Assembly: GCA_002269645.1 (NCBI GenBank)
Contig: NIVC01001810.1
Location: forward strand, 170,752 to 234,751
DNA length: 64,000 bases
Source of the DNA: Macrostomum lignano
Lineage: Eukaryota
Direction of reading: 5' to 3'
Part shown: piece after piece, positions 1 to 64,000 of the stretch
How the letters are laid out: every line of letters starts with the position of its first letter
Position numbering within the stretch: the first letter of the stretch is position 1
Made by a program: the position numbers and the translations under genes
Notes under the pieces: model-generated
Seen by the model: the letters and a program-made list of their open reading frames with translations, nothing else
What the model was told of the DNA's origin: nothing
Database searches by the model: none

Positions 1-1124
1 CAAGATTCATGGTTTGGATCGAAATGAAAGAAAACATTTTGAAAGCGAAGAGAAGCAAAACTCCGAATTTATGGTCTTAATATCTTTCCAAGGGTGTTCT
101 AATAATACTATGATAAGCCTATTTGGCTTGATTAAAACAATTCATCTTCAATGACCTTAATTGAACAGCATTCATTTCTATGTAAATTTCTCATTCAAAT
201 AACCGCCACTGTCGTACTTTTCTGAAAATTTTCGTGACTGTTCCGGAATCTTTTCACATTGCTAATCCGTGCTTTGCTTCTGTTTCATACGTTTCTGTTT
301 CGATATCCAACCAAGCCGTCGGGAACGGGTGTAGTGGTATAGAAGAGCAGTCATGAAAAGAGTTTGACTGCTCTAATCCACCGGTCTGGGCCAGGCGTCA
401 GTCGGGGGCGGTTTTGCTGGCTTGGCACGAAATGGTGCCATCAGTCTCATTGTGGTTTGTCAAAATCGCCTCAATAAGATATTTTTTCCAATATTTTGCT
501 TTTCTTTCATCCTTCCACTATAGGTTGCTTTGTTTTTGGGGTATAGAAATGCGGACGCAGTTCGCTCATTGACCACAATTGGATACCCTGGGCCGTGATG
601 TCATTGTAAATTCATGAATTAATAAATCTTTGAGACTAGTTCATAAGGATGAAAAAGACCTTTACAGCGGAATTTCACTGACCCAGAGACTCAAGCGGCT
701 CTCCCATGAATTTTCACATTCTGCTGTGTTCCCCCTTCGCTCCGCCCAATTCCTTTCCATTTCCTTGTTCCCGCTTGCCCTAGCAACGCTTTTCATCGTA
801 GCTTATGCGCGGAAGGCGCGACTTTCAGACAGCCGCGTGTGGTGAGTTCCTGAGCCTCCCAGCCAACCAGCTCAAGCAGGGAGAGAGGGGGAGCAGCTGC
901 TACAACTCATCTGCTTTGTGTTAGATCCGGTTTTGCTTGCAATGCCTGGCTAAAGGTAGCACTCATCCCCACCCCATGGCAAGGCCTTCTTTTCAAGGAA
1001 GTGTGTAAAGCTTGAGAGTAAAGCAGTTCGCCTATAGGGAGAGCCTGAACAACAATCGAAGGCTGAGAGGGATATCCTTAGTTATTATTTATCCAGTCAT
1101 AAATTGCATAATACGGCCAGAGCT

Positions 1125-4100
1125 ATGCTCGGAATAAACGTCACGAACAAGACCTCCCTGATGGTGAGTCATCAGTGGGACTGGATCCTTATTGATAATA
1201 AACAATATTTTCGATTAACAAAGGTCAGCGATTAACAAAAAAGGTAATTTGAGAAAAGCTGCTCAACATGAATGCCCACTGCATTCATAAGGCGACTCTG
1301 ATGGTGAGGCAGATTCGCTTAACCTCACTCAGCTCTTATTGATTTCCACGGTCCAGTTGCAAGTTAGCTGCAAGTTAAGCAGAGCCGGCTGTGGTTAGTA
1401 CGCAGATGAACAGGCTTGCGTCAGGCAGCTGAGCTCCAGTTCAGGCTCGCATTTCTATTCCATAATCCCATTTGGTTGCTATGCTGGTTACTGTGCTGCC
1501 ACCTCACCGACAGAGGTACCTGGGCCTGCCGCAGCCCGAGGACAAGGTGCAGTGCATGTACATCTGGATTGACAGCACCGGGGAGAACCTGCGGGCCAAG
1601 ACTCGAACTGTTGAAACCGTGCCGAAAGATCCCAAAGGTGAGCAGTTGAGACTGAGTTGATGAGGCACTCAGGGCTAAAGTACAAAGCTCTTAATGCTTA
1701 GCGCGCTTTTTCAGGTGGCATCGGGCGCTCGGGACTCAGTGAGTTCTCTGATTTCTGTGTCATTGATGAGGCTGAGAGACTGGGGATTGGGAAAGCTGTG
1801 AGTTCTCTGATTTCTGTGTCATTGATGAGGCTGAGAGACTGGGGATTGGGAAAGCTGTGAGTTCTCTGATTTCTGTGTCATTGATGAGGCTGGGAGACTG
1901 GGGATTGGGAAAGCTGTGAGTTCTCTGATTTCTGTGCCATTGATGAGGCTGAGAGACTGGGGATGGGGGCAGTGAGTAGAGTGGGGATGGGCAGTGAGTA
2001 GAGTGGGGATGGGGCAGTGAGTAGAGTGGGGATGGGCAGTGAGTAGACTGGGGATGGGCAGTGAGTAGAGTGGGGATGGGGCAGTGAGTAGAGTGGGGAT
2101 GGGCAGTAAGTAGACTGGGGATGGGCAGTGAGTAGACTGGGGATGGGCAGTGAGTAGAGTGGGGATGGGGCAGTGAGTAGAGTGGAGAAATGATGAGGCA
2201 AAGTCAGAAGCAGGAAGCCAAGAGCTGAGGGAGTCAGCAGTGCAGAAAGCCAGCCACTCCTGCCAGCCCACAGAAATTGGGTGCCCCCACAAGCCAAGCT
2301 GCAGGCTGAGCCGGCCTGAGCAGCGGCTCACAGAGGCTGCATCGATCTGTAACAGCTCACCTGGCAGAGGCTGTGAGAATTCAGAGAGCCTTGCCGCCGG
2401 GCTCCTCTGAATGAATTGTGCAGGACCCGTCTCCCCCCACCGCCCTGCCGTCAGGCAGCTCAGCTTGCAGCTCAATGCACTTCAAAGACAGGCGAACTCA
2501 GAGACTGAGATGCTGTTCCATTCTTACCTTTTGAATTTCTCAGCTGCCTTTGCATTCCACCCAGTGGATTGTGTTTCACACCCAAATTTTCCCTTTCAGC
2601 CTTTCAGCTTGTATTTGCACTTTTGTTGCTAGGATACCAGTGAGACTCAACGGGTGATGTGTGGAAAATGATTCAAAACATGATACTACGATACTACTAT
2701 GAGAAAAGTAGTATACTGGGTAATTTAAGTAGGCCAGCCGACTTGCCTGCCAAAAATCATAAGAACAATTAGTAATATGAGAATATTATACATTTAGTAT
2801 AGGTGGACTAGCGCACAGCCCCCCCCTTAGGGGTTCATAAAGTAATATATAATATTTTCTGCACCTTGTTACAGACTGAAAATGATGCTAAATATGTGTA
2901 GACATACATCAACTTCCCAAATTATCCCATGAGTGCACTCGCACCTAAATCCACTCCCCGAGCTCCCGCAGACCTGCCCATCTGGAACTTCGATGGCTCC
3001 AGCACGGGCCAGGCGGAGGGCCAGAACTCTGACGTCATGCTGCACCCCGTGGCGCTGTTCAACGACCCGTTCCGCGGCGGCTCCAACAAGCTGGTGCTGT
3101 GCGAGACCTGCGGCCACGACGGCGAGCCGCTGCCCAGCAACAAGCGGCGCACCTGCCAGCAGGTGATGGAGCAGGCCAAGGAGTTCAAGCCCTGGTTCGG
3201 CATCGAGCAGGAGTACACCATGCTGGACACCGACGGGCACCCGTTCGGCTGGCCCAAGAACGGCTTTCCCGGGCCGCAGGGTCCCTACTACACCGGGGTC
3301 GGGGCCCGCAATGTCTACGGCAGGGACGTGGTGGAGTCTCACTACCGGGCCTGCATGTACGCTGGGGTGAAGATTGCCGGCACCAATGCTGAGGTCATGC
3401 CGGCTCAGTGGGAGTTTCAGGTGAGCTGCTGTGGCATTTTGCTTGATTTTCTGACATTCTGCTTGATTGTCTAACATTCTGCTTGATTGTCTGACACCCT
3501 GCTTGATTGTCTAACATTCTGCTTGATTGTCTAACACCCTGCTTGATTGTCTGACACCCTGCTTGATTGTCTGACACCCTGCTTGATTGTCTGACACCCT
3601 GCTTGATTGTCTAACATTCTACTTGATTGTCTAACATTCTGCTTGATTGTCTAACATTCTGCTTGATTGTCTAACATTCTGCTTGATTGTCTGACACCCT
3701 GCTTGATTGTCTGACACCCTGCTTGATTGTCTAACATTCTACTTGATTGTCTAACATTCTGCTTGATTGTCTGACATTCTGCTTGATTGTCTAACATTCT
3801 GCTTGATTGTCTAACATTCTGCTTGATTGTCTAACATTCTGCTTGATTGTCTAACATTCTGCTTGATTGTCTAACATTCTGCTTGATTGTCTGACATTCT
3901 GCTTGATTGTCTAACATTCTACTTGATTGTCTAACATTCTGCTTGATTGTCTGACATTCTGCTTGATTGTCTAACATTCTACTTGATTGTCTAACATTCT
4001 GCTTGATTGTCTGACAACCTGCTTGATTGTCTGACAACCTGCTTGATTGTCTGACATTCTGCTTGATTGTCTAACATTCTACTTGATTGTCTAACATTCT

Positions 4101-5856
4101 GCTTGATTGTCTGACATTCTGCTTGATTGTCTAACATTCTACTTGATTGTCTAACATTCTGCTTGATTGTCTGACAACCTGCTTGATTGTCTGACAACCT
4201 GCTTGATTGTCTGACATTCTGCTTGATTGTCTGACACCCTGCTTGATTGTCTGACACCTTGCTTGATTGTCTGACACCCTCCTGGTCCCTGAAACTCATT
4301 GGCGATTTCCAGTTAGAGTGAACTGCAAGAGAAATGAAAATCCCTTCTGCCCTACTCAAACAGTGGCGGGCAGTAGTTCGTACCGCACACTCACACAGAC
4401 AGCCGACCCAAACCCCGCCGCCAGGTCGGTCCCTGCGAAGGCATCGACATGGGCGACCACCTATGGCTCGGCCGCTTCCTGCTGCACCGGGTCGCCGAGG
4501 ACTTCGGCGTCGCCGTCTCCTTCGACCCGAAGCCGATGCCGGGCGACTGGAACGGCGCCGGGGCGCACACGAACTTCAGCACGCTGCAGATGCGCCAGCC
4601 CGAGGGCATGAAGGCCATCATCGAGGGCATCGAGAGGCTCGGCAAGCGGCACGCCGCCCACATCCGCGCCTACGACCCGCACGGAGGCGCCGACAACAAG
4701 AGGCGGCTCACGGGGCTGCACGAGACCTCCAGCATCGACGACTTCAGCTACGGTGTGGGATCGGGATCTGGGATCGGGATCTGGGATCGGGATCTGGGAT
4801 CGGGATCTGGGATCGGGATCTGGGATCGGGATCTGGGATCGGGATCTGGGATCGGGATCTGGGATCGGGATCTGGGATCGGGATCTGGGATCGGGATCTG
4901 GGATCGGGATCTGGGATCGGGATCTGGGATCGGGATCTGGGATCGGGATCTGGGATCGGGATCTGGGATCGGGATCTGGGATCGGGATCTGGGATCGGGA
5001 TCTGGGATCGGGATCTGGGATCGGGATCTGGGATCGGGATCTGGGATCGGGATCTGGGATCGGGATCTGGGATCGGGATCTGGGATCGGGATCTGGGATC
5101 GGGATCTGGGATCGGGATCTGGGATCGGGATCTGGGATCGGGATCTGGGATCGGGATCTGGGATCGGGATCTGGGATCGGGATCTGGGATCGGGATCTGG
5201 GATCGGGATCTGGGATCGGGATCTGGGATCGGGATCTGGGATCGGGATCTGGGATCGGGATCTGGGATCGGGATCTGGGATCGGGATCTGGGATCGGGAT
5301 CTGGGATCGGGATCTGGGATCGGGATCTGGGATCGGGATCTGGGATCGGGATCTGGGATCGGGATCTGGGATCGGGATCTGGGATCGGGATCTGGGATCG
5401 GGATCTGGGATCGGGATCTGGGATCGGGATCTGGGATCGGGATCTGGGATCGGGATCTGGGATCGGGATCTGGGATCGGGATCTGGGATCGGGATCTGGG
5501 ATCGGGATCTGGGATCGGGATCTGGGATCGGGATCTGGGATCGGGATCTGGGATCGGGATCTGGGATCGGGATCTGGGATCGGGATCTGGGATCGGGATC
5601 TGGGATCGGGATCTGGGATCGGGATCGGGATCTGGGATCGGGATCTGGGATCGGGATCTGGGATCGGGATCTGGGATCTAAAATCCTCAAAACCCCCGCA
5701 GGCGTGGCGCACCGCGGCTGCTCCATCCGCATCCCGCGGCAGTGCAGCGATGACGGCTGCGGCTACCTGGAGGACCGGCGGCCGGCCTCCAACTGCGACC
5801 CCTACTGCGTCACCGAGATGCTGGTGCGCACCGTCTGCCTGAACGAGTCCGGCTGA
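1125..5856 (+). CDS. GLUL: Glutamine synthetase, type II (eukaryotic), 5 coding exons, about 363-364 aa
   Basis: Exons: 1125-1163 or 1268-1303 (alternatives), 1514-1637, 2972-3420, 4425-4752, 5702-5856. All introns are GT-AG with matching phases (0,1,0,1). Motifs: [84 protein letters not shown]. Confidence 0.97.
1739..2185. repeat. GS intron 2: 59-bp repeat (about 4 copies) then a 22-23-bp GGGCAGTGAGTAGAGTGGGGAT minisatellite
   Basis: Direct tandem copies visible in the sequence. Confidence 0.9.
3441..4280. repeat. 20-bp minisatellite GCTTGATTGTCT(A/G)ACA(TT/CC)CT filling GS intron 3
   Basis: About 40 tandem copies with period 20. Confidence 0.97.
4756..5679. repeat. 13-bp minisatellite GGGATCGGGATCT filling GS intron 4
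   Basis: About 70 near-perfect copies; explains the 13-aa-period ORFs in all frames. Confidence 0.98.
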
Positions 5857-6056
5857 CACGCCAGGGACAACAGAGCTGTCTTGCGGACAAAAGTGAACAG
5901 AAAAAATTCTCGTCTTATAAAACTGAGCACAATTCACTCAATGTAGATCCGAGCTTGCAGAACTTTGCACTTTCCCTGTCAATCTACGCCCGTATGAGCA
6001 ATCAATCGATCAGGTTCGGTTGATTCAACTGAAATCAGTTGATATCAAGATACTTT

Positions 6057-6062
6057 AATAAA
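6057..6062 (+). terminator. Candidate polyadenylation signal AATAAA of GS
   Basis: AATAAA about 200 nt after the GS stop and just before the CTAA array. Confidence 0.5.
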
Positions 6063-6090
6063 TACACCGCACTTAATAGAACTATCTAGC

Positions 6091-8275
<2,185 letters not shown>

Positions 8276-8849
8276 ATGTAACTAACTTTCCCACCGATAC
8301 ACTTGATGCTGAAGTCGTAGGCCATCAGCCTGTCTGCTCTGTGCCCGGTGCCGGGGCTGCCAGAGCCGCGGGGGTTGCCAGAGCTGGGGTGGCTGCTCGC
8401 ACAGACAGGCAGGCGGGTGGCCTTCAATCTCTCTCTGCAGTCTCTCACAGTGCCTGCGAACTTCTGTTTTGCATCACGCCACCTGAGTGCATCGCCCCAC
8501 CTCTCTGCTCGAGCCCTCCGAGTCTCCGAGCCCAGACCGCAGCCCCAGAACAATGGGGCTCTCCGGCCCCCTCACCGTCCCCGCCCTGCGCCTGTCAAAG
8601 CCAGCGGCGGCTCTGAGGTGGGCGGCAGTTTGAGTCTCAACTGTTGCCATGGTGACCGGGCAGATGGGGCAGGTGAGGCTTTACTAATTGCTGCCTCAGG
8701 TGAGGCTGGGCTGGGGAGGGCAGCTGCGCTTTTATGCCTGTTTTGTTATTCTCAGCTGCTGCGACCTGCCTGCTCAGAAAGTGCAAAGTAAAGAGTTGGA
8801 CTGCTTTGTGGCATCAGCCTGCTTGTGCTGCCTCCCTGTGCTGCCTCCC

Positions 8850-9170
8850 TCTGCTGTCTCCCTCTGCTGTCTCCCTCTGCTGTCTCCCTCTGGTGTCTCC
8901 CTCTGCTGTCTCCCTCTGGTGTCTCCCTCTGCTGTCTCCCTCTGCTGTCTCCCTCTGCTGTCTCCCTCTGCTGTCTCCCTCTGCTGTCTCCCTCTGCTGT
9001 CTCCCTCTGCTGTCTCCCTCTGCTGTCTCCCTCTGCTGTCTCCCTCTGCTGTCTCGCTCTGGTGTCTCTCTCTGCTGTCTCCCTCTGCTGTCTCCCTTTG
9101 CTCCCTCTGGTGTCTCCCTTTGCTGTCTCCCTGTGGTGTCTCCCTCTGCTGTCTCCCTCTGCTGTCTCCC
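8850..9170. repeat. 13-bp CT-rich minisatellite CTCCCTCTGCTGT
   Basis: Degenerate tandem copies. Confidence 0.9.
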
Positions 9171-9859
9171 ATTCTCTCATTGCCAATCCCTGTACACTGT
9201 CAAATTTCAAATTAGGAGACAGACCGAGAGAGAACTCAAACGGACAGAAAGAAGGGTTAAAAGGGAGGGACAGAACAAAAGCGATACGCACGGCTTCCAT
9301 GCTTGAGTTGGGCTGCATTTGAAAGCATCGGCAGCCCCTGCGACTGAGCCCTGGCCAGGTGAGAATTTTCCTTATAGTTGCCTCTGCAGCAGCCAGCGAC
9401 AAAAGATGCTCAGCCCTTCACCCCGCACCGAATCTCTGAGCACAGCCGCACCCTCTGCTCTCAAGCCGCAATTGTCTCTCCGAGCTCTGCACCACCTCCC
9501 TAGACCCGAACTTGTTTTCATTTCTTTTATAATATATACGAGTGGAACTCCTCCTTCGGAGAAAAATGGGGAAGAACTCCCATCGCCAGAATTTCATTCC
9601 CTGAAATCCATCATCTGAAATTCCATGACTTGAATCCCATCTTCCAAATCATCTCCAAATCCTCTACAAAGCCATTTAAATGTCATATCTTGTTTTTACT
9701 GTTTGAAAAAACTGACTGCAATTGTCTAGACTCAGATTCGCCTGTCTTTTCTCTCCTCTTTGCTCCCTCATCTCTACTGTATAATTTATCATCTCTCATC
9801 TTTCCTATCTGCACTCCTCTCTTACACTCTTCTTTCCCTCGCTATCTCCTCTGAATTCT

Positions 9860-9912
9860 TTTATCTCTAATCTTTAATCTCTCTTCTCTCTCCTCTCTCC
9901 TTTCTCCTCTCG

Positions 9913-9951
<39 letters not shown>

Positions 9952-10230
9952 ATCTCTACTCCCTTACTTATTTCTTCTCCCTCATCTATTGTCTCTACTC
10001 TCTCCTGTCTCCTCTCTCTCCTCTTCTCTTCTCTCTTCTCTCTCCTCTCATCTCTCCTGTCTCATCTCTGCTATCGCATATCTCCCCTCTCCTCTTCTCT
10101 CTTCATTTCCGCCTCGCTCCCCTCTTCTCTCCCAGCTGTCATCTCTCTAATCTCTTCTCTCTCATATCTACTCTCTTTTCTATCATCTCTCCTCTCTTCT
10201 CTTTTGACTCTTCTCTCTAATCTCTCATTT
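9860..10230. repeat. CT-rich low-complexity tract
   Basis: Polypyrimidine run including (CT)n. Confidence 0.85.
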
Positions 10231-11111
10231 AACTGACTGAAGGTGCCCGATAATAAAACCAATTGAAATTTGTCACCAGCCTCCTCCATTACTGAAATTA
10301 CTGAAATGATAGCTTAAATGTACTTAAACTGATTTCTATTAAAATATCCTCCTCCGTTAAACGACTATCTAATTATATCAGTATCGATATGATACCATTT
10401 CCGTCAATCAAGACTGTTTAATTGAAATCTATAAAAAGATGCTTTCTACTTTCAAAGTAACGGGTATGATAGTCTGTGGGAAAAAGCGTGGTAGACAGAC
10501 ATCCACTGGAGAGGCAGAGGGGCCAAGGAAGGTTATTGAAGGTTAAAAAACAGTTTTCTGCTTTTTATGCTTTTTCTGTGCGAAATTAAAATAGCCTAAA
10601 GCCTGATCCGGAAAATTTGCAGTTTTGCCATATAAGTTTCGACGCTGGCTTGCCAGAATTGTAGGATTTCTGCACATAGGTAGGTTAACAGCAAGTAGTC
10701 ACTGATGGCAGCTGTGTGTGAGCTCAGTGCCATAGACATGTCTGAGTCACCACAGTAATTTGATTTTATAAAGTAGCTCTGGAGAACAAAATGAGGAAAG
10801 CCAAGTCTCGCAGCAAGACGCTCGGCTAGAAGTTCTAAAATGTACGGGTATAACCACAGAATACTATTGTATTCAAGGGGTATAACACTCGCGTAATAAT
10901 CATTTACCAAATCTATGACTCCAGACACATTGTGCCACATAAAAGGGGTCACAGTTATGAGGAAGAGTCGGGTGAACATCAAGTAGTCACCATCGACTGA
11001 CAAGCACCAAAAAAGTGACACATGAGCATCAAATTTAATATATGACAGGCTTTGCTCAGATGCTGCAGCACGATTTTCAACGAGAACCCAAGCTGAACAG
11101 CTGAAAACTCT

Positions 11112-11996
11112 CTATGAGCTCTTCTGAGCTTTGCTCGGATCAAAGGAGACCTGCCGAGCGAGCTGTGACACGGTCTGAGCAACGCAATAGTACTTTATAA
11201 TTTCGGCCCTCTCGTTTCTGAACTCGTACGGCTTCTCCGTCATGTGCCGCTTCACGCGCATCATGATGCCCTCCAGGTGCTTCTCTGTGTAAAATCGCTC
11301 GATGTAGTGGCACAGGGTCTGCACGAAGACGCTACCAGTCTGAGGGTCGCGGTAGGACACCTGACCCTCTGTGGTAGGGAAGCAGAACAGGAAGTCACTC
11401 TCTGGAGGGTACAGGGCCGGGTTCTGCGCGAACTCTGGGGGCAGCTGGTCGACTGCCAGCCCCCTGTGCGTCACTTCGTCTTTGCCTCTGCCGCGGCAGG
11501 CCTGGACAAAGAAGATCTTCGGCTTGCCCGCCAGGTCGGGGCAGACGGAGGCCTGGAGGAGGGTTGGGAAATGTGTAGAAATTTGTAGAGCTGCAATGCT
11601 TTGCATCATATGCACAGATGAGCCAGACCCAGACCCACCTTGAACTTGGCTGCGAGCTCCAGAACCGGACTCAGCACTCCATGGCCATGGATAATGCAGT
11701 CCCTTCCCTGTGGGTCCTTGCGGCCGTGGGCCATCAGGAAGCAGACAAAACTGCCGTGCTTGGCGAGCTCCTTGGACTTCTTTGTCTCATTGAGGAAGTC
11801 ATCGATCTCTGCAGTTGTGGGATTTTGCTTCTCCATGATGGTGAAACTCAGCTTCCTGAAAAGCTTCCTCACTCGCTCCACATCCCGCTCCGAGCCTTTG
11901 CGCTCCTCTTCGCCGCTGCCGGCTGAGTACGCGTTGATGTTGATGATGAGGCAGAATCCCTGCGGGTTCGTCACCTGGTAGAAATCCTCGTGGAGT
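11112..11996 (-). CDS. Caspase catalytic domain (p20+p10), two exons
   Basis: Exons 11996-11639 and 11552-11112, separated by an 86-nt GT-AG phase-0 intron. Motifs: PQGFCLIININ, RKGSERD, FLMAHG (catalytic His), KPKIFFVQACRG (catalytic Cys), SDFLFCF, SYRDPQTGSVFVQ. The upstream acceptor TTCCAG at 11998-11997 is phase 2. Confidence 0.95.
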
Positions 11997-12342
11997 CTGG
12001 AATGCAGCAGGGTGATCGGGACGTGAGGCAAATAATATAGAACAGGAATCCCTGGAGACCTTTGCCTGATTCTGTTTTGCATGAGAAGCCTTTGGAATGC
12101 CGTGGAATGCTGTGGCACACTAAATATTATATATAATCTCTTCGATACAAAACTTATATTGAACATGTGAAATCTTTAAACAAATAAGGCTAGCTTTATG
12201 ACACAGACGCATGCACAGCTCAGTTGGTGGCGTAATATAGAATACACAGACACATTTGTGCTCATTTTAGAGTACTTCTGTCTCTGACTCATGCCAATCT
12301 GTCACTGACTCATGCCAATCTTTCATTCCTGCTCACTGACCC

Positions 12343-12383
12343 AGTCCCAGCTGGAGAAGGCGGGGTCCAGAGACGGCCTCGCA
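12343..12383 (-). pseudogene. 41-bp vestige of the kinase exon found in paralogs B and C
   Basis: Acceptor TTTCAG followed by TGCGAGGCCGTCTCTGGACCCCGCCTTCTCCAGCTGGGACT, identical to 48544 onward. Homology then stops and an in-frame TGA follows within a few codons. Confidence 0.85.
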
Positions 12384-12538
12384 CTGAAAGAGGAGAGGGT
12401 TGGGAGACTGAAGCAATGCAGGATGGCTGCAGAAATGGGGAACTGAGCAGGCAGGGAGAGTCTGTCAGCTGATCATTGTGAGCCACTCTTAGCTGAACCG
12501 AATGCAATTTCCCAAGTGAAAAGTGGAAGACGGCCTGC

Positions 12539-13890
12539 CTTGCTGACGGAGTCTCCTCGGACTGCAGCTGCAAGCCCGACATCGCCTGGCCCAGCCTCCG
12601 CTCTTCTCCATCAGGCTGGTGCCGCCGCTGCTCTGCGATCCACTCCCGAATCCGAGCTCCGTGCTGAGAGTTCCGCTCTGCGTAGTCGGCCACCGACTCG
12701 CCACCGGAATCGAGAAGGTCGAATGGGGCGAAGCCGAGAGAGTCCGCGATGAGGCGGAGCGAGTCCAGGTCGTGATACTGAGCAGCCAGGTGAGCAGGTG
12801 TGGCTCCGTTTGAGTCTTTTTCCAACAGACAGGCCGCCGGACCGAGCTCAGAGATGAGCCACTCGAGACAGGAGTTGGTCTCATTCATAGCAGCAAAGTG
12901 AATGGCAGTGCGTTGGACTAGGCCAGGCTGATGGAAGCAGTCGGATCCGAGGACTGATTTGAAGAACTGCATGGAATCGGCGCCCTGAAACTCAGCAGCG
13001 AGATGGACGGGAGTGTTTCCTTGTTGGTCTCGAACGGAGAGACAGTCGGTTCCGCACTCGTTTACCAGCCACTTGAGACAGGAGTTAGTGGCTTCATTCA
13101 TAGCCGCACAGTGAATGGCAGTGCGTTGGACTTGGCCAGGCTGATGAAAGCAGTCGGATCCGAGGACTGATTTGAAGAACTGCATTGAATCGGCGCCCTG
13201 CTTCCAAGCAGCGATATGGACGGGAGTGCTTCCTCGTTGGTCTCGAACGGAGAGACAGTCGGTTCCGCACTCGTTCACCAGCCACTTGAGACAGGAGTTA
13301 GTAGCTTCATTTAAAGCGGCTTTGTGAATGGCAGTTTGTTGTAATAAGCCAGGCTGATGGAAGCAGTCGGATCCGAGGACTGATTTGAAGAACTGCATGG
13401 AATCGGCGCCCTGCTTCCAAGCAGCGAGATGGACGGGAGTGTTTCCTTGTTGGTCTCGAACGGAGAGACAGTCGGTTCCGCACTCGTTCACCAGCCACTT
13501 AAGACAGGAGTTAGTAGCTTCATTCTCAGCGGCCCAGTGAATGGCAGTGCGTTGGAGTCGGCCAGGCTGACGGAAGCAGTCGGATCCGAGGCTGCGGTGA
13601 ATGAGCTCCATCCATGACTCATCTCGACACAAGGCAGCCAGGTGCACAGGAGTGTTGCCTCTTTCGTTGGTGCAGGTGAGGCAGTCGGGTCCGAGTTTCT
13701 TAATAAGAGCCTCGAAGCAGCGGAGACCGTCGGATAGATAGGTCACGTGATGAGCAATGGACCGCTTCAACTGGTTGATGTTGAGTGCGAAGTTGGTGTC
13801 GAGCTGCCGGCAGAGGGGGAGCAGGCGGCCTGCGTCCTTGGCACGGAGGGCTGCAGCGACTTCTTCGCGCACTGAGGCTTGCCGGGCCAT
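12539..13890 (-). CDS. Ankyrin-repeat exon A (about 450 aa), predicted to splice to a downstream effector exon, probably the caspase
   Basis: Open frame with repeated TPVHLAA and TAIHxAA ankyrin motifs in 71-aa di-repeat units. Ends at a phase-2 AAG|GCAGGC donor shared with paralog C. Confidence 0.9.
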
Positions 13891-13939
13891 GTCTGCAGAG
13901 TGGCGCGGACTGCGAGCGCGCTGGGCTGCTCTGTGCCGC

Positions 13940-13946
13940 TTTTATA
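13940..13946 (-). promoter_or_regulatory. TATA box of ANK gene A
   Basis: TATAAAA about 50 nt upstream of the ATG at 13890. It is preceded by a CCGCCC GC-box and followed about 30 nt later by an Inr-like CGCAGT. Confidence 0.6.
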
Positions 13947-14087
13947 TGGGCGGTGCGGAGAGGCGGGCTGAGCGGCATCCGAGCCAGACTACTGTGAGTA
14001 GGCAAAGCAGAGTAAACTGCAGATGCTGTGCTGAGTCTGTCAGTTCTGAGCTCGGAACTCAGCGAGACCGACTGCTGGCCGCAGGTG

Positions 14088-14466
14088 CGCGACACGGGAA
14101 GGTGAGCGACACGGGAAGGTGAGCGACACGGGAAGGTGAGCGACACGGGAAGGTGAGCGACACGGGAAGGTGAGCGACACGGGAAGGTGAGCGACACGGG
14201 AAGGTGAGCGACACGGGAAGGTGAGCGACACGGGAAGGTGAGCGACACGGGAAGGTGAGCGACACGGGAAGGTGAGCGACACGGGAAGGTGAGCGACACG
14301 GGAAGGTGAGCGACACGGGAAGGTGAGCGACACGGGAAGGTGAGCGACACGGGAAGGTGAGCGACACGGGAAGGTGAGCGACACGGGAAGGTGAGCGACA
14401 CGGGAAGGGTGAGCGACACGGGAAGGTGAGCGACACGGGAAGGGTGAGCGACACGGGAAGGTGAGC
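14088..14466. repeat. 17-bp minisatellite GACACGGGAAGGTGAGC
   Basis: About 22 copies; each contains AAG|GTGAG on the + strand. Confidence 0.97.
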
Positions 14467-14980
14467 CCTGCATAAAGGGAAGGGCGAAACTAAGATTGGG
14501 GTACCGGAGAATGGGGACAAATTGGAGAACAAAATGAGCACAAGATATATATCCAGCGCTTCGAATACTGACTCGAACTCAATCCAGCACCTGAATACTC
14601 GAATGTGCAGATCACATGCAGCAGCTGCTCAGCATCAGTGAGCACTGTTGCACAGGAACTCATGACAGCCGATCAGAGGCCCCTGACGTCACCATGAGCG
14701 CCGTCATTGCAGAGCAGCATCAGTGAGCAAGTGAGCACAGCGCAACTCACAGAGGAATATTTTACAATTGATTGCAGCTCATAAATCAGACAAGCTGAAG
14801 TCGACACTCAGAGCGCAGCCTTCTCAGCAACTGCTTGAGCACCTTTGTTTTGCATCAGCCAGCAGGTGGACAGTGGCTTGGAGTGGAGCCACCGACTTTG
14901 AGCACTCTGCTTGCTGAGTAATGTTCATTAATGTACTGATGTGCTTAGTGCTGTACTTTTGCAATAAACCGTTATGTTTT

Positions 14981-15209
14981 AGAGTGCTCCATCACCGGTA
15001 CAAAGTGCTCCATCACCGGTACAGAGTGCTCCATCACCGGTATAGAGTGCTCCATCACCGGTACAGAGTGCTCCATCACCGGTACAGAGTGCTCCATCAC
15101 CGGTACAGAGTGCTCCATCACCGGTACAGAGTGCTCCATCACCGGTACAGAGTGCTCCATCACCGGTACAGAGTGCTCCATCACCGGTACAGAGTGCTCC
15201 ATCACCGGT
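14981..15209. repeat. 21-bp minisatellite AGAGTGCTCCATCACCGGTAC
   Basis: About 11 tandem copies. Confidence 0.97.
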
Positions 15210-15631
15210 GCTCAATAATTAACAAAACACGCAATTCCGTGACTTCAGTTTCTGCAGAAGCAGCAACGATGCTCTCCAGACTCTGTCGAGTCCAGCAAAT
15301 TTCTTCAAAGTGCAGAATCCTCAGAGCCTCATCAAATATATTTAGTCATCAGGCAGGGCGGCAGGGAGGCGTCAAGCGCTCAGGAAGCTGGCAGTTCTGG
15401 CACCAGACTCTGCTCAGAGCTGCTCATAGATCTGCACTCAGCGGGCTGGCTGAGGCCTCGCAGCTCTGATGGGATTTGAGAAGCTGCTGGAGTTGAGCAC
15501 TGCGGGACCTGAGCGACTGGAGCAGGGAGGGACTCAAGCTGATGAGGCTGTGCGAGCGACTCTAAATGCAATGCTCTGGGAGACTGGGGAGAGGGAGAAG
15601 AAGGGATGGAGAAGAGAAGATAGGTAGAATG

Positions 15632-16318
15632 GAGATGCAGCAGTGGGAGATGCAGTGTGCGGGCACAGCATGGGTGCAGCAGTGGGGAGATGCAGTGTGC
15701 GGGCACAGCACGGGTGCAGCAGTGGGAGATGCAGTGTGCGGGCACAGCATGGGTGCAGCAGTGGGAGATGCAGTGTGCGGGCACAGCAGGGGTGCAGCAG
15801 TGGGGAGATGCAGTGTGCGGGCACAGCACGGGTGCAGCAGTGGGAGATGCAGTGTGCGGGCACAGCACGGGTGCAGCAGTGGGAGATGCAGTGTGCGGGC
15901 ACAGCACGGGTGCAGCAGTGGGGAGATGCAGTGTGCGGGCACAGCACGGGTGCAGCAGTGGGAGATGCAGTGTGCGGGCACAGCACGGGTGCTGCAGTGG
16001 GAGATGCAGTGTGCGGGCACAGCACGGGTGCAGCAGTGGGAGATGCAGTGTGCGGGCACGGCACGGGTGCAGCACTGGGAGATGCAGTGTGCGGGCACAG
16101 CAGGGGTGCAGCAGTGGGGAGATGCAGTGTGCGGGCACAGCACGGGTGCAGCAGTGGGAGATGCAGTGTGCGGGCACAGCACGGGTGCAGCAGTGGGAGA
16201 TGCAGTGTGCGGGCACAGCACGGGTGCAGCAGTGGGGAGATGCACTGTGCGGGCACAGCACGGGTGCAGCAGTGGGGAGATGCAGTGTGCGGGCACAGCA
16301 GGGGTGCAGCAGTGGGAG
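15632..16318. repeat. 39-40-bp minisatellite GGGAGATGCAGTGTGCGGGCACAGCACGGGTGCAGCAGT
   Basis: About 17 tandem copies. Confidence 0.97.
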
Positions 16319-16996
16319 GCGGCGGGTTCGCACCTGACAGACTCAATAAAAATTCAATTAACGCACAATGAGCAGCGAATGTACATCAGTGTAAATTACA
16401 GATCAGTCTGGGAAAGGATTGCTAGCCCAGCTCCCTACTCTATTGGGATAAATCCTCAGCTTAAATCCCAAAGCATCCCAAAGCTCAGGGTCAGACTAGC
16501 AATCCACTCCCCGACCCCGCTGGGCCCAGCAGCTCACAGCGGGTGCACACAGCAATTTCAGCTTGCGGATTCGGCAGGGACAACAAAGAGTCACAACAAA
16601 GAGCTGATGGGGACAAGCGGCAGGTGCAGGGGATCACAGAGAGCGGTGCACAGGCGGTGCCAAGCAGTGCATTCTGAAGTGCAGGAGGACTTCAGCGAAT
16701 TGCCAGGTGCAGAAATTTGCACACAGAAATATTTTTTACAGTGCGAGCTGAGCGAATTCAGCAAAGCTGGGCAGAGGGCGCGGCAGCCGCGGCTCTGCGG
16801 CATCTCCGTGTGAGCCGCCCCGGATCTGCCGCTCCTTGGCTAGACTAGCAATCCACTCTGTTTGTGGAATCCAGCAAACCAGGCCCGGGAGCGCCAAGGT
16901 CAAGTCAGTAAAAGTACATCCTGTCACATCCAGGGCATTGCTGATTGACAATTCAGTCCAGCTGCATGGGGCCCGGGCTCGAGCCCCGCACCTCCC

Positions 16997-18019
16997 CTAG
17001 GAGGCCAGCGGCAGCTGCAGCAGGCTGCCGTCCCGTGGCGAGAAGCCGGCGTTGTGGCGCTGCAGGAACAGGTGCACCTCCCGGAACCGCGGCCTGCAGG
17101 CTTCGTCCCGCTGCCAGCACTCGCTCATCAGGTCGAAGAGCTCGCGGGGGCACCGCGGGGGGCGGGGCAGCCAGTCAGACAAACACCGAGCAGCAGCCGC
17201 TCACCTGCTGGTCGGTGAGGTGAGCAAACGGCTGCTCCCTGCAGAAGGTGAGCATCTCCCAGAGCGTCACAGCGAAGCTCCAGACGTCGCTGCGGCAGGA
17301 GAAGCGGCCGTGCAGGACGGCCTCCCAGGCCATCCAGCGGATCGGCAGCGAGGCGCCGCGACCTCCGTCCAGCCTGCAGTAGTCAGCGGAGTAGAGAGGC
17401 TGAGACATGCCAAAGTCGCAGATCTTCACCTGGTAGTCTTCACCCAGCAGGCAGTTGCGGCAGGCCAGGTCTCGGTGCACCAGCTGCAGGGACTCCAGGT
17501 ACTTCATGCCGCTGGCAATCTGAGCTGCCAGGTAGATGAGGCAGCCGTGAGACAGCGGCGGCTCAGCTGATGCTGCAGCGGCTGCTCTGGAGCGCAGGAA
17601 CTGGTGCAGGTCCCCATGCTGCATGAACTCCACCAGGATGCACTGCTGCGCCGCTGCGTCCTTGGTTGCCACGCCCAGCACCCTGACGATGTTCGGGTCC
17701 TGCAGGCGCGCCAACAGCCGCATCTCGCGCCGGAAGTCGCGGCGCGCCTGCGGCCCCGCGCCAGGCCGGAGAGTCTTGGCCGCCACCAGCAGCAGCCGGC
17801 CGCCAGGAGCGGCCCACTCGGCCAGGCGGACCTCGCCGAACTGGCCGGCGCCAAGGCGCTCTTTCAGCGCCACGGAGCCCGGCGCCACCTCGAGAGCGGC
17901 GACCGCGTCGGAGTCGGCGCCGCCGTCCAGATCGTCAGGGACTCCAGCGACACCGCCGCAGTCCATGGCGGAGGCGAGGTCCGCGTCCGGACAGCCGTAG
18001 ACTGTGTTGCCCGAGCAGC
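16997..18019 (-). CDS. Discoidin-domain-receptor-like tyrosine kinase domain; one lesion near 17171-17204; no upstream exons identified
   Basis: Juxtamembrane GNTVY, then LGAGQFGEV, VAAKTL, DPNIVRVLG, HRDLACRN, KICDFGMS, LPIRWMAWE, SDVWSFAVTLWE and CPRELFDLMSECW. Acceptor CCGCAG at 18021-18020 is phase 1. Confidence 0.8.
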
Positions 18020-18729
18020 CTGCGGATTAGGGGAGTAGGGGAATGGATTTAGAGGGGATTATTGGCATTTGGAAGGCCAGCTGCAGCTGATGATGGGGAA
18101 TATGGCGCTCGCTCAGATTTCGGGAAACTCGGACACCAGCAGCTCAGAAATCAGGTGCTCCATCAGCTCAGGACTTGGAGCCTGCCTTCGCTGCTGCCGC
18201 TCGCTCACGCCTCAGGAGTTCAGCGCAGACTGACAGCTCGAAGAAGCTGAGCTGGCTGCATCATCTCAGAGGTGCCGGTGAGGCAAAGTCATCGAGAGGC
18301 TGGCCAAGTGGCCTCATCAGCGGCTGCCCCATCAGTGACGGACCGGCCTGCGGTTACGCAATGAGCTCTGCTCCCCAGCAGAATTCCCTCCTCTCTGCTG
18401 TCTGCCTCACCGGCAGGAAGTGGCTGAGCTGCCTCATCTCTCTCCCAGCCTCTCAGCTGCTCAGTTGATCACTTTCCACTTGATGCGGCTGAGAAGCTGG
18501 GACAAAGAGCTGCTCGCGTGGCTGATAAGTGTTTGATGCTGGGGGCTTCATCAGTGGGGATCTGAGCAGGAATGCGGACTGAGAAGACTCAGGTGTCACC
18601 TGATGGCACTGATAGAGCTCAGTGGGAAATATGAAATGTTGAGGCATTTCGGTAATCCCCAAATCCTCATCACAGGTGAGTCAGGCCACCTGTTGATGTG
18701 CATGCCGTGAGCCTATGAACATGCTGACG

Positions 18730-20820
18730 TTGCAAACGACTTTCTGCCACAGGCGGCACTGGTCTCTTGGAATCGAAAATTGCTAGAAGCGGTTTGTGGC
18801 CAGTGACCAGGATGAAATTTCGACCCAACAGGTACTTATGGAACTTCTTAAGTCCAAATATAATTACCAATGCTTCATTTTCAATTTGGGCATAGTTATT
18901 TTCAGCAGCTGACAGTGTTCTAGAAGCGTAGGCGATTGGCCTGTCTCCGGTCTTTGTTTCATGAGAAATGACCGCACCAAGACCGTAAGGTGAAGCGTCA
19001 TATTCTAGCTTCAGATTCTTGGACAGATCATAGTGAGTCAGCACCTTGCTTGAAGTAAGTTGATCTTTGACTTGCCTGAACGCGGATTCGAACCGGCTGG
19101 CCAGTCGAAATCCTTTTCTTTTCGAAGTCGCAAGTAAAAGGGGTGCATCAGAGTTGCCAGATTCTGGATGAATTTTCCATAATAATTTATCAGTCCAATC
19201 GAAGCCCTTAGCTCGGACACATTTCGTGGGCGTGGAGCCTCATGGATAGCTCTGATCTTGTCCTCAGTTGGGTGAATTCCCTTTTCATCCATCCTGTATC
19301 CAAGGAAAGTGACAGATGTCTGCTCGAATTTACACTTCGACTTCTTTAGTCTGACACCTCGCTCTCGAAAGCGTTGCAAAACCTTCTTCAGATTTTGCAA
19401 GTGTTCCTCGGAATTCTTGCCAACTACTAAAACATCGTCAATGAAGCAGATGACTCCGCTCAGTCCTTGCAGCATCTTGGCCAACTACTAAAACATCGTC
19501 AATGAAGCAGATGACTCCGCTCAGTCCTTGCAAAATCTTGTCCATGGCCATCTGGAAAACTACCGGTCCACTGGCTAGTCCGTATTGCAGCCGCTGGCAC
19601 TGAAACAATCCCTTGTGCGTATTGAGCACAATGTACTGTTTGGAGTCTTCGTCCAATTATAGCTGCAGAAATGCTTGAGTAGCGTCCAACTTAGTGATAT
19701 ACTTGCCTCCATTTAGAGCACTAAACAGATCTTCCTGCCTGGGCAATGGGTACTGGTCGACAATCAGAACCTTGTTCAGTGTCGTCTTGAAATCCGCAAA
19801 TTGTCACTGATCAAAGCGAACAGGCTTTTTGGTTATCAAAATTTCTACGAAGTAAGCAGGGTTACCTCTGTCAAATACCCGATTAATGCTTGGTGGTGAT
19901 ACTCTGGCTTCTTGGCCACACGGTTCATTCGCGAAGTACTCCGTAACCTGCTTGTTGCGAAATCCTTTCAGAGCCACGGTAGACTTACATGCAACTCCCA
20001 GGTGTCCTTCTTTTCCACACTTGTTGCACTTTTTATTACGATGTGGGCAAGCATTTGCCAAGTGATCTGGGCCAGAGCAACGGTAGCACCTGCGAGTAAA
20101 TGTAGGCTTCTCCTTGTTTCCTTCCCTGATTTGGCGGGTCTCAGTAGCGCGTCGAAAAGCTGGCTTCCGCTTCTGGAGCTGGTCGCTTCGAGTGCCAACT
20201 CTGTTCACTGCTGGAGCAGATCCTTGGATGCTGCGAGCGTTCTTGAATGCATTCTCAATGACCTGAGCCTCCTCAACTGTGACATTGAATGTCGAGTCGT
20301 CTTTTAGAGTGGTCAACAGTTTGTTCAACATATGCTCGTCTCTGAGGCCGAAGTCAAAAGCATCGCGGAGCGCTTGATCCAGGAATGCGTCAAACTTGCA
20401 GCTGGCACTGAGGCTTCGAAGACTTACAACGAAGTCGGCTATGGTCTCGCCATCCTTCTGCTTCCTTTGAGCGAATACGAATCGTTGAGCAATAGAGCTC
20501 AATTCCGGTGTAAACTGGTGCCGGAGTGCAGTCAGTAGCTCCTCGCTGGCGCAATTGCGTTCCTCAGAATTGAGTAGGCCTCTTCTCTGATCAGGGTCAG
20601 CAGGTTCGCCTTTTCTCAGCTTCATCAGTGACTTTCTTGGCCACATGAAAATACTCCAGCCGCTCCTCGTACTCCTCCCAGTTCCGAGGGTTGCTGCAGT
20701 TGAATGGTTCGATAACCGGCCTCGTCGCCATTGTTGTGTTTGTATCGTATTTCCTAAAAGCCGTTTTTTATAAAAGCAAGCACGCAGGCTCGAAGCCTAA
20801 GGAACGCAGCTTTCACAACA
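18730..20820 (-). mobile_element. Degenerate Ty3/gypsy (Mag-like) LTR retrotransposon, internally deleted and 3'-truncated
   Basis: 89-bp LTR TGTTGTG...CACAACA at 20732-20820. PBS TGGCGACGAGG (complementary to tRNA-Ser GCU) at 20730-20720. Gag with two CCHC knuckles at 19804-20646, RT (FIDD) and RNase H (DASPYGLGAV, YAQIENEAL). Most of the protease and all of the integrase are missing. Confidence 0.9.
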
Positions 20821-21029
20821 GGCTCATGGCTGCTGCCAGTGTCATGCTGTTTCTGGAACAATCGATCAGCAGTGTCTGTCCAACTGAAGTCGGAGGTCGC
20901 GAACTGCTGCAGAGGCGCCTCTGGCAGGTGAAGAATTTATTATTATTTGCAGTTCTTTGCTCTCTGTTAAACAAAAGTACAAAGCCAGAAGCAGTACCGA
21001 AATGCTCGCATCTCACTGCAATGAGCACC

Positions 21030-21110
21030 ACAGAGCCCGGCGTCACCTCGAGAGCGGCGACCGCGCCAGAGTCCGCGCCATCCAGTCTGACTTTCGAGCG
21101 CCATCTGTCT
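21030..21110 (-). pseudogene. Short relic copy of the DDR-like exon's pre-kinase segment
   Basis: LDGADSGAVAALEVTPGSV here versus LDGGADSDAVAALEVAPGSV at about 17930-17870; the DNA similarity is visible. Confidence 0.7.
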
Positions 21111-21344
21111 GCAGGCGTCACCGCAGGCGCCGGAATTTCTCAGGAATTTCTCAGTCAGCCCATAGACAGCAATAATTTGGTAAACAAAATTCCGCAGTTG
21201 CTATGGAGACAACATGATTTTGTGAATCGGAAATTTTGATGCTTTTGAATCTGTATAAAATATTCTCCATTTATTTATTCCAAAAAATCAGGGTAATTAT
21301 AAGAAAGACTTTAAATTTTGTTTAGCACAAAATGAAATTATAAA

Positions 21345-21718
21345 TATTGCATTCAGGGGATAAATATTGCATTCAGGGGATAAATATTGCATTCAGGGGA
21401 TAAATATTGCATTCAGGGGATAAATATTGCATTCAGGGGATAAATATTGCATTCAGGGGATAAATATTGCATTCTGGGGATAAATATTGCATTCAGGGGA
21501 TAAATATTGCATTCAGGGGATAAATATTGCATTCAGGGGATAATTATTGCAATCAGGGGATAAATATTGCATTCAGGGGATAAATATTGCATTCAGGGGA
21601 TAAATATTGCATTCCGGGGATAAATATTGCATTCAGGGGATAAATATTGCATTCCGGGGATAAATATTGCATTCAGGGGATAAATATTGCATTCCGGGGA
21701 TAAATATTGCAATCAGGG
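21345..21718. repeat. 20-bp minisatellite ATAAATATTGCATTCAGGGG
   Basis: About 18 tandem copies. Confidence 0.97.
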
Positions 21719-22261
21719 AATAGTAAACTTTCGCACACACCATCAGTGATTCAAATTCGCTCATTGCTACTTGTCAGTAGTTGATCTCTCACATCTGGCC
21801 ATCACAAGCAGTCCCTCAGGTGCATAAAAAGTAACTCAGCGTGTCAGCTGTGAAAGCTCCAATTAAAACGCCTTTCTGTCGATAAGAGCTGCAAGAATGC
21901 CTGCAGGGCATGCAGAGCCAGCAGCTGAGCCACAGGGGGCTCACAGATAAGGCCGCCTGTTCACCGCAGCTGAGCCTACTGGAGGCATTCTAGCGGTGAA
22001 ATGCTTGGCGTACTGTTCTGCTCTGACAAAATCAGCAGTGCATTTTATCTAATCATTATTTTGGTGCCATGGCTCAGTGACTTGGCACAGATTTTTCATT
22101 TTAGCACTTTTATATCAGCTCACAGCGAATTTGATTTGGCCTCGAAGTATGCTTAACGGGAGAATATGTTTATGTCTTTGAGGGAGATGATTTCCACTGT
22201 TGACAGTTCTCAGAGAGACAGCGGAACAACAGCAATAAAATCACAGCTTCTGATTGACCAT

Positions 22262-22501
22262 CTGTCACTGACTCATCCCAATCTGTCACTGACTCATGCT
22301 AATCTGTCACTGACTCATGCCAATCTGTCACTGACTCATGCCAATCTGTCACTGACTCATGCCAATCTGTCACTGACTCATGCCAATCTGTCACTGACTC
22401 ATGCCAATCTGTCACTGACTCAGGCCAGTCTGTCACTGAGTCATGCCAGTCTGTCACTGACTCATGCCAGTCTGTCACTGACTCATGCCAGTCTGTCACT
22501 G
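22262..22501. repeat. 21-bp minisatellite CTGTCACTGACTCATGCCAAT starting at the stop codon of kinase B
   Basis: About 11 copies, each with TGACTCA. The same unit occurs at 12283-12320 and 46456-47112. Confidence 0.95.
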
Positions 22502-25500
22502 CAGAAATTTGTGCTCCAGCAGCTCCGCGGTGGCCGCTCGCCTCCTCGGCTCCCTCTGGACGCACCGTCCGTAGAAGTCCCTCAGCAGGGCGGAGGTCCC
22601 GGCCGGCAGCTGCGGCATGTCGTGGTTTCGAATCCTCAGCGGGATCTGCTGCCACATGAGCTGCCCATTCGGAGGCTGCATCTCCAGCATCTCGAACACG
22701 GAGCAGCCGAAAGCCCACACGTCAGTCTTGGGTGAGTACACGATTCTTCCGTCCTCACTGAACAGCTCTGGAGCCATGAAGTAGGGGGTGCCGCAATCCC
22801 TCTTGGTGCTGTGCATCGAGGCGAAGACCTCCTTGGCGAGACCGAAGTCGATCAGCTTGATGAGGCCCTCATTGGTGAGCATCAAGTTGGAGCACTTGAT
22901 GTCACGGTGCAGGGTGACGGGACTGCGGCTGTGCAGGAAGTTGAGCGCTGAGCAGATCTGTGAGTTGGGGAGCGAGTGAGCAGGGGTGGTGTGGGATCTG
23001 AGCTGCTTGGAGAAGTCCCTCACTGCTGCATGAGGTGGTGTGGGATCTGAGCTGCTTGGAGAAGTCCCTCACTGCTGCATGGGATGGTGTGGGATCTGAG
23101 CTGCTTGGAGAAGTCCCTCACTGCTGCATGGGGTGGTGTGGGATCTGAGCTGCTTGGAGAGTCCCTCACTGCTGGATGGAGTGGTGTGGGACGTGAGCTG
23201 CTTGGAGAAGTCCCTCACTGCTGCATGGGGTGGTGTGGGATCTCACCTGCTTGGAGAAGTCCCTCACTGCTGCATGGGGTGGTGTGGGATCTGAGCTGCT
23301 TGGAGAAGTCCCTCACTGCTGCATGGGGTGGTGTGGGATCTCACCTGCTTGGAGAAGTCCCTCACTGCTGCCTCATCGAAGGGCCGTCGCTGCAGCTGCA
23401 TCAGCTCAGAGAGGCTGTGGCCGGAGATCAGCTCGGTGAAGATGCACAGCTTGCCCTTCTTGATGCGCTCAGACTTGAGGAACTGCACGATGTTCGGGTG
23501 CCGGATGGCCTTCAGAACGGAGATCTCCGTATTCTCCTTCTCGATGGCCTCGTCCATCAGCCTGGCGCTGCTGGCACCTGCCAGCTTGACGATCTTGACA
23601 GCCACAGTCTGGCGCTTATCGGTGAACGCCTTGTACACCTTGCCGAAGCCACCTACTCCGAGCAGCTGCTTGTTGCCGTCACCATCGAGAAGGAAGTCCC
23701 AGCTGGAGAAGGCGGGATCCAGAGGCGGCCTTGTACTGAAAGATGTTGAAAGACTGAATGAAGCAAAGCGAGATGGCTGCAGAAATGGGGAACTGAGCAG
23801 GCAGGGAGAGTCTGTCAAGTGATGATGTCATGGGACAGAGTACGGCTGACTAGTTCTATCTCTCTCTCTGTCATCACTGTCCCATTGAAATAGGTACAGC
23901 CAACAACTCTGTTTAATCAAGTCTAGAAGTAATAAGCAATAGCACAACCAAATATATAAAAACAAGCCCTGCTCAGTGGAAGTAAAATCTTAAAGGCTTC
24001 GTGTCAGTAATAGAGCGAAATTTGAATTTTCTACATTGGCATTGCAAACTATCGAACAAACAAGCGCAGTGGCTAATATTATCTCTGTCGCCACGAGTGC
24101 CATTCAATCCATCCAGCTACTCAGTCACGCAGTGGGCGGCCTGGTCAATTAGATTTGACTATTTCATTGCAGCGTCTGGAGTCTCAGAAGAAAACAGAAT
24201 AAGTGCCATTAAATCTGGCCCAGTAAGTGTGGCATCTACTGCTCTCTGGAGATCTCCAGAGAAGTGCAAGCCAATCACACAGACTCAAGAGAATCGCTGG
24301 AGAAGCTTTTGCCTCAACTGACCAAAACCTGGTCTTCGCACGGTATCAGCTTCGGCAGTGCACACAACAGCTGGGAGAGACCATAGACAGCCTGGCACGC
24401 TCGGGTGAAAGCACCCGCTGACACCTGCAACTTCGGAGAACTTCGCGATTCCATCATTCATGATCAGTGGGTCGCCACCTGCCTGTCTGACGCACTTCGT
24501 CGCCGACTACTGCGAGAATCCGACATTGTGCTCAGCGATGCCAAGCATGCAGAAGCGCAAGCAACGGCAATCAAGCTGTCGAAGGACTCGACCGTCGCCG
24601 CAATCAGCACGCAAAGCAAGCCGCCACAGTCAGCAAGCCATTTCCTCACCTGCTGCAGATGCGGCGAGTCCGGCCACAGCAACAGTGATGCTGCTAAAGG
24701 CAAAAGTTCTCGAAGTCCGGTGGATCAATGATGACGTTTTCCGATACGCAGACAGCATGCAACAGCACAATCAGCGCCACGACTGCCTCACCAGATTCTC
24801 AGAGTGCGGACAGCCCGAAAAATTCAGGTTTGCCAAAAGTTCGATCAGCTTTCTCCCAGGGAATTTCGGTGCCAGGTGAGAAAATCAGAGCAGTCAAGGT
24901 GTTTGGGAGGCAGGCTAACATATTGATTTTCTTTGCATTGCGTGATTTAATGTACGTACTTATTATTCAGTTTGCTATGTACGCTGATCTATAGCCCAGG
25001 CAATGTTTCACCCACCTCTCCACTCTGGTTTGATAGTCTGACTGACTGCAAATAAATATATCTTTGAGAGGGTTTTCTAACCCTGTGTGCGGTTCGGTTT
25101 TGTTATCTCGCTTGAGCCTCAGCTCCTAATAGTTTGGCGGACCATCAGTCTCTTCATTTTCTACAGTACTTTCGACCGCCAACCAACGCGTCCGAGACTC
25201 GGTCCTTCCCGCGACTGGCGAATTACCTGTCAAAGTTTATCCAGGGCTTCGCTGACCTGACAGCCCCACTGCGCGAGCCAACCAAGAACTGCAAGGTTTG
25301 GAAATGGACGACTCAGCACAGAGGCCTTTGAGTTCACCAAGCTTGCTGTTGATCCCATCAGCGTTCAATTGCAACAGCTTGAAACCTGGAGGGTCGGCGT
25401 TTCAACACGCCATGTTGGAGGGGAGAGTCGCGGCGGGGAGGTTCAGTCGCATGAAGAGAGGCTGGGAGAGCGGACAGCGGCGAGGCAGAAGTGTTAGCAC

Positions 25501-28500
25501 CAGAAACCTCCGCTAACTTCTTGCTTAATTTTGTCGTGAGTGGCCATGATGCAGGGGTTGTGGAAGAAGCTCTCATATATGCTACAGCAGGCTTACGGTA
25601 GTGCGCGCATCTCGGTTTGGCATTCCGAAGACGGTTAAGCAGGGTGACGTGGCGAGCGTCGCGGCTATAAGCGCCAGAAGTGGGGGCCTCCGCAGTCTCC
25701 TAGTGGGTAGGGGGGCTGTGGCACAGGCGGCGATGGTGGGGCTCGAGCAGCGGGGCAGCGCCAGTCTATTTGTCCGCCGCCCAGTGGCTCAGGCCGGAGC
25801 AGTCGCGCTGGAGGTGGAAGTGATGGCCACAGCTGCGGCAGTGCGAGGCCTTGTCGTGTAGAGGGCGACCGCAGTCACTACGTCCGGAAAAGATGGGCGG
25901 AACCGGGTTTTTCTTGCCGGTCCCAAGCAGCAGCTGGGTTGGGAAATACGAGTAGTGGGCCCTGGAACTAGCATCCTCGGTGTAAAAACCGATGAACGCA
26001 CTGCTGAATGTCTCAACTTTCTCACTGGACATGGTGTCCGGATCCGATACTTTTCGAACAAACCTAATGGGTACGGCTGCCCTCCGCGACGACGATGCAG
26101 CGTTGGGTAGGAGCTGCGGAGGGACCATACCAAACATAGAGTTCGGAGGGTTGTGGTTGTTGACTGCGGCGTTGGCTCAAACCTTCCGAACCCAGCAACA
26201 ATCCTCCGCCACTAAGATACAGCACCGGAAGCCGAATACTGAGGGCCAGACTGAACAGGGACGGTGATCGATTCTCAGCGCTCTTCGCCTCCTCATCAAA
26301 AGAGGGATGTTGCCTCCATGCATCGTCAGCACCAAGGGCGCCAGCACCAAGGGCGCCAGCACCAAGGGCGCCAGCACCAAGGGCGCCAGCACCAAGGGCG
26401 CCAGCACCAAGGGCGCCAGCACCAAGGGCGCCAGCACCAAGGGCGCCAGCACCAAGGGCGCCAGCACCAAGGGCGCCAGCACCAAGGGCGCCAGCACCAA
26501 GGGCGCCAGCACCAAGGGCGCCAGCACCAAGGGCGCCAGCACCAAGGGCGCCAGCACCAAGGGCGCCAGCACCAAGGGCGCCAGCACCAAGGGCGCCAGC
26601 ACCAAGGGCGCCAGCACCAAGGGCGCCAGCACCAAGGGCGCCAGCACCAAGGGCGCCAGCACCAAGGGCGCCAGCACCAAGGGCGCCAGCACCAAGGGCG
26701 CCAGCACCAAGGGCGCCAGCACCAAGGGCGCCAGCACCAAGGGCGCCAGCACCAAGGGCGCCAGCACCAAGGGCGCCAGCACCAAGGGCGCCAGCACCAA
26801 GGGCGCCAGCACCAAGGGCGCCAGCACCAAGGGCGCCAGCACCAAGGGCGCCAGCACCAAAGGCGCCAGCACAAAGACGCACCAGCACCAAGGGCGCCAG
26901 CACAAAGACGCACCAGCACCAAGAGTACCAAAGAGACGCAAGCACCAACACAGATGCGGCGCCAAAAAGGGCCGGCTGATTTCTCAACAAGCTGAGGTAA
27001 AATTCCAGAGTGCGTAGCTTCCGCTTTTGTTGCCATCATTGCGGTTTTTATTATCGTTGACATTGATATTTTCCTTATTGCTGCTGTTCGGACTAACTGA
27101 AGGTGAACAGGAACACTAATCCCGCTAACGGGGACGCTAACGAGAACTGAACTGTTGTGCTGTTCAAGTTCAATTAATCTAAGACTCATTTAGTCGAAAA
27201 ACCAGTTAATCAATGACTTCAGATTCTTGCCGTCTAATCTGCTGTATAAACTGCATACGAAGACATTATCTACGAGGGTGCTGCGATACCAGCTATTACT
27301 CTAGCCGCAACGCTAATATTGTCCCTTTAAGCAGGCGGCTCACGCATCATGTTGTCCCTCAGCAGAACTACTCTGCAGACGGCTGTCCTCCATCGCCTCA
27401 CGCAGCCTCTCCTCCTCCCGCAGCTCGGCGATGCAGCCCAGCATCCGCTCCGACCGGCTGTTCTTCTTTGCGTAGTCCGCCACCGACTGTCCCTGCCGGT
27501 CCTGCAAGTCAAAGGCGGCGACGCCCAGCGAGTCCCTGACGAGCCGCAGCGAGTCCTCGCCTTGGTGCTGAGCTGCCAGGTGCGCAGCCGCGATGCCCTC
27601 GGCGTCCCTCAGCTTCAGACAGTCGGCTCCCAGCTGACCGACAATCCACCTTAGCGCAGAGACGCTGTTGGTGTTGATGGCCGCGAAGTGAACTGCTGTT
27701 CGCTGCTTGTCACCTGGCAGCTTGAGACAGTCCGGTCCGAGTGAGCTCACCGCCAGCTGCATCGACTTCTCATCTTGATGCTGAGCGGCACAGTGAACTG
27801 GAGTGTCACCATCTCTGTCTACTTGAGTCAGGCACTGAGAGCTCAGTTCTCTGACACACCAGGCCAGTGTCGCATTGCTGCCTGTATTTTGTGCAGCAAA
27901 ATGAGCTGCAGTTCGGTCAAAGCGATCGCGAAAATGGAAAATTTCGATTCCGAGCAGGCCCTTCATCAAGTCCATTGAGTATTCACCCTGGTAAACTGCC
28001 ACCAAGTGACAGACCGTCAATCTGATGTCATCCTTCTTCATGAGAGCCTCCAAACCGAGCTCATTGATCAGCCACTGGAGCGACGAGTTTGAGACCTTGT
28101 TGCAAGCCGCCCTGTGAACTGCGGTGTGTCCTTTGAATCCACGCTGACGGAAGCAGTCGGAACCGAGCTTCGATTTAATAAACTGCATTGAATCTGAGCT
28201 CTGAAACTCGGCGGCCAGATGAACGACTGTCGAGCCATCGTCATCCTTCTCGGTGAGAGAGTCTGAGCCGAGCTCATCGATAAGCCACTTGAGCGACGAA
28301 TTTGAAACCTCGTTACTAGCAGCATAGTGAACTGCGGTGCGACCAAGCCACCCGCGCTGACGGAAGCAGTCGGAACCGAGCTTCGATTTAATAAACTGCA
28401 TTGAATCTGAGCTCTGAAACTCGGCGGCCAGATGAACGACTGTCGAGCCATCGTCATCCTTCTCGGTGGGAGAGTCTGAGCCGAGCTCATCAATCAGCCA

Positions 28501-29115
28501 CTTGAGCGACGAATTTGAAACCTCGTTACAAGCAGCCCTGTGAACTGCGGTGCGACCAAGCCACCCGCGCTTACGGAAGCAGTCGGAACCGAGCTTCGAT
28601 TTAATAAACTGCATCGAATCTGCGTTTTGAAACTGGGCGGCCAAATGAACTACTGTCGAGCCATCGTCATCCTTCTCCATTAGAGATTCTGACCCGAGCT
28701 CTCTGATCAGCCACTTCAGCGACTTGTTGCTATGCTCATTCATGGCAGCATAGTGAAACACTGAGCGACCAAATCTTCCCTTTTCATAAAAACAGTCGCT
28801 GCCGAGAGTTCTGTGAATGAGCTGCAGAGTCTCCTGGCTCTGCTCCATGGCGGCCCAGTGCACAGGTGTGTAGTTGAACTCGTCTTTACACGTCAAACAT
28901 GCAGCTCCGAACTTGTCGATCAGCACCCTCAGACAGTCAAGTCCGTACGACTTGCTGGCGACGTGGTGAGTCACCGTCATTTCTCTCGTGTGAGGCGGGT
29001 CTTTAAATTCGCCAGCCGACACTGTCAGGTTGGAGTCCAGCTGCCGGCACAGCCTCAGCAGCCGCTCGCAGTCGTCGGCCTCCAACGCAGCTCGCAATTG
29101 ATCCGCAGCGGCCAT
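22496..29115 (-). CDS. Ankyrin-repeat plus MAP3K/STE-like Ser/Thr kinase, paralog B (about 874 aa)
   Basis: Exons 29115-27344 (ANK, phase-2 GC|GTGAGC donor), 23735-23345 and 22957-22496 are in frame. Kinase motifs intact: [32 protein letters not shown]. The 3.6-kb ANK-to-kinase join is inferred from phase and from paralog C. Confidence 0.8.
22985..23371. repeat. 49-bp minisatellite in the kinase B intron, derived from the exon/intron junction
   Basis: About 7.5 copies; unit is 27 nt of exon end plus 22 nt of intron start. Confidence 0.93.
24080..25340 (+). mobile_element. Highly decayed Ty3/gypsy relic inside the ANK-to-kinase intron
   Basis: Gag-like pieces ([47 protein letters not shown]) and an RT/RNase H-connection piece ([21 protein letters not shown]), with many stops and frameshifts. 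Confidence 0.7.
26326..26905. repeat. 15-bp minisatellite GGGCGCCAGCACCAA
   Basis: About 36 perfect copies. Confidence 0.98.
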
Positions 29116-29558
29116 CGGATGGGGAAGACTCGAGCGGCAGTTGAGTTGAACACCGATCTGAAATTCGTCCGAGATTGGGATTTGTATCGAATGTGCCATG
29201 AGATTTTACAATCTAGAAGATTTCTCTATGCATTAGAGTGGCTTTGGAACTGTCGCTAATCAAGGCTGCAGTCGATCAGAGAGACCAGCGAAGAAGCCAG
29301 CAGTCAAGCACATTCCGCTGACCCCTGAGCACGCTTACAGATATGGATTCGACGCTGCCACAAACCCGAAAAGGGTGCACAGTGGCCTTTACTTTTCAAT
29401 GTCAAGTGTTGTGCCGCGCCCTTCCAGTCCCTTAAGTAGTCCGTGTACCCCATCCTTCTGTTGCCCCCTTGTGCTTTTTGTTTTTTTCGTGTTTTCATGC
29501 TGCCCGATAAACCCCGTGCCGGGGTTTGTGAGGCGTAAGCTTCAACCCTGGTCTAGTC

Positions 29559-29753
29559 CAGTGGTTCTCAACCTGTGGGTCGCGGCCCCCAGTGGGGTCG
29601 CGCGACCATTTTCTGGGGGTCGCAGCACTAAGAAATGTATGAGTACGTCATACTTATTGATGCATTATATTGATTATATAAGGGGTCGCGAATATAAAAA
29701 ATGATTTAAGTGAATAAACTAAGGTCGCCTGAAAAAAAGGTTGAGAGCCGCTG
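29559..29753. mobile_element. hAT (Charlie-like) MITE, 195 bp
   Basis: TIRs CAGTGGTTCTCAACC and GGTTGAGAGCCGCTG. Perfect 8-bp TSD GTCTAGTC at 29551-29558 and 29754-29761. Confidence 0.92.
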
Positions 29754-30139
29754 GTCTAGTCTTTTCTGCGCCCAGTCCCCTGTCCAATCTGTGTGCTTGC
29801 CCCGCCCCACCCTGGGCCGCTTGCATTGGCTGGCGGGCTGATAAGCCGCCTGAATCCAGGGTTTGGCTCGCTCCTCTCCTTTCTCTCCCCCTCTGTACGT
29901 TATTCTATTTAAGTGCTCGCCCTGCCCGTTCCGCGCTCCACTGCTTGTCTGCGTTCTGCGCCCATTGTCGGTTACCCTGTTTTTGTGTCGGTCGAATTCA
30001 AATACACGCGTGGTCGAATTGTTGAATTGATAACCAGAGATGAGCTCGCGCTTCTTCCTTCTGGGTTTGCCTCGGGCCGGTGGGATTGAATAGGGACCTA
30101 GGGTCGGCGAACTCTTGCTAGTCCCGGGGTGATTCCAAG

Positions 30140-30508
30140 GCGAAGAACCACCCACGACGGCTTCAAGAATCGACCACAACGGCTTCAAGAACCACCCACA
30201 ACGGCTTCAAGAACCACCCACGACGGCTTCAAGAACCACCCACGACGGCTTCAAGAACCGACCACAACGGCTTCTCGAACCGACCACAGCGGCTTCAATA
30301 ACCGACCACAACGGCTTCACGAACCGACCACAACGGCTTTAAGACCCGACCACAACGGCTTCAAGAACCACCCACGACGGCTTCACGAACCGACCACAAC
30401 GGCTTCTCGAACCGACCACAACCACTTCAAGAACCACCACAACGGCTTCACGAACCGACCACAACGGCTTCAAGAACCGACCACAACGGCTTCACGAACC
30501 GACCACAA
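30140..30508. repeat. Degenerate 22-bp repeat CGACCACAACGGCTTCAAGAAC
   Basis: About 16 imperfect copies just left of the gypsy 5' LTR. Confidence 0.85.
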
Positions 30509-30527
30509 GCCCTTGAGCAATCAACCC

Positions 30528-33500
30528 TGTGGCAGCCAGTCGCTTTAGTTTCTTATTCATGCATAAATTATTGTCTATGGACAAACTCAAATATACTTGT
30601 AAAGGGTGTGTGGCTGCGCCCACAGTCTCGCCAAGCGCGAATACTCCTAATACATTCAAACACGCAACATGGTGTCAGAGGTAAAAGACTCCAATTAGAT
30701 AATTGCTTTGTGCGTCGTTTTTGGTGGCAACTACAGCGGCATGTCCGACGCAGCTGGACTGCGACCTCCAGGGCCCATGGTATTCGATGAGGCCAAGTCA
30801 GAACGCTGGAGAAAATGGATCGGCGCATTCAATTTATACATGACCGCCACAAAGCGCGACAAGGAGGCTGACAGCATGAAGAATGCGATTCTGCTGACCG
30901 CCATCGGTGAAGAAGGCAGGGACATATTCGAGACATTCGAACTCTCTACTGACTCTGCTCACAAAGACATCATCGACAAATTCGAGAAATTCTGCATTCC
31001 TCTGGACAGCGAAACATTTGATCGCTACAAGTTTAGAATGCGTAAGCAGGAGCAGTATGAAGATTTTGATCACTTCATAAATGAGCTACGATTGTTAATA
31101 AAGCGATGCAGTTTTTCAAAGCCTAAAAATGGGCAATGCATTGACGATGCCATGCTTCGAGATCAGATAGTATATGGGGTTCATAATTCAGCACTCCGTG
31201 AACGGCTCCTTGAGGAAGAGAAGCTGACACTGGAAAAGGCTATTGTTCTGTGCCGTGCCACCGAAGCTTCAAAGATGCAAGCCAGGCAGATGACAGGTAT
31301 AAAGAGTGAAAACAGAAACTCTGTCAGTCGAATTGTAAAAGACCCTGATCACAAGTTGCAGCAATCAACCAGAGCCAAGTCCAAGTCTATCACACGAAAG
31401 GCTCCTACAGGACAACAGGCATGCAGATACTGCGGCAAGAACCACAAATTTGGTCACACCAACTGCAGTGCCTATGGCAAGACCTGCTTGAACTGTGGAC
31501 AAAAGAACCATTTTAAGGCCATGTGCCGGAAAGAGAAAGCAAAACAATCAAAACAGATTCGTACAGTTGAAGATGAGCTTACTGACGTGACTGAAACATC
31601 GAATTCTTACCAAGCTGCTGCATGGGATGTAAGTAAATATTCTATGAATTATTATAATGGAAATGAAGTGAAAGCCGTTTCAAGAACAGTTGTGCCGCTA
31701 GACACTGAGTTTGGACACATCGTCAACTACAAAATTGATACCGGCGCTGATGTGAATATTATGTCCGAGAAACGTTTAAGAACAATCACAGACAACCCAT
31801 TAGAAAAAGACCACACCAGACTATCAGTGTATAACAATCAGACGCTTAATGTGAAGGCAAGATTAAATTGCGACTCTCGCACAAAGACGCCGTGCATATA
31901 GTAGAATTCACCATCATTGAGGACGACAATACACCTCTATTAGCGACCGACACAGCTGAGAAATTAGGCCTGATTCAAATCCTCAACGTAACAAAGACTA
32001 CAGATAAAGAAGTGCTGACGGAATCAAAGATCTTTAGGGAATACAGCGATGTGTTCGAAGGAATTGGATGTCTGCCTGGAGCGCATCACATTTCATTGAG
32101 AGAAGGTGCAATACCGAAAGTCCAAGGCCCAAGGAAAGTCCCATTTGCGGCTATGAAGGCCCTGCGTGAAGAGCTTGACCGTTTGCAGAGCCAAGGAATA
32201 ATAACGAAATGCGACCAGCCGGCAGATTGGGTGTCCAATGTTGTTATCGTCTGGAAGAAGGATAACTGGATTAGACTGTGCTTGGATCCAAAGAATCTAA
32301 ATGATGATATTGTCAGAAATCGATACCCCATTCCAACTTATGACGAGATGATTAGCGAGATGACAGGAGCAAAATACTTCTCAACATTTGATGCTAAGTC
32401 TGGCTTCCATCAAGTTCAGTTGGATCAAGAAAGTTCACTTCTTACTACATTTCACACTCCGTTTGGTGTTTACAAATGGAATCGACTAGCTTTTGGTCTA
32501 AAGGATGCACCTGAAGCTTACCAAAGGCGCATCAAAGAAGAAGTGACAAGTCAAGTAGAAAAATCTGCTAACTACATCGATGACGTCATAGTATGGGGAA
32601 AGACTCGGGAAGAGCACGACCAAGCAGTTTGAAATCTTTTTGGAGCAATGCAGGAAAAAGAACCTGACTCTGAACAGGCAAAAGACGAGCATTGGCAAAA
32701 CCGAGCTTCGATTTCTTGGACACATACTAACTGACAAAGGTGTGAAAGTAGATCCACAAAAAGTAAACAGCATCAAAGAAATGCCGCACCCAAACAGTTT
32801 TGAACAGCGTGCTGAAAAGCAAGCGCAGCTCCAACGGTTTATTGGTAGTGCAAATTACTTGTCAAGATTCATAGCAAACTTTTCTGCACTGACAAGTCCT
32901 TTGAGGGACTTCATGAAGAAAGAATCCGAATGGGTGTGGACCAATGACCAAGAAAAGGCGTATCAAGGAATCAAGCAGTGCCTCTGCGAAGCACCTGTGC
33001 TTGCGCCATTTGACCCGAATAAAGACCTAATTTTATCTGTCGACGCCAGCAAAGATGGCTTGGGAGCAGCACTATTGCAGGAAGGACATGTCATTGAGTA
33101 TTCATCATCAGCTCTAACATCCGCTCAAAAGAAATATGCCCAGATAGAGAAGGAAATGCTTGCGATAGTATTTGGCTGTCGAAGGTTCAGACAGTATCTC
33201 TGGGGACGTAGAGTCTCCGTCGAGTCTGACCACAAACCGCTGCAGTATATTATGAAGAAGCCAATGGATGAACTATCGGCTAGAATTCAACGTCTGATAC
33301 TCAAGATCCAAGAATTTGACTTAGACATGCAATACAAACCGGGAAGATATCTTTATTTGGCTGATACATTAAGCCGTGCTTTCTTGCAATCTGTGCATTC
33401 GGCGAATGACATAGACTCTGAGCTTGAGAATCAAATCTTGGGTATCCAAAAGGTTTGTCTATCGGAAGACCTACTTAAGAAGATCCAGGAACACACATAT

Positions 33501-35035
33501 GCAGATTCAACTTGCCATGCGGTCAAGAATCGCATTCGCGAAGGTTGGCCGGAACTCAGAAACCAATTGCCAGAACAACTAAAGCCTTTCTGGAATGTTC
33601 GTCACGATTTAGCCGAGCACGACAGATTAATTATGAAAACCAGCAAGATATTTATACCACTGACCATGCGCCACGAATTCTTGAACATCATTCATGAAGG
33701 ACATCAAGGCATTGAAAAAACACTGCTAAAAGCAAGAGGATCGGTATACTGGCCTCAGATGCGTCGGGACATCCAGAACTACATAGCAGCATGCGATGCC
33801 TGCCAAAGCAGCCAATCCCGACCACAGAAAGAAACAATCATTCAAAGTCCGCATCCTGATTATCCATTTCAAGAGTGCGCGACTGACCTGTTCGATTTTA
33901 AAGGTCGAAAATTCATAGTTTTAGTGGACAGATACAGCCGAGGGATCTGTGCAGATCCATTAAGATCAAATACAGCTGAGTTTGTTATCCTGCGATTAAA
34001 GAAATATTTCTCCACATTCGGAACACCTGAGAAGTTGCGATGCGACAACGGACCGCCATTCTCGTCCAACGCATTCCAATTATATGCTAAATCAAGCGGG
34101 ATAGCGCTTGTAACATCATCACCAAGATATCCACAGTCCAATGGATTAGCGGAGCGAGCTGTGCAAACAGTGAAATGCTTCTTGAAAAAGAATGAAGACT
34201 TTGAAAAAGCAATGCTTCACTACCGTAATACTCCGATTGAGCGTGGGTTACCGACCCCAGCAGAGCTACTGATGGGAAGGAAATTGAGGTACGAACTACC
34301 TGTACCAGTAATGGAATTGATACCAAAACGAACATGGACGAAGAATGATTTGGAAACACTGAACGCCATGCGAAGGAAGGACGCGATTCGCTACAACAGT
34401 ACAGCTAGGGATTTGAAGCCACTGGAGACTGGAGAGCAAGTCTGGTTGTACGAGGACAAGAGATAGTGGATTCCAGCAGAAATTCAATCGCGGGATCATA
34501 TGGATCCAGAACGATCGTACCAAGTGCAAACTGCTGATGGTAAATGCTACAGAAGGAACCGACGATTTTTAGCACCCAGAGTTGCGAACTCCAGACTGTC
34601 TGCAATACCGAAACATCTAGCGCTACAGCGACAGTAGATATCTCAGAGAGTCATCTGAAAGATTCAACTGCATCATCCGGAATTCAGCCAACTCATGAGC
34701 ATCCAACAACAAGTAATCCTGCTGAAGATGCTAACCGACAAACGACCAATGCTGACACAAATGCGACATATGTGACACGATCTGGTCGTACTGTCAAACA
34801 GACGAGATTCTATCAAGCTGTTTAATGATGAATTTTTTTGTTTATGAACAAACTATGCAATTAACGAACAATGTTCTTTTGAAAAAAGGGGGATGTGGCA
34901 TTCAGCCGCTTTAGTTTCTTATTCATGCATAAATTATTGTCTATGGACAAACTCAAATATACTTGTAAAGGGTGTGTGGCTGCGCCCACAGTCTCGCCAA
35001 GCGCGAATACTCCTAATACATTCAAACACGCAACA
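30528..35035 (+). mobile_element. Near-complete Ty3/gypsy LTR retrotransposon, 4.5 kb
   Basis: 142-bp LTRs (TG...CA) at 30528-30669 and 34894-35035. PBS TGGTGTCAGA (tRNA-Leu-like) at 30670, PPT GAAAAAAGGGGGA, imperfect TSD AACCC/AGCCC. Gag from ATG 30741, protease DTGAD, RT YIDD, RNase H DASKDGLGA, integrase HHCC and DDE (DLF, CDNG, AER). Frameshifts near 31857 and 32630 and a TAG at 34464. Confidence 0.97.
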
Positions 35036-37699
35036 AGCCCCAATCCTCTGAATAATTTCCCGAACCACTCAGGGAATCCACAAAGCAACTTCGACCATCG
35101 CCCGGCCTAAGAACTTGGTGAGACATTGCAGCCCAAAGACTAAACCCAGCCCAGATATTGTCCTTTCTCTTGAGGTCCCTTTGCACACCAGACGCGTAAT
35201 TCGAATTGACTGAGTTCGTGGTGGTGTGAATGAATCATAATGTGAATGAGTTCTGTTCAATGAGTATTTTAGCATGCACAGCGGCAACGATATAGCTCGA
35301 TGGTAAATTACTAAAAATGGGTGTCTCAAACGTGTAGGGGCAAGGGGTTCGCAGGGGAACCCGGGGCAAGATCAGGCCAGAGTACCATTTGGCGAGACAT
35401 TTGGAGAGGCATTGGCGCATGTCAGTTCAGATCAAGAGCCACTCAAGCATATACACTTAGCAAAACGGCTTTCTACTTCCAGTTCAGTAGCAAAGAAGAA
35501 TATAAGCTATTTATAAAAACAAGTCAGCTGAAATGACTTTGATAAGTTTCAAAGCCCAAGCTTGCATGCATAAACAACTTGCTGATTGGTTCATCAATAA
35601 TGTACATTAGCCCCACTAAAATTTTCATGGGGCAGCTTTAGGCTGGAATTGCGAGGGGCAATAAAAATCGGGGCGGGGCGGGGGTAGTGTGCAAGGCGCG
35701 GTTGGAGGGTTTAAGCTAGGGGGTAAAAGCCAATAAATGAGCATTGCCTTTAAAAATAAATTAAAATGCTTCAGTTTAACTTACTACTGAACTGAAAGTA
35801 GCTTGAACGCAAATGTACTGAGTGGCCATGTCAGATTTTATGAACATAAATTGACAATAATTATCCCTTTTTCTACTTTCTCTATGTAATTTTGCGTTCG
35901 GTCGCTCCCAATCGGGCCGTTTTAGCTGTGCCTATTTTGTGCGTACGTATATTCATATAATAGTTCCACGATCGATAATTTAGGCCAAGAGGTCCATTTT
36001 ATTACCTTTAAATATAACCTGGTCTCTCTCTTCCTACTTTTTACGACCGTTTAAAACTTTCACTGCCCGCCTGTTGCTAAATATAGCTTCCTAAGTGTTA
36101 GTCATTCCGTCTTGGTTATTTGTCCCACTAGCAATTGGACAGGCCCATCTAGTTATTCTAGTATCTGTGGTTTAGATTAAGCTGATGTACGTTAGTTCAG
36201 GTTAAGCTGATGCACGTTCTTTCAGGTTAAACGACCTTACGCTCAGCTCAGGAAGCGATAAGAAGACGACGTACGAGGCTGCACCTGAGCCCCGAGCACA
36301 ATGACAGTTATGATGGCGAAAGCGACTCAGAACCTGAGTTACATTATTTACGAATGCACATCGCACGTAATAAAACCGCTTTTTGAAATCGCGATTTTTA
36401 AAAAGTTTTACTTTACAAATTTTACTTACACTGAATCCAGAAATATGAGTTCCTGTGCACTGGAGGTGCAGTCAGTAGACTGAATTCTTGTTCGCAAGTA
36501 GTGGCTTAGCCTCAAGTTGCTTACTTATGATTAATAACAGCTACTCATTCTGCCCCTCTGCAATGCCCCTCAGCAAATAGCAGCACTCGGATTATCCAAA
36601 ACCCCTTTCTAACCCGAACCCGTAGTCAGAGTGGCCACAGGACTGACTGCGCCTGCCCAGTAAAACCACCTGCTTCCTAGACTTGAGCTCAAATGAACAA
36701 TGGCCTTGCGAGCTGTTTCAACAGTCTTCCCAATTCTTTCTTTGGCGCGTGCAATACAAAAGGCAGAGAGCTCTGAAGATTTAGAAGTCTCTGTACAAAG
36801 GGCAAATGAGCAAAAATTTCAAACCCCAGCTTCTAACTAATTTTGGACTCACGAAATCCGCTAGTGGGTCTCATCTCTTCCAATTATTGAATCATAAATT
36901 GCCTCACCTGCTTTTCTCATCGGGGAAACTTTTTTACAATGCCTTGAAACTATTGAGCCTAAGATCGCACTGATACAGAGTATTTTAAGGCCATTGTTGC
37001 TAACACAGCCTATATGTGTAGAGATGAGCGCAATTACACCAGACACAATATTTGCATTAAAACCCCGAGGATGCGGGTGGCCTGCTCTGCAGGCCATAGC
37101 TCTTAGTCCATGGCTTGCGAATCATTTCGATGCTGTTTCGAAAAATAAGTCTACATAACCGTAGCTTGCGGCTATGACAATTTTTTATGCAGAAAAAATT
37201 TGTAGATCTCAGTCAACGTTTTTTTTTTCTATCTGATGTAGTATTTTTTAATAAGGAACAGTAAAAATCAATAAGAATAAATCGCTATAACGTATAAACA
37301 ATGTTTAACAGCTAAAACAGCAACAATAAAATAACCTGTTTACATGTATAACCATGCAGATGGCATATTGGGCACAACTTCGGTTTCCCGCTCTAAATTA
37401 TTTTCTGGCATTGGTTGCTAGAATAACTCGAGATGAAAGACAAACTATATGCTGCGCTATTGAAACGATGAAAAACGAAAAGGGGCCTCTTGAGCGAGAT
37501 GCTCTGGGTCGATATATTTAATGAGCTGAGTGAAAGCGTACAATACACGTGAGCGTAATGTGGGGTGGGGCGATCAGTGAAGAATGAAAGTGGTGCGATC
37601 AATAATTAGGGACTGTTAAGTATGAGCAAAATAAATATGTTAGCCTAATTGAACATGTAGCTATTGCAAACGAAAAGTTTAAGAAATACCACGAGACAG

Positions 37700-38380
37700 T
37701 GGCAGCTCCAGAACAGGCATTATTACTGTACTGTTTTAAAACCTGCGTTACTTATTTTTTCCGGCATTTCCAGATTAGGAATTCAGAAACCTGCTTCATT
37801 TCCCTGCTTTGGACTATTACCTTGTGTCACTCGTTGACTTTTTACCCCTGTGACCAGTTCGTTTCGCACGATTCGTTGAACAGGGTGAAGTTGAGCCACG
37901 CCTTGCGTGTCGAGAAAGTAAACTTTCTTTAGGCCGGAGCTCTTCCTGTCAACTATTTTCAACGCTAGCACGTTTCCTTTGCGCATAAACGTAACCGGAT
38001 CTAGCTTCGCAAAGACAATACAGTTTAATGCCATATCGCGCTTTCTTAAATGGAATATATTGACGAAATGTGACACGACCTCTGAACAGGACTAGCTCTT
38101 CGTCGACACTAATTTCTTTTTCTGGCATGTACACACTGCGACAAATCTCAGCAACACGCGTAATAAATTGTCTTGCCTTTGCTAGCGGGTCGTTTCCATC
38201 GAAGTTGTTGCAGTAATAGAAACGCAATTGGCTACTGATCTGTTGGTACCTGTCCCTTGTCAGACAAGCGAGTTGTTGGAAGAAAGGTGTTGCGTAGAAA
38301 TCATCTCTGCTACAATGGTTGGCAATCTCGGGCTTTTTAACTATTCCCATGTAAAGCGACATGGCGACAAACTTTTTCAT
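37700..38380 (-). mobile_element. piggyBac (PGBD4-like) transposase fragment
   Basis: MGIVKKPEI, TRDRYQQI, EISVDEELVLFRGR, QYIPFKKARYGIKLYCLCEARSGY, followed by an internal deletion and a decayed C-terminal region. No TIRs identified. Confidence 0.85.
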
Positions 38381-38534
38381 GGCCTAGTATGGGCGCGACC
38401 TGGGTTCGATTTCGCTAGTTGAGATGTGGGTGAGAGAGGGGGAGAGGCTAGGTGGGGGCAGGGCGTGAGGTATAGGGTGCCTGCGGGGTACGTATCGTTG
38501 ACTACATATCGGTGTACACACATATCGGGAGGGG

Positions 38535-38605
38535 GGCCGTAGCCCAGCGGTAGCGCAGCTGCTCTGGTGTGCCAGCGACCCAGGCTCGATTCCAAGTGCA
38601 GTCAC
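38535..38605 (+). ncRNA. tRNA-like sequence (SINE head or tRNA pseudogene)
   Basis: A-box TAGCCCAGCGG at 38540-38550 and B-box-like GGCTCGATTCC at 38583-38593 with tRNA spacing. The cloverleaf is imperfect. Confidence 0.45.
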
Positions 38606-39384
38606 ATTAATTTGGGGTTGAATTGGAATCTCGGCTTGGCTCTGCTCGTGCAATTAACGGCCTTGAGAGCCAACCCCCCAAGGCGCAGTGAAGTGTACAT
38701 GCCTAACGATAATATAAAGTTAGGGCCGCTGTACACTCCTGTGTGAGTGTGTGCCTGCGTACGTATCCGCGCGCTTGTATGCCTGCTCAGGGGAGTCGGC
38801 GGAATGGGCAGTAATGCCTCTCGCCGGTTGTGTGCCTATGTCGCTTAAAGTGCGCCAGGGTGCACACAACCCCCTGTCTAATAAAATAATAAACACATAT
38901 CGAGAGAGTGTACACCCGTATTGGGCGAGTGTACACCCATATCGGGAGAGTGTACAAACATATTGGGAGAGTGTACCTTTGGCTCGGGAGAGTGGGGCGC
39001 CTGCGGCTCAGGAGGGTGTACATACCGGGGTACATATCAGGAGGGTGCCCCTGCGGCATGGGCGCCTGCGGCTCGGGCGGGTGTACATATCGGGAGGGTG
39101 CGCCTGCGGCATGGGCGCCTGGGTGGCGCTTGGCGCCACGCGCGCCGAGCGCCAGCCAATGGGTTGACATCCACCCCACCTCCAAAACCGACGGATACGG
39201 GAGTCCTTAGTAATAATACATACACTGATAATAAGTAGTATATAAAATGTAATAATCCGCCGTATCCTCATACAAAATCATAAAACTCTATAGATGACTC
39301 TATAGAATCTTAGAAAATGAAAATTAGAAATACAAGAGCTCAAAAATAGGTTCTTTAAGGTTCCGCAAAACTTTGGCTGGCAAA

Positions 39385-39650
39385 CCTCGCAAGCAAATTT
39401 CCTGCAAGCAAAGTTCGGCAAGCAAAGTTCCTGCAAGCGAACTTCGGCAGGCAAAATTCCGCAAGCAAAGTTCGGCAAGCAGACTTCGGCAAGCAAAATT
39501 CGGCAAGCAAACTTCGGCAAGCAAAGTTCGGCAAGCAAATTTCGGCAAGCAAACTTCGGCAAGCAAAGTTCGGCAAGCAAAGTTCGGCAAGCAAAGTTCG
39601 GCAAGCAAATTTCCGCAAGCAAAAGTCCCGCAAGCAAACTTCTCGCAAGA
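39385..39650. repeat. 14-bp minisatellite GGCAAGCAAAGTTC
   Basis: About 18 imperfect copies. Confidence 0.9.
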
Positions 39651-39737
39651 AAATTTCATAGACCCGTTTAGATGCCTCTAAAGGAGTTATCAGAATCTGA
39701 TCTGATCCTTTAGAATCTGATTCTGTTATTGTATTTT

Positions 39738-40530
39738 TCAACATTTTTCAACATTTTTCAACATTGTATTCGGTAATATGTTGAGCCACTTCTGGTTTCC
39801 TTGTAGATCAAATTCAAACCAGAGTTTATTTGTGAGAGTGCGATTAAATCTCTCAATCATTGCATTCTTGGACTCGCCATAAATTGAGAACATCTTGTTT
39901 ATATATTCACCCTTTTCATCCTTCTTTCTAACATTTGTCTTTTGAAAACGAGTATAGCTTGCACATATGCTGGTTATAAAACTCCTTGCCTTCATCAACA
40001 CAAAGTCTCTCTGATCGTCTTCCTGATTCCTTAAATATTTTCTGGAAAACTTCTGCAACTTCCGCTCCCGTCTTTGTTTTCAAAGGAACTGCCCAAGCGA
40101 AACGTGTGAAACCATCTATAACAGTGAGAGCATATTTGTAACCTCTTTCAGGTGGTAGGATAATGATATCTGCATGCCAAATTGTGTCTTTTGTATAGTG
40201 AATCATTTTTCTAAACAGTTTTGCTTTTCTGTATTCCCTATGTAATTTCACAGCATCTTCGTAGCTTAGACCATTGCCGTATATGGTTAGACAATCTATG
40301 CAATTGTTGGGGTTGTCAGTATAAATGCCTAATCCAAACCGAACTTTAGCCTTAATAATAAGCTTTACTAGATTTCTAATGAGTCTCTCCTTCACAGACA
40401 AGTCACTGGTTGGAATAGCATCTAAATCAGTTATCATTTTTTCATCAGCAATGTGCTTCTTTGCTAGAGCTTCCTCTGGATTTGAAGATGTTTTTTCAGC
40501 AGTCTGTAATTGGATTGAGTCTCTTGTCTA
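39738..40530 (-). mobile_element. Polinton/Maverick relic: PLA2-like C-terminus running into a retroviral-type integrase (frameshifted)
   Basis: LVKLIIKAKVRFGLG, then WHADII, YKYALTVIDGFTRFAWAVPLKTKT, CVDEGKEF and MIERFNRTL. Confidence 0.85.
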
Positions 40531-41046
40531 GATTTGGACCTGGCAGTTGTTCCTCAATCTTTCGAAAGAGGCTGGACTTTATCTTGAGGCTTCATCAGGA
40601 TTGACCAGATCCTTCAGCCCCACCTCCATAAAGTCTCTGAACCTTCTCCATATCCTTGTCAACTACGTTTTTCGGACGTACCATAGCTACTCGAACAAAG
40701 TTCGGACTTAGGAGCTTGGCTGCGGATTTCCACCATGTCCTCAAGCTTGTTACCATTGGGAACAGGAATTACATGTGTTCCTTCAGAAGATTTCTCAACT
40801 GAAGTGATGCTTGAGGCTTTTGAAGGAGTTCCCGCAATTTGAAGGTGTCGCCATTCACTAAGCACTTGTTTAATCTTGGTTATAATGTTTTTGTATTGAT
40901 CCCCATAAAAATTTCAATGCAAATTCTCCTGTTTTAAGGGTGATTCCATTGTCTAGTAAAATATTCTTAGGTTCCTTTGTAGTTTTATTGATGCATACAT
41001 AATACAACTGATAGGTGGGATAAGAATTTTTATAGTCTAATAGTTT

Positions 41047-41328
41047 CTAGTAGTTACTTTCACGACTTGAGGAATTGTCTGTGTTATCAGAAGATTTAAG
41101 CTCTAATGCAATCTTTCGCTCAACGTGAACCAGGTCTATCTTTTTTACCTTCTCGAGCCCAAAATAACTTTCTGCTAAAACTTCATATAGTCTGCCTAGT
41201 CTCATTTGAATAATTTTAATCTTGTGTGAAATTATTAGCTCTTTTTGACATAAATCGCAAAGAATTTGGTCATACCCCACCTTGTCGTCAATTGGTTTCA
41301 GGAGAATTTCTCCAATTGTGTGCTCCAT
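41047..41328 (-). pseudogene. Putative PD-(D/E)xK nuclease-like gene fragment in the Polinton relic
   Basis: IDLVHVERKIALELK has a D...ExK pattern; AAAATG start context like other Polinton genes. Confidence 0.4.
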
Positions 41329-42151
41329 TTTACTATAGAAAATTTAACAAGTGCTTTATTCGATGACTAGCAAGGACATTGACTTCCTCACTCAGGCCAC
41401 AACGTAACCTGCGAAAAAATACCCTGGAATATGAAATTCGCCAGGATATTTTCCAGTAGAGAAAATAGGTGGCAAATGAGTCATTGCGGTCTGAATATCT
41501 AAAGCACAACCAAGAAATAGTGGTTTATTGAAGGCCATTTTGTAGCAGAAAAATTTTGTTAAAGATTTTACATTTACTACTTGCATAAGTAGAATGGTTT
41601 GCTGAAAATGTCATTTTTATTTTGCTCACAGTCATTGGCTGTGATGATGGACGGCCTTCTATTAAATTCTGTTATGAAATTAGAGGCATGCTTTTATTTT
41701 CCATTTTTAAAACGAGGAAAAAGAAGAAATTTCTCGTCGCGAATTTCTATCTAAAGAATGGTAAACATTAAAGAAATTATTTTAAAAAGAGATATACTTT
41801 CTATTTAGTAGGCGTTAAAGGAAAAAACACAACATATAGAGTTTTACTCAAAAAAATTCCAACGCATTGGAAAAGTTTGACCTTCATATGTCACTGAAGA
41901 TTAGCCCAAAATCCGACGTCGGCTTTTCATTTCTTGCTGAGGAGAAATGCAAGGTAGTCCCATTATATTAGGCTAGGCAGTAGGAGGGTATGTCGATTTT
42001 TTAGAAAGAGAGTGCATGACTGGATGTGGAAAGAGATTTTCAGTACAGTGGAACCCGCGCAGTGCAGCCAGAGGAATAGAATAGGTAAGTTCCCTTTTTC
42101 AGGACAATAGAGACTGCGTACATCGACAATGAATTGCCCAGTATTTGAGGC

Positions 42152-42672
42152 AGTTTTCCGACAGATTTCCGACAGTTTTCCGACAGTTTTCCGACAGTTT
42201 TCCGACAGTTTTCCGACAGTTTTCCGACAGTTTTCCGACAGATTTCCGACAGTTTTCCGACAGATTTCCGACAGTTTTCCGACAGTTTTCCGACAGTTTT
42301 CCGACAGTTTTCCGACAGTTTTCCGACAGATTTCCGACAGTTTTCCGACAGTTTTCCGACAGTTTTCCGACAGATTTCCGACAGTTTTCCGACAGTTTTC
42401 CGACAGTTTTCCGACAGTTTTCCGACAGTTTTCCGACAGTTTTCCGACAGATTTCCGACAGTTTTCCGACAGTTTTCCGACAGATTTCCGACAGTTTTCC
42501 GACAGTTTTCCGACAGTTTTCCGACAGTTTTCCGACAGTTTTCCGACAGTTTTCCGACAGATTTCCGACAGTTTTCCGACAGTTTTCCGACAGTTTTCCG
42601 ACAGTTTTCCGACAGTTTTCCGACAGTTTTCCGACAGTTTTCCGACAGTTTTCCGACAGATTTCCGACAGTT
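42152..42672. repeat. 11-bp minisatellite CCGACAG(T/A)TTT
   Basis: About 47 copies. Confidence 0.97.
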
Positions 42673-43439
42673 TCTATTGAGCAAAAAATTCCGACAGTTT
42701 GTCAGATATTTGTCGCAAACAAAAACCCATTATCTACTAATAGTAGTCCTCCCTTTTCAAGAACAATAGAGAATGTACACAAAGTACACATAGCAGTAAT
42801 CCTCTTCCTTCTCTTCAAATTCACTGTTATTTTTGCCATTTTTAGAATGAGCTCTCAATAATTCTCTTCTTAACTCATAAATTTCTTTCTGTTTTGATTC
42901 CTCAATCTGTTTTGTTATTTTCAAAAACGTGTCCGACATTTTGAATGCCTGTGGTGCTATTTTTAAGTGATTTTTTGACATTTTCTCGATCTTCCTTTGC
43001 TTTCTCTGCTCCATTTCTTCTTTCTTCTTTTTCAATTCTTCTTCTTCATTATCGTCTCCAGTGAAGAGGTCTTCCAGTACCATTAATGATCATTCCAAGT
43101 CCCAACATGAATTGACTCTCTGGCGCCAATATTCTTTTCGTTTATCAGGAATCTCTCTCAAAAGTTCTTCAAAGAAATATTTTGCTTCTGTTTTATCTTT
43201 TGTCAACAGACCTTCCATATCGTCAGTCAATCCTGTTCTCATGGTTTCCCCAGCCATGCTCAGAGAGGATACAGCTTAAAGCAGAACGTTGGAGTCTGCG
43301 GCTCTTTAGTAGGTAGAGCTCAAGCAATACAGTAGACACTATAGAGAGAATGAAATTGTTGTCAATAGCAACTAGATTGGGTAAGAGGTTTTGAGTACTG
43401 TTGGATCCACGTATAGGCAAACGTAGTTCCTCCTTTCCG

Positions 43440-45800
43440 AGTACAATAGAAGCTGCACATGGCAAGTTCCCCTTTTTGAGAACAATAGAAGCTGCACACG
43501 GCAAGTTCCCCTTTTTGAGAACAATAGAAGCTGCTTATGGCAAGTTCCCCTTTTTGAGAACAATAGAAGCTGCGCATGGCAAGTTCCCCTTTCCGAGTAC
43601 AATAGAAGCTGCACATGGCAAGTTCCCCTTTTTGAGAACAATAGAAGCTGCACATGGCAAGTTCCCCTTTTTGAGAACAATAGAAGCTGCACATGGCAAG
43701 TTCCCCTTTTTGAGAACAATAGAAGCTGCGCATGGCAAGTTCCCCTTTCCGAGTACAATAGAAGCTGCACATGGCAAGTTCCCCTTTTTGAGAACAATAG
43801 AAGCTGCGCATGGCAAGTTCCCCTTTCCGAGTACAATAGAAGCTGCACATGGCAAGTTCCCCTTTTTGAGAACAATAGAAGCTGCACATGGCAAGTTCCC
43901 CTTTTTGAGAACAATAGAAGCTGCACATGGCAAGTTCCCTTTTTGAGAACAATAGAAGCTGCACATGGCAAGTTCCCCTTTCCGAGTACAATAGAAGCTG
44001 CACATGGCAAGTTCCCCTTTTTGAGAACAATAGAAGCTGCGCATGGCAAGTTCCCCTTTTTGAGAACAATAGAAGCTGCGCATGGCAAGTTCCCCTTTCC
44101 GAGTACAATAGAAGCTGCACATGGCAAGTTCCCCTTTTTGAGAACAATAGAAGCTGCGCATGGCAAGTTCCCCTTTCCGAGTACAATAGAAGCTGCACAT
44201 GGCAAGTTCCCCTTTTTGAGAACAATAGAAGCTGCGCATGGCAAGTTCCCCTTTCCGAGTACAATAGAAGCTGCACATGGCAAGTTCCCCTTTTTGAGAA
44301 CAATAGAAGCTGCGCATGGCAAGTTCCCCTTTCCGAGTACAATAGAAGCTGCACATGGCAAGTTCCCCTTTTTGAGAACAATAGAAGCTGCGCATGGCAA
44401 GTTCCCCTTTCCGAGTACAATAGAAGCTGCACATGGCAAGTTCCCCTTTTTGAGAACAATAGAAGCTGCGCATGGCAAGTTCCCCTTTCCGAGTACAATG
44501 GAAGCTGCACATGGCAAGTTCCCCTTTTTGAGAACAATAGAAGCTGCGCATGGCAAGTTCCCCTTTCTGAGTACAATAGAAGCTGCACATGGCAAGTTCC
44601 CCTTTTTGAGAACAATAGAAGCTGCACATGGCAAGTTCCCCTTTTTGAGAACAATAGAAGCTGCACATGGCAAGTTCCCCTTTTTGAGAACAATAGAAGC
44701 TGCACATGGCAAGTTCCCCTTTCCGAGTACAATAGAAGCTGCACATGGCAAGTTCCCCTTTTTGAGAACAATAGAAGCTGCGCATGGCAAGTTCCCCTTT
44801 TTGAGAACAATAGAAGCTGCACATGGCAAGTTTCCCTTTTTGAGAACAATAGAAGCTGCACATGGCAAGTTCCCCTTTTTGAGAACAATAGAAGCTGCGC
44901 ATGGCAAGTTCCCCTTTTTGAGAACAATAGAAGCTGCACATGGCAAGTTCCCCTTTTTGAGAACAATAGAAGCTGCACATGGCAAGTTCCCCTTTTTGAG
45001 AACAATAGAAGCTGCACATGGCAAGTTCCCCTTTCCGAGTACAATAGAAGCTGCACATGGCAAGTTCCCCTTTTTGAGAACAATAGAAGCTGCACATGGC
45101 AAGTTCCCCTTTTTGAGAACAATAGAAGCTGCACATGGCAAGTTCCCCTTTCCGAGTACAATAGAAGCTGCACATGGCAAGTTCCCTTTTTGAGAACAAT
45201 AGAAGCTGCACATGGCAAGTTCCCCTTTCCGAGTACAATAGAAGCTGCACATGGCAAGTTCCCCTTTTTGAGAACAATAGAAGCTGCACATGGCAAGTTT
45301 CCCTTTTTGAGAACAATAGAAGCTGCACATGGCAAGTTCCCCTTTTTGAGAACAATAGAAGCTGCACATGGCAAGTTCCCCTTTTTGAGAACAATAGAAG
45401 CTGCACATGGCAAGTTCCTCCTTTCCGAGTACAATAGAAGCTGCACATGGCAAGTTCCCCTTTTTGAGAACAATAGAAGCTGCACACGGCAAGTTCCCCT
45501 TTTTTGAGAACAATAGAAGCTGCACACGGCAAGTTCCCCTTTTTTGAGAACAATAGAAGCTGCACACGGCAAGTTTCCCTTTTTGAGAACAATAGAAGCT
45601 GCACATGGCAAGTTTCCCTTTTTGAGAACAATAGAAGCTGCACATGGCAAGTTCCCCTTTTTGAGAACAATAGAAGCTGCACATGGCAAGTTCCCCTTTT
45701 TGAGAACAATAGAAGCTGCACATGGCAAGTTCCCCTTTTTGAGAACAATAGAAGCTGCACACGGCAAGTTCCCCTTTTTGAGAACAATAGAAGCTGTACA
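43440..45800. repeat. 39-bp satellite GAACAATAGAAGCTGCACATGGCAAGTTCCCCTTTTTGA
   Basis: About 60 copies with two alternating variants (TTTGAGAAC and TCCGAGTAC). Confidence 0.98.
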
Positions 45801-46334
45801 GAGCAGTGTTGGGGATTGTAAGTTCTCCCTTCATCCAAAATTGACTATTACAGATGTTGGATCCACGTATAGGCAAACGTATTTCCTCCTGTAGAGTACA
45901 ATAGACTCTTTGAGAGAGTACTAACTTGAAATGAGTGTTCCAAAATCCTGAGAAGTTTTACTCAATATCGCACACTTAAAAATTAGTTTTTTATTTAGGG
46001 TTAGGAATTTTCTTAAAAGAAGGGGGTTAAGAATAATTTATTGATTTGAAATTTTTCAAGTGAGTAACAGTCAGGAGTCAGTGGTAGTTATCAAAGTCGC
46101 TAAGAAAAATAATTGATATTTTTAATTGGTTAAAAATAAGCTTTAGAGGGGGGATACTAAGGACATATTTTATAGTTATCTAAATAGTAGTGAATATTAT
46201 ATGGGGGATTTTTGGCCTGTGTCACTGACTCATGACTCACGAATCACTCTTTAAAAACATAAGTTTAAAAACTGTCTTTAGGGGGGTCTAGAACTTCTAA
46301 AGAGAAAAGTACATTTTTCTTAAATATGCTTTTA

Positions 46335-46455
46335 AGTAGTGGATAGAGATATGGAATATGGACACCAAATGAACGAATGAACGAGAAAGTGAAATGAGTG
46401 AATGCCCCCGACGCAGGAGGGTGTGTGGCCATATTCTATATCTCTATCCACTACT
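46335..46455. mobile_element. 121-bp inverted-repeat element (MITE-like)
   Basis: About 30-bp TIRs AGTAGTGGATAGAGATAT(G/A)GAATATGG(A/C)CAC. No clear TSD. Confidence 0.6.
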
Positions 46456-47112
46456 TGTCACTGACTCATGCCAATCTGTCACTGACTCATGCCAATCTGT
46501 CACTCACTCATGCCAGTCTGTCACTGACTCATGCCAGTCTGTCACTGACTCATGCCAGTCTGTCACTGACTCATGCCAATCTGTCACTGACTCATGCCAG
46601 TCTGTCACTGACTCATGCCAGTCTGTCACTCACTCATGCCAGTCTGTCACTCACTCATGCCAGTCTGTCACTGACTCATGCCAGTCTGTCACTCACTCAT
46701 GCCAATCTGTCACTCACTCATGCCAGCCTGTCACTGACTCATGCCAATCTGTCACTCACTCATGCCAATCTGTCACTGACTCATGCCAGTCTGTCACTCA
46801 CTCATGCCAGTCTGTCACTCACTCATGCCAGTCTGTCACTGACTCATGCCAATCTGTCACTGACTCATGCCAATCTGTCACTGACTCATGCCAATCTGTC
46901 ACTGACTCATGCCAATCTGTCACTCACTCATGCCAATCTGTCACTCACTCATGCCAATCTGTCACTGACTCATGCCAGTCTGTCACTGACTCATGCCATT
47001 CTGTCACTGACTCGTGCCAATCTGTCACTGACTCATGCCAATCTGTCACTGACTCATTCCAATCTGTCACTGACTCATGCCCATCTGTCACTGACTCATG
47101 CCAGTCTGTCAC
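46456..47112. repeat. 21-bp TGACTCA-containing minisatellite at the stop codon of kinase C
   Basis: About 31 copies of the same unit as 22262-22501. Confidence 0.95.
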
Positions 47113-49637
47113 TGCAGAAATTTGTGCTCCAGTAGCTCCGCGGTGGCCGCTCGCCTCCTCGGCTCCCTCTGGATGCACCGGCCGTAGAAGTCCCTCAGCA
47201 GGGCGGAGGTCCCGGCCGGCAGCTGCGGCATGTCGTGTCTTTGAATCCCCAGCGGGATCCGATACCACTCGAGCTGCCAGTTCGGAGGCTGCATCTCCAG
47301 CATCTCGAACACGGAGCAGCCGAAAGCCCACACGTCAGTCTTGGGTGAGTACACGATTCTTCCGTCCTCACTGAACAGCTCAGGAGCCATGAAGTAGGTG
47401 GTGCCGCAATCCCTCTTGGTGCTGTGCATCGTGGCGAAGACCTCCTTGGCGAGACCGAAGTCGATCAGCTTGATGACGCCCTCATTGGTGAGCATTATGT
47501 TGGAGCACTTGATGTCACGGTGCAGGGTGACGGGACTGCGGCTGTGCAGGAAGTGGAGCGCTGAGCAGATCTGTGAGTTGGGGAGCGAGTGAGCAGGGGT
47601 GGTGTGGGATCTGAGCTGCTTGGAGAAGTTTCTCACTGCTGCATGGGCTGGTGTGGGATCTGAGCTGCTTGGAGAAGTCCCTCACTGCTGCATGGGGTGG
47701 TGTGGGATCTGAGCTGCTTGGAGAAGTCCCTCACTGCTGCATGTAGTGGTGTGGGATCTGAGCTGCTTGGAGAAGTCCCTCACTGCTGCATGGGGTGGTG
47801 TGGGATCTGAGCTGCTTGGAGAAGTCCCTCACTGCTGCATGGGGTGGTGTGGGATCTGAGCTGCTTGGAGAAGTTTCTCACTGCTGCATGGGCTGGTGTG
47901 GGATCTGAGCTGCTTGGAGAAGTCCCTCACTGCTGCATGGAGTGGTGTGGGATCTGAGCTGCTTGGAGAAGTCCCTCACTGCTGCATGGGCTGGTGTGGG
48001 ATCTGAGCTGCTTGGGAAGTCCCTCACCGCTGCATGTAGTGGTGTGGGATCTGAGCTGCTTGGAGAAGTCCCTCACTGCTGCATGGGGTGGTGTGGGATC
48101 TGAGCTGCTTGGAGAAGTCCCTCACTGCTGCATGGGGTGGTGTGGGATCTCACCTGCTTGGAGAAGTCCCTCACTGCTGCCTCATCGAAGGGCCGTCGCT
48201 GCAGCTGCATCAGCTCAGAGAGGCTGTGGCCGGAGATCAGCTCGGTGAAGATGCACAGCTTGCCCTTCTTGATGCGCTCAGACTTGAGGAACTGCACGAT
48301 GTTCGGGTGCCGGATGGCCTTCAGGACGGAGATCTCCGCGTTCTCTATCTTGATGGCCTCGTCCATCAGCCTGGCGCTGCTGGCACCTTCCAGCCTGACG
48401 ATCTTGACAGCCACAGTCTGGCGCTTATCGGTGAACGCCTTGTACACCTTGCCGAAGCCGCCTGCTCCGAGCAGCTGCTTGTTGCCGTCACCATCGAGAA
48501 GGAAGTCCCAGCTGGAGAAGGCGGGGTCCAGAGACGGCCTCGCACTGAAAGAGGAGAGGGTTGGGAGACTGAAGCACTGCGGGATGGCTGCAGAAATGGG
48601 GAACTGAGCAGGCAGGGAGAGAGTCTGTCAGGTGATCATTGTGAGCCACTCTTAGCTGAACCGAATGCAATTTCCCAAGTGAAAAGTGGAATACGGCCTG
48701 CCTTGCTGACGGAGTCTCCTCGGACTGCGCGTCCACCGCCCGCCGCAGCTGCAAGCCCGACATCGCCTGGCCCAGCCTCCGCTCTTCTCCATCACGCTGG
48801 TGCCGCCGCTGCTCTGCGATCCACTCCCGAATCCGAGCTCCGTGCTGAGAGTTCCGCTCTGCGTAGTCGGCCACCGACTTGCCACCGGAATCGAAAAAGT
48901 CGAATGGGGCGAGGCCGAGAGAGTCCGCGATGAGGCGGAGCGAGTCTAGGTCGTGATGCTGAGCAGCCAGGTGAGCAGGTGTGGCTCCGTTTGAGTCTTT
49001 TTCCAACAGACAGGCCGGACCGAGCTCAGAGATGAGCCACTTGAGACAGGAGTTGGTCTCATTCATAGCAGCAAAGTGAATGGCAGTGCGTTTGCAATTG
49101 CCAGGCTGATGGAAGCAGTCGGATCCGAGGACTGATTTGAAGAACTGCATGGAATCGGCGCCCTGAAACTTAGCAGCGAGATGGACGGGAGTGTCTCCGG
49201 CTTGGTCTCGAACGGAGAGACAGTCGGTTCCGCACTCGTTCACCAGCCACTTGAGACAGGAGTTAGTCTCATTCCTAGCGGCCCGGTGAATGGCAGTGCG
49301 TTGTAAGTAGCCAGGCTGATGGAAGCAGTCGGATCCGAGGACTGATTTGAAGAACTGCATGGAATCGGAGCCCCGAAACTTAGCAGCGAGATGGACGGGA
49401 GTGTCTCCGGCTTGGTCTCGAACGGAGAGACAGTCGGTTCCGCACTCGTTCACCAGCCACTTGAGACAGGAGTTAGTCTCATTCATAGCGGCTTGGTGAA
49501 TGGCAGTGCGTTGTAAGTAGCCAGGCTGATGGAAGCAGTCGGATCCGAGGACTGATTTGAAAAACTGCATGGAATCGGCGCCCTGCTTCCAAGCAGCGAG
49601 ATGGACGGGAGTGTCTCCATCTTGGTCTCGAACGGAG
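47109..49637 (-). pseudogene. Ankyrin-repeat plus MAP3K/STE-like kinase, paralog C, 5' part cut off by the Polinton insertion
   Basis: ANK exon 49637-48702, 157-nt GC-AG intron, kinase exons 48544-48154 and 47570-47109 (391 and 462 nt, same lengths as paralog B). Kinase motifs intact. ANK homology stops mid-repeat at 49637 with no acceptor AG. Confidence 0.85.
47590..48180. repeat. 49-bp junction-derived minisatellite in the kinase C intron
   Basis: About 11.5 copies of the same unit as in paralog B. Confidence 0.93.
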
Positions 49638-50611
49638 TAGAAGGCATGAGGGGGCTTCTGGGACAAAATTTTTCACCTCCTCCATAATCCTTTTAAATCC
49701 ATCCATATTATCCCTGACAGAATCAGAAAAAAGGGGGGTCGCACTCGCTCACAAAACATCCTCCACAATCCTATTAAATCCATCCATATTATCCCTGACA
49801 GAATCAGAGCATTATCCCTGACAGAATCAGAGCATAACAGTAGGACACCTGTTATGCTCACTGACACTGACATAATCCACTGACATCCACCCATAGCATC
49901 TTCGAAACAATCAGAAAATAATCTGCATTCTTCTCCCCACATTCAATCCGCAACGTGCTACCACATCCCTAAAACTTTAAATCCCCTAACCCAGGGTCCT
50001 TACCCATTGAAAAAAAATAAATAATTTTATTATTCATTAGTAAGAATTATATATTTATTAACGGTTGCACAACTGATAGGATATGTATTAACTATTACAA
50101 GATTATCAAAAATGGTAGAAAAAACAGACACTATGTAGGATCTGCGTTAGAATTCTTCAACAACATACAGAGCCAGCCTAGCGTTCCTTTGAGCCAGCAG
50201 CTAGATTCTCTAACGCCGTTAGAATTTTCTATGTGAAAATTTGGTGTGCCCAAGCTTATCATGCGGGAAGCTTTTCACATAGAAAATTCTAACGGCGTTA
50301 GAAAATTTCTACCCCCCTCTATTTAACCATACAGAGCCAGCCTAGCTTTCCTGTGAGCCAGCAGCTAGATTCTCTAACGCGTTAGAATTTTCTATGTGAA
50401 AATTTGATGTGCCCAAGCTTATCTTGCGGGAAACTTTTCACATAGAAATTTCTAACAGCGTTAGAATTTAAAACCCACCGACTGAGTTGCACACAGTACT
50501 GAGAAAATTGCTACCCTCCTCTACTTAACCAATCGGCTGTCTCCAGTTGTTGAATCTTCTCTTTGAAATTCTAACGCGTTAGAAAAATTCTAAATGAACT
50601 GAATTTAAAAA

Positions 50612-51289
50612 TTACACAACTTTCCACGCAGGATCACTGGCCAAAATTTCTTCTAGAAACTTCATCTTAGAGTTTAGTTCCCTAATTGGCATTGACACCT
50701 GTCTCAAGCCTGGGTAGGTAACAGACAGTTTGTACAGACGAATGTACAAATAGCCAGTTGATTCCTGGATGTTTACATTTTTACACAAATGGGCGAACCG
50801 CACTTTAACATCTTGTCCAAAGTTCTCGGTGCGATAAGTTTTTAGCAGCCGCCCAACTTCGAGAATCCAATGTAGACCTCCAATTTGAGTCTTCTTGTAT
50901 TTTGCTAGAGCCGCCTTCACCCTAGTGATGATGTTCTGCTCGCCAGATGGAAGCTGGTGATCAACAGCGTCCATCAGCTGATCAGCTAGTGTTACGCGGG
51001 ATGCGTACAACTTCTCCCTGAATATCTGCAGATCCGCCATCTTCTTCTGCAGAGCCGCCGCCTTCTTCTCTTCGCTACTCACATTTTGCGCTTCATTCGC
51101 TGCGGCGATATCATCAGGGGCCATGGCGAAAAACTCGATTGGTAGGTCGCCAGTTTCTAGACCGAAAAAGGTGGTTAGTTCCTCTCTTCTTCTTGCTTGT
51201 AGATGTGACGGAATATCCTGTAAAACTCTTTGTAGCATGGCACAAAGGCCTTGCTTATCTGTCAAATGAAGATTCCACTCGACTTCCAT
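50612..51289 (-). CDS. Hypothetical 225-aa helical protein of the Polinton
   Basis: Uninterrupted non-repetitive ORF with AAAATG start context. Confidence 0.7.
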   Translation of the reverse strand: MEVEWNLHLTDKQGLCAMLQRVLQDIPSHLQARRREELTTFFGLETGDLPIEFFAMAPDDIAAANEAQNVSSEEKKAAALQKKMADLQIFREKLYASRVTLADQLMDAVDHQLPSGEQNIITRVKAALAKYKKTQIGGLHWILEVGRLLKTYRTENFGQDVKVRFAHLCKNVNIQESTGYLYIRLYKLSVTYPGLRQVSMPIRELNSKMKFLEEILASDPAWKVV

Positions 51290-52167
51290 TTTCTAAATCT
51301 TCTTGTCTTCTAATCTTCTAGTTTGGCGGACAATTTCTTAGATCACTTTCAGCGTGCTTAAGTTCCTGCAGTCGTCGTTTCTCAGTCGCAGTTGATGGCA
51401 TATGCGGGGAGAATCAACCCGAGTGTTTCTGCATTTGCTTAAATACAGCTATACAGCTAGAAAATTCCAGAAAATTCTTAGACTGTACAATCTTGGAGTC
51501 AAGCAGGGAAAAAATAATCGATATAGCTCAGTGAACGATAGAACATGAGGCGTGTGAATGTGAGGGTGAGCGATCGATTCCCTCCACCCGCTTGAAGTCC
51601 CCATACATTTCCTTGGTTGATTGGGTTTGTCAAAGCGGAAAGGAAAGCACGCGTGGAACTTGTACATTCGCAAAATCGATTAGAGGGCTGCGCTCCCTCA
51701 GCAAATAGCAGTTACCCCACCCCCCCTTCTGCTTCTACTTTTCAAAATGCAGCTGTTGCGCTTGGTTAGGGCTGAGAATAATAGTTAAGCCCTTCCCGAC
51801 TCAAGCGCCCCTCTCTACCACCCCCCATATTTTCATACCGTAGAGACCAACTAGGCGGGCCACATTCCGAGGCCAAATCGGCGGGCCGAGGCCAACTCGG
51901 CGGGCCAACTGGCCTCGCAATTTGGCCAATAATCAATATCAATCAAGGAGGAATCTCAACATACACAGTCCATGCATGCTAATGGCGGCGAAGCGGTTGA
52001 CTTTTTATTTTCTGCTCTTAGCTCTCTGGAGAATGAGAATCTCTCTTGTGCGCAACTCTTTAGGGAATAAAAAACTGTACTTACTCAAATCCACACTTGC
52101 TCATGCCCTTCCCGATTCAAGCGCCCCTTTCTACCCCAGCTCTTTCAGCAGTCTTCCCAATTTCTTG

Positions 52168-52614
52168 TTAGGAGCGCACAAAATAAACCCTACTCCCAAG
52201 CCTCCGCCCTCTCTCCCCGTGCACTCGCCCTCTCTCCCAAACACCCGCCCTCGGCGTACACCCCAACCCCAGTTTTGTCTTACTAAAAATAACAGCTTTA
52301 ACTAGCTTCCGAGCGATCGACTCACGAAATCCGCTTGAAGCCCCTATATTGTCTAGTCTCTTAAGCATTTCTTTGTCCCAACGATTCTTCTCCTCAGGAA
52401 AATCTCTATATTTAACGTCGTGCCACATGCAGACAGAGTCTAGCTCGTTCACAGGCTCATGCCCAGGATGTGGATTATTGTTTTTATCTAGCTGTATTTC
52501 AAGTGGATTCAAAGGCCCGCAATATTTATAGCCGGGAAGTGTCCAGCCTTTGTTTGGATGAGGAAGCTTTTCTATCAGTCCATGTGAATCTATTTTACCA
52601 CCAGAGCGCTGCAT
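52168..52614 (-). CDS. Parvovirus VP1u-type phospholipase A2-like protein (PLA2X)
   Basis: TLPGYKYCGPLN (Ca-binding loop), PVNELDSVCMWHDVKY (catalytic HD) and C-terminal LVKAVIFSKTKLGLG. ATG at 52614. Confidence 0.85.
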   Translation of the reverse strand: MQRSGGKIDSHGLIEKLPHPNKGWTLPGYKYCGPLNPLEIQLDKNNNPHPGHEPVNELDSVCMWHDVKYRDFPEEKNRWDKEMLKRLDNIGASSGFRESIARKLVKAVIFSKTKLGLGCTPRAGVWERGRVHGERGRRLGSRVYFVRS

Positions 52615-52644
52615 TATTTTATTTAAAATTTTCTTTTTAAATAA

Positions 52645-53682
52645 ATGACAGATCAGAAACTTAAAAAACTCTACTACAGCGACAAAGGATTCTTTGTAGG
52701 CAAAAATGCCGTTAGTAAACTCATGGAGCTGAGTAAGGAACCAAAAGCTACAGTAGAAAAATGGCTCTCTAAGCAGGCTCTCTTTCAAGTCTATTTCCCA
52801 CCAGTAAAATTTACAAGACCTCACTTTAACATCTATAAACCTAACGAGGCGCACCAAGCAGATCTTTTGTTTCTCCCCAACGACTCAGGCTACAAGTATG
52901 CTCTTACAATTACAGACGTTGCCTCCAGATATAAGGAAGCGAGACCGCTTAAGACGAAGAAGTCAGAAGCAGTTGCAGCCGCCCTCCAAGATATTTATAA
53001 AAACTCTCCGCTCACATACCCCCAAATCTTTATGACCGACCCGGGTAAGGAATTCATGGGTGTAGTGAAATCCCTTATGGAAAAGAAAAACACAGAGATT
53101 CGCTATGGCAGAACAAACTTGCACAGAGACCAGGCTTTTGTGGAAAGATTCAATCTAACTCTAGCCAAGAGACTATTCACTAAGCAGACAGCGCAAGAAC
53201 TCAAACTGAGTGCGGGGCAGTACTATACCAAGTGGACAGAAAGACTCCCCACTGTTATAGAGCAACTGAACAATGAAGTCACACGCATGACTGGATTGAA
53301 ACCATCCCATGCAATTAAACAAGACACTGTCGAACTTAAGGCATCTCATAGAACAGACAACAACACGACAACCCCACACAACACACACAACACAAAACAC
53401 ACCTCGAACTACCCTAAGCTTCCAGGAGTTGAATCACCATACATACTGACAAACTCTGAGTTTCTACGCTTTTTATATCTACCTGGAGAGCTAGAGAAAG
53501 ACACCAAAAGAAGAGCTACAGATCCATACTTCAGCCTTGATGTGCATAAAATAGACAGACATTTTACCTCCGACTCCGGTGACTATTACTTTTTATCTCA
53601 AGCCTTTAACCCTAAATCCCCCACGCGGTCATTCACTAGAGCTGAACTCCTAGTGATACCAGCTGACACAGAAATTAATTAA
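52645..53682 (+). CDS. Polinton retroviral-like (rve) integrase, intact 345 aa
   Basis: DDE triad in HQADLLFL, MTDPGKEF and FVERFNLTL; also YKYALTITDVASRY. Confidence 0.95.
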   Translation: MTDQKLKKLYYSDKGFFVGKNAVSKLMELSKEPKATVEKWLSKQALFQVYFPPVKFTRPHFNIYKPNEAHQADLLFLPNDSGYKYALTITDVASRYKEARPLKTKKSEAVAAALQDIYKNSPLTYPQIFMTDPGKEFMGVVKSLMEKKNTEIRYGRTNLHRDQAFVERFNLTLAKRLFTKQTAQELKLSAGQYYTKWTERLPTVIEQLNNEVTRMTGLKPSHAIKQDTVELKASHRTDNNTTTPHNTHNTKHTSNYPKLPGVESPYILTNSEFLRFLYLPGELEKDTKRRATDPYFSLDVHKIDRHFTSDSGDYYFLSQAFNPKSPTRSFTRAELLVIPADTEIN

Positions 53683-53698
53683 AATATTAAAATAAAAA

Positions 53699-54154
53699 AT
53701 GACAAAGATTGAAACTAGAACCATCAATAAACTCAATAAAATCATTGAATCAAAGAAACCAGGTCTTATATCAATTAAAGGTGCCAAAGTAAAAGTCGAT
53801 CCCACGCAGCAAATAGTTCAGTGTAATGAGCAAAGACACAGCATCACAGATGAAAAGTCAGGAGGAATCCTACCATTAGCAGCTCTTATTCCGATCATTG
53901 CAGGCGCTGTAAGTGCCGCAGGTGGTGTAGCTGGAGGTGTAGCAACTGCTGTTAAAGCTGGGAATGATAGAGCCCACCAGCTGGAATTGCAAAAGATTGC
54001 AAGAGACAAAGGTATAACAATTAAGGCAGGAGATGGTTGCCCTGATTTTGATGATTGTGATGATTGTGAGCATGAAAATTCTGTAAGCAAGTCTGACATT
54101 GTCAAAGCCATCATGACACTGCACAATGCTGGGTTTACAATAATGCGGATGTGA
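53699..54154 (+). CDS. Small protein with an adenovirus pX (mu precursor)-like hydrophobic segment
   Basis: SGGILPLAALIPIIAGAVSAAGGVA resembles adenoviral pX RGGILPLLIPLIAAAIGA. Confidence 0.65.
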   Translation: MTKIETRTINKLNKIIESKKPGLISIKGAKVKVDPTQQIVQCNEQRHSITDEKSGGILPLAALIPIIAGAVSAAGGVAGGVATAVKAGNDRAHQLELQKIARDKGITIKAGDGCPDFDDCDDCEHENSVSKSDIVKAIMTLHNAGFTIMRM

Positions 54155-54277
54155 TGAGGTTTAAAACCTCACTTTATCCAGCTTCATAAACCTAAAGCTA
54201 CTGATAGGATGTAGAAACAGTTCAACTTTTCTATCAGGGTGGTCACCCTCAAAATTTTTTTTATATTTTCGAGAAAA

Positions 54278-57200
54278 ATGCCAAAAGCCAATCCAGCAAG
54301 AGATTTAGTCAACAAATATTTTTCAAAAGGCGTCTCATTTCAAGACAAAAGTAATTCACTAAGAGAAGCATGCAAACAAAAGTTCAACACCGACCCTGGT
54401 CACCTGGGAAGCTATGAAAAACAGTTGGAAATCATCAATCAATTAGAATCAAACCAGTATGCGCCTATAAAAAATTCTGCAAAGGAACACCAAGAGAGGA
54501 GTCGCAACTTAGTTAACAAATATGAAACTCTCACTGGTGAAAAAGCAAAGTACCCACAAAATAAGCAGGAACAAGAGAAATTAGAGCAATTAATCCATTT
54601 AAAAGAGTCGGAGCTTGCCACTGAAGAGATTAATTTTGCACAGACGAAGTTTACAGAACATTACATAGAGTACACAATCCCAATAAACGGCACCAACGGT
54701 ACCACCGCAAACATCTACGACTATAAAGACAGCATCCAATCAGTTGTTGATCACACACTCAAAACACGCAAGACTTTAAACTACAGATATCATTCAAGAT
54801 TGCGTTTTATATGCCTGCAAAACCCACTGAGCATCTCGAGTATTACATGACAACAAAGGCAAAGCCATTCACCCCAACAGACACACTGGATCCTTTCCTT
54901 CAAGATGTCACTAAGAAAATTGAAGCGTTTACATCCAGAGGTTCCGGATGGGTCGTGGGAGGGATTCAAAGAGCGACTGTCATGGTCATGAAATATGACC
55001 CACTTAAAGCCTCCTCTTATATAGAGCTCCCGCATAAGCTAGCCGGCAAAAAAGCTTGCATAAATGTTAAAAATAAAGACAATTGCTGTGCTCTATGGGC
55101 AGTTCTTTCTGCACTTTTTAGTGTACCTCACCACCCCGAAAGAACCTCAAATTATCAAAATTATTTCAACTACTATCTCATTGAATGCGAAAAGAAGGGA
55201 ATCAGGTTTGACAAAGGAGGCTGGCGATCTCTCAGATCCCAAAGCTAGAAGAAGTGTTTAATAACAAAATTAGAATCACAGTCTTTGAGTGGAGTGAAAA
55301 AACTGAGAAAGTTCAACCGGTCAGATGTAGCAAAGACGTTTTAGATCCGAGGGGAAAAGGCGGACTGAAGTGGATCTTCTAGTGATTGGTAATTTACTAG
55401 AGGAGGCTCACTATGTTTGGATTAAAGATCTTTCAAGACTCATTCACAAGCAGTTGAATAATCATCACGAGGCTGTTGCCATCTGCCGCTTGTGCCTTAA
55501 GCATTACAGTGGACCTGAACGCTTTGAAAAGCTAACAGAGCATGAATTATCATGCGAGGATCACCCGACAAACTGCTCTCTTCCTTCAGCTGAAGAGAAG
55601 TATCTCCGTTTAAGAACTATCACAAGATGGAGAAGCTCCCATTTGTTGTATATGCTGATTTCGAATGCTCAATCATGCCGGAAACACAAAAACAAACTCA
55701 AACTCAAAAACATATCCCCAATTCAGTAGCATATGCCTTTATTAATACAAAAGGACTTGTTGAGTATAATTATTTCTTTGGAGAGCAGTGTGTGGAGCAG
55801 TTTATTGCCAGAATGTTAGAGTTGCAAAAAGTGATTAGCACCCTTCAACCTGTTCCAATAATGATGACTGAGGAGGATGAAAGCAATTTCCTATCAGCAA
55901 CTCATTGCCACATCTGCAGGAAACATTTAACTTGCACTAATATTAAAAACCCCACCGTTAGGGACCACTGCCACTTTACTGGGAAATTTAGAGGTGCAGC
56001 GCATAACACCTGTAATCTAAAGCTAAAATCGAACATTCATGATCTAACGATATTTTGTCACAACGCAAAGAACTATGACATGCATTTAATAGTTGAAAAA
56101 ATCGGCATGATTCCAGACATACACCTTGATTGCATCGCAGAGAACAAGGAGAAGTTTAAGTGTGTTGATATTAAACAGGATAATTCGGGTACAGGTAAAA
56201 TAAGACTGAAGGATTCATATCAATTTCTAGCTGCCAGTCTAGACGAACTAAGCAAGAATCTAAAAGATGAACAATGTACATATACAAAGATGTTTGCAAG
56301 TAAAATTAACAACACTGATGAATCATTTAAACTCCTGAGAACCAAAGGCTTCTACCCCTATGAAAATATTACTGGGTATCACGTATTTGAAGAAGGTTTA
56401 CCACCACAGGAGAAGTTCTTTTCAAAGCTAACAGACTCTGGAATCTCTGACAAAGACTATGAGCACGCGAAGCATGTCTATAGTTACTTTAATTGTCAAA
56501 ACTTCTTCCAGTATCACCTGCTTTACCTCTTCACAGATGTGTTTCTGCTGGCTGATGTGTTTGAAACCTTCAGATACACCTGGTACACAGCATATGGCCT
56601 CGATCCAGCACATTATGTGTCTCTGCCTGCCACTAGCTGGGAATCTTTGCTTAAAATGAAATGGGATCAAGATCCAGATTGGTACATTGAACTTCTTACA
56701 GACATTGACATGTACAATTTTGTCGAATCGTCAAAGCGAGGGGGATCTCAATTTGCACATAGGTATGCAAAAGCAAACAATCCCTACATTGAATCTTACA
56801 ATAAGGAGCAGCCCTCAAACTACATTACTTACTTGGACGCTAATAATCTCTACGGGTGGGCGATGAGTCAAGATCTTCCAGTTAGAGATTTTCGATGGCT
56901 ACCCTCATCAGAATTAAATGGGACTTTTCATTGGCTGCCATTTATGAGGTTGATGTTTACATTCCACCAGAGCTTCACGACTATTTCTCTGACTTTCCAC
57001 CCTTCCCAGAGAACATCAAGTGCCCGAAAATAATCGAAACTCCCAATGATAATAATGGAACTTGGCACCTGTCAGGAACAGAAAAAGAACATACAGAGAA
57101 ACTAACACAGAATCTAAACAACAAGACACGTTACAAAATCCATTACAAACTGCTTCAATATTTTATCTCACTTGGTTGCAGGGTCACCAAAGTTCACCGG

Positions 57201-58087
57201 GCTCTTACATTTACAGAGGAAGCGTGGATGAAACCCTACATTGATAAGAACACCCAGTTTAGGACCAAAGCAACCAACGACTTTGACAAGAACCTCTTTA
57301 AGTTGGCCAACAACTCTGTCTATGGCAAGACTCTTGAGAATGAGCGGAAAAGAACAAACCTGAAACTTGTTACCTCATCAGAGCCTGATGTTATTCAGGC
57401 AAATATGTCAAAGCCAACATTCAAAGAACTCCATATCTTTAATAGCTACTTAGGTGTGATCATATTTTACAAAACCAAGGTGACGCTGCGCAAGCCGATC
57501 TATACAGGTGTCACTGTTCTCGACGAATCAAAACGTCTGATGTACCAGTTCTTCTATGGCATGAAGCAGCAGTACAAGGATAAAATGAAACTCTTGTACA
57601 CTGACACAGACAGTTTTATTATGGACATTCAAACAGAAGACATTTATCAGGACATGCTGCAGCAAAAAGATTTGTTTGACTTGTCTGAGTATGATGAATC
57701 TTGCAGGACACAGAATGGCGATCAAGTGTTTGACGCCACTAACAAGAAAGTGATTGGGAAAATGAAGGACGAGATTGCTGGTGACATAATCACTGAATTC
57801 ATTGGGTTGAGAGCAAAGTCCTATTTTATAAAATGTGAGTCGTCAGACCCAATAAAAAATCAAAGGGAATTCCGAAACGTGTGGTTAGGAAGGAAATTAA
57901 TGAAGCTGAATACAGAGACGCCTTGAATTGCAACAAAAAGACATCACATGAGTTCTCAAAGCTACAATCTAAAAACCATATTATTCACACAATTCAGCAA
58001 AAGAAGATTGGACTGTCAGGTGCAGATAACAAGAGATTCATTTTTGATGACAATATCAACAGTCTACCGTTCGGGCACTGGAGTTAG
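54278..58087 (+). pseudogene. Protein-primed family B DNA polymerase (pPolB), broken by at least 5 frameshifts as assembled
   Basis: N-terminal RGSGW and SSYIELP; Exo I YADFEC; endonuclease VII-like DHCHFTGKFRGAAH; Exo II HNAKNYD; Pol A YLDANNLYG; Pol B KLANNSVYGK; Pol C YTDTDS. Confidence 0.95.
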
Positions 58088-58178
58088 GTTTAGGAGGTGG
58101 TTAGGAGTTGGAGGTTAGATTTAGGAGATTAGAGATTGGGTTTAGGTTTAAGAGAAAGTTTAATAAACCTCATAAAAA

Positions 58179-58579
58179 ATGACGACAAATAACTTTCTTG
58201 AAGATTTGGCTAACGAACTGGAAATCCCAAACTTTAGAGGAATATTTATGAGGGACACTCTGCCTGATTTTCCTCTAAGAAAGGAATGCGGCATCATGAA
58301 CTTTGACACCACCGATAAGCCAGGATCTCATTGGGTTTGCTGGGTGATTGATCCCGATCGCAAGCACAAGTGTTATTACTTCGATAGCTATGGGACGGCA
58401 GTACCAGAAGAGCTAAGAAATTATATGAAGGGAAAAAATAATAAAAAATTTATCGCTCAGACTTTATTCTCCAAGGTCTTAGCAGTGATATTTGCGGTGA
58501 GCTGTGCATGACTGTTTTGTATGCAATGACCAAAACACGAAAGACCTACAAGGAAATTATTCGTACCTGTGTTTCATAG
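58179..58579 (+). CDS. Adenain-like cysteine protease (one frameshift near 58460)
   Basis: GSHWVC and YYFDSYG, then in the shifted frame ILQGLSSDICGELC, giving the His, Asp, Gln and Cys residues. Confidence 0.9.
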
Positions 58580-59236
58580 GGTTCATTGTGCATTTCTCGT
58601 TGTACTTCTCGTTGTCCTTCTTTCCACATAATGTTGAAAACTTTCTCGAGTTCATTTCTCAGCTGACTCATGTCATCAGTACCGACCATGTTCAAGTTCA
58701 TTCGAATTGATTGTTCATAAAGATCCTGAATGGTTTTGAACTCATCCTCTGAAATGAACTTATCCTCGATTGCCCTTGAAATGTACCCTATGATTGATGT
58801 GTGCACCCCTTTCTCTTTTACTTGCTTCTCCTGTAGCTGCTTTAGTTTTTTTCGCCTGTTTCGCGCTACTGCTCCAGTAATTGCTGAAATAAGTCCACAT
58901 GCAGCACCCACAGAGCCGAGCGGGATTGCGATTGGGGCTGTGATGACTGGCAACACTGAGACAGCTGCAGCAGATCCAGATAGAACAGACACAGATCCTA
59001 GAATCATATTGCTGTAGTCGAAAAATTTACAGTGGCTTGTCATAGCGCTTAATTTTCTTTGTGTTGTGGAAAATATTTTTTTCAAGATCATCGCGCATTT
59101 TTTGAATCTCACAGTCGAAACTGTTGAGAGTTACAAGTAATGACGGGTAGAGTTTTTGTTGCTCATATTGGGGTGCACTAGGTGCACTAGGTGTTGTGGG
59201 AGCGTTCGGATCATAAAGAGAATTTTGAGCATCCAT
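58546..59236 (-). CDS. Hydrophobic-hairpin protein resembling the adintovirus GasderminX family (one frameshift)
   Basis: Long hydrophobic segment (ITAPIAIPLGSVGAACGLISAITG) followed by ISRAIEDKFISEDEF. The family name is from recall, not a search. Confidence 0.55.
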
Positions 59237-60084
59237 TTTGTAGGGAATTTTTTTAAAAAAATCGGCAACTAGTTGGTGGTGGTTAGATTTGTTTTACGGT
59301 TGATTGCTTCGTCTGCAGTGACGGCAACAGGTCTCTGAATCTGCCTATTCATTATCTGTGAGCTCCATTCTACGCATGATCTCAAACAAGTCGGTTGGAT
59401 CACTTGTTTCCCTTGTGGTCTGTGGTGCCTCTTCAGCGTCAATGTTTTTGAGATTATGCAAGCGTTCAAGACGACCGATTCTTCTCACCGATTTCTGCCA
59501 TTCGGTAAAAACTAAATCTACAAAGACTTTATTTGCAGTAATTCTTACTTTGATTTGATCATGCAACGCTGTTGACTGAGTCATGAACTCTTCTAAATTC
59601 CTCACTTTACCTGTGTTGGTTGCGACGTTTTCTTTAATTCTATCATGCAATGCTGTTGACTGGTTCATGAACTCTTCTAAATTTCACTTTACTGCTGTTT
59701 GTGAAAACTCCTTCTTCAAGAATGCGCATCCGCCTATCAATGGAGTTTCTCAGAAGATTAATTGTCGATGCTAAATTTGTCTTAAACCGTTGATTTGCGA
59801 GACTATCGAAGTTATTTCTGACCTAGTTCATTAGTTGCGTTAACAACGGCACATAAAGCTTATCACTTCAAACTTCTGCTAGCTACTTTAAGCCTGAGAT
59901 CTTCATGTTTATCTGTAGCTGGTGCATGGAGCGCTCTAATTGTTTCAGTCTGTTTTTATTCAGTTTGATCTCTGGGATCTTTTCGTCGCTGTTGATATAT
60001 CGCCTGTCAAGGATGGATATTTGAGCTGATGTAAGAGCGCTGTTGCCAGAAATGGATTCACCTGCAAAGTTTATTGACATCTTT

Positions 60085-60894
60085 TAATAGCAAATTTTAA
60101 ATTACAGTTCTTTTTTCTTTGCTGATAATCACAAACTGTAAGGCTGATTCCACTTGTCATAGCAAAGATTAACGAATTCCTCTTGTGAAATCTTTCTGCT
60201 TGAGTTTTTTGTTGGATTTATGAAATAGGCAGGCGCAATGACCTCATTGTAAAATCTTTTTAACCTGTCCTGTGGAATGGTTGGAAACAGGAGAATCAGA
60301 TTGCAGTTCCACGAATTGTTTTGTTCGGGAGCTCGAACCAGTTCTGTGCAATGTAAATTACATTACAATTGTTATGTCGCCCTCTTGTAAAATAGTTTTC
60401 TATCTGCTTCTGTGGGCCTGTCATACAATCATCAAAGACGATCAAATGCTTTCTCCCCTTTTCTAGCTCATCTGGTTGGGGTAGAAGTTTGGTCTTTGGA
60501 TCAGCCTGTGGATCTCCATAGCGTGAACACTTTAATGTTCTGCCATTTTTCATTGTCTTTGAGGTGCTTTGCATATTCGGCAGCTACAATTTCAGGGTTA
60601 CTGGGAAGGCTCATTTGGTTATTAAAACATGCAATAATGTCCTCTTTGTTCAGCTTGTTTGAAGCCCTGCAATCAGCATTCTATACTCATCTTGATACAG
60701 TGTGGGAGAGTAGATGTGCAGAGTGTCATAGTCGATAAATCCAGGTCTAAGAAGCATGTTAAAGACTCTGAATGTTTTACCTGAACCTGACGAACCAACA
60801 ACAATGCATCTGAAGTGACTCGGATTGACTCGTGATGAGAAAACTTAATCTGATTACGCGTCCAGTGAGGATTGAAGTCGTTTTGAAAGTCCAT
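60085..60894 (-). pseudogene. A32/FtsK-like packaging ATPase, frameshifted
   Basis: Walker A RCIVVGSSGSGKT at about 60810-60775; Walker B LIVFDD; YFTRGRHNNCNVIYIAQ. Confidence 0.9.
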
Positions 60895-60949
60895 TTTTTC
60901 TATGATGAAAAAAAAAAAAATAATTAAATAATAGAACTTAGATTTGGGA

Positions 60950-61110
60950 CTTAGATGTGTCATTTGGGACTTAGATGTTCATTTTGGGACTTAGATGTGT
61001 CATTTTGGACTTAGATGTGTCATTTTGGTACTTAATTGTGTCATTTTGGGACTTAGATGTGTCATTTTGGACTTAGATGTGTCATTTGGGACTTAGATGT
61101 GTCATTTTGA
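60950..61110. repeat. 20-21-bp repeat GGGACTTAGATGTGTCATTT upstream of the ATPase
   Basis: About 8 copies. Confidence 0.9.
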
Positions 61111-61156
61111 GACTAGTCTTGTACCTTTACATTTCTTGTACCCTCGGAAAGTACCT

Positions 61157-61506
61157 TTAGTCAAATTTGAAACCACTTCCTTTTTTAATGCTTGCTCTCA
61201 TCTTCTCATAGACTGCAGGGTCCACACTGTCTGGGTTTGGGGCCAGCGGGGCCAGCGGAGCCAGAGGTTGAATCTCTTGTTTAGGTGTTACAGTATCCTT
61301 TATCTTTTTGGCTGCTGTGGCTACACTGCCAGCCGCTTCGGCAACGTTCTTGATGTTCTCTTTGTTCTCTCCAATGACCTTAAAAATCTTAGCCCCCTGA
61401 GCGATCAAATCGGCAAGGCCATTCCCGGAGCGCTCTTTTCTTGGATAGTGGCCTGCAGGGAAAAGTCCAGATCCGCGTTTAATAAGATTAAGTTCCTCTT
61501 TGTCAT
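61157..61506 (-). CDS. Small basic, putative core protein of the Polinton
   Basis: ORF MTKRNLILLKRGSG...SGNGLADLIAQG...KKGSGFKFD containing GSG/GNG motifs. Confidence 0.5.
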
Positions 61507-62757
61507 AGTATTTGTCAATGTCTTTTTTCGAAAATAAGTGGCATTTTTACTTGAAATAAATTATTTTTGTTGAACGCGAAAGCAGAAGCTCTCTCGCCCT
61601 TTTATCGATGTATTTTCTCTCAGCATTTTGTCCAGGATGTTGACAAATTCTTTTCTATTCTCGTCTTTCATTCCGGTCTTTGCCGCTCCTAGAAGAACCG
61701 CTACTCGCTTGTAGATTTCAGCTATTCCTTTTCCAGATTTGGGTGGTTGGTCTTGGGGTTGTGGAGTTGGTTGGGCTTGTGGCTGCTGGGGAGGTGATCA
61801 AAAGACTGCTCACTTTCAGAGATGGAACTGTCATGTGGCGCCTGTCTTTGTTGAGGTGTGAAAACTCTTTGCTTGATTCTGTTCATTCGATCTGGAGAGT
61901 GTTGTCTAAGTTGTTCCAGTCTGTTGGGTGATCATTTTTATACTTAGCTACTTGAGTCGGATCTGCATTTTCAGTTGCCTGAGTACTTGTTCTTCTGTGA
62001 AATGTTGCTGCTGTTGTGCGTTGCTGTTGTTGCTGTTGTTTTGTTGTTGTTGTCTTATGACCTCTTCCTGATCCGGCAACCAAACCATTGTTTAAAGTAT
62101 TTGTATTTTCTAAATCTGTTCAAGACAATCCCGTTTTCATGTAAAATTTCAAAACACCGTTGTTCTTGAGCATATCTATATCCCTATCGAGAGCAAAGGT
62201 AACAAGATCTTTTAATTTTTGAGCTGCTTTTTAGACGTATTCTCTAGATTTTTAGTCATGTAATCAAGTAAAGTTTGAGTGAACTGGATTCTTTTAGTTT
62301 TTGCGCCTTTATGATTGAAATGTTTTCCTTTGTCACTTCAATGTTGTAATCCACCGGTTCCTTGGTAATTCTTTTTCGCCAGGCGCTAATTCCAAAAATA
62401 TATTTTCCATCATCCACTACGGGCCAAAAAAGTTATCCGTCACTTTCATCTGCACGGTTGTCCGGTTCCTGAGCCTGGTGTTGTCCTGGTGAAGATGGGA
62501 TTTTACCCAATGTGTTTTGCAAGTGGCTCTCTTGAATATCATCAACTGCTTCCTTCACAGTGTCGAGGTTTTTCTTCGCTTCTGTGTATCCGGGTTTGTG
62601 AAATTCGGTGGCTGCTTGGACAAACTCATTGTAGGATTGTTGCTCCTTATTTAATTAGCCCGGTAACTCGTTTCTCTGCTTGTGCTAGTCTCCAATTCAG
62701 ATATCTGCTGTGTACTTTTTCGCTTCATTTCTTATTTTATTTTATTTTAGTTAAAAA

Positions 62758-64000
62758 ATGAACGACCCACTGACACCAGTTTTCTACAAAATTAACAAGC
62801 CTATTTTGAGTGATGATAGCACAATCAAAGCGACTCAGGTAAGAGTTCCCAGTCAGAAAATCAGAATGAAACTAATCTTGGTCCTGGCCAAACACTGACA
62901 TTTACATACAATGGATGTTCGTCTTTGTTAGTGTGCACAGTCTTAAGAGCGGCTTCCATATGACATTTCAATTCAAGACAAAGGGTGGTGCGGATGCGGC
63001 TCGTGCTAACGTTGACAAGCATGATGCGGATGTGGCTCTGATCAGCAACTTTTGGGCGTACATGTTCAAGGAGTTTAGTGTATCGAATGGGAGCACTGAG
63101 TTGGAGCGAATCGCCAACTTTGGAATTGTCTATGACGCTCATTGTTTGATCGAGAATCCTGATTTTATTCAGTTGGAAGTGGTGCGGGTTTTATCGCAGA
63201 TGAAAAAGAAGGAGACACCAATGACAGTGGCTATAAAAAGAGGAAGAAGAGATACAACTATGCATTGCAAGGTGCAGATGATGCTGCTAAAAACCCGCTG
63301 TACGGTCTGTTGATGTATTTGTACCACTGAGATTCATGAGTGGATTCTGTAATACATTTAATCGACTGACTAGTAACTTTAGCTACACCTTTAGGATGAC
63401 TAGAGAATCGCAGTAGAGTGTTGTGGACTGGGGCGGATCACACAAGGATGGAGGTGAAGCTAACCGGAATCGAGCTGTATTTGGAAGTCATTGAGCCAAA
63501 GACTGCACTAAAAGCGGATTATCTTAAGGCAATAGAGAAGGACATTGATGTTGCATACACGGCCTACATGTGTCGAGATGAGCGAAACGAAACTAGAAAC
63601 AAACATCTGCATTAAAGAGGGATCATGCAGCAATCCACGGTATATTATTATTAACATGAGAAACCAAATAGCATTATACGCTACATGCATGGAGACGTGC
63701 GGTCCATTCAGCATGAAATCAGTGATAATCTTTACCCTGCACTGCCACAAAATGGAGATTTCAGTCAGAACAAGATTAGCAAATTTTACAGCGAGTTGGT
63801 CGACTTGGCTGTGAAAGAGAACAATGGAATTGCTATCACTGCTCTTCAATATGGAACTCTATATCCGATGTTTGGCGCTGATGTGTCTGCCAGACAAATG
63901 CCTACTGATAACAGCCCTGTGAAAATCGTGACTAAACATTGAAGGACTCGCAACACCGTGGACCTGTACATTATCTATGCATTTGAGAGAAGGTGAAGCT
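62758..64000 (+). pseudogene. Polinton major capsid protein (double jelly-roll, hexon-like), frameshifted, runs off the window
   Basis: DDSTIK, NLGPGQTLTF, LYPALPQNGDFSQNKISKFYSE and YPMFGADVSARQ match the Polinton MCP pattern from recall; position and size also fit. Confidence 0.7.

Follow-up and report, generated by a model that had tools for sequence, protein, structure and literature searches.

Does a stretch of the Macrostomum lignano genome with three ankyrin-repeat (ANK) arrays beside kinase and caspase exons hold genes that combine one kind of ANK sensor with exchangeable effectors, and what would such proteins do? The window analysed, which matches its source at 100% identity, is the final 64 kb of contig NIVC01001810.1 in a draft assembly whose GenBank gene models were built from a genome-guided RNA-seq transcriptome (PMC5730564).

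Gene content and splice junctions

The minus strand of the window holds three single-exon ANK arrays, two STE20-like kinase exon pairs (K2 and K3) and one caspase-3/7-like exon pair (Table 1). Pfam finds ankyrin repeats in the minus-strand ORFs of ANK1 (13890..12310; Ank_2, E=1.7e-34), ANK2 (29199..27340; E=2.1e-43) and ANK3 (49666..48488; E=9.2e-28), Peptidase_C14 in the minus-strand ORFs 12166..11606 and 11615..11112, and Pkinase in those of K2 (23818..23264 and 23023..22496) and K3 (48447..48073 and 47636..47109). TRF resolves the arrays as 210/213-bp di-repeats with 88-93% nucleotide matches over 600-735 bp. Each array is a single unbroken ORF, catalytic motifs are unbroken in all effector exons, and every ANK and effector exon has an open frame and intact splice sites. 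The region also carries many transposons and minisatellites.

The window is a tandem cluster of an M. lignano-specific gene family. In its one large ANK exon, near-identical 71-aa di-repeats, varying in number, lie between an N-terminal and a C-terminal cap, and a linker completes the exon. Across a conserved phase-2 intron this exon is spliced to an effector cassette, which lacks a usable start codon of its own and encodes a protein of one of two kinds, a STE20-like Ser/Thr kinase or a caspase-3/7-like protease, each in two exons.

Table 1. Features of the window, by position (slashes in the text mark splice junctions)
Feature	Position	Strand	Evidence and remarks
Caspase exon B	11112..11552	-	Pfam; QACRG active site; TAG stop at 11114..11112
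Caspase exon A	11639..11996	-	Pfam; phase-2 acceptor; p20 start LHEDFYQV... to catalytic His (AHG)
Caspase-type intron, 3' part with polypyrimidine tract and AG	11997..12188	-	91% identical to L001 and L004 from here on
21-bp minisatellite relic, about 2-3 units	12279..12342	-	Repeat normally follows kinase stop codon
Kinase exon 1 relic, 41 nt	12343..12383	-	Identical to start of K3 exon 1
Kinase-type intron, kept as 5' part of the ANK1-caspase intron	12384..12538	-	Colinear with 48545..48701 and L002
ANK1 exon, BOX15_Mlig013715g1	12539..13908	-	Pfam, TRF, P0393, L005
K2 kinase exon 2, [14 protein letters not shown], stop codon	22496..22957	-	Pfam, TRF, translation
K2 kinase exon 1	23345..23735	-	Phase-2 acceptor; G-loop and VAVK lysine
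ANK2 exon	27344..29199	-	Divergent subtype, only 66-68% DNA identity to ANK3
K3 kinase exon 2, stop codon	47109..47570	-	21-bp minisatellite directly after, 46456..47114
K3 kinase exon 1	48154..48544	-	Sequence and translation
ANK3 array	48702..49637	-	2.9 di-repeats plus kinase-type C-cap and linker; GC donor as ANK1

An earlier sequence-only reading had described three minus-strand single-exon arrays, each ending in a phase-2 donor (12539, 27344 and 48702), and effector exons with phase-2 acceptors (23735, 48544 and 11996); Pfam, the ORFs, inspection of the sites and translation across the junctions agree with it. ANK1 and ANK3 end in the same GC rather than GT donor (AG/GCAGGC), and ANK2 ends at GC/GTGAGC, overlapping the TGA that closes its ORF. 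The three acceptors contribute one base each to the split codon, so that all six sites are phase 2. The junction from 12539 to 11996 is that of GenBank PAA63849.1 (P0393), the GC donor of the ANK3 type is in use in P0215 and P0389 (...ETPSAS/ARP...), and the ANK2-type donor is in use in P0217; UniProt model P0001 instead employs a GT donor 9 nt upstream (CC/GTCAGC), which is likewise phase 2. In all subtypes the ANK exon, linker included, shows homology as far as the donor; the agreement in phase among ANK donors is inherited rather than coincidental. Neither K2 nor the caspase has an in-frame ATG before its essential motifs, so each needs an upstream exon.

A transcribed ANK-caspase hybrid

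The single ANK-caspase gene predicted from the sequence proved identical to the RNA-seq-derived model PAA63849.1 (BOX15_Mlig013715g1, locus L005), in which a GC-AG intron yields the junction ...QSEETPSAR/LHEDFYQ... and the Pfam Ank and C14 domains lie in one transcribed polypeptide. Among the proteins retrieved, ETPSAR/LHEDF is unique to this one. RNA-seq reads from paralogs of 90-95% identity could feed into this transcript model.

The ANK1 exon (annotated CDS start 13908, with an ATG at 13890) has three internal 71-aa di-repeats between its N-terminal cap and a C-cap that, like the linker after it, is of the kinase type, and is 91-95% identical to the ANK exon of the ANK-kinase gene P0215. 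Its intron begins as a kinase-type intron, a probe sequence from which is found only after ANK1 and after ANK3, and continues into the relic of kinase exon 1, whose acceptor is kept and which is now intronic and skipped in the annotated mRNA. Beyond the minisatellite relic comes the 3' part of a caspase-type intron, without the 5' half that a canonical ANK-caspase intron has. ANK1-caspase is thus a transcribed hybrid derived from an ANK-kinase gene, and the effector swapping proposed in the earlier reading has taken place, as the retained kinase-type C-cap, linker, intron and exon relic show. The hybrid arose when the kinase was deleted from codon 14 of its exon 1 into the downstream minisatellite and what was left of the ANK-kinase gene became continuous with the 3' half of an ANK-caspase intron; the two intron types share phase 2, which preserved the reading frame. 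The AHG and QACRG motifs align with the catalytic residues of caspase-7, leaving His and Cys (QACxG) intact, and the catalytic domain most resembles those of executioner caspases 3 and 7.

The non-canonical neighborhoods could instead be misjoins in a repeat-rich draft contig, as might be suspected from the position of the window at a contig end and from the coincidence of minisatellites with breakpoints. We regard this as very improbable, in that a spliced RNA-based gene model bridges the ANK1-caspase junction and a misjoin would not yield in-frame spliced reads. This argument covers ANK1-caspase only; the interval between ANK2 and K2 and the 5' breakpoint of ANK3 are read from the draft assembly.

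Rearranged kinase units

The window had also been read as containing two ANK-kinase genes, a count that fares less well. ANK3-K3 matches transcribed paralogs, but is itself truncated at about 49637, with no N-terminal cap or start codon and with unrelated sequence upstream, and contig NIVC01001810.1 has no transcript model for it. ANK2 (likely start codon 29115, MAAADQL...) and K2 lie 3.6 kb apart, and no transcript model joins them. Homology of K2 to ANK-kinase genes stops at 23826, about 90 nt upstream of its exon 1, so K2 has no ANK exon of its own, and its intron (22958..23344) is taken up by a 49-bp minisatellite; homology between ANK2 and the ANK2-type gene in locus L003 stops at 27150, roughly 190 nt past the donor. 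ANK2 and K2 did not originate as a pair: intronic breakpoints cost each of them its own partner. Breakage within or next to the ANK-effector intron or the minisatellites likewise produced ANK2, K2 and ANK3-K3.

The kinases carry the motifs of a canonical active kinase (GxGxFGx[16 protein letters not shown] and APE). Their best PDB matches are STK10, STK24, SLK, MST4, PAK and MAP3K5 (E about 1e-37), and neither RIPK nor ILK is among the top 60 PDB matches. Their catalytic domains are most similar to those of STE20/MAP4K/MAP3K kinases, and they are of STE rather than TKL or CAMK type. The closest named match outside Macrostomum, an STK24 homologue, is only 32% identical, and orthology to a named subfamily is not evident.

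Family size and effector swapping

At a threshold of E<1e-20 the family comprises at least 23 clusters, of which 12 are ANK-kinase, 3 ANK-caspase and 8 ANK-only, all from M. lignano; beyond these there are additional ANK-caspase clades and one related ANK-kinase-caspase protein; all ANK plus C14 proteins among the matches checked are likewise from M. lignano. Tandem pairs occur in loci L001-L004 as they do in the window, in keeping with the local expansion suggested earlier, and the suggested modularity is equally apparent, one homologous ANK exon preceding a phase-2 intron and unrelated effectors. A second, independent swap is indicated by P0019 and P0027 (P0080 was also compared), which are about 82% identical over the ANK cap and linker and only about 36% identical past the junction, where their kinases belong to different clades.

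Might single-effector genes have arisen not by shuffling but by loss of one effector from an ANK-kinase-caspase ancestor resembling Mlig018903? Such a tripartite protein exists (P0265, with three annotated gene copies), and a kinase-prodomain caspase has been placed as sister to ANK-caspases (PMC11463336). P0265, however, is of another ANK type, and its kinase and caspase fall in distant clades (38% identity for the caspase); the window caspase brought the 3' half of such an intron along, a sign that two genes recombined; and P0027 has type-A ANK repeats together with a kinase from a clade that elsewhere accompanies ANK type B. We therefore think differential loss improbable.

Hypervariable repeat positions and selection

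The 27 unique 71-aa repeat units compared differ almost solely at nine positions (8, 9, 11, 16, 19, 45, 47, 55 and 56; entropy 1.0-2.8 bits) and are about 90% identical elsewhere. Eight of the nine are positions randomized in designed ankyrin-repeat proteins (DARPin positions 2, 3, 5, 13 and 14), and by alignment to the ANK/DARPin consensus all nine are predicted to fall on the canonical ANK binding face; an AlphaFold model (pLDDT 54.6) is too poor to confirm this mapping. Framework codons (dN 0.007, dS 0.045, dN/dS 0.16) appear to be under strong constraint or homogenization, while hypervariable codons have a dN of 0.62, inflated by the selection of these sites after the data had been seen. 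Repeat number among paralogs ranges from 3 to >11 units. The arrays thus have two marks of highly internally conserved (HIC) repeats, namely repeats at least 85% identical over at least 100 aa, and binding-face variability with a non-synonymous excess, the face being assigned by consensus alignment.

The effector domains look relaxed, with dN/dS of 0.99 for the window caspase against its L001 paralog and 0.38-0.74 for kinase paralogs, all from small counts. The DV1 line has undergone recent large-scale duplication of the genome or of chromosomes, 180 Mb of the assembly being duplicated at 95% identity or more (PMC5730564), which could leave many copies redundant and in decay. On this account the hybrid, the truncated ANK3-K3 and the orphaned ANK2 and K2 would all be pseudogenes, redundant copies broken by minisatellite and transposon rearrangement, and the ANK1-caspase transcript would be incidental; all four junction regions are indeed rearranged, in a transposon- and minisatellite-rich region, and GenBank annotates a single gene between window positions 1112 and 23908. 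Decay sits poorly with the open frames, splice sites and catalytic motifs of all the ANK and effector exons, with the low dN/dS of the ANK framework and with the in-frame splicing of the hybrid in an RNA-based annotation, and we judge it unlikely.

Proposed function

The explanation that we favor, and hold to be reasonably probable, is a shuffled ANK-effector family that includes a transcribed hybrid and serves in recognition. The ANK array would provide a cytosolic ligand-binding surface, diversified by repeat shuffling and by substitutions at the nine positions. When a multivalent or clustered ligand bound, effector domains would be brought together, whereupon the caspase might be activated by induced proximity (with a possible prodomain cleavage site between LHED and F) or, in the alternative, the kinase by trans-autophosphorylation, with cell death or MAPK-type signaling as the output. 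With no oligomerization (NOD) module in the proteins, this activation step is conjecture. We infer a receptor family without a NOD domain, most plausibly acting in innate defense or non-self recognition.

A functional role outside immunity would have the arrays scaffold endogenous partners, for example in regulated cell death and MAPK signaling in tissue turnover, the germline or regeneration, their variability reflecting gene conversion and relaxed exposed residues. As effectors the family uses generic enzymes of apoptosis and MAPK signaling, and the ANK-caspases of parasitic flatworms have been discussed as candidate apoptotic initiators (PMC11463336). Against such a role, the variation is limited to nine binding-face positions on a near-invariant framework, paralogs differ in repeat number, the large tandem expansion is specific to M. 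lignano, and the same pattern is documented under positive diversifying selection in the ANK repeats of fungal NLRs, the share of metazoan repeat proteins with highly conserved internal repeats being only about 0.8% (PMC4986451). We find this role rather unlikely, if somewhat less so than decay.

More tentatively, and with some doubt, the type-A arrays of the recognition family could constitute a fast-diversifying germline repertoire of cytosolic modules, new pairings arising continually through recombination in the shared phase-2 intron and the minisatellites that flank it. Flatworms would then possess a receptor class without NOD that couples ligand binding, in one chain, to caspase death or STE20/MAPK signaling, and ANK1-caspase with its intronic kinase-exon fossil would be a newly made receptor-effector pairing.

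Relation to known systems

Repeat sensors upstream of proximity-activated caspases are familiar from inflammasome-type coupling (NLR/PYD/CARD platforms). The M. lignano proteins would resemble these in having a repeat sensor upstream of a caspase and, as proposed here, proximity activation; unlike them, they unite sensor and caspase in one chain, with neither a death-fold adaptor nor a NOD domain. Ankyrin repeats and a protein kinase share one polypeptide in the animal proteins ILK, TNNI3K, RIPK4/ANKK1 and DAPK1, and in ILK and TNNI3K the repeats are N-terminal, as in the M. lignano family. To our knowledge all of these are single-copy conserved genes without hypervariable arrays, and the M. 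lignano kinase differs from theirs in being of the STE group type. We rejected a RIPK4/ANKK1-type assignment (N-terminal TKL kinase followed by ANK) on the reversed order and the STE-like kinase.

The NLR-type design invoked in the sequence-only reading holds as an analogy only. A Pfam scan that took in the window proteins and 36 others, from the family or related to it, gave no match to NACHT/NB-ARC, and the order is reversed, with ANK N-terminal and effector C-terminal; membership among NLR/STAND receptors was rejected on these grounds. There is a parallel with fungal NLRs bearing HIC ANK, TPR or WD repeats (Dyrka et al. 2014; PMC4986451), which likewise have repeats at least 85% identical and variable in number (in M. 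lignano, among paralogs), variation concentrated on the concave binding face, and combinatorial effector domains, including kinases. The M. lignano genes differ from these in lacking the NACHT/NB-ARC NTPase, in the N-terminal repeats and C-terminal effector, in belonging to an animal rather than a fungus and in a module boundary formed by a spliceosomal phase-2 intron.

The family had been taken for an undescribed one, which is true in part. ANK-caspases of platyhelminths were first noted in Schistosoma and have been surveyed (Genome Biol Evol 2024; PMC11463336), the clade being described as confined to parasitic flatworms, with an M. lignano caspase bearing a kinase-like prodomain as its sister; the latter is probably the Mlig018903-type ANK-kinase-caspase. 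We found no description in the literature of ANK-STE20 kinases, hypervariable arrays or a shared ANK exon. The window gene resembles the published ANK-caspases in its ankyrin prodomain directly N-terminal to the C14 domain, its intact His/Cys dyad and its flatworm lineage. M. lignano differs in sharing its ANK exon with a larger set of STE20-like kinases, in its highly conserved, hypervariable di-repeats, in its tandem clusters and in one recent kinase-to-caspase replacement. It is also free-living, yet has at least three ANK-caspase clades, which argues for revising the published parasite-only distribution rather than for excluding these genes.

Replacement of a kinase by a caspase in a transcribed gene

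The window is the final 64 kb of the 234,751-bp contig NIVC01001810.1 (assembly GCA_002269645.1; contig coordinate = window coordinate + 170,751), and Pfam places on its minus strand three ankyrin (ANK) ORFs as well as two kinase domains and one caspase domain, all three of them split. Window positions 11900-12700 match that contig at 100% identity. Each ANK array (ANK1, ANK2 and ANK3) is one ORF of 210/213-bp units that are 88-93% identical and hold two ankyrin repeats each. We report that the ANK1 gene has had its kinase replaced by a caspase and keeps a fossil of the former effector in the intron of a spliced, in-frame mRNA.

GenBank models of the BOX15_Mlig... series derive from a genome-guided RNA-seq transcriptome (StringTie, TACO and TBONE), with ORFs called by TransDecoder (PMC5730564). 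One such protein, PAA63849.1 (P0393, Mlig013715g1), a member of the 90% cluster of the window's caspase, is 'PRHSAD' followed by the exact product of the ANK1 exon and the two caspase exons; the annotated ANK1 CDS has six additional N-terminal residues relative to the product predicted from 13890. Across the ANK1/caspase junction (slash) it reads ...LQLQSEETPSAR/LHEDFYQ.... Because both this sequence and the gene span match, the ANK-caspase model of the sequence-only reading, with its GC donor, is the annotated transcript. No exact match turned up for P0121 or for the ANK1 and ANK2 ORFs in unspliced form.

ANK1 shares 91-95% identity with the corresponding exon of P0215, an ANK-kinase gene, and its C-cap and linker are of the kinase type, not the caspase type. 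The intron that follows begins as a kinase-type intron, passes through the start of kinase exon 1 and ends as a caspase-type intron. From these features it follows that a kinase was exchanged for a caspase in this gene. The 41-nt relic was also considered as a cassette exon and rejected: its two possible GT donors are in phases 0 and 1, and the caspase acceptor is in phase 2. Splicing from 12539 or 12548 to the relic's acceptor at 12383 is predicted to yield an ANK-only protein with the C-terminus ...SWDWVSEQE.

Textbooks describe exon shuffling at introns of compatible phase; to our knowledge, a shuffling intermediate is rarely found preserved. The ANK1-caspase gene is one that is still transcribed while retaining the first 41 nt of the former effector exon in its intron.

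Coordinates of features in the window (positions in window numbering)
Feature	Position	Strand	Remark
ANK1 exon	13890..12539	-	
Mlig013715g1, gene span	13908..11112	-	2797 nt
Kinase-type intron, 5' part of ANK1-caspase intron	12538..12384	-	directly after ANK1 donor
Kinase exon 1 relic, first 41 nt, and its acceptor	12383..12343	-	41/41 identical to kinase cassette K3
21-bp minisatellite relic, 2-3 units	12279-12342	-	downstream of 41-nt relic; normally abuts kinase stop codon
Unique sequence, ~90 nt	between 21-bp minisatellite relic and 12188	-	in ANK1-caspase intron
Last ~190 nt of caspase-type intron, then caspase exons	from 12188	-	91% identical to L001
Caspase, two exons	11996..11639, 11552..11112	-	
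ANK3-K3	49637..47109	-	
K2	23735..22496	-	
Block shared with L002	23826..12343		circularly permuted
21-bp minisatellites at kinase stop codons	22260-22501, 46456-47114		TGA within first unit
49-bp minisatellite, K2 intron	22983-23371		8 copies
49-bp minisatellite, K3 intron	47596-48180		12 copies
DDR-like exon	17175-17966	-	closest DDR1/DDR2 (E=4e-73)
Glutamine synthetase exons	2929-3474, 4449-~4750	+	GIEQEYT...
20-bp minisatellite	3435-4276		
13-bp minisatellite	4756-5678		
(AACT)n tract	6080-8287		2.2 kb
Maverick/Polinton-like element	~52600-58500	+	
 rve integrase	52645-53682		
 Family-B DNA polymerase	55627-57926		protein-primed; DTDS motif
 Adenovirus-type cysteine protease	58179-58511		weak match
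LTR-retrotransposon	30708-34466	+	
Second retroelement fragment	18670-20646	-	in block common to L002
piggyBac-type transposase (DDE_Tnp_1_7, E=2e-30) and integrase fragments	37949-38380, 39928-40437	-	
Very long minisatellites	43425-45800, 42151-42673, 26327-26923, 15636-16318, 14083-14466		

Splice sites and phase

The sequence-only reading had placed all six ANK/effector splice sites in phase 2, and direct reading of the junctions with translation of the joins bears this out; the third base of the split codon comes from each acceptor exon (11996, 23735 and 48544). The sole surprise at the six junctions is a GC donor instead of GT at ANK1 and ANK3 (AG/GCAGGC; last exon bases 12539 and 48702). 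The same donor occurs in the ANK-kinase paralogs P0215 (locus L002, identical donor sequence) and P0389 (...ETPSAS/ARP...). The ANK2 donor, GC/GTGAGC at 27344, overlaps the array's own TGA; its type recurs in P0217 (GA/GTGAGC), and canonical ANK-caspase genes have CC/GTAAGT, likewise in phase 2. P0001, a UniProt model of an older assembly, employs a phase-2 GT donor 9 nt upstream of the GC donor, but as the used site this is ruled out by the RNA-based P0215, P0389 and P0393. The kinase and caspase cassettes alike lack an in-frame ATG upstream of their essential motifs and so need an upstream exon.

Kinase-bearing arrangements in the window

ANK3-K3 is colinear with the ANK-kinase gene P0215 at 95.5% identity. 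Its array stops at 49637 with unrelated sequence beyond and has neither an N-terminal cap nor a start codon; the contig ends 14 kb past this breakpoint. K2 shares 94-95% identity with both K3 and the kinase of L002, and its homology to ANK-kinase genes ends ~90 nt upstream of its acceptor. A probe of the window found the 5' half of the kinase-type intron only after ANK1 and ANK3; upstream of K2 we found neither that half nor inverted repeats marking a transposon insertion. ANK2 is a divergent subtype: it shares only 66-68% DNA identity with ANK3 and comes closest to the ANK exon of P0217 (81% identical as protein), with homology to that gene ending ~190 nt beyond the donor.

Because both homologies stop short, and no P0217-type kinase lies within the 64-kb window, K2 and ANK2 are not original partners. 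The 3.6-kb gap between them holds a 15-bp minisatellite and unclassified sequence. Since ANK2 has no protein cluster at ≥90% identity, a splice from 27344 to 23735 would be hypothetical. The proposal of two ANK-kinase genes is thus not established for this window, ANK3-K3 being 5'-truncated and the ANK2-K2 pair mismatched.

The family and its effectors

A search with ANK2 as query (cut-off E<1e-20) returned 25 clusters, two of them remote generic ANK proteins and the other 23 from M. lignano: 12 ANK-kinase, 3 ANK-caspase and 8 ANK-only, the last with no third effector type by Pfam. The family has expanded in tandem, with two ANK-caspase genes each in L001 and L004 and two ANK-kinase genes in L002. 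At L003, the ANK-kinase gene P0217 is followed 4.5 kb downstream by an ANK-only gene and preceded by another ANK2-type array with the start of a kinase exon. Caspase exon B of P0216 (Mlig032136g1; L004, ~3437-3730) is frameshifted relative to its paralogs, through either pseudogenization or an assembly indel.

The ANK exon is homologous up to the donor between kinase- and caspase-bearing genes (SVADYA..NS...IAE.R...QSE[EK]TP). What looks like a second effector swap is visible between P0019 and P0027, whose ANK cap and linker are ~82% identical whereas the kinases after the junction share only ~36%; the P0027 kinase shares 65% identity with the kinase of P0080, a protein with the other ANK type. 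These models are older-assembly gene predictions and carry less weight. The modularity and effector swapping first proposed from the window are real, one swap being preserved together with its relic.

We also ran a full-library search with an ANK-caspase, followed by Pfam and name look-ups in which part of the 150 representative matches were domain-screened. This yielded two further ANK-caspase clades of M. lignano, whose ANK region is of another, non-repetitive type, and, outside the window, Ras/Roc-caspase fusions (P0250/P0381; Mlig000293g2, Mlig021837g1) and a tripartite ANK-kinase-caspase (P0265; Mlig018903g1-3, three annotated gene copies). Given these fusions and the tripartite protein, M. 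lignano caspases have unusually varied N-terminal modules.

The kinase retains every active-site motif and most closely resembles the catalytic domains of the STE20 family and MAP3K5 (E about 1e-37); its matches at near-identity (rounded to 100%) and at 87-93% identity are only among M. lignano proteins. AHG and QACRG are both present in the caspase, whose nearest matches are caspases 7 and 3. Judged from small difference counts, the effectors appear to be under relaxed constraint, with dN/dS of 0.38-0.74 in comparisons of K2, K3 and the L002 kinase and of 0.99 for the window caspase versus L001 (21 non-synonymous and 6 synonymous differences). Such values would be compatible with copies made redundant by duplication or with fast adaptive evolution, the small counts favouring neither.

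Hypervariable positions in the repeats

We compared 32 internal 70/71-aa units (27 unique) from the window, L001, L002 and L004; paralogs range from 3 to >11 units per array. Variability is site-restricted: 62 unit positions are nearly invariant, and nine (8, 9, 11, 16, 19, 45, 47, 55 and 56) have 1.0-2.8 bits of entropy. By the Nei-Gojobori method, framework codons show dN 0.007 and dS 0.045 and the nine hypervariable codons dN 0.62, an about 90-fold contrast in dN, the nine sites having been picked post hoc from the same data. Ankyrin positions 2, 3, 5, 13 and 14 lie in the beta-turn and first helix, form the binding face and are randomised in designed ankyrin-repeat proteins; eight of the nine hypervariable positions probably map to them. 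Near-identical repeats with hypervariable residues on the putative binding face match the pattern described for ANK repeats in fungal NLRs with high internal conservation; the same study reports it for only about 0.8% of repeat proteins in metazoans (PMC4986451), and here it is present in an animal. An AlphaFold2 single-sequence model of ANK1 was of too low quality for a fold search.

Classification and possible function

No NACHT or NB-ARC domain was detected by Pfam in the window proteins or in the family members and related hits scanned, and NLRs have the reverse domain order; the family is therefore not an NLR. Reading of the N-terminus reveals no evident signal peptide or transmembrane segment, so the proteins are probably cytosolic. 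By analogy, we hypothesize that they work like sensor-effector immune receptors, perhaps in immunity itself: as recognition proteins, they would bind ligand through the array, and clustering would activate the effector, leading to cell death or MAPK-type signalling. Direct tests of these candidate death/signalling receptors are feasible in M. lignano, which is transgenic and RNAi-tractable.

Published work confines the ANK-caspase clade to parasitic flatworms and places one M. lignano caspase, which bears a kinase-like prodomain, as its sister (PMC11463336 and preprint). Contrary to that parasite-specificity, we now extend ANK-caspases to a free-living flatworm. Our literature search found no mention of M. 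lignano ANK-caspases, the ANK-STE20 kinase expansion, the shared exon or the hypervariable repeats, and nothing for the gene identifiers; GenBank labels the family proteins 'hypothetical'.

Rearrangement of the cluster and other content

Self-comparison of the window and comparison with four other annotated loci reveal a mosaic cluster. The block K2, retroelement, DDR-like tyrosine-kinase exon, minisatellites and ANK1 is a circular permutation of the L002 order, which is how one unit-length slice of a tandem duplication would be expected to look. On the far side of the 21-bp minisatellite, ANK1, K3 and K2/L002 each have different flanking sequence; this, with the intron breakpoints, suggests that the minisatellites and the phase-2 intron are the sites of recombination. 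The 21-bp array, which begins at the kinase stop codon, behaves as if it were a recombination breakpoint, the far-end sequence differing in every copy.

The kinase-gene intron, in L002 as well, is packed with a 49-bp minisatellite whose unit copies the last 27 nt of exon 1 and the intron start. Some copies keep the GT donor (e.g. near 23246), and its use would shift the frame since 49 is not a multiple of 3. The DDR-like exon, unannotated on NIVC01001810.1, encodes most of a receptor tyrosine-kinase domain and lies between K2 and ANK1; its L002 copy is 97% identical and has the same position relative to the ANK array.

The window sequence is eukaryotic and rich in repeats, among them many minisatellites and fragments of transposons. 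GenBank calls no gene at the glutamine synthetase exons, which have the 20-bp and 13-bp minisatellites around them and the (AACT)n tract downstream. The LTR-retrotransposon has a long reading frame set: gag with zinc knuckle, protease, RT, RNase H and integrase. Units of the very long minisatellites include one of 39 bp in 61 copies and others of 11, 15, 39/118 and 17 bp; because all three forward and three reverse frames are open across several minisatellites, many long ORFs in the window are spurious.

What the first reader, a model, noticed from the sequence alone, without database searches (positions are those of the whole stretch)
11112..13890. Predicted 716-aa ankyrin-repeat-caspase fusion protein
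Seen: joining the ANK exon (1352 nt, phase 2) to the caspase acceptor at 11996 gives a continuous frame ...ETPSA-R-LHEDFYQVTNPQG... through intact AHG and QACRG sites. No CARD or DED prodomain is visible, and a TATA promoter sits before the ANK ATG. Known: animal initiator caspases normally use death-fold prodomains. Inference: this is a caspase activated directly by ligand binding to an ANK array. The model requires skipping the nearer dead kinase acceptor at 12383.
Basis: partly seen in the sequence, partly recalled or inferred. Interest (0 to 1): 0.88.

Follow-up and report, generated by a model that had tools for sequence, protein, structure and literature searches.

The report
Flatworm ankyrin-repeat caspase gene, already annotated
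The predicted 716-residue ankyrin-repeat–caspase protein is real and is already in GenBank as a "hypothetical protein" of the flatworm Macrostomum lignano; it was made when the kinase half of an ankyrin–kinase gene was replaced by a caspase, and how it is activated is still untested.

Summary
On the minus strand, exons 13890-12539, 11996-11639 and 11552-11112 give an open 716-aa frame. It has about 9-11 ankyrin repeats, a roughly 35-residue disordered linker and a complete caspase domain with AHG and QACRG. There is no CARD or DED.

The window is 100% identical to M. lignano contig NIVC01001810.1. GenBank PAA63849.1 (BOX15_Mlig013715g1) equals this model plus 6 codons of 5'UTR. That annotation was built from RNA-seq, so the 12539-to-11996 junction is already public. 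The donor is GC, not GT, and the same GC donor serves the intact ankyrin-kinase paralogue.

The gene is a chimera. Its promoter, ankyrin exon, intron and 41-43 nt of kinase exon come from an ankyrin-kinase gene. A relic of that gene's 3'UTR minisatellite follows, then a caspase cassette from a paralogous ankyrin-caspase gene.

"ANK caspases" are published for parasitic flatworms (2014, 2024). M. lignano has its own clade of caspases with ankyrin, ankyrin-kinase or Ras/Roc N-termini.

The ankyrin array is near-identical between repeats except at nine positions, eight of which are canonical binding-surface positions. Activation by ligand binding is plausible but untested. This is a new member of a known kind, of moderate interest.

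The parts
13940..13946 (-). TATA box (TATAAAA) of the ANK-caspase gene
   Evidence: Pattern located. The annotated transcript-derived CDS starts at 13908, 32-38 nt downstream. The promoter region is 94-95% identical to that of the ANK-kinase gene in L002.
13891..13908 (-). 5'UTR codons (PRHSAD) included in the 'partial' GenBank CDS PAA63849.1
   Evidence: P0202 equals PRHSAD plus the 716-aa model, and window 13908-13891 translates to PRHSAD.
12539..13890 (-). Exon 1 CDS. It holds the N-terminal cap, about 9-11 ankyrin repeats, the C-terminal cap and the linker (aa 1-451, phase 2).
   Evidence: ORF and translation. Pfam Ank families. Nine T[PA]xH motifs. AF2 pLDDT is about 90-97 for aa 10-425 as a helical-repeat solenoid, and below 50 for aa 427-462. 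It is 92-95% identical in nucleotides to the ANK exon of the ANK-kinase gene in L002.
12857..13591 (-). Tandem array of 3.5 copies of a 213-nt (71-aa, double-ANK) unit with hypervariable codons
   Evidence: TRF gives period 213, 3.5 copies and 90% matches. Entropy peaks at unit positions 4, 5, 7, 12, 15, 41, 43, 51 and 52.
11997..12538 (-). Intron 1 (542 nt, GC-AG), a composite of relics
   Evidence: The donor is AAG|GCAGGC and the acceptor is ...CTGCATTCCAG|A. The junction equals that of GenBank PAA63849.1.
12384..12538 (-). Ancestral ANK-kinase intron, retained intact
   Evidence: Near-identical to L002 8227-8377 and to window 48703-48553.
12341..12383 (-). Relic of the first kinase exon (41-43 nt). 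Its acceptor CTCTTTCAG|T is intact, and GG|GTCAGT follows it.
   Evidence: Homology to L002 ends at window 12343. The peptide is [15 protein letters not shown], against [15 protein letters not shown] in P0002. Using it gives a 470-aa ANK-only product, or a frameshifted 530-aa product if the 43-nt mini-exon is included.
12277..12325 (-). Relic (2-3 units) of the 21-nt minisatellite that starts at the stop codon of intact ANK-kinase genes
   Evidence: It matches L002 10260-10539 at 90-96%. The sequences are compared, and two unit-like matches are located.
10945..12188 (-). Caspase cassette. It holds the last 140-190 nt of an ANK-caspase intron, two caspase exons, the internal intron and 167 nt of 3' flank.
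   Evidence: 91% identical to L001 11447-12698, the gene of P0003 (Mlig018347).
11639..11996 (-). Exon 2, covering most of the caspase large (p20) subunit. It includes LHED (aa 452-455), the S1-pocket Arg in ERKGS, and the AHG catalytic His (11731-11723).
   Evidence: The alignment to caspase-7 is, and family invariant residues are.
11553..11638 (-). Intron 2 (86 nt, GT-AG)
   Evidence: Splice contexts are. It has 0-1 differences from the paralogues in L001 and L004.
11112..11552 (-). Exon 3. It holds QACRG (11504-11490), the inter-subunit linker with LAVD (11459-11448), the p10 part with SYRD, and the stop at 11114-11112.
11034..11039 (-). Candidate polyadenylation signal ATTAAA, 73 nt after the stop codon
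   Evidence: Pattern located. This is a sequence inference only.

Best explanation
This is the Macrostomum lignano gene BOX15_Mlig013715g1 (GenBank PAA63849.1). It is a three-exon, TATA-driven gene on the minus strand.

SHOWN: It encodes a 716-aa protein built of an ankyrin-repeat array, a roughly 35-residue disordered tether and a complete Asp-type caspase domain. The gene is a chimera. A P0002-type ankyrin-kinase gene lost its kinase exons. Left behind were its promoter, its ANK exon, its GC-AG intron, 41-43 nt of kinase exon and a stub of its 3'UTR minisatellite. This remnant now lies in front of a caspase cassette copied from a paralogous ankyrin-caspase gene. The old GC donor splices past the relic acceptor to the caspase acceptor, in frame. 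The protein belongs to a Macrostomum-specific clade of caspases whose N-terminal regions are ANK, ANK+kinase or Ras/Roc instead of CARD or DED.

INFERRED: The ANK array is a diversified protein-recognition module. Its repeats are almost identical except at nine positions, which lie on the canonical target-binding face. Binding of a target or scaffold would concentrate or release the tethered caspase zymogen. The zymogen would then process itself at conserved Asp sites, LHED/F at the prodomain boundary and LAVD/Q in the inter-subunit linker. The same kind of array drives a kinase in sister genes, so the family would work as 'one sensor type, interchangeable outputs'.
For: Identity and structure:
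- The window is 100% identical over 22,797 bp to NIVC01001810.1, and P0202 equals PRHSAD plus the model.
- The annotation was derived from RNA-seq with StringTie/TACO (isoform fraction 0.75), a de novo transcriptome and TransDecoder (PMC5730564).
- Pfam finds C14 and ANK and no death-fold domain.
- The catalytic His and Cys and the S1-pocket Arg/Gln/Arg equivalents are conserved.
- AF2 gives a confident ANK solenoid and a disordered segment at aa 427-462.

Chimeric origin:
- Homology breakpoints are at 12343 and 12188.
- The minisatellite relic is shown.
- The ANK C-cap and linker are 88-90% identical to ANK-kinase proteins, but only 43% identical to the tail shared (97-100%) by the other eight ANK-caspases.
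- The same GC donor is used in the annotated ANK-kinase gene.

Family:
- ANK-caspase paralogues are seen.
- Further ANK-, ANK-kinase- and Ras/Roc-caspases of M. lignano are seen.
- They form a clade with NJ bootstrap 83, and the hypervariable-ANK caspases form one with bootstrap 100.

Recognition role:
- Variation is concentrated at nine of 71 unit positions. Eight fall on ANK-consensus positions 2, 3, 5, 13 and 14 (P=3.7e-8).
- At those codons dN=0.59, against 0.0065 at the other 62 codons.
Against: - No read-level RNA data could be inspected, so the share of transcripts using 12539>11996 rather than the fully intact and nearer acceptor at 12383 is unknown.
- An older annotation models the caspase alone (A0A1I8IJR4, partial, starting in the intron).
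- dN/dS of the caspase against paralogues is 0.98, 0.59 and 0.47 on only 19-27 substitutions. The caspase cassette appears homogenised by gene conversion, because the internal intron has 0-1 differences while the flanks differ by 13-17%. Constraint on this copy is therefore not demonstrated.
- The hypervariable sites were chosen by their variability, so their dN/dS of 1.9 is partly circular.
- AF2 confidence for the caspase part is low because the alignment is shallow.
- Whether the enzyme behaves as an initiator or an executioner, and whether ANK recruits, inhibits or merely localises it, is untested.
Confidence: 0.62

Rival explanations
1. The locus is young evolutionary debris. The chimera arose by deletion and juxtaposition in a repeat-rich, duplicated genome. 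It is transcribed, but mostly yields an ANK-only 470-aa product via acceptor 12383, or a frameshifted, decay-prone mRNA that includes the 43-nt mini-exon. The fusion protein would have no selected function.
For: - The relic acceptor and its intron are essentially identical to functional copies and lie 387 nt nearer to the donor.
- A usable donor GG|GTCAGT follows the relic.
- Caspase dN/dS is 0.5-1.0.
- The window also holds other broken pieces of the same family: an orphan kinase half and a 5'-truncated copy.
- One sister subfamily has lost the catalytic Cys (QAGRG).
Against: - The only CDS kept for this locus by an RNA-based pipeline that discards minor isoforms is the in-frame fusion.
- All three exons are free of stops and frameshifts, and all catalytic and S1-pocket residues are intact.
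- A 43-nt exon is poorly defined and is expected to be skipped (inference).
Confidence: 0.2
2. The caspase is a separate gene with its own promoter inside 'intron 1'. A conserved TATA-like GAGATTATATATAATA lies at about 12135-12117, with in-frame ATGs at 12166 and 12082. The ANK exon would make an independent ANK-only protein.
For: - The caspase frame stays open 57-67 codons upstream of the acceptor in both the window and paralogue L001.
- The TATA-like motif is conserved among paralogues.
- UniProt A0A1I8IJR4 models the caspase alone, beginning ITLLHSR in the intron.
Against: - The upstream 'peptide' is not conserved. Between window and L001 the reading frame shifts and is restored, and ATG 12082 is absent in L001 and L004.
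- A0A1I8IJR4 has no start codon.
- None of the stand-alone models exists in the 15-billion-protein collection.
- All nine annotated relatives join the ANK exon to exactly this acceptor.
Confidence: 0.07
3. The fusion is an assembly or annotation artefact. A mis-join of an ANK-kinase locus and an ANK-caspase locus in a highly duplicated genome would have been bridged by multi-mapping RNA-seq reads.
For: The Mlig_3_7 assembly is highly redundant, with 180-312 Mb duplicated (PMC5730564). The family members are 90-95% identical.
Against: - The join is not at a shared repeat. It runs through a degenerate kinase-exon stub, a decayed minisatellite stub and about 88 nt of unique sequence.
- The window's caspase differs from every other copy and branches outside the other three.
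- An independent earlier annotation contains the 100%-identical caspase.
- A spliced read across ...CAGCAAG|ACTCCACGAG... can map only here, because the exon-1 end is kinase-type.
Confidence: 0.04

Closest known systems
ANK caspases of platyhelminths (Genome Biol Evol 2024, PMC11463336; first noted in Schistosoma, Lee et al. 2014 as cited there)
   Same: Both are caspases whose long pro-domain is made of ankyrin repeats instead of CARD or DED, and both occur in flatworms. The published authors also propose an initiator-like role through ANK-mediated protein interaction.
   Different: The published clade is described as restricted to parasitic flatworms and absent from free-living ones. For M. 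lignano only a 'kinase-like pro-domain' caspase was reported. Here the host is free-living. The caspases form a Macrostomum-specific clade in my NJ tree. The ANK array is a hypervariable tandem array shared with a kinase family. I had no bona fide parasite ANK-caspase sequence, so common descent is untested. The two long parasite caspases retrieved have no ANK.
M. lignano paralogues Mlig018347, Mlig020959, Mlig011118, Mlig014209 and Mlig032136 (P0003, P0005, P0211, P0203, P0001)
   Same: They have the same three-part architecture, the same caspase acceptor and split-codon phase, and the same 71-aa ANK unit. Their caspases are 92% identical to this one.
   Different: Their ANK exon ends with a different C-cap and linker (43% identity) and a canonical CC|GTAAGT donor. 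Their intron lacks the kinase and minisatellite relics.
M. lignano ANK-kinase family, e.g. BOX15_Mlig023755g1 (P0002, locus L002)
   Same: Promoter, upstream minisatellite, ANK exon, GC donor, intron and the first 41 nt of the kinase exon are 92-95% identical.
   Different: The kinase domain (about 1.8 kb) is deleted and replaced as coding 3' end by a caspase.
Executioner caspases 3 and 7 (closest solved structures, e.g. 4hq0, 1shj, 5jft)
   Same: E=5e-31 over the whole catalytic domain. The His/Cys dyad, QACRG, and the R-x-G and S-[WY]-R pocket motifs are shared.
   Different: The match is roughly 30% identity. This protein has a 456-aa N-terminal region, where caspases 3 and 7 have short pro-peptides. 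A profile of the family hits caspase-8 about as well. M. lignano has a separate caspase-3/7-like gene, Mlig031854, that groups with caspases 3 and 7 instead.
Death-fold initiator caspases (caspase-8/-10 DED; caspase-2/-9 CARD)
   Same: Both have a long non-catalytic N-terminal protein-interaction region joined by a flexible linker, which is the logic of recruitment-driven activation (inference).
   Different: No CARD, DED or PYD is detectable. Dimerisation-driven activation has not been tested.
Repeat-array receptors with high internal repeat identity and hypervariable contact sites (fungal NLR-like ANK/TPR/WD proteins; designed ankyrin repeat proteins as the structural reference). This comparison rests on my own knowledge, not on a tool result.
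   Same: Both have tandem repeats kept nearly identical, with variation focused on binding-surface positions. Repeat number also varies between paralogues, from 4 to 11 units.
   Different: There is no NACHT or NB-ARC NTPase. The output domain is C-terminal. No link to immunity is shown.

Membership tests
Caspase (peptidase family C14A) | Peptidase_C14 domain above the curated threshold | tested here: met
   PF00656 scores 147.4 bits against a cutoff of 21.4, E=6.8e-43, aa 464-677.
Caspase (peptidase family C14A) | Catalytic His (xHG) and Cys (QACxG) | tested here: met
   AHG is at aa 540-542 and QACRG at aa 587-591. Both align to the caspase-7 motifs. His is invariant across the family alignment, and Cys is kept in all but one aligned sequence, which reads QAGRG.
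Caspase (peptidase family C14A) | Asp-specific S1 pocket (Arg179, Gln283 and Arg341 equivalents) | tested here: met
   R in ERKGS, Q in QACRG and R in SYRD are invariant in alignment A1 and align with the caspase-7 residues.
Caspase (peptidase family C14A) | Cleavage after Asp and autoprocessing | not testable with these tools
   This needs recombinant enzyme and peptide substrates.
Platyhelminth ANK caspases (PMC11463336) | Ankyrin repeats N-terminal to the caspase domain in one polypeptide | tested here: met
   Pfam finds Ank families plus C14 on the spliced product. The product is identical to the RNA-based GenBank CDS.
Platyhelminth ANK caspases (PMC11463336) | Placement inside the monophyletic ANK-caspase clade of parasitic flatworms | tested here: inconclusive
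   No verified parasite ANK caspase was retrievable. The supplement is not held, and the candidates P0234 and P0300 lack ANK. No parasite ANK+C14 protein appeared among the listed hits of the two domain searches or of the full HMMER scan. The NJ tree puts the M. lignano clade apart from them.
Initiator caspases | Death-fold pro-domain (CARD, DED or PYD) | tested here: not met
   No such Pfam hit at E<=0.01.
Initiator caspases | Activation by induced proximity or dimerisation | not testable with these tools
   This needs a forced-dimerisation or kosmotrope assay.
Executioner caspases 3/7 | Short pro-peptide and orthology to caspase-3/7 | tested here: not met
   The N-terminal region is 456 aa. 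The best PDB hits are caspases 7 and 3. In the NJ tree, however, the true caspase-3/7-like gene of M. lignano (Mlig031854) groups with caspases 3 and 7 and this clade does not.
M. lignano ANK-kinase family (P0002 type) | ANK exon, GC donor and intron homologous to the family | tested here: met
   92-95% nucleotide identity up to window 12343. The tail is 88-90% identical to P0002, P0209 and P0035.
M. lignano ANK-kinase family (P0002 type) | Protein kinase domain | tested here: not met
   Only 41-43 nt of the kinase exon remain. There is no Pkinase hit in the product.
Hypervariable repeat-array receptors | Near-identical tandem repeats with variation confined to binding-surface positions | tested here: met
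   Nine of 71 positions carry the variation, and eight fall on ANK positions 2, 3, 5, 13 and 14 (P=3.7e-8). dN is 0.59 at those codons against 0.0065 elsewhere.
Hypervariable repeat-array receptors | Demonstrated ligand recognition or immune function | not testable with these tools
   This needs binding and challenge experiments.

The most novel reading that the evidence does not exclude
The hypervariable ankyrin arrays of M. lignano could be a diversified intracellular recognition repertoire, in effect an innate-immune-like receptor family. The arrays would be wired by exon swapping at a single phase-2 intron to interchangeable outputs: a kinase for signalling or a caspase for cell death. Mlig013715 would then be a kinase-to-caspase output swap caught with its scars still visible. 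ANK-prodomain caspases would also not be an adaptation to parasitism. They would instead have arisen, possibly independently, in a free-living early-branching flatworm.
Probability: 0.25. Interest if true: 0.75.

Novelty: new member of a known kind. Interest (0 to 1): 0.4.

Why it matters
Caspases with non-death-fold pro-domains are a route to learning how cell-death proteases can be wired to new inputs. This locus matters in three ways.

1. It shows, with the scars preserved, how such a protein is made. An intron-phase-compatible effector cassette replaced another behind the same sensor exon.
2. It contradicts the published view that ANK caspases are confined to parasitic flatworms (PMC11463336).
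3. It belongs to a family whose ankyrin arrays show the signature expected of a diversified binding repertoire. M. lignano is transgenic- and RNAi-tractable, so the sensor-plus-swappable-output idea can be tested directly.

The gene itself is already in GenBank and the architecture is already named in the literature. The finding is therefore an extension, not a discovery of a new kind.

Tried and rejected
- I made exact look-ups of the fusion, the read-through ORF, the ANK-to-12383 product and two stand-alone caspase models. None is in the protein collection under those exact sequences. The fusion was found only as a cluster member carrying 6 extra N-terminal residues.
- I considered the open frame upstream of the caspase acceptor as coding sequence. 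I rejected this because the frame is not conserved between paralogues and ATG 12082 is missing in them.
- I tried dN/dS of the caspase as a test of function. There are too few substitutions and the cassette is homogenised by gene conversion, so the result is not decisive.
- I looked for ANK+C14 proteins outside Macrostomum with two domain-level searches and one full HMMER scan. Only two mollusc proteins with different layouts turned up: Batillaria nSTAND3-ANK-ZU5-caspase and Haliotis caspase-ANK. Parasite ANK caspases could not be retrieved, and the 2024 paper's supplement is not held.
- I ran AlphaFold2 on the whole protein. The ANK part is confident, but the caspase part is too poorly modelled to say anything about inter-domain contacts or zymogen state.
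- I tested a 'circle re-insertion' idea for why the orphan kinase half lies upstream of the ANK half. Window 23827-27500 matches nothing fetched, so I dropped it.
- I searched the literature for the gene name. Nothing was found.
Full report
**What is in the sequence**

The feature lies on the minus strand. An ATG at 13890 opens a 1352-nt exon that ends at 12539 in phase 2. Joined to 11996-11639 and 11552-11112, it gives an uninterrupted 716-codon frame with the junction ...ETPSA-R-LHEDFYQ....

Pfam finds a caspase domain (Peptidase_C14, E=6.8e-43, aa 464-677) and ankyrin families (Ank_2, E=9.8e-34). It finds no CARD, DED or PYD. AHG (aa 540-542) and QACRG (aa 587-591) are intact. A TATAAAA box sits at 13946-13940.

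The first intron is therefore of the minor GC-AG class.

**Whose gene it is**

All close protein hits are from the free-living flatworm Macrostomum lignano. The caspase part is 100% identical to UniProt A0A1I8IJR4. That cluster also contains GenBank PAA63849.1, BOX15_Mlig013715g1, 722 aa. Its sequence is PRHSAD followed by exactly the 716-aa model, and PRHSAD is the translation of window 13908-13891, which is 5'UTR.

The contig carrying that gene, NIVC01001810.1 of assembly GCA_002269645.1, is 100% identical to window 23908-1112 over 22,797 bp. That assembly's annotation was built from RNA-seq. The pipeline used STAR, StringTie and TACO with an isoform-fraction filter of 0.75, mapped de novo transcripts, and called ORFs with TransDecoder (PMC5730564).

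The model starts about 32-38 nt downstream of the TATA box, as expected for a TATA-driven start. I could not inspect the reads themselves, so isoform proportions remain unknown.

**How the gene was made**

Window 15000-12343 is 92-95% identical to the locus of an annotated ankyrin-kinase gene, BOX15_Mlig023755g1 (P0002; locus L002). The shared stretch covers the upstream minisatellites, promoter, ANK exon, the same GC donor, the 155-nt intron, its acceptor and the first 41 nt of the kinase exon. Read from the donor, the relic encodes [15 protein letters not shown], against [15 protein letters not shown] in P0002.

Homology then jumps to a 21-nt minisatellite. In intact ankyrin-kinase genes this minisatellite begins at the stop codon (L002 10260-10540; window 47112 downwards and 22499 downwards). 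Two to three degenerate units remain at 12325-12277.

After about 88 nt that match nothing, window 12188-10945 is 91% identical to the 3' part of an ankyrin-caspase gene (Mlig018347, P0003, locus L001). This covers the last 140-190 nt of its ANK-caspase intron, both caspase exons, the internal intron and 167 nt of 3' flank.

The protein tells the same story. The C-terminal cap and linker of the window's ANK exon are 88-90% identical to ankyrin-kinase proteins. They are only 43% identical to the tail that all eight other ankyrin-caspases share at 97-100%.

The locus is thus a one-off kinase-to-caspase swap behind an ankyrin-kinase sensor exon. Both parental gene types end their ANK exon in phase 2, so the new splice is in frame.

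**Alternative products**

The relic acceptor at 12383 is identical to functional copies. Its use would give a 470-aa ANK-only protein. If the 43-nt stub is treated as an exon (GG|GTCAGT follows it), the result is a frameshifted 530-aa product.

The caspase frame is also open for 57-67 codons upstream of the acceptor, with ATGs at 12166 and 12082 and a conserved TATA-like motif. Between paralogues, however, the reading frame shifts and is restored, and ATG 12082 is absent. This stretch therefore evolves as intron. The older stand-alone model A0A1I8IJR4 has no start codon and begins inside that intron.

**The caspase**

The closest solved structures are caspases 7 and 3 (E about 5e-31). The R-x-G, QACRG and S-Y-R pocket motifs align with theirs. 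A family profile hits caspase-8 about equally well.

An Asp immediately before the FYxVT start of the domain (LHED|F here) is invariant across subfamilies. The inter-subunit linker carries LAVD|Q. These are candidate processing sites by inference only.

Pairwise dN/dS against paralogues is 0.98, 0.59 and 0.47, on only 19-27 substitutions. The internal intron has 0-1 differences while the flanks differ by 13-17%, which points to gene conversion. Constraint on this particular copy is therefore not shown.

AlphaFold2 models aa 10-425 as a confident helical-repeat solenoid (pLDDT about 90-97). It models aa 427-462 as disordered and the caspase part poorly, for lack of alignment depth.

**The ankyrin array**

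Exon 1 contains 3.5 copies of a 213-nt unit (71 aa, two ankyrin repeats) at 90% identity. Paralogues carry 4 to 11 such units.

Across 34 distinct units, variation is concentrated at nine positions. Eight of them are ANK-consensus positions 2, 3, 5, 13 and 14. From my own knowledge of designed ankyrin repeat proteins, these form the target-binding face. The chance probability is 3.7e-8. The ninth, position 10, lies one helical turn before positions 13 and 14.

On 14 nucleotide units, those codons have dN=0.59 and dS=0.31. The other 62 codons have dN=0.0065 and dS=0.037. The sites were chosen by their variability, so the ratio is partly circular. The roughly 90-fold contrast in dN is not.

**The wider family and the literature**

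A full HMMER scan, Pfam and cluster names show that M. lignano has further ANK-caspases (Mlig009377, Mlig000705/009621, A0A1I8GQ20). It also has an ANK-kinase-caspase (Mlig018903, three copies) and a Ras/Roc-caspase (Mlig000293).

In a neighbour-joining tree all of these form one clade (bootstrap 83). That clade is separate from the worm's caspase-3/7-like gene. The hypervariable-ANK caspases form a clade with bootstrap 100, in which the window's copy branches first.

Outside Macrostomum I found ANK+C14 only in two mollusc proteins with different layouts.

A 2024 paper describes 'ANK caspases' as a clade of parasitic flatworms. It was first noted in Schistosoma, is said to be absent from free-living flatworms, and is proposed to be initiator-like. 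For M. lignano the paper reports only a kinase-like pro-domain caspase (PMC11463336). I could not obtain verified parasite sequences, so common descent is untested. No paper mentions Mlig013715.

**Verdict**

The observation and the gene model are correct, but they are already public. The architecture is of a published kind.

Four things are not in the literature I could search:
- ANK caspases exist in a free-living flatworm.
- This copy is a scarred kinase-to-caspase swap.
- Its ankyrin array carries a hypervariable binding face.
- That array is shared with a kinase family.

Ligand-triggered activation remains a reasonable hypothesis, not a result.

Noticed in passing
window 23823-22499 (-), with 3' flank to about 18577: An orphan kinase half-gene. 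It holds the last ~84 nt of the ANK-kinase intron, both kinase exons (86-94% aa identity to P0002 residues 745-1026) and the 21-nt 3'UTR minisatellite. No P0002-type ANK exon lies in front of it. It is the complement of the ANK half that now drives the caspase, and the two halves overlap by about 133 nt of the parental gene (L002 8291-8426). It is not annotated in GenBank. Window 23827-27500 matches nothing fetched.
   Followed up: partly
window 49641-47112 (-), minisatellite continuing below 47112: A third P0002-like copy. It has the ANK repeats, the same GC donor and intron, both kinase exons (82-95% aa) and a long 21-nt minisatellite. Homology to L002 stops at 49641 inside the repeat array, so it appears to lack the N-terminal cap and the promoter.
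   Followed up: partly
window 29199-27340 (-): A 619-aa open ANK exon ('ANK-B') of a different subfamily. It is 81% identical to the ANK-kinase protein P0021 (Mlig007832) and 49% to P0002. The frame ends in a stop, and no kinase exon of its own type lies nearby.
   Followed up: partly
window 17966-17175 (-): A 263-aa ORF with a strong tyrosine/serine-threonine kinase match (PK_Tyr_Ser-Thr, E=1.8e-64). It lies in sequence that is also the upstream neighbour of the ANK-kinase gene in L002 (L002 1-838, 98% identical).
   Followed up: no
window 14083-14466, 14981-15209, 15636-16318, 8826-9170, 8000-8287: Dense minisatellites flank the gene: 17-nt x22.5 just upstream of the promoter (also present in L002), 21-nt x11, 39-nt x17, 13-nt x27 and CTAA x71. 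They create long spurious ORFs on both strands.
   Followed up: no
window 32640-34466 (+), 19804-20646 (-), 55627-57033 (+), 52645-53682 (+): Mobile-element remains. These are an LTR-retrotransposon pol (RNase H plus integrase), a gag-like zinc-knuckle ORF, a protein-primed type-B DNA polymerase ORF and a separate integrase ORF. The last two are reminiscent of a Polinton/Maverick element.
   Followed up: no
window 12166-11997 (-) and L001 11446-11645: The caspase reading frame stays open for 57-67 codons upstream of the acceptor in both paralogues. A conserved GAAGAGATTATATATAATA motif lies inside it. The encoded peptide is not conserved, because the frame shifts and is restored.
   Followed up: yes
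proteins P0334 (Mlig018903), P0327 (Mlig000293), P0125/P0212; not in the window: M. lignano also encodes an ANK-kinase-caspase (three gene copies), a Ras/Roc-caspase and an ANK-caspase subfamily whose catalytic Cys is replaced (QAGRG). The first is probably the 'kinase-like pro-domain caspase' mentioned in PMC11463336.
   Followed up: partly
L001 10001-12562 and 21065 onwards: Two hypervariable-ANK caspase genes (Mlig018347 and Mlig020959) lie in tandem about 8.5 kb apart on contig NIVC01000874.1. Extra ANK units lie upstream of the annotated start of the first, so its start codon may be mis-called.
   Followed up: no

What the first reader, a model, noticed from the sequence alone, without database searches (positions are those of the whole stretch)
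12283..12383. Footprint of a clean kinase-domain deletion in paralog A
Seen: A retains the same intron and acceptor as C and the first 41 nt of the kinase exon. After about 22 nt of filler it jumps to the 21-bp repeat that follows the kinase stop codon in B and C. Inference: A was an ANK-kinase that lost the whole kinase, leaving the downstream caspase exon as the next in-frame acceptor. This would be a snapshot of effector replacement.
Basis: partly seen in the sequence, partly recalled or inferred. Interest (0 to 1): 0.75.

Follow-up and report, generated by a model that had tools for sequence, protein, structure and literature searches.

The report
Kinase-deletion scar in ankyrin–caspase gene
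Inside an intron of a flatworm (Macrostomum lignano) gene lies the leftover stump of a deleted kinase domain, showing that an ankyrin-repeat kinase gene was recently rebuilt into an ankyrin-repeat caspase gene; a neat but not unprecedented example of domain swapping.

Summary
The window is Macrostomum lignano contig NIVC01001810.1. On the minus strand, paralog A keeps the kinase-type intron, its acceptor and exactly 41 nt of kinase exon 1 (12383..12343). A 23-nt filler (12342..12320) and two copies of the 21-bp repeat (12319..12278) follow; this repeat starts the 3'UTR of intact ANK-kinase paralogs.

A sister contig of the same assembly (NIVC01000934.1) has the same flanks: glutamine synthetase on one side, and the ANK exon, intron and 41 nt at 97.5% identity on the other. 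There it carries an intact 812-aa ANK-kinase gene with 20 repeat units, so A lacks about 1.76 kb.

In A the scar lies inside a 542-nt GC-AG intron of the annotated, transcript-derived gene BOX15_Mlig013715g1 (PAA63849.1). That gene splices the ANK exon in frame to two intact caspase-3/7-like exons.

Refinement: the caspase exons are not native neighbours. They belong to a ~3-kb block copied from the ANK-caspase paralog family, which already exists as tandem genes elsewhere. The event therefore swapped an effector between two existing architectures.

Unresolved: one step or two, and whether the chimera is under selection (dN/dS ~0.95). It is a new member of a known kind (exon-shuffling chimera). 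Interest is moderate.

The parts
12539..13908 (-). ANK-repeat exon of gene A (BOX15_Mlig013715g1). The ATG is at 13890. The exon contains 70-aa ANK-pair repeats and a kinase-type C-terminal linker ending ...QLQSEETPSA, followed by the donor AAG|GCAGGC (GC donor, phase 2).
   Evidence: Pfam finds Ank families. The exon set reproduces PAA63849.1. The last 518 nt through the stump are 97.5% identical to the L004 ANK-kinase gene.
11997..12538 (-). Intron 1 of the annotated ANK-caspase mRNA (542 nt, GC-AG). It contains the whole scar.
12384..12538 (-). Kinase-type intron with its intact acceptor. The polypyrimidine tract is 18/20 pyrimidines and ends TTTCAG|.
   Evidence: Alignments with C, B and L003; pyrimidine count.
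12343..12383 (-). 41-nt stump of kinase exon 1. If the acceptor is used it encodes ..[13 protein letters not shown].
   Evidence: Homology to C, L003 and L004 ends exactly at 12343.
12320..12342 (-). 23-nt filler at the deletion junction. It contains an in-frame TGA and possible donors TGG|GTCAGT and TCA|GTGAGC, and partly resembles a degenerate repeat unit.
   Evidence: No homolog was found in the window or in the loci held at that point, L001-L003.
12278..12319 (-). The last two 21-bp units of the 3'UTR repeat array. The final unit is a variant at the same position as the final unit in L004.
12164..12277 (-). Sequence downstream of the array, homologous to the post-array flank of the sister copies L004 and L006 but only about 70% identical. 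It overlaps the start of the caspase-type intron homology in an AT-rich stretch of about 25 nt (12164-12188).
11997..12188 (-). The 3' 192 nt of the ANK-caspase-type intron, with acceptor CATTCCAG| (phase 2).
   Evidence: 82% identical to L001/L002 introns. Homology starts at the same point in four canonical genes.
11639..11996 (-). Caspase exon 1 (p20 part, containing the catalytic His in FLMAHG).
   Evidence: Pfam Peptidase_C14; caspase-7 alignment.
11112..11552 (-). Caspase exon 2 (QACRG catalytic Cys, p10 part, stop codon). Intron 2 (11553-11638) is 100% identical to L001/L002.
9200..11111 (-). Remainder of the ~3-kb ANK-caspase-derived block: 3'UTR and downstream flank. The GS-side junction lies at about 9171-9213. 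Beyond it the sequence is again collinear with L004 and L006.
47109..48544 (-). Comparator: the intact kinase of paralog C. Exon 1 is 48544..48154; an intron filled with ~49/98-bp tandem repeats follows; exon 2 is 47570..47109 including the TGA stop.
   Evidence: The kinase is STE20-like.
46455..47105 (-). Comparator: the 31-unit 21-bp array after C's stop codon.
22260..23826 (-). Comparator: paralog B kinase cassette, comprising about 90 nt of intron, two kinase exons and 11 repeat units.

Best explanation
The feature is an intronic scar in a young chimeric gene of Macrostomum lignano. The ancestor of gene A was an ANK-repeat / STE20-like kinase gene lying next to glutamine synthetase, as it still does in a sister copy of this region. 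In the window's copy, about 1.76 kb was lost: the rest of kinase exon 1, the repeat-filled kinase intron, kinase exon 2 and all but the last two 21-bp 3'UTR units. A non-homologous junction with a 23-nt filler remains.

Just downstream, a ~3-kb block replaces about 380 nt of the native flank. It was copied from an ANK-caspase paralog and runs from the middle of that paralog's intron through both caspase exons, the 3'UTR and downstream flank.

The kinase-type and caspase-type introns interrupt the reading frame in the same phase (2). The ANK exon's donor can therefore splice over the scar to the caspase acceptor. This yields an in-frame 722-aa ANK-caspase with an intact catalytic dyad, which is what the transcript-based GenBank annotation records.

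The scar itself has no coding role. At most it acts as a decoy 3' splice site, which would give a truncated ANK-only product.

Shown: the anatomy, the undeleted sister copy, the paralog origin of the caspase block, frame compatibility, and the match to the annotated protein. Inferred: the order and number of rearrangement steps, end-joining as the repair route, and that the product is functional.
For: The scar anatomy and its statistical support come. The window is 100% identical to NIVC01001810.1. The sister contig L004 has GS, then a flank collinear at 95-97% in the long flank alignments, then an intact ANK-kinase. Its homology to A runs at 97.5% up to exactly the 41st nt and resumes at the last two array units. 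A third copy, L006, shares L004's flank and carries a 24-unit array. All other ANK-kinase units (B, C, L003) have the kinase, which polarises the deletion as derived. The caspase block is about 91% identical to four canonical ANK-caspase genes, starts at the same intron position in all four, and none of them has 21-bp units. The exon model equals PAA63849.1. The annotation was built from RNA-seq and de novo transcripts, and BLAT placements of the de novo transcripts were kept only within 1% of the best hit. The caspase keeps His, QACRG and the S1 arginines.
Against: dN/dS between A's caspase and the canonical copies is about 0.95 (6 synonymous and 21 non-synonymous differences), so there is no evidence of purifying selection on the chimera. 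The retained kinase acceptor has a stronger pyrimidine tract (18/20) than the caspase acceptor (14/20) and could divert splicing to a premature stop. I did not see the RNA-seq junction reads themselves. The array end and flank are only about 70-83% identical to L004 while the neighbouring sequence is about 97%. A simple in-place deletion does not explain this; it hints that the whole block 9200-12342 arrived from a diverged donor locus. With three copies and no outgroup, the polarity of the caspase block (gain here or loss in the sisters) is not formally proven.
Confidence: 0.8

Rival explanations
1. Single-step block replacement. The kinase was not deleted on its own. One rearrangement (template switching or ectopic repair) replaced everything from kinase exon nt 42 to the GS-side flank. 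The copied donor locus already joined an array end, a diverged flank and a caspase cassette.
For: The whole segment ~9200-12342 is foreign or strongly diverged relative to L004/L006, whereas both sides are 95-97.5% identical. The array-end flank is about 70% identical, too diverged to be orthologous. The flank/caspase-intron junction sits in AT-rich microhomology. A published M. lignano caspase with a kinase pro-domain hints that kinase and caspase modules are adjacent elsewhere.
Against: No donor locus with this arrangement was found in the eight loci examined. The last array unit is a variant at the same position in A and L004, and the flank starts identically with AAGTACTCTAA, which favours orthology of that end. 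The kinase-exon junction is non-homologous in either case.
Confidence: 0.3
2. The chimera is a decaying by-product of post-polyploid gene loss. The ANK-caspase transcript is low-level noise, and the locus is effectively a pseudogene or an ANK-only gene terminated in the scar.
For: dN/dS is about 0.95. The neighbouring paralogs in this copy are also damaged: B is cut off from its ANK exon and unannotated, and C lacks its 5' end. A strong decoy acceptor is retained.
Against: All three exons are open. The catalytic and S1-pocket residues are intact. A transcript-derived CDS spans the junction. No ANK-only or unspliced product is on record. With only 27 substitutions, dN/dS has little power, and values near 1 are common in fast-evolving families.
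Confidence: 0.3
3. A was always an ANK-caspase gene, and the kinase-type intron, stump and repeats were pasted in by gene conversion from an ANK-kinase paralog.
For: Gene conversion is active in this family: the 70-aa ANK repeats are nearly identical between kinase and caspase genes, and caspase intron 2 is 100% identical while flanking non-coding sequence is 82%.
Against: Synteny argues against it. The orthologous position in L004 and L006 holds the ANK-kinase 3' end with the same post-array flank next to GS. Conversion would not create a non-homologous junction with filler. A's entire ANK exon and upstream spacer match ANK-kinase units.
Confidence: 0.05
4. Assembly artefact: collapse or a chimeric join removed the kinase.
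For: The region is repeat-rich and belongs to a multi-copy family in a redundant PacBio assembly.
Against: The junction has no shared sequence that could cause a collapse, and it carries a unique 23-nt filler. The intact and deleted versions are assembled as separate contigs differing by 1-3% in their flanks. The annotated mRNA joins the kinase-type linker directly to the caspase exon. A's exact caspase sequence also occurs in the independent ML2 assembly's protein set (A0A1I8IJR4).
Confidence: 0.03

Closest known systems
TRIM5-CypA (TRIMCyp) fusions of owl monkeys and macaques (recalled from my own knowledge, not tested here)
   Same: A new C-terminal module lands in or after an existing gene. 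The original C-terminal domain is then bypassed or lost, so the same N-terminal scaffold is spliced in frame to a different module.
   Different: CypA arrived by LINE-mediated retroposition of an intronless cDNA. Here the caspase block is genomic DNA that keeps its own intron and starts mid-intron, so it is not a retrocopy. The old domain was also physically deleted rather than only skipped.
Classical exon-shuffling and chimeric new genes (e.g. Drosophila jingwei, Sdic; phase-compatible intron recombination)
   Same: Two identifiable parent genes, breakpoints in introns or flanks, symmetric intron phase (2/2) that allows in-frame joining, and origin within tandem or duplicated gene families.
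   Different: Both parents belong to one superfamily sharing the same ANK exon, so the result recreates an architecture (ANK-caspase) that already exists. The pre-event state survives in a sister copy of a neopolyploid genome.
Platyhelminth 'ANK caspases' (Lee et al. 2014; Genome Biol Evol 2024, PMC11463336)
   Same: An ankyrin-repeat pro-domain followed by a caspase p20/p10 domain, in a flatworm.
   Different: That paper describes ANK caspases as restricted to parasitic flatworms and lists only a kinase-pro-domain caspase for M. lignano. Here a free-living species has at least six annotated ANK-caspase genes, whose catalytic domain is closest to caspase-3/7. Orthology to the parasite clade was not tested.
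ANK + kinase proteins such as ILK and TNNI3K (ANK N-terminal to the kinase)
   Same: The parent family has N-terminal ankyrin repeats followed by one protein kinase domain.
   Different: The kinase here is STE20-like (best matches STK10/SLK/MST3, E about 1e-37), not TKL. The ANK part is made of lineage-specific 70-aa double repeats. This is a large species-specific expansion.

Membership tests
Chimeric gene formed by exon shuffling / deletion fusion | Two identifiable parental sequences contribute the 5' and 3' parts | tested here: met
   The 5' part is 97.5% identical to the L004 ANK-kinase gene. The 3' part is about 91% identical to canonical ANK-caspase genes L001, L002, L007 and L008.
Chimeric gene formed by exon shuffling / deletion fusion | Definable breakpoints, with the ancestral arrangement preserved elsewhere | tested here: met
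   The breakpoints lie at 12343/12342, at about 12164-12188 and at about 9171-9213. The intact ANK-kinase sits at the syntenic position in NIVC01000934.1.
Chimeric gene formed by exon shuffling / deletion fusion | Phase-compatible introns giving an uninterrupted ORF | tested here: met
   Both acceptors are phase 2, and the spliced CDS gives 722 aa with no internal stop.
Chimeric gene formed by exon shuffling / deletion fusion | The chimeric transcript is actually made | tested here: inconclusive
   The model equals GenBank PAA63849.1, whose annotation pipeline is RNA-seq and transcript based. The junction reads were not inspected.
Chimeric gene formed by exon shuffling / deletion fusion | Evidence of selection or function of the new gene | tested here: not met
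   dN/dS is about 0.95 against canonical copies, based on only 27 substitutions. No functional data exist.
Caspase (peptidase family C14A) | Pfam Peptidase_C14 above the gathering score | tested here: met
   147 bits against a cutoff of 21.4 for P0267.
Caspase (peptidase family C14A) | Catalytic His and Cys (QACRG) and S1-pocket Arg residues | tested here: met
   AHG, QACRG, eRkG and sYRd align with caspase-7.
Platyhelminth ANK-caspase clade | ANK pro-domain N-terminal to the caspase domain | tested here: met
Platyhelminth ANK-caspase clade | Phylogenetic placement within the monophyletic ANK-caspase clade (sister to DED caspases) | not tested
   No phylogeny was made. The best structural-sequence matches are executioner caspases 7 and 3, which argues for caution.
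Retrocopy-mediated domain capture (TRIMCyp type) | The inserted module is intronless, with a poly(A) tail or target-site duplications | tested here: not met
   The block keeps caspase intron 2 and 192 nt of the upstream intron.
STE20-like protein kinase (the lost domain) | Protein kinase fold with STE-group signatures, present in A | tested here: not met
   Only 41 nt (13 codons, before the Gly loop) remain in A. The full domain is present in B, C, L003 and L004.

The most novel reading that the evidence does not exclude
The M. lignano ANK family may work as a modular scaffold with exchangeable effector cassettes (STE20-like kinase or caspase). Cassettes would begin inside a phase-2 intron, end in repeat-rich 3' flanks, and be moved repeatedly between loci. 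Some loci would carry two cassettes in series and choose between them by alternative splicing. Gene A would then be a fixed outcome of a recurrent, possibly selected, diversification mechanism of an innate-immune or cell-death type, rather than a one-off accident.
Probability: 0.15. Interest if true: 0.7.

Novelty: new member of a known kind. Interest (0 to 1): 0.42.

Why it matters
This is a clean, datable example of how a signalling scaffold changes its output domain. The 'before' state (ANK-kinase) and the 'after' state (ANK-caspase) coexist in sister copies of a recently polyploid genome, and the breakpoints and splice phases are all readable. It illustrates phase-compatible exon shuffling and gene fate after genome duplication. 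It also shows that a free-living flatworm has multiple ANK-caspases, which bears on a published claim that this architecture is confined to parasitic flatworms. It does not reveal a new kind of molecular system.

Tried and rejected
1. I first treated the ~89 nt after the two repeat units as sequence of unknown origin, because BLAST found nothing. Inspection and local alignment showed it is a diverged homolog of the post-array flank in L004/L006.

2. A stand-alone or trans-spliced caspase gene is unlikely. The first in-frame Met within the caspase exon lies after the first beta-strand region, and the ML2 model A0A1I8IJR4 merely starts 21 nt inside the intron.

3. My first donor guess (CC|GTCAGC) was replaced by the GC donor AAG|GCAGGC, which reproduces both PAA63849.1 and the ANK-kinase protein P0098.

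4. I tried to polarise the caspase-block indel with a three-copy identity tree. Identities were 97-99.6% and gave no consistent topology.

5. The third copy, L006, could not show its kinase. A transposon-like insertion interrupts the array and the locus ends first.

6. Exact look-ups for an ANK-only isoform or an unspliced ORF found nothing.

7. No tRNA gene was found in the flank, despite an A-box-like motif.

8. P0274 (1563 aa), a candidate kinase-plus-caspase model, has no caspase domain.

9. The supplementary tables of PMC11463336 are not held, so the accession of the kinase-pro-domain caspase could not be retrieved.

Full report
**What the window is.** Homology searches with the caspase, the whole predicted protein and the neighbouring glutamine synthetase all return Macrostomum lignano proteins. 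Locus L005, fetched for GenBank protein PAA63849.1, is 100% identical to window 23908..1112. The window is therefore part of contig NIVC01001810.1 of assembly Mlig_3_7, GCA_002269645.1. The genes discussed here lie on the minus strand.

**Checking the observation.**
- Self-comparison shows A 12343-13465 aligned to C 48504-49637 at 92%, and A 12343-12476 aligned to B 23695-23826. Homology ends sharply at 12343.
- Multiple alignments show that A, B, C and the external ANK-kinase locus L003 share the intron, the acceptor TTTCAG| and the first 41 nt of the kinase exon.
- After that point B, C and L003 continue into the Gly-loop region (..[22 protein letters not shown]). A instead continues with a 23-nt filler and two 21-bp units.
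- With up to 3 mismatches the unit occurs 44 times in the window against 0.01 expected. It is found only at A (2 copies), B (11) and C (31), always directly after the kinase stop in B and C.

**Domains and gene model.**
- Pfam identifies Ank repeats (12313-13941), Peptidase_C14 in two exons (11609-12175 and 11115-11786), and Pkinase in two exons in C.
- The caspase exons are joined by a short GT-AG intron and are intact, with the AHG His and the QACRG Cys.
- The kinase-type and caspase-type acceptors both leave one base to complete a codon (phase 2).
- The exon set 13908..12539, 11996..11639 and 11552..11112 translates exactly to PAA63849.1 (BOX15_Mlig013715g1, 722 aa; junction ..SEETPSAR|LHEDFYQ).
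- Its first intron (12538..11997, 542 nt, GC-AG) contains the entire finding.
- The same GC donor is used in the annotated ANK-kinase P0098 (junction SEETPSAS|ARP).
- According to Wudarski et al. 2017 (PMC5730564), the GenBank annotation derives from genome-guided StringTie/TACO assemblies of RNA-seq plus de novo transcripts. The de novo transcripts were placed by BLAT and kept only within 1% of the best hit, and ORFs were called by TransDecoder. The model therefore reflects transcripts, although I did not see the reads.
- If the retained kinase acceptor is used instead, the frame ends in the filler (..[19 protein letters not shown]).
- Including the stump as a 43- or 47-nt internal exon would shift the caspase frame; this is my own reading of the sequence.

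**The undeleted copy.**
- The glutamine synthetase protein P0147 lies on contig NIVC01000934.1, the same contig as ANK-kinase P0098.
- Locus L004 is collinear with the window from GS through win 5497-9170, at about 95-97% in the long flank alignments and 97-99% in unique blocks.
- L004 then has about 380 nt of unique sequence, a post-array flank, a 20-unit 21-bp array, an intact two-exon kinase, the kinase-type intron, the ANK exon and A's upstream spacer. This is an annotated 812-aa ANK-kinase gene.
- A and L004 are 97.5% identical over the last 518 nt up to exactly the 41st exon nucleotide.
- Homology resumes at the last two array units. The final unit is a variant at the same position in both copies, and both are followed by AAGTACTCTAA...
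- Relative to L004, A lacks 1,756 bp.
- A third copy, L006 (NIVC01000292.1), has the L004-type flank and a 24-unit array that is interrupted by an unrelated, transposon-like sequence.
- All other ANK-kinase units seen (B, C, L003, L004) possess the kinase, so the deletion in A is the derived state.
- The source paper attributes such redundant blocks of at least 95% identity to the extra large chromosomes of line DV1.

**Where the caspase exons come from.**
- Window 12188..10945 is about 91% identical to the corresponding part of four canonical ANK-caspase genes. These lie in tandem arrays on other contigs: L001 and L007 on NIVC01000874.1, and L002 and L008 on NIVC01003147.1.
- The aligned part runs from 192 nt upstream of the caspase acceptor to about 170 nt beyond the stop. 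A further collinear piece is 9524..9214.
- The canonical genes have their own ANK C-terminal linker (..SQSEKTPTVP|LHEDFYQ), a canonical CC|GTAAGT phase-2 donor, a ~245-nt intron and no 21-bp units.
- A is therefore a chimera. Its 5' part is an ANK-kinase unit and its 3' part is a ~3-kb fragment of an ANK-caspase unit.
- This fragment replaces the ~380 nt found in L004/L006. The window becomes collinear with them again at about 9170.
- The block keeps introns, so it is not a retrocopy.

**What remains unexplained.**
- The 114 nt after the array (12164-12277) match L004/L006 at only about 70%, or 83% when the two units are included. Adjacent sequence on both sides matches at 95-97.5%.
- Within the caspase block, the exons are 96-97% and intron 2 is 100% identical to canonical copies, but the flanking intron and 3'UTR are only 82% identical.
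- These patterns suggest gene conversion among paralogs. They also suggest that the whole block ~9200-12342 may have come from a diverged donor locus in which an array end was already joined to a caspase cassette.
- A 2024 study reports a M. lignano caspase with a kinase pro-domain (PMC11463336), which could be such a locus. I could not retrieve its accession.
- Whether the event was one step or two is therefore open. The three-copy comparison gives no consistent tree with which to polarise the block.

**Function.**
- The caspase is closest to executioner caspases 7 and 3 and keeps the catalytic dyad and the S1 arginines.
- The lost kinase family is STE20-like.
- dN/dS between A's caspase and the canonical copies is about 0.95, from 6 synonymous and 21 non-synonymous changes. 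There is thus no positive evidence of constraint, though the test has little power.
- The decoy kinase acceptor has a stronger pyrimidine tract (18/20) than the caspase acceptor (14/20).
- No ANK-only product is on record.
- My estimate: A is expressed as an ANK-caspase, and it is uncertain whether that product is maintained by selection.

**Comparison with known cases.**
- Mechanistically this is phase-compatible exon shuffling that produces a chimeric gene.
- The closest familiar analogy is TRIMCyp, with the same scaffold and a replaced C-terminal module. That case involved retroposition; this one did not.
- The ANK-caspase architecture has been described for parasitic flatworms and stated to be absent from free-living ones. 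M. lignano nevertheless has at least six annotated ANK-caspase proteins.

**Verdict.** It is a new member of a known kind, of moderate interest.

Noticed in passing
window 22260-23826 and 23827-29205: Paralog B is only a kinase cassette. Its homology to C, L003 and L004 stops inside the intron at 23826. Upstream lie gag-like, zinc-knuckle-type ORFs and then a divergent ANK exon (27343-29205, only about 66% identical to the A/C ANK). No gene is annotated over the B kinase in L005, so this looks like another cassette/scaffold rearrangement in the same region.
   Followed up: partly
window 48491-49672: Paralog C lacks the N-terminal part of the ANK exon. Its ORF opens in the middle of a repeat at 49672 and there is no counterpart of A 13465-13890. 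C appears to be 5'-truncated.
   Followed up: partly
window 46335-46361 and 46429-46455: A 27-nt inverted repeat (26/27 complementary, 67-nt loop) lies directly after the last 21-bp unit of C. The post-array flanks of A/L004, B/L003 and C are all different, so the array marks the edge of the duplicated unit.
   Followed up: partly
window 12164-12277: The post-array flank of A is about 70% identical to the sister copies, while the surrounding sequence is about 97% identical. This local excess of divergence is unexplained. The plus strand contains a tRNA A-box-like motif (AGCTCAGTTGGTGG), but ARAGORN finds no tRNA.
   Followed up: partly
window 11553-11638 versus 11997-12188 and 10945-11111: Caspase intron 2 is 100% and the exons 96-97% identical to canonical ANK-caspase genes, but the flanking intron and 3'UTR are only 82% identical. 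This is a likely gene-conversion tract across the caspase exons.
   Followed up: partly
window ~52600-62000: A Polinton/Maverick-like element: an rve integrase ORF (52645-53679), a protein-primed type B DNA polymerase (55594-57030) and further ORFs with no Pfam match.
   Followed up: partly
window 30699-34463 (+); 39931-40527 (-); 19041-20796 (-): LTR-retrotransposon pieces: RT-RNaseH, integrase zinc-binding and integrase core domains at 32592-34463, another integrase fragment at 39931-40527, and a zinc-knuckle gag-like ORF (19807-20796) with an adjacent reverse-transcriptase-like ORF (by eye, no Pfam run) in the inter-gene spacer.
   Followed up: partly
window 17178-18026 (-): An ORF with a strong tyrosine-kinase domain match (PK_Tyr_Ser-Thr, 218 bits) lies in the spacer between B and A. 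The same spacer is present in L003. No gene is annotated there in L005.
   Followed up: no
window 2900-5850 (+): The glutamine synthetase gene has introns filled with long tandem-repeat arrays (3432-4283 and 4756-5678). The window holds many further arrays (6080-8290, 14083-14466, 15636-16318, 42143-42673, 43425-45800). Array lengths differ between the sister contigs.
   Followed up: no
L006 20495 onward (NIVC01000292.1): In the third copy the 21-bp array is cut within a unit by unrelated sequence beginning TGTAGAG.., probably a transposon insertion. The kinase was not reached within the locus.
   Followed up: no
literature versus loci L001, L002, L005, L007, L008: PMC11463336 states that free-living flatworms lack ANK caspases. 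M. lignano has at least six annotated ANK + Peptidase_C14 proteins: PAA63849.1, PAA53038.1, BOX15_Mlig018347g1, Mlig020959g1, Mlig032136g1 and Mlig006631g1.
   Followed up: partly
L002 ~2800-4045: The canonical ANK-caspase gene in L002 has a 2-nt gap in caspase exon 2 relative to A and L001. Its protein P0097 ends in a frameshifted tail. This is either a pseudogene or a PacBio indel error.
   Followed up: no

Follow-up and report, generated by a model that had tools for sequence, protein, structure and literature searches.

Homogenised ankyrin arrays with hypervariable binding-surface residues joined to predicted caspase and kinase domains: a candidate recognition family in Macrostomum lignano

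Fungal NOD-like receptors (NLRs) carry repeats with high internal conservation (HIC), of the ANK, TPR, or WD40 type (Paoletti 2007; Dyrka et al. 2014, PMC4986451; Ament-Velasquez and Saupe 2026, PMC13449251). Ankyrin (ANK) repeats combined with a caspase are known from platyhelminths (Lee et al. 2014; Horkan et al. 2024, PMC11463336). These ANK caspases are described as restricted to parasitic flatworms, with the exception of one annelid, and from M. lignano only a caspase with a kinase-like pro-domain has been reported (PMC11463336). ANK repeats share one chain with a protein kinase in DAPK1, RIPK4/ANKK1, TNNI3K, and ILK, as they do in genes B and C described here, but the repeats of those proteins are diverged and non-homogenised and their orthologs are conserved, whereas genes B and C have near-identical hypervariable repeats and a putative kinase of the STE20/MAP3K-like type. 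Among synthetic proteins, the DARPins that Binz et al. are said to have designed in 2003 follow the consensus DxxGxTPLHLAAxxGH..., randomised at positions 2, 3, 5, 13, 14, and 33. According to a general description of designed ANK proteins, such variable surface positions accept any residue (PMC8683736). A literature search returned the fungal precedent and the ANK-caspase paper only, and no account of the Macrostomum arrays analysed here.

The window, i.e., the whole stretch of 64,000 nucleotides of M. lignano DNA that was analysed, contains three such genes, A, B, and C, all on the minus strand. In each of them the ANK exon comes first and is built of tandem units of 210-213 bp, each encoding two ANK repeats; this di-repeat module has 35 + 36 aa, and its two repeat types alternate. 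TRF delimits arrays of 213-bp units in gene A (12857-13591, 3.5 copies, 90% matches) and gene B (28027-28723) and of 210-bp units in gene C (49035-49637), with a DNA-level match of 88-93% within arrays. Pfam Ank_2 matches the three open reading frames (ORFs) with E = 1.7e-34 (A), 2.1e-43 (B), and 9.2e-28 (C). The features are the following:

12310-13890 (A), 27340-29199 (B), and 48488-49666 (C), minus strand: long ANK ORFs (ORF list)
12548-13890, minus strand: exon 1 of gene A, with N-cap, ANK array, and C-cap, about 12 ANK repeats (ORF, Pfam ANK, AlphaFold, Foldseek)
12820-13668, minus strand: di-repeat units of gene A, namely A1 13456-13668, A2 13243-13455, A3 13030-13242, and A4 12820-13029 (TRF, unit and codon alignment)
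11997-12547, minus strand: intron 1 of gene A (blastn, TRF)
11639-11996, minus strand: exon 2 of gene A, p20 part of the predicted caspase, with the catalytic His in ...FLMAHGRKD (Pfam Peptidase_C14, E = 1.4e-16; tblastn with P0038 and P0004)
11112-11552, minus strand: exon 3 of gene A, predicted caspase, comprising the active-site cysteine in QACRG and the p10 part, stop codon at its end (Pfam Peptidase_C14, E = 4e-22)
27340-29199, minus strand: ANK exon (ORF) of gene B (ORF, Pfam, TRF)
22499-23731, minus strand: predicted kinase exons of gene B, 23336-23731 and 22499-23029 (tblastn with P0032, 94% and 84% identity)
48711-49666, minus strand: ANK exon of gene C, without its 5' end (no N-cap) (ORF, Pfam, TRF)
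47112-48544, minus strand: predicted kinase exons of gene C, 48145-48544 and 47112-47642 (Pfam Pkinase, E = 4e-32 and 6.4e-11; tblastn with P0032, 98% and 91%)

In gene A, the near-identical block begins with the second half of A1 and ends at column 56 of A4. Reading of the sequence places a donor, CC/GTCAGC, at the 3' end of exon 1 after ...SEETP, and an acceptor, TTCCAG/A, at exon 2, whose phase matches exon 1, so that the exons of gene A join in frame. Intron 1 holds a relic of the kinase exon of the ANK-kinase genes, comprising its first 40 bp or so (12343-12382), and a 21-bp minisatellite (12277-12325, TRF). In blastn, positions 12343-13465 of gene A align with 48504-49637 of gene C at 92%, and 12343-12476 with 23695-23826 of gene B at 83%. 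Exon 3 is 100% identical to A0A1I8IJR4 of M. lignano (P0089). In gene B, three near-identical di-repeat units, B2-B4 (28033-28671), are flanked by the diverged B1 and B5-B7, and the intron separating the kinase exons contains a 49-bp minisatellite (TRF, 22983-23371). The near-identical units of gene C, C1-C3, lie at 48998-49627; its ANK exon has the same donor as gene A, as read from the sequence, and is 99% identical to P0032 over 133 aa. Gene C, which lacks an N-cap, may be a pseudogene. The architecture of the family is N-cap, ANK array, C-cap, and short linker, followed by a kinase or a caspase.

The effector of gene A is predicted to be a caspase-3/7-like protease: its best PDB matches are caspase-7 and caspase-3, and both the His and QACRG are present. 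That of genes B and C is, by the same kind of evidence, a putative STE20/MAP3K-like Ser/Thr kinase, with MST3/STK24, STK10, SLK, PAK1, and ASK1 as best PDB matches and with a complete set of catalytic motifs in gene C ([15 protein letters not shown] and APE). The sensor exons of A and C are 92% identical and their C-caps have a dS of 0.013, yet the effectors differ (caspase vs. kinase); this comparison shows that one sensor exon has been exchanged between genes with a kinase and with a caspase.

ANK and Peptidase_C14 also occur together in the annotated M. lignano proteins P0001, P0002, P0004, and P0038. The nearest relatives in a search with the caspase domain are caspase-3-like proteins of M. 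lignano (46-48%); schistosome matches are CARD caspases only (E ~1e-15), and no parasite ANK caspase is among the matches. In the search with the family, E drops from 1e-42 for M. lignano to 1e-28 for generic ANK proteins (ANKRD28, TRPA1). A NACHT, NB-ARC, or other ATPase domain is found neither in the ORFs of the window (Pfam) nor among the Pfam domains precomputed for 36 family members, and a NOD-like receptor architecture was rejected on this ground; oligomerisation domains of any kind, NOD included, are likewise missing. Gene models in the arrays are unreliable: the annotated P0015 has about 5 units, against at least 14 in the genomic ORF in L004. A frameshifted array lies upstream of the P0002 gene in L001.

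Pfam (all three genes), PDB sequence searches, AlphaFold, and Foldseek agree on an ankyrin repeat solenoid. In phmmer alignments with PDB, TPVHLAA and TAIHxAA align with TPLHLAA. The AlphaFold model of exon 1 of gene A (pLDDT 95.2, pTM 0.89) has helix pairs every 35-36 residues, and the top Foldseek matches, all with probability 1.00, are AnkB R13-24, the Espin AR, and DARPins. The hypervariable columns correspond in the model to the loop preceding helix 1 and to the final residues of helix 1. The placement of the variable residues on the ANK binding face, as proposed in the initial annotation, is upheld for seven of eight columns (beta-turn and end of helix 1), the mapping to the concave face being based on the TPLHLAA register and the secondary structure of the model and not on a coordinate-based surface calculation.

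The almost invariant unit frameworks with a few radically changed codons that had been described earlier are evident in the alignments, where framework codons are identical or show single synonymous differences. The residue patterns are likewise present: TAIH-[W/K/C/F]-AA-[E/L/M/M] in gene A and TAIH-[Q/R/F]-AA-[M/R/M] in gene C, PG-[RL/LL/QV/LV/YL/YL/NC], D-Q-[Q/R/Q/D/A/A]-G-[N/S/N/D/D/D], HLAA-[WK/WK/EF/WK/KF/KF], and, in paralog B, HRAAC/HYAAS and GWL/GFK. Multi-base codon changes, also noted earlier, are found at codons 45 (TGG/AAA/TGT/TTT/CAA/CGG), 14 (AAG/TTT), and 37 (CGA/TTA/CAA/CTA/TAC/AAT). Overall, variable codons differ by 1-3 bases, and two thirds of the distinct-codon pairs at hypervariable columns differ by 2-3.

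Units of the window were pooled with M. lignano units from outside it into an A-type set (n = 18) and a K-type set (n = 22), the latter a separate kinase subfamily. Hypervariable columns are 3, 5, 13, 14, 37, 38, 45, and 48 in A-type units (aa 148, 150, 158, 159, 182, 183, 190, and 193 in A2) and 2, 3, 5, 13, 38, 39, 49, and 55 in K-type units. With columns picked by entropy in the same data, 34 of the 44 extra amino-acid states of A-type units fall in 8 of 71 codons, far above chance (binomial p = 4.5e-24), and seven of the eight columns are DARPin positions (2, 3, 5, 13, and 14) in both A-type and K-type units (hypergeometric p = 7e-7 each). The 13-protein scan and the test with window-defined columns (see below) are exceptions to this way of picking; in the former, an unbiased scan in which 13 annotated M. 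lignano proteins supplied 45 pairs of units, both members of a pair coming from one protein, the seven columns that vary most all correspond to DARPin positions. The DARPin-like restriction of variability described earlier holds for seven of eight columns in A-type and K-type units; column 45 and some helix-2 columns of B depart from it. Column 45 is position 10 of the second repeat, hypervariable yet no DARPin library position. Columns 21, 50, and 61 of B-type units also vary and are not classical DARPin positions; column 35, the equivalent of position 33, is variable too.

Selection was assessed with the dS of the framework as the yardstick for neutrality and with a counting method, not a likelihood site model. 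By this measure, hypervariable codons have a dN of 0.7-1.1 and the framework a dS of 0.035-0.07; the ratio of this dN to this dS is 11.5 in A-type, 20.6 in K-type, and 3.5 in B-type units, omega well above 1 being a claim that holds only with this yardstick. Bootstrap 95% intervals of the ratio (6.1-27 for A-type, 9.8-61 for K-type) leave 1 outside. When the columns defined in the window are applied only to units from outside it, the ratio is 14.1. The expected dN/dS above 1 at the variable sites is therefore borne out by counting (11.5, 20.6, and 14.1), and neither of the contrary outcomes named in advance, on dN/dS or on location, was observed. These values support diversifying selection as the probable regime at the hypervariable codons. 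The omega of the framework is 0.20 in A-type, 0.14 in B-type, and 0.85 in K-type units, the last indicating that variation is not wholly limited to the groove. Nei-Gojobori omega computed within hypervariable codons alone is 1.3-1.4; it was rejected as a measure because these codons offer few synonymous sites and because multi-hit codons inflate and saturate the counts of synonymous paths.

At the nucleotide level, frameworks diverge by 3.0% among units of one gene and by 2.5-2.9% when units of different genes are compared. Units are on average 88% identical in A-type and 87% identical in K-type arrays, which comprise from 3 to over 13 units of 70-71 aa each, and both values lie within the definition of HIC (at least 85% mutual identity over at least 100 aa). 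The near-identical units extracted number 3-4 per gene for A-type, 4 to at least 13 for K-type, and 3-5 for B-type. Their hypervariable combinations are unique in 16 of 16 and in 21 of 22 units; identical units are found again at several array positions, one repeat-I motif is joined to differing repeat-II motifs, and half-unit motifs are recombined across genes. The generation of diversity by repeat shuffling, suggested in the initial annotation, is supported by these data, since framework divergence is the same within as between genes, half-unit motifs occur in new combinations, and paralogs differ in unit number. Gene A and the P0004 gene, by contrast, are much further apart in their caps, with dS values of 0.29 (N-cap) and 1.13 (C-cap). 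Megablast alignment of six other loci to the window finds only paralogs, whose flanks are 87-92% identical; some of the copies compared may be homeologs, the genome being possibly polyploid. Judged from the sequences, the ANK arrays of M. lignano evolve by concerted evolution combined with diversifying selection.

The explanation we favour, with a probability of roughly 0.6, is a Macrostomum-specific family in which homogenised solenoids with a groove diversified by selection recognise variable ligands and thereby switch on the fused enzyme. Unequal crossing-over and gene conversion, within and between genes, would keep the central repeats of a capped ankyrin solenoid near-identical, and selection would favour and preserve amino-acid diversity at the groove residues (positions 2, 3, 5, 13, and 14, plus 10 of alternate repeats), so that every array would display its own set of binding-surface residues on an unchanging scaffold. 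The groove would bind variable ligands, most plausibly non-self or fast-evolving proteins. Binding would in turn activate the C-terminal enzyme, by induced proximity for the putative caspase-3/7-like protease of gene A or by release of autoinhibition for the putative STE20/MAP3K-like kinase of genes B and C. The family would then be a germline-encoded recognition repertoire, akin to the repeat sensors of fungal and bacterial NLRs minus the nucleotide-binding oligomerisation module. That the arrays act as a recognition repertoire is what we infer from their sequences.

The ligands of such a family may not be pathogens. The arrays could be diversified adaptors for endogenous partners, recruiting substrates of the kinase or caspase or engaged in sexual or intragenomic conflict in a hermaphrodite, a reading that we consider unlikely and yet the best of the alternatives. 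The data point to selected diversity at a binding surface and are silent on the identity of the ligand; no signal peptide or transmembrane segment is visible in the translations of the ANK-effector proteins, which suggests intracellular ligands, and the STE20/MAP3K-like kinase belongs to a generic signalling class. However, a dN 10-20 times dS together with constant reshuffling is rarely driven by endogenous partners, and in all groups for which this mode of evolution is documented, the genes concerned encode receptors for non-self or allorecognition (PMC4986451, PMC13449251). A caspase as fusion partner would also suit a death-triggering sensor.

A bolder version of the recognition hypothesis, which we hold to be very improbable, takes the ~36 or more ANK-effector loci and the truncated copies (gene C and the L001 array) as an anticipatory receptor system. 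Cassette-like gene conversion would continually rebuild the arrays, perhaps in somatic cells or neoblasts (stem cells) as well, and worms or cells would differ in repertoires of binders wired to caspase or kinase, an ankyrin counterpart of the lamprey variable lymphocyte receptors (VLRs) without a NOD module. Slightly less probable again is programmed diversification, in which truncated or frameshifted copies are donor cassettes for directed gene conversion, germline or somatic, as in lamprey VLRs and chicken immunoglobulin genes. Incomplete copies do lie beside intact genes (gene C without N-cap, the frameshifted L001 array), and genes do share half-unit motifs in new combinations. But ordinary meiotic unequal crossing-over and gene conversion account for the same data, the would-be donors resemble ordinary decaying paralogs, and a dedicated enzyme has not been identified.

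Young tandem duplicates with a few unconstrained surface residues might also drift apart without selection: recent duplication could alone give the framework identity, and designed ANK proteins tolerate any residue at the variable sites (PMC8683736). Such neutral drift is already contradicted, as neutral sites in young copies cannot diverge beyond the synonymous sites alongside them (0.7-1.1 vs. 0.035-0.07), and we give it very little credence. Conversion tracts would moreover homogenise codons lying a few bases from identical framework, and the same structural positions are affected in three subfamilies. Least credible is an artefact of assembly or annotation through collapsed or chimeric repeats, for although array gene models are unreliable (P0015 vs. 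L004), the pattern of the window is repeated in independent contigs of GCA_002269645.1, reading frames are intact across 1.3-3.4 kb, and collapse erases differences between units but never creates them.

If the arrays are a recognition repertoire, the strategy of fungal and bacterial NLRs, i.e., a constant scaffold, a hypervariable groove, and reshuffling, has arisen independently in a bilaterian animal, here on ankyrin repeats fused directly to a caspase or to a kinase of the MAP-kinase-cascade type, without a nucleotide-binding switch. Immunity or allorecognition in invertebrates would thereby gain a new receptor architecture. The range of ANK caspases would then include a free-living flatworm, and the ankyrin pro-domain of a flatworm caspase would have a possible function. 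The arrays would also be a natural experiment nearly matching the randomisation scheme of DARPins, in which position 10 of alternate repeats and the two-repeat module could be examined by protein engineers. With RNAi and transgenesis available in the laboratory model M. lignano, the recognition idea is testable.

Among the known systems, the platyhelminth ANK caspases resemble gene A in that its predicted caspase follows an N-terminal ankyrin pro-domain in a flatworm host; unlike in gene A, internal repeat conservation and hypervariable sites are absent from their description (PMC11463336). The arrays share with lamprey VLRs a solenoid scaffold, variation on the concave face, and diversity via shuffling of repeat cassettes. 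VLRs, however, consist of LRR repeats and have a dedicated somatic assembly, of which there is no sign in the M. lignano arrays. As in DARPins, a constant self-compatible framework with capping repeats carries variation mostly at positions 2, 3, 5, 13, and 14, but the arrays are natural and enzyme-fused, alternate repeats of 35 and 36 aa instead of reiterating a single 33-aa module, and add position 10. Because DARPins are synthetic, this is a resemblance in design and not membership. With the HIC repeats of fungal NLRs the arrays have in common units that are ~87-88% identical, a few diversifying positions at the binding face, a variable repeat number (here among paralogs), concerted evolution within and between loci, and the pairing of a sensor with varied effectors. 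They differ in belonging to an animal, in being devoid of NACHT, NB-ARC, or other ATPase domains, in having an ANK repeat pair as the unit, and in the order of the parts, with the sensor N-terminal and the effector, a predicted true caspase or STE-group kinase, C-terminal.

Three paralogous minus-strand genes (A, B, and C) each carry an ankyrin (ANK) exon made of tandem units, with two ANK repeats per unit, as identified by Pfam. The arrays lie in the following ORFs, delimited by ORF, TRF, and Pfam analysis:

12310-13890, minus strand: gene A ORF, with a 213-bp-unit array at 12857-13591
27340-29199, minus strand: gene B ORF, with a 213-bp-unit array at 28027-28723
48488-49666, minus strand: gene C ORF, with a 210-bp-unit array at 49035-49637

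The unit is 70-71 aa long and has two parts: repeat I (columns, i.e., codon positions, 1-35) reads D-x-x-G-x-TPVHLAA-x-x-QGADSMQFFKSVLGSDCFHQP, and repeat II (columns 36-71) reads G-x-x-Q-R-TAIH-x-AA-x-NE(A)TNSCLKWLVNECGTDCLSVR. TPVHLAA and TAIHxAA align to the canonical TPLHLAA in alignments with PDB sequences. The ANK exon of gene A was modelled with AlphaFold from a family alignment of 28 sequences. The model is of very high confidence (pLDDT 95.2, pTM 0.89) and has about 12 stacked helix pairs plus caps, and its Foldseek matches include AnkB R13-24, Espin AR, and designed ankyrin repeat proteins (DARPins). The best 36 matches to the gene A ANK ORF are all proteins of M. lignano; beyond this species, the next are generic ankyrin proteins (E ~1e-28). 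These matches, with those of the caspase and of gene C given below, identify the window as DNA of M. lignano, a free-living flatworm.

The ANK part is followed by one of two enzymes:

13890-12548, minus strand: gene A exon 1, donor CC/GTCAGC after ...SEETP
11996-11639, minus strand: gene A exon 2, joined in frame with exons 1 and 3
11552-11112, minus strand: gene A exon 3, joined in frame with exon 2
23731-23336 and 23029-22499, minus strand: the two kinase exons of gene B, after the ANK part
48544-48145 and 47642-47112, minus strand: the two kinase exons of gene C, after the ANK part

Gene A is predicted to encode an ANK-caspase of 713 aa in which both the catalytic His and QACRG are present; the caspase is of caspase-3/7 type and 100% identical to M. 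lignano A0A1I8IJR4 (matched protein P0089). The kinases of genes B and C have complete catalytic motifs, and their nearest relatives are STE20, PAK, and MAP3K5. Gene C matches another M. lignano protein (P0032) at 98-99%. Its 5′ end and N-terminal cap are missing: tblastn gave no match upstream of 49672, and 23-bp and 163-bp repeats are present at 49667-50470, upstream of the gene. It is possibly a pseudogene or a copy that has been truncated. Among the 36 family members listed, about 22 have a kinase, 4 have a caspase, the others being partial or consisting of ANK repeats only, and none has an ATPase domain.

Units of the window were pooled with those that an HMM built from them extracted from six family-encoding loci of GCA_002269645.1. 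They form three subfamilies: A-type (18 units, from three arrays on contig NIVC01000874 as well as from window genes A and C), K-type (22 units, a separate subfamily of ANK-kinase genes), and B-type (9 units). One continuous ORF on NIVC01000558.1 (locus L004) holds at least 14 near-identical K-type di-repeat units from about position 9930 of the locus, of which the annotated protein P0015 retains only about 5. Gene predictions take parts of the arrays as introns, and therefore protein databases under-report them.

The initial annotation had described a few radically changing codons in near-invariant units, and all the residue alternatives that it listed are found in the unit alignments. Its multi-base codon changes are borne out at columns 45 (TGG/AAA/TGT/TTT/CAA/CGG), 14 (AAG/TTT), 37 (CGA/TTA/CAA/CTA/TAC/AAT), and 48 (GAG/TTA/ATG/AGG), framework codons showing either no difference or single synonymous changes only. 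Columns with a Shannon entropy of at least 1 bit were called hypervariable; the eight called in A-type units are exactly the ones it had listed, and the pattern is, as it had noted for paralog B, weaker in B-type units.

Hypervariable columns and pairwise Nei-Gojobori divergence by subfamily (ratio, hypervariable dN to framework dS)
A-type: columns 3, 5, 13, 14, 37, 38, 45, 48; hypervariable dN ~0.8; framework dS 0.071; ratio 11.5; framework omega 0.20
K-type: columns 2, 3, 5, 13, 38, 39, 49, 55 (one extra alignment column; 38, 39, and 49 are A-type 37, 38, and 48); framework dS 0.035; ratio 20.6; framework omega 0.85
B-type: columns 13, 21, 35, 38, 45, 48, 50, 61; hypervariable dN 0.59; framework dS 0.171; ratio 3.5; framework omega 0.14

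With the register T6 P7 L8 H9 L10 A11 A12, the hypervariable columns of A-type and K-type units fall at ANK positions 2, 3, 5, 13, and 14 of each repeat, A-type units adding position 10 of repeat II. DARPin libraries were reportedly randomised by Binz et al. in 2003 at positions 2, 3, 5, 13, 14, and 33. These randomised positions form the paratope (PMC8683736). In A-type and K-type units alike, seven of the eight hypervariable columns are DARPin positions (hypergeometric p = 7e-7, with ten such positions per 71-column unit). A scan free of column choice compared units within each of 13 annotated M. lignano proteins (45 pairs, each at least 80% identical) and found columns 48, 3, 37, 38, 13, 5, and 2 to differ most often, all seven being DARPin positions (chance 120/C(71,7), ~9e-8 by hand calculation). 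The proposed coincidence with the beta-turn and helix-1 positions of designed binders thus holds in two subfamilies and in the scan. Placed by register and by the secondary structure of the gene A model rather than by 3D coordinates, the A-type and K-type columns lie in the loop preceding helix 1 and at its last two residues; column 45 lies midway along helix 1 of repeat II and, by helical periodicity, would share its face with positions 13 and 14.

The ratios come from a counting method, with hypervariable dN scaled to framework dS, rather than from a likelihood site model. By column bootstrap, the 95% interval is 6.1-27 for A-type and 9.8-61 for K-type units, all replicates being at least 4.8, and the window-defined columns applied to 11 units from outside the window only give 14.1. 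The ratio within the hypervariable codons alone is ~1.3 (Nei-Gojobori), a value regarded as uninformative, since such codons offer few synonymous sites and multi-base differences have saturated them. By this counting method, the diversifying selection suspected initially is upheld in the A-type, K-type, and outside-window sets. Neutral drift in young duplicates is ruled out, since codons of the same age cannot outdiverge neighbouring synonymous sites ten- to twentyfold, as the hypervariable ones do, and since conversion tracts cannot spare single codons set in identical sequence.

For A-type units, framework nucleotide divergence is no lower within genes (3.0%) than between genes or loci (2.5-2.9%), a pattern of concerted evolution; for K-type units it is 2.6% versus 3.4%. 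Some of the paralogs in these comparisons may be homeologs, the genome being polyploid. Between gene A and the gene of protein P0004, dS is 0.29 for the N-cap and 1.13 for the C-cap (the non-repeated ends of the array); judged by these values, the non-repeated parts of these genes are much older than the unit framework. Hypervariable combinations are unique in 16/16 A-type and 21/22 K-type units. The K-type repeat-I motif SRDQ is joined to five different repeat-II motifs; the A-type motifs RFCE, NCHT, and RLWR are each found in several units, and two of them, RFCE and RLWR, are shared by at least two genes. Complete units, too, are repeated at more than one place in the arrays, and unit number varies among paralogs (B-type, 3 versus 5; K-type, 4 to at least 13). 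Unique combinations, re-paired half-units, and varying unit number support the repeat shuffling initially proposed.

The gene A sensor exon (12343-13465) is 92% identical to its gene C counterpart; the match takes in the gene C intron and the initial ~40 bp of its kinase exon, and homology stops at a 21-bp minisatellite. This identity, with a C-cap dS of 0.013, argues that the same sensor module has recently passed between genes of the two effector types, kinase and caspase. Within intron 1 of gene A, the segment 12277-12382 comprises a remnant of the initial ~40 bp of the ANK-kinase kinase exon and, beside it, the 21-bp minisatellite; related sites are at 22260-22501, 23695-23731, 46456-47114, and 48504-48543, and the minisatellite also occurs downstream of kinase genes. 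The sequence arrangement suggests that the caspase gene gained, or was overwritten by, an ANK-kinase sensor exon via recombination at this minisatellite. A 49-bp minisatellite is common to the intron between the kinase exons of B (22983-23371) and C (47596-48180), and its translated unit includes the upstream exon end (…VRDFSKQ).

The 64-kb window is rich in minisatellites (49 TRF rows) and has very large simple repeats, such as (AACT) x553 and a 39-bp unit x61 (at 6080-8287, 43425-45800, and numerous other places), which yield a large number of long, spurious ORFs in both orientations. It also contains:

17175-17966, minus strand: receptor-tyrosine-kinase catalytic-domain exon, discoidin-domain-receptor-like (PK_Tyr_Ser-Thr, E = 1.8e-64)
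19804-20646, minus strand: separate gag-like ORF with zinc knuckle
30708-34466, plus strand: Ty3/gypsy-type retroelement with gag-like ORF, RT, RNase H, and integrase, located between genes B and C
52168-57926: Maverick/Polinton-like cluster, with the next three features
52645-53682: rve integrase
55627-57033: protein-primed type B DNA polymerase
52168-52857: overlapping, opposite-strand ORF with a domain resembling phospholipase A2 of the parvovirus-VP1 type (E = 1.1e-13)

At the level of sequence, these comparisons establish that the ANK scaffold is constant, that units are homogenised across loci, and that selection favours diversity at the residues of the groove; this evolutionary regime is nearly certain. 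ANK domains are protein-binding modules. From this and the fungal precedent discussed below, the likeliest function would be recognition of variable ligands, linked to activation of the attached enzyme (probability about 0.6). That the genes are sensor-effectors for non-self recognition has perhaps even odds, the main rival being diversified endogenous or conflict-related binding.

No earlier description of the Macrostomum arrays was found in the literature searched. ANK caspases have been described as specific to parasitic flatworms, M. lignano being credited only with a caspase with a kinase-like pro-domain (PMC11463336). High internal conservation (HIC) repeats, often in NLR architectures, were reported in a 2026 survey across all domains of life, including animals (PMC13449251). 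In fungal NLRs, ANK repeats are among them, and their sites under positive selection lie on the concave face (PMC4986451); the Macrostomum arrays follow the same evolutionary regime. The sensor would work as in NLRs, but the Macrostomum family is not one of them, because it lacks the NOD domain.
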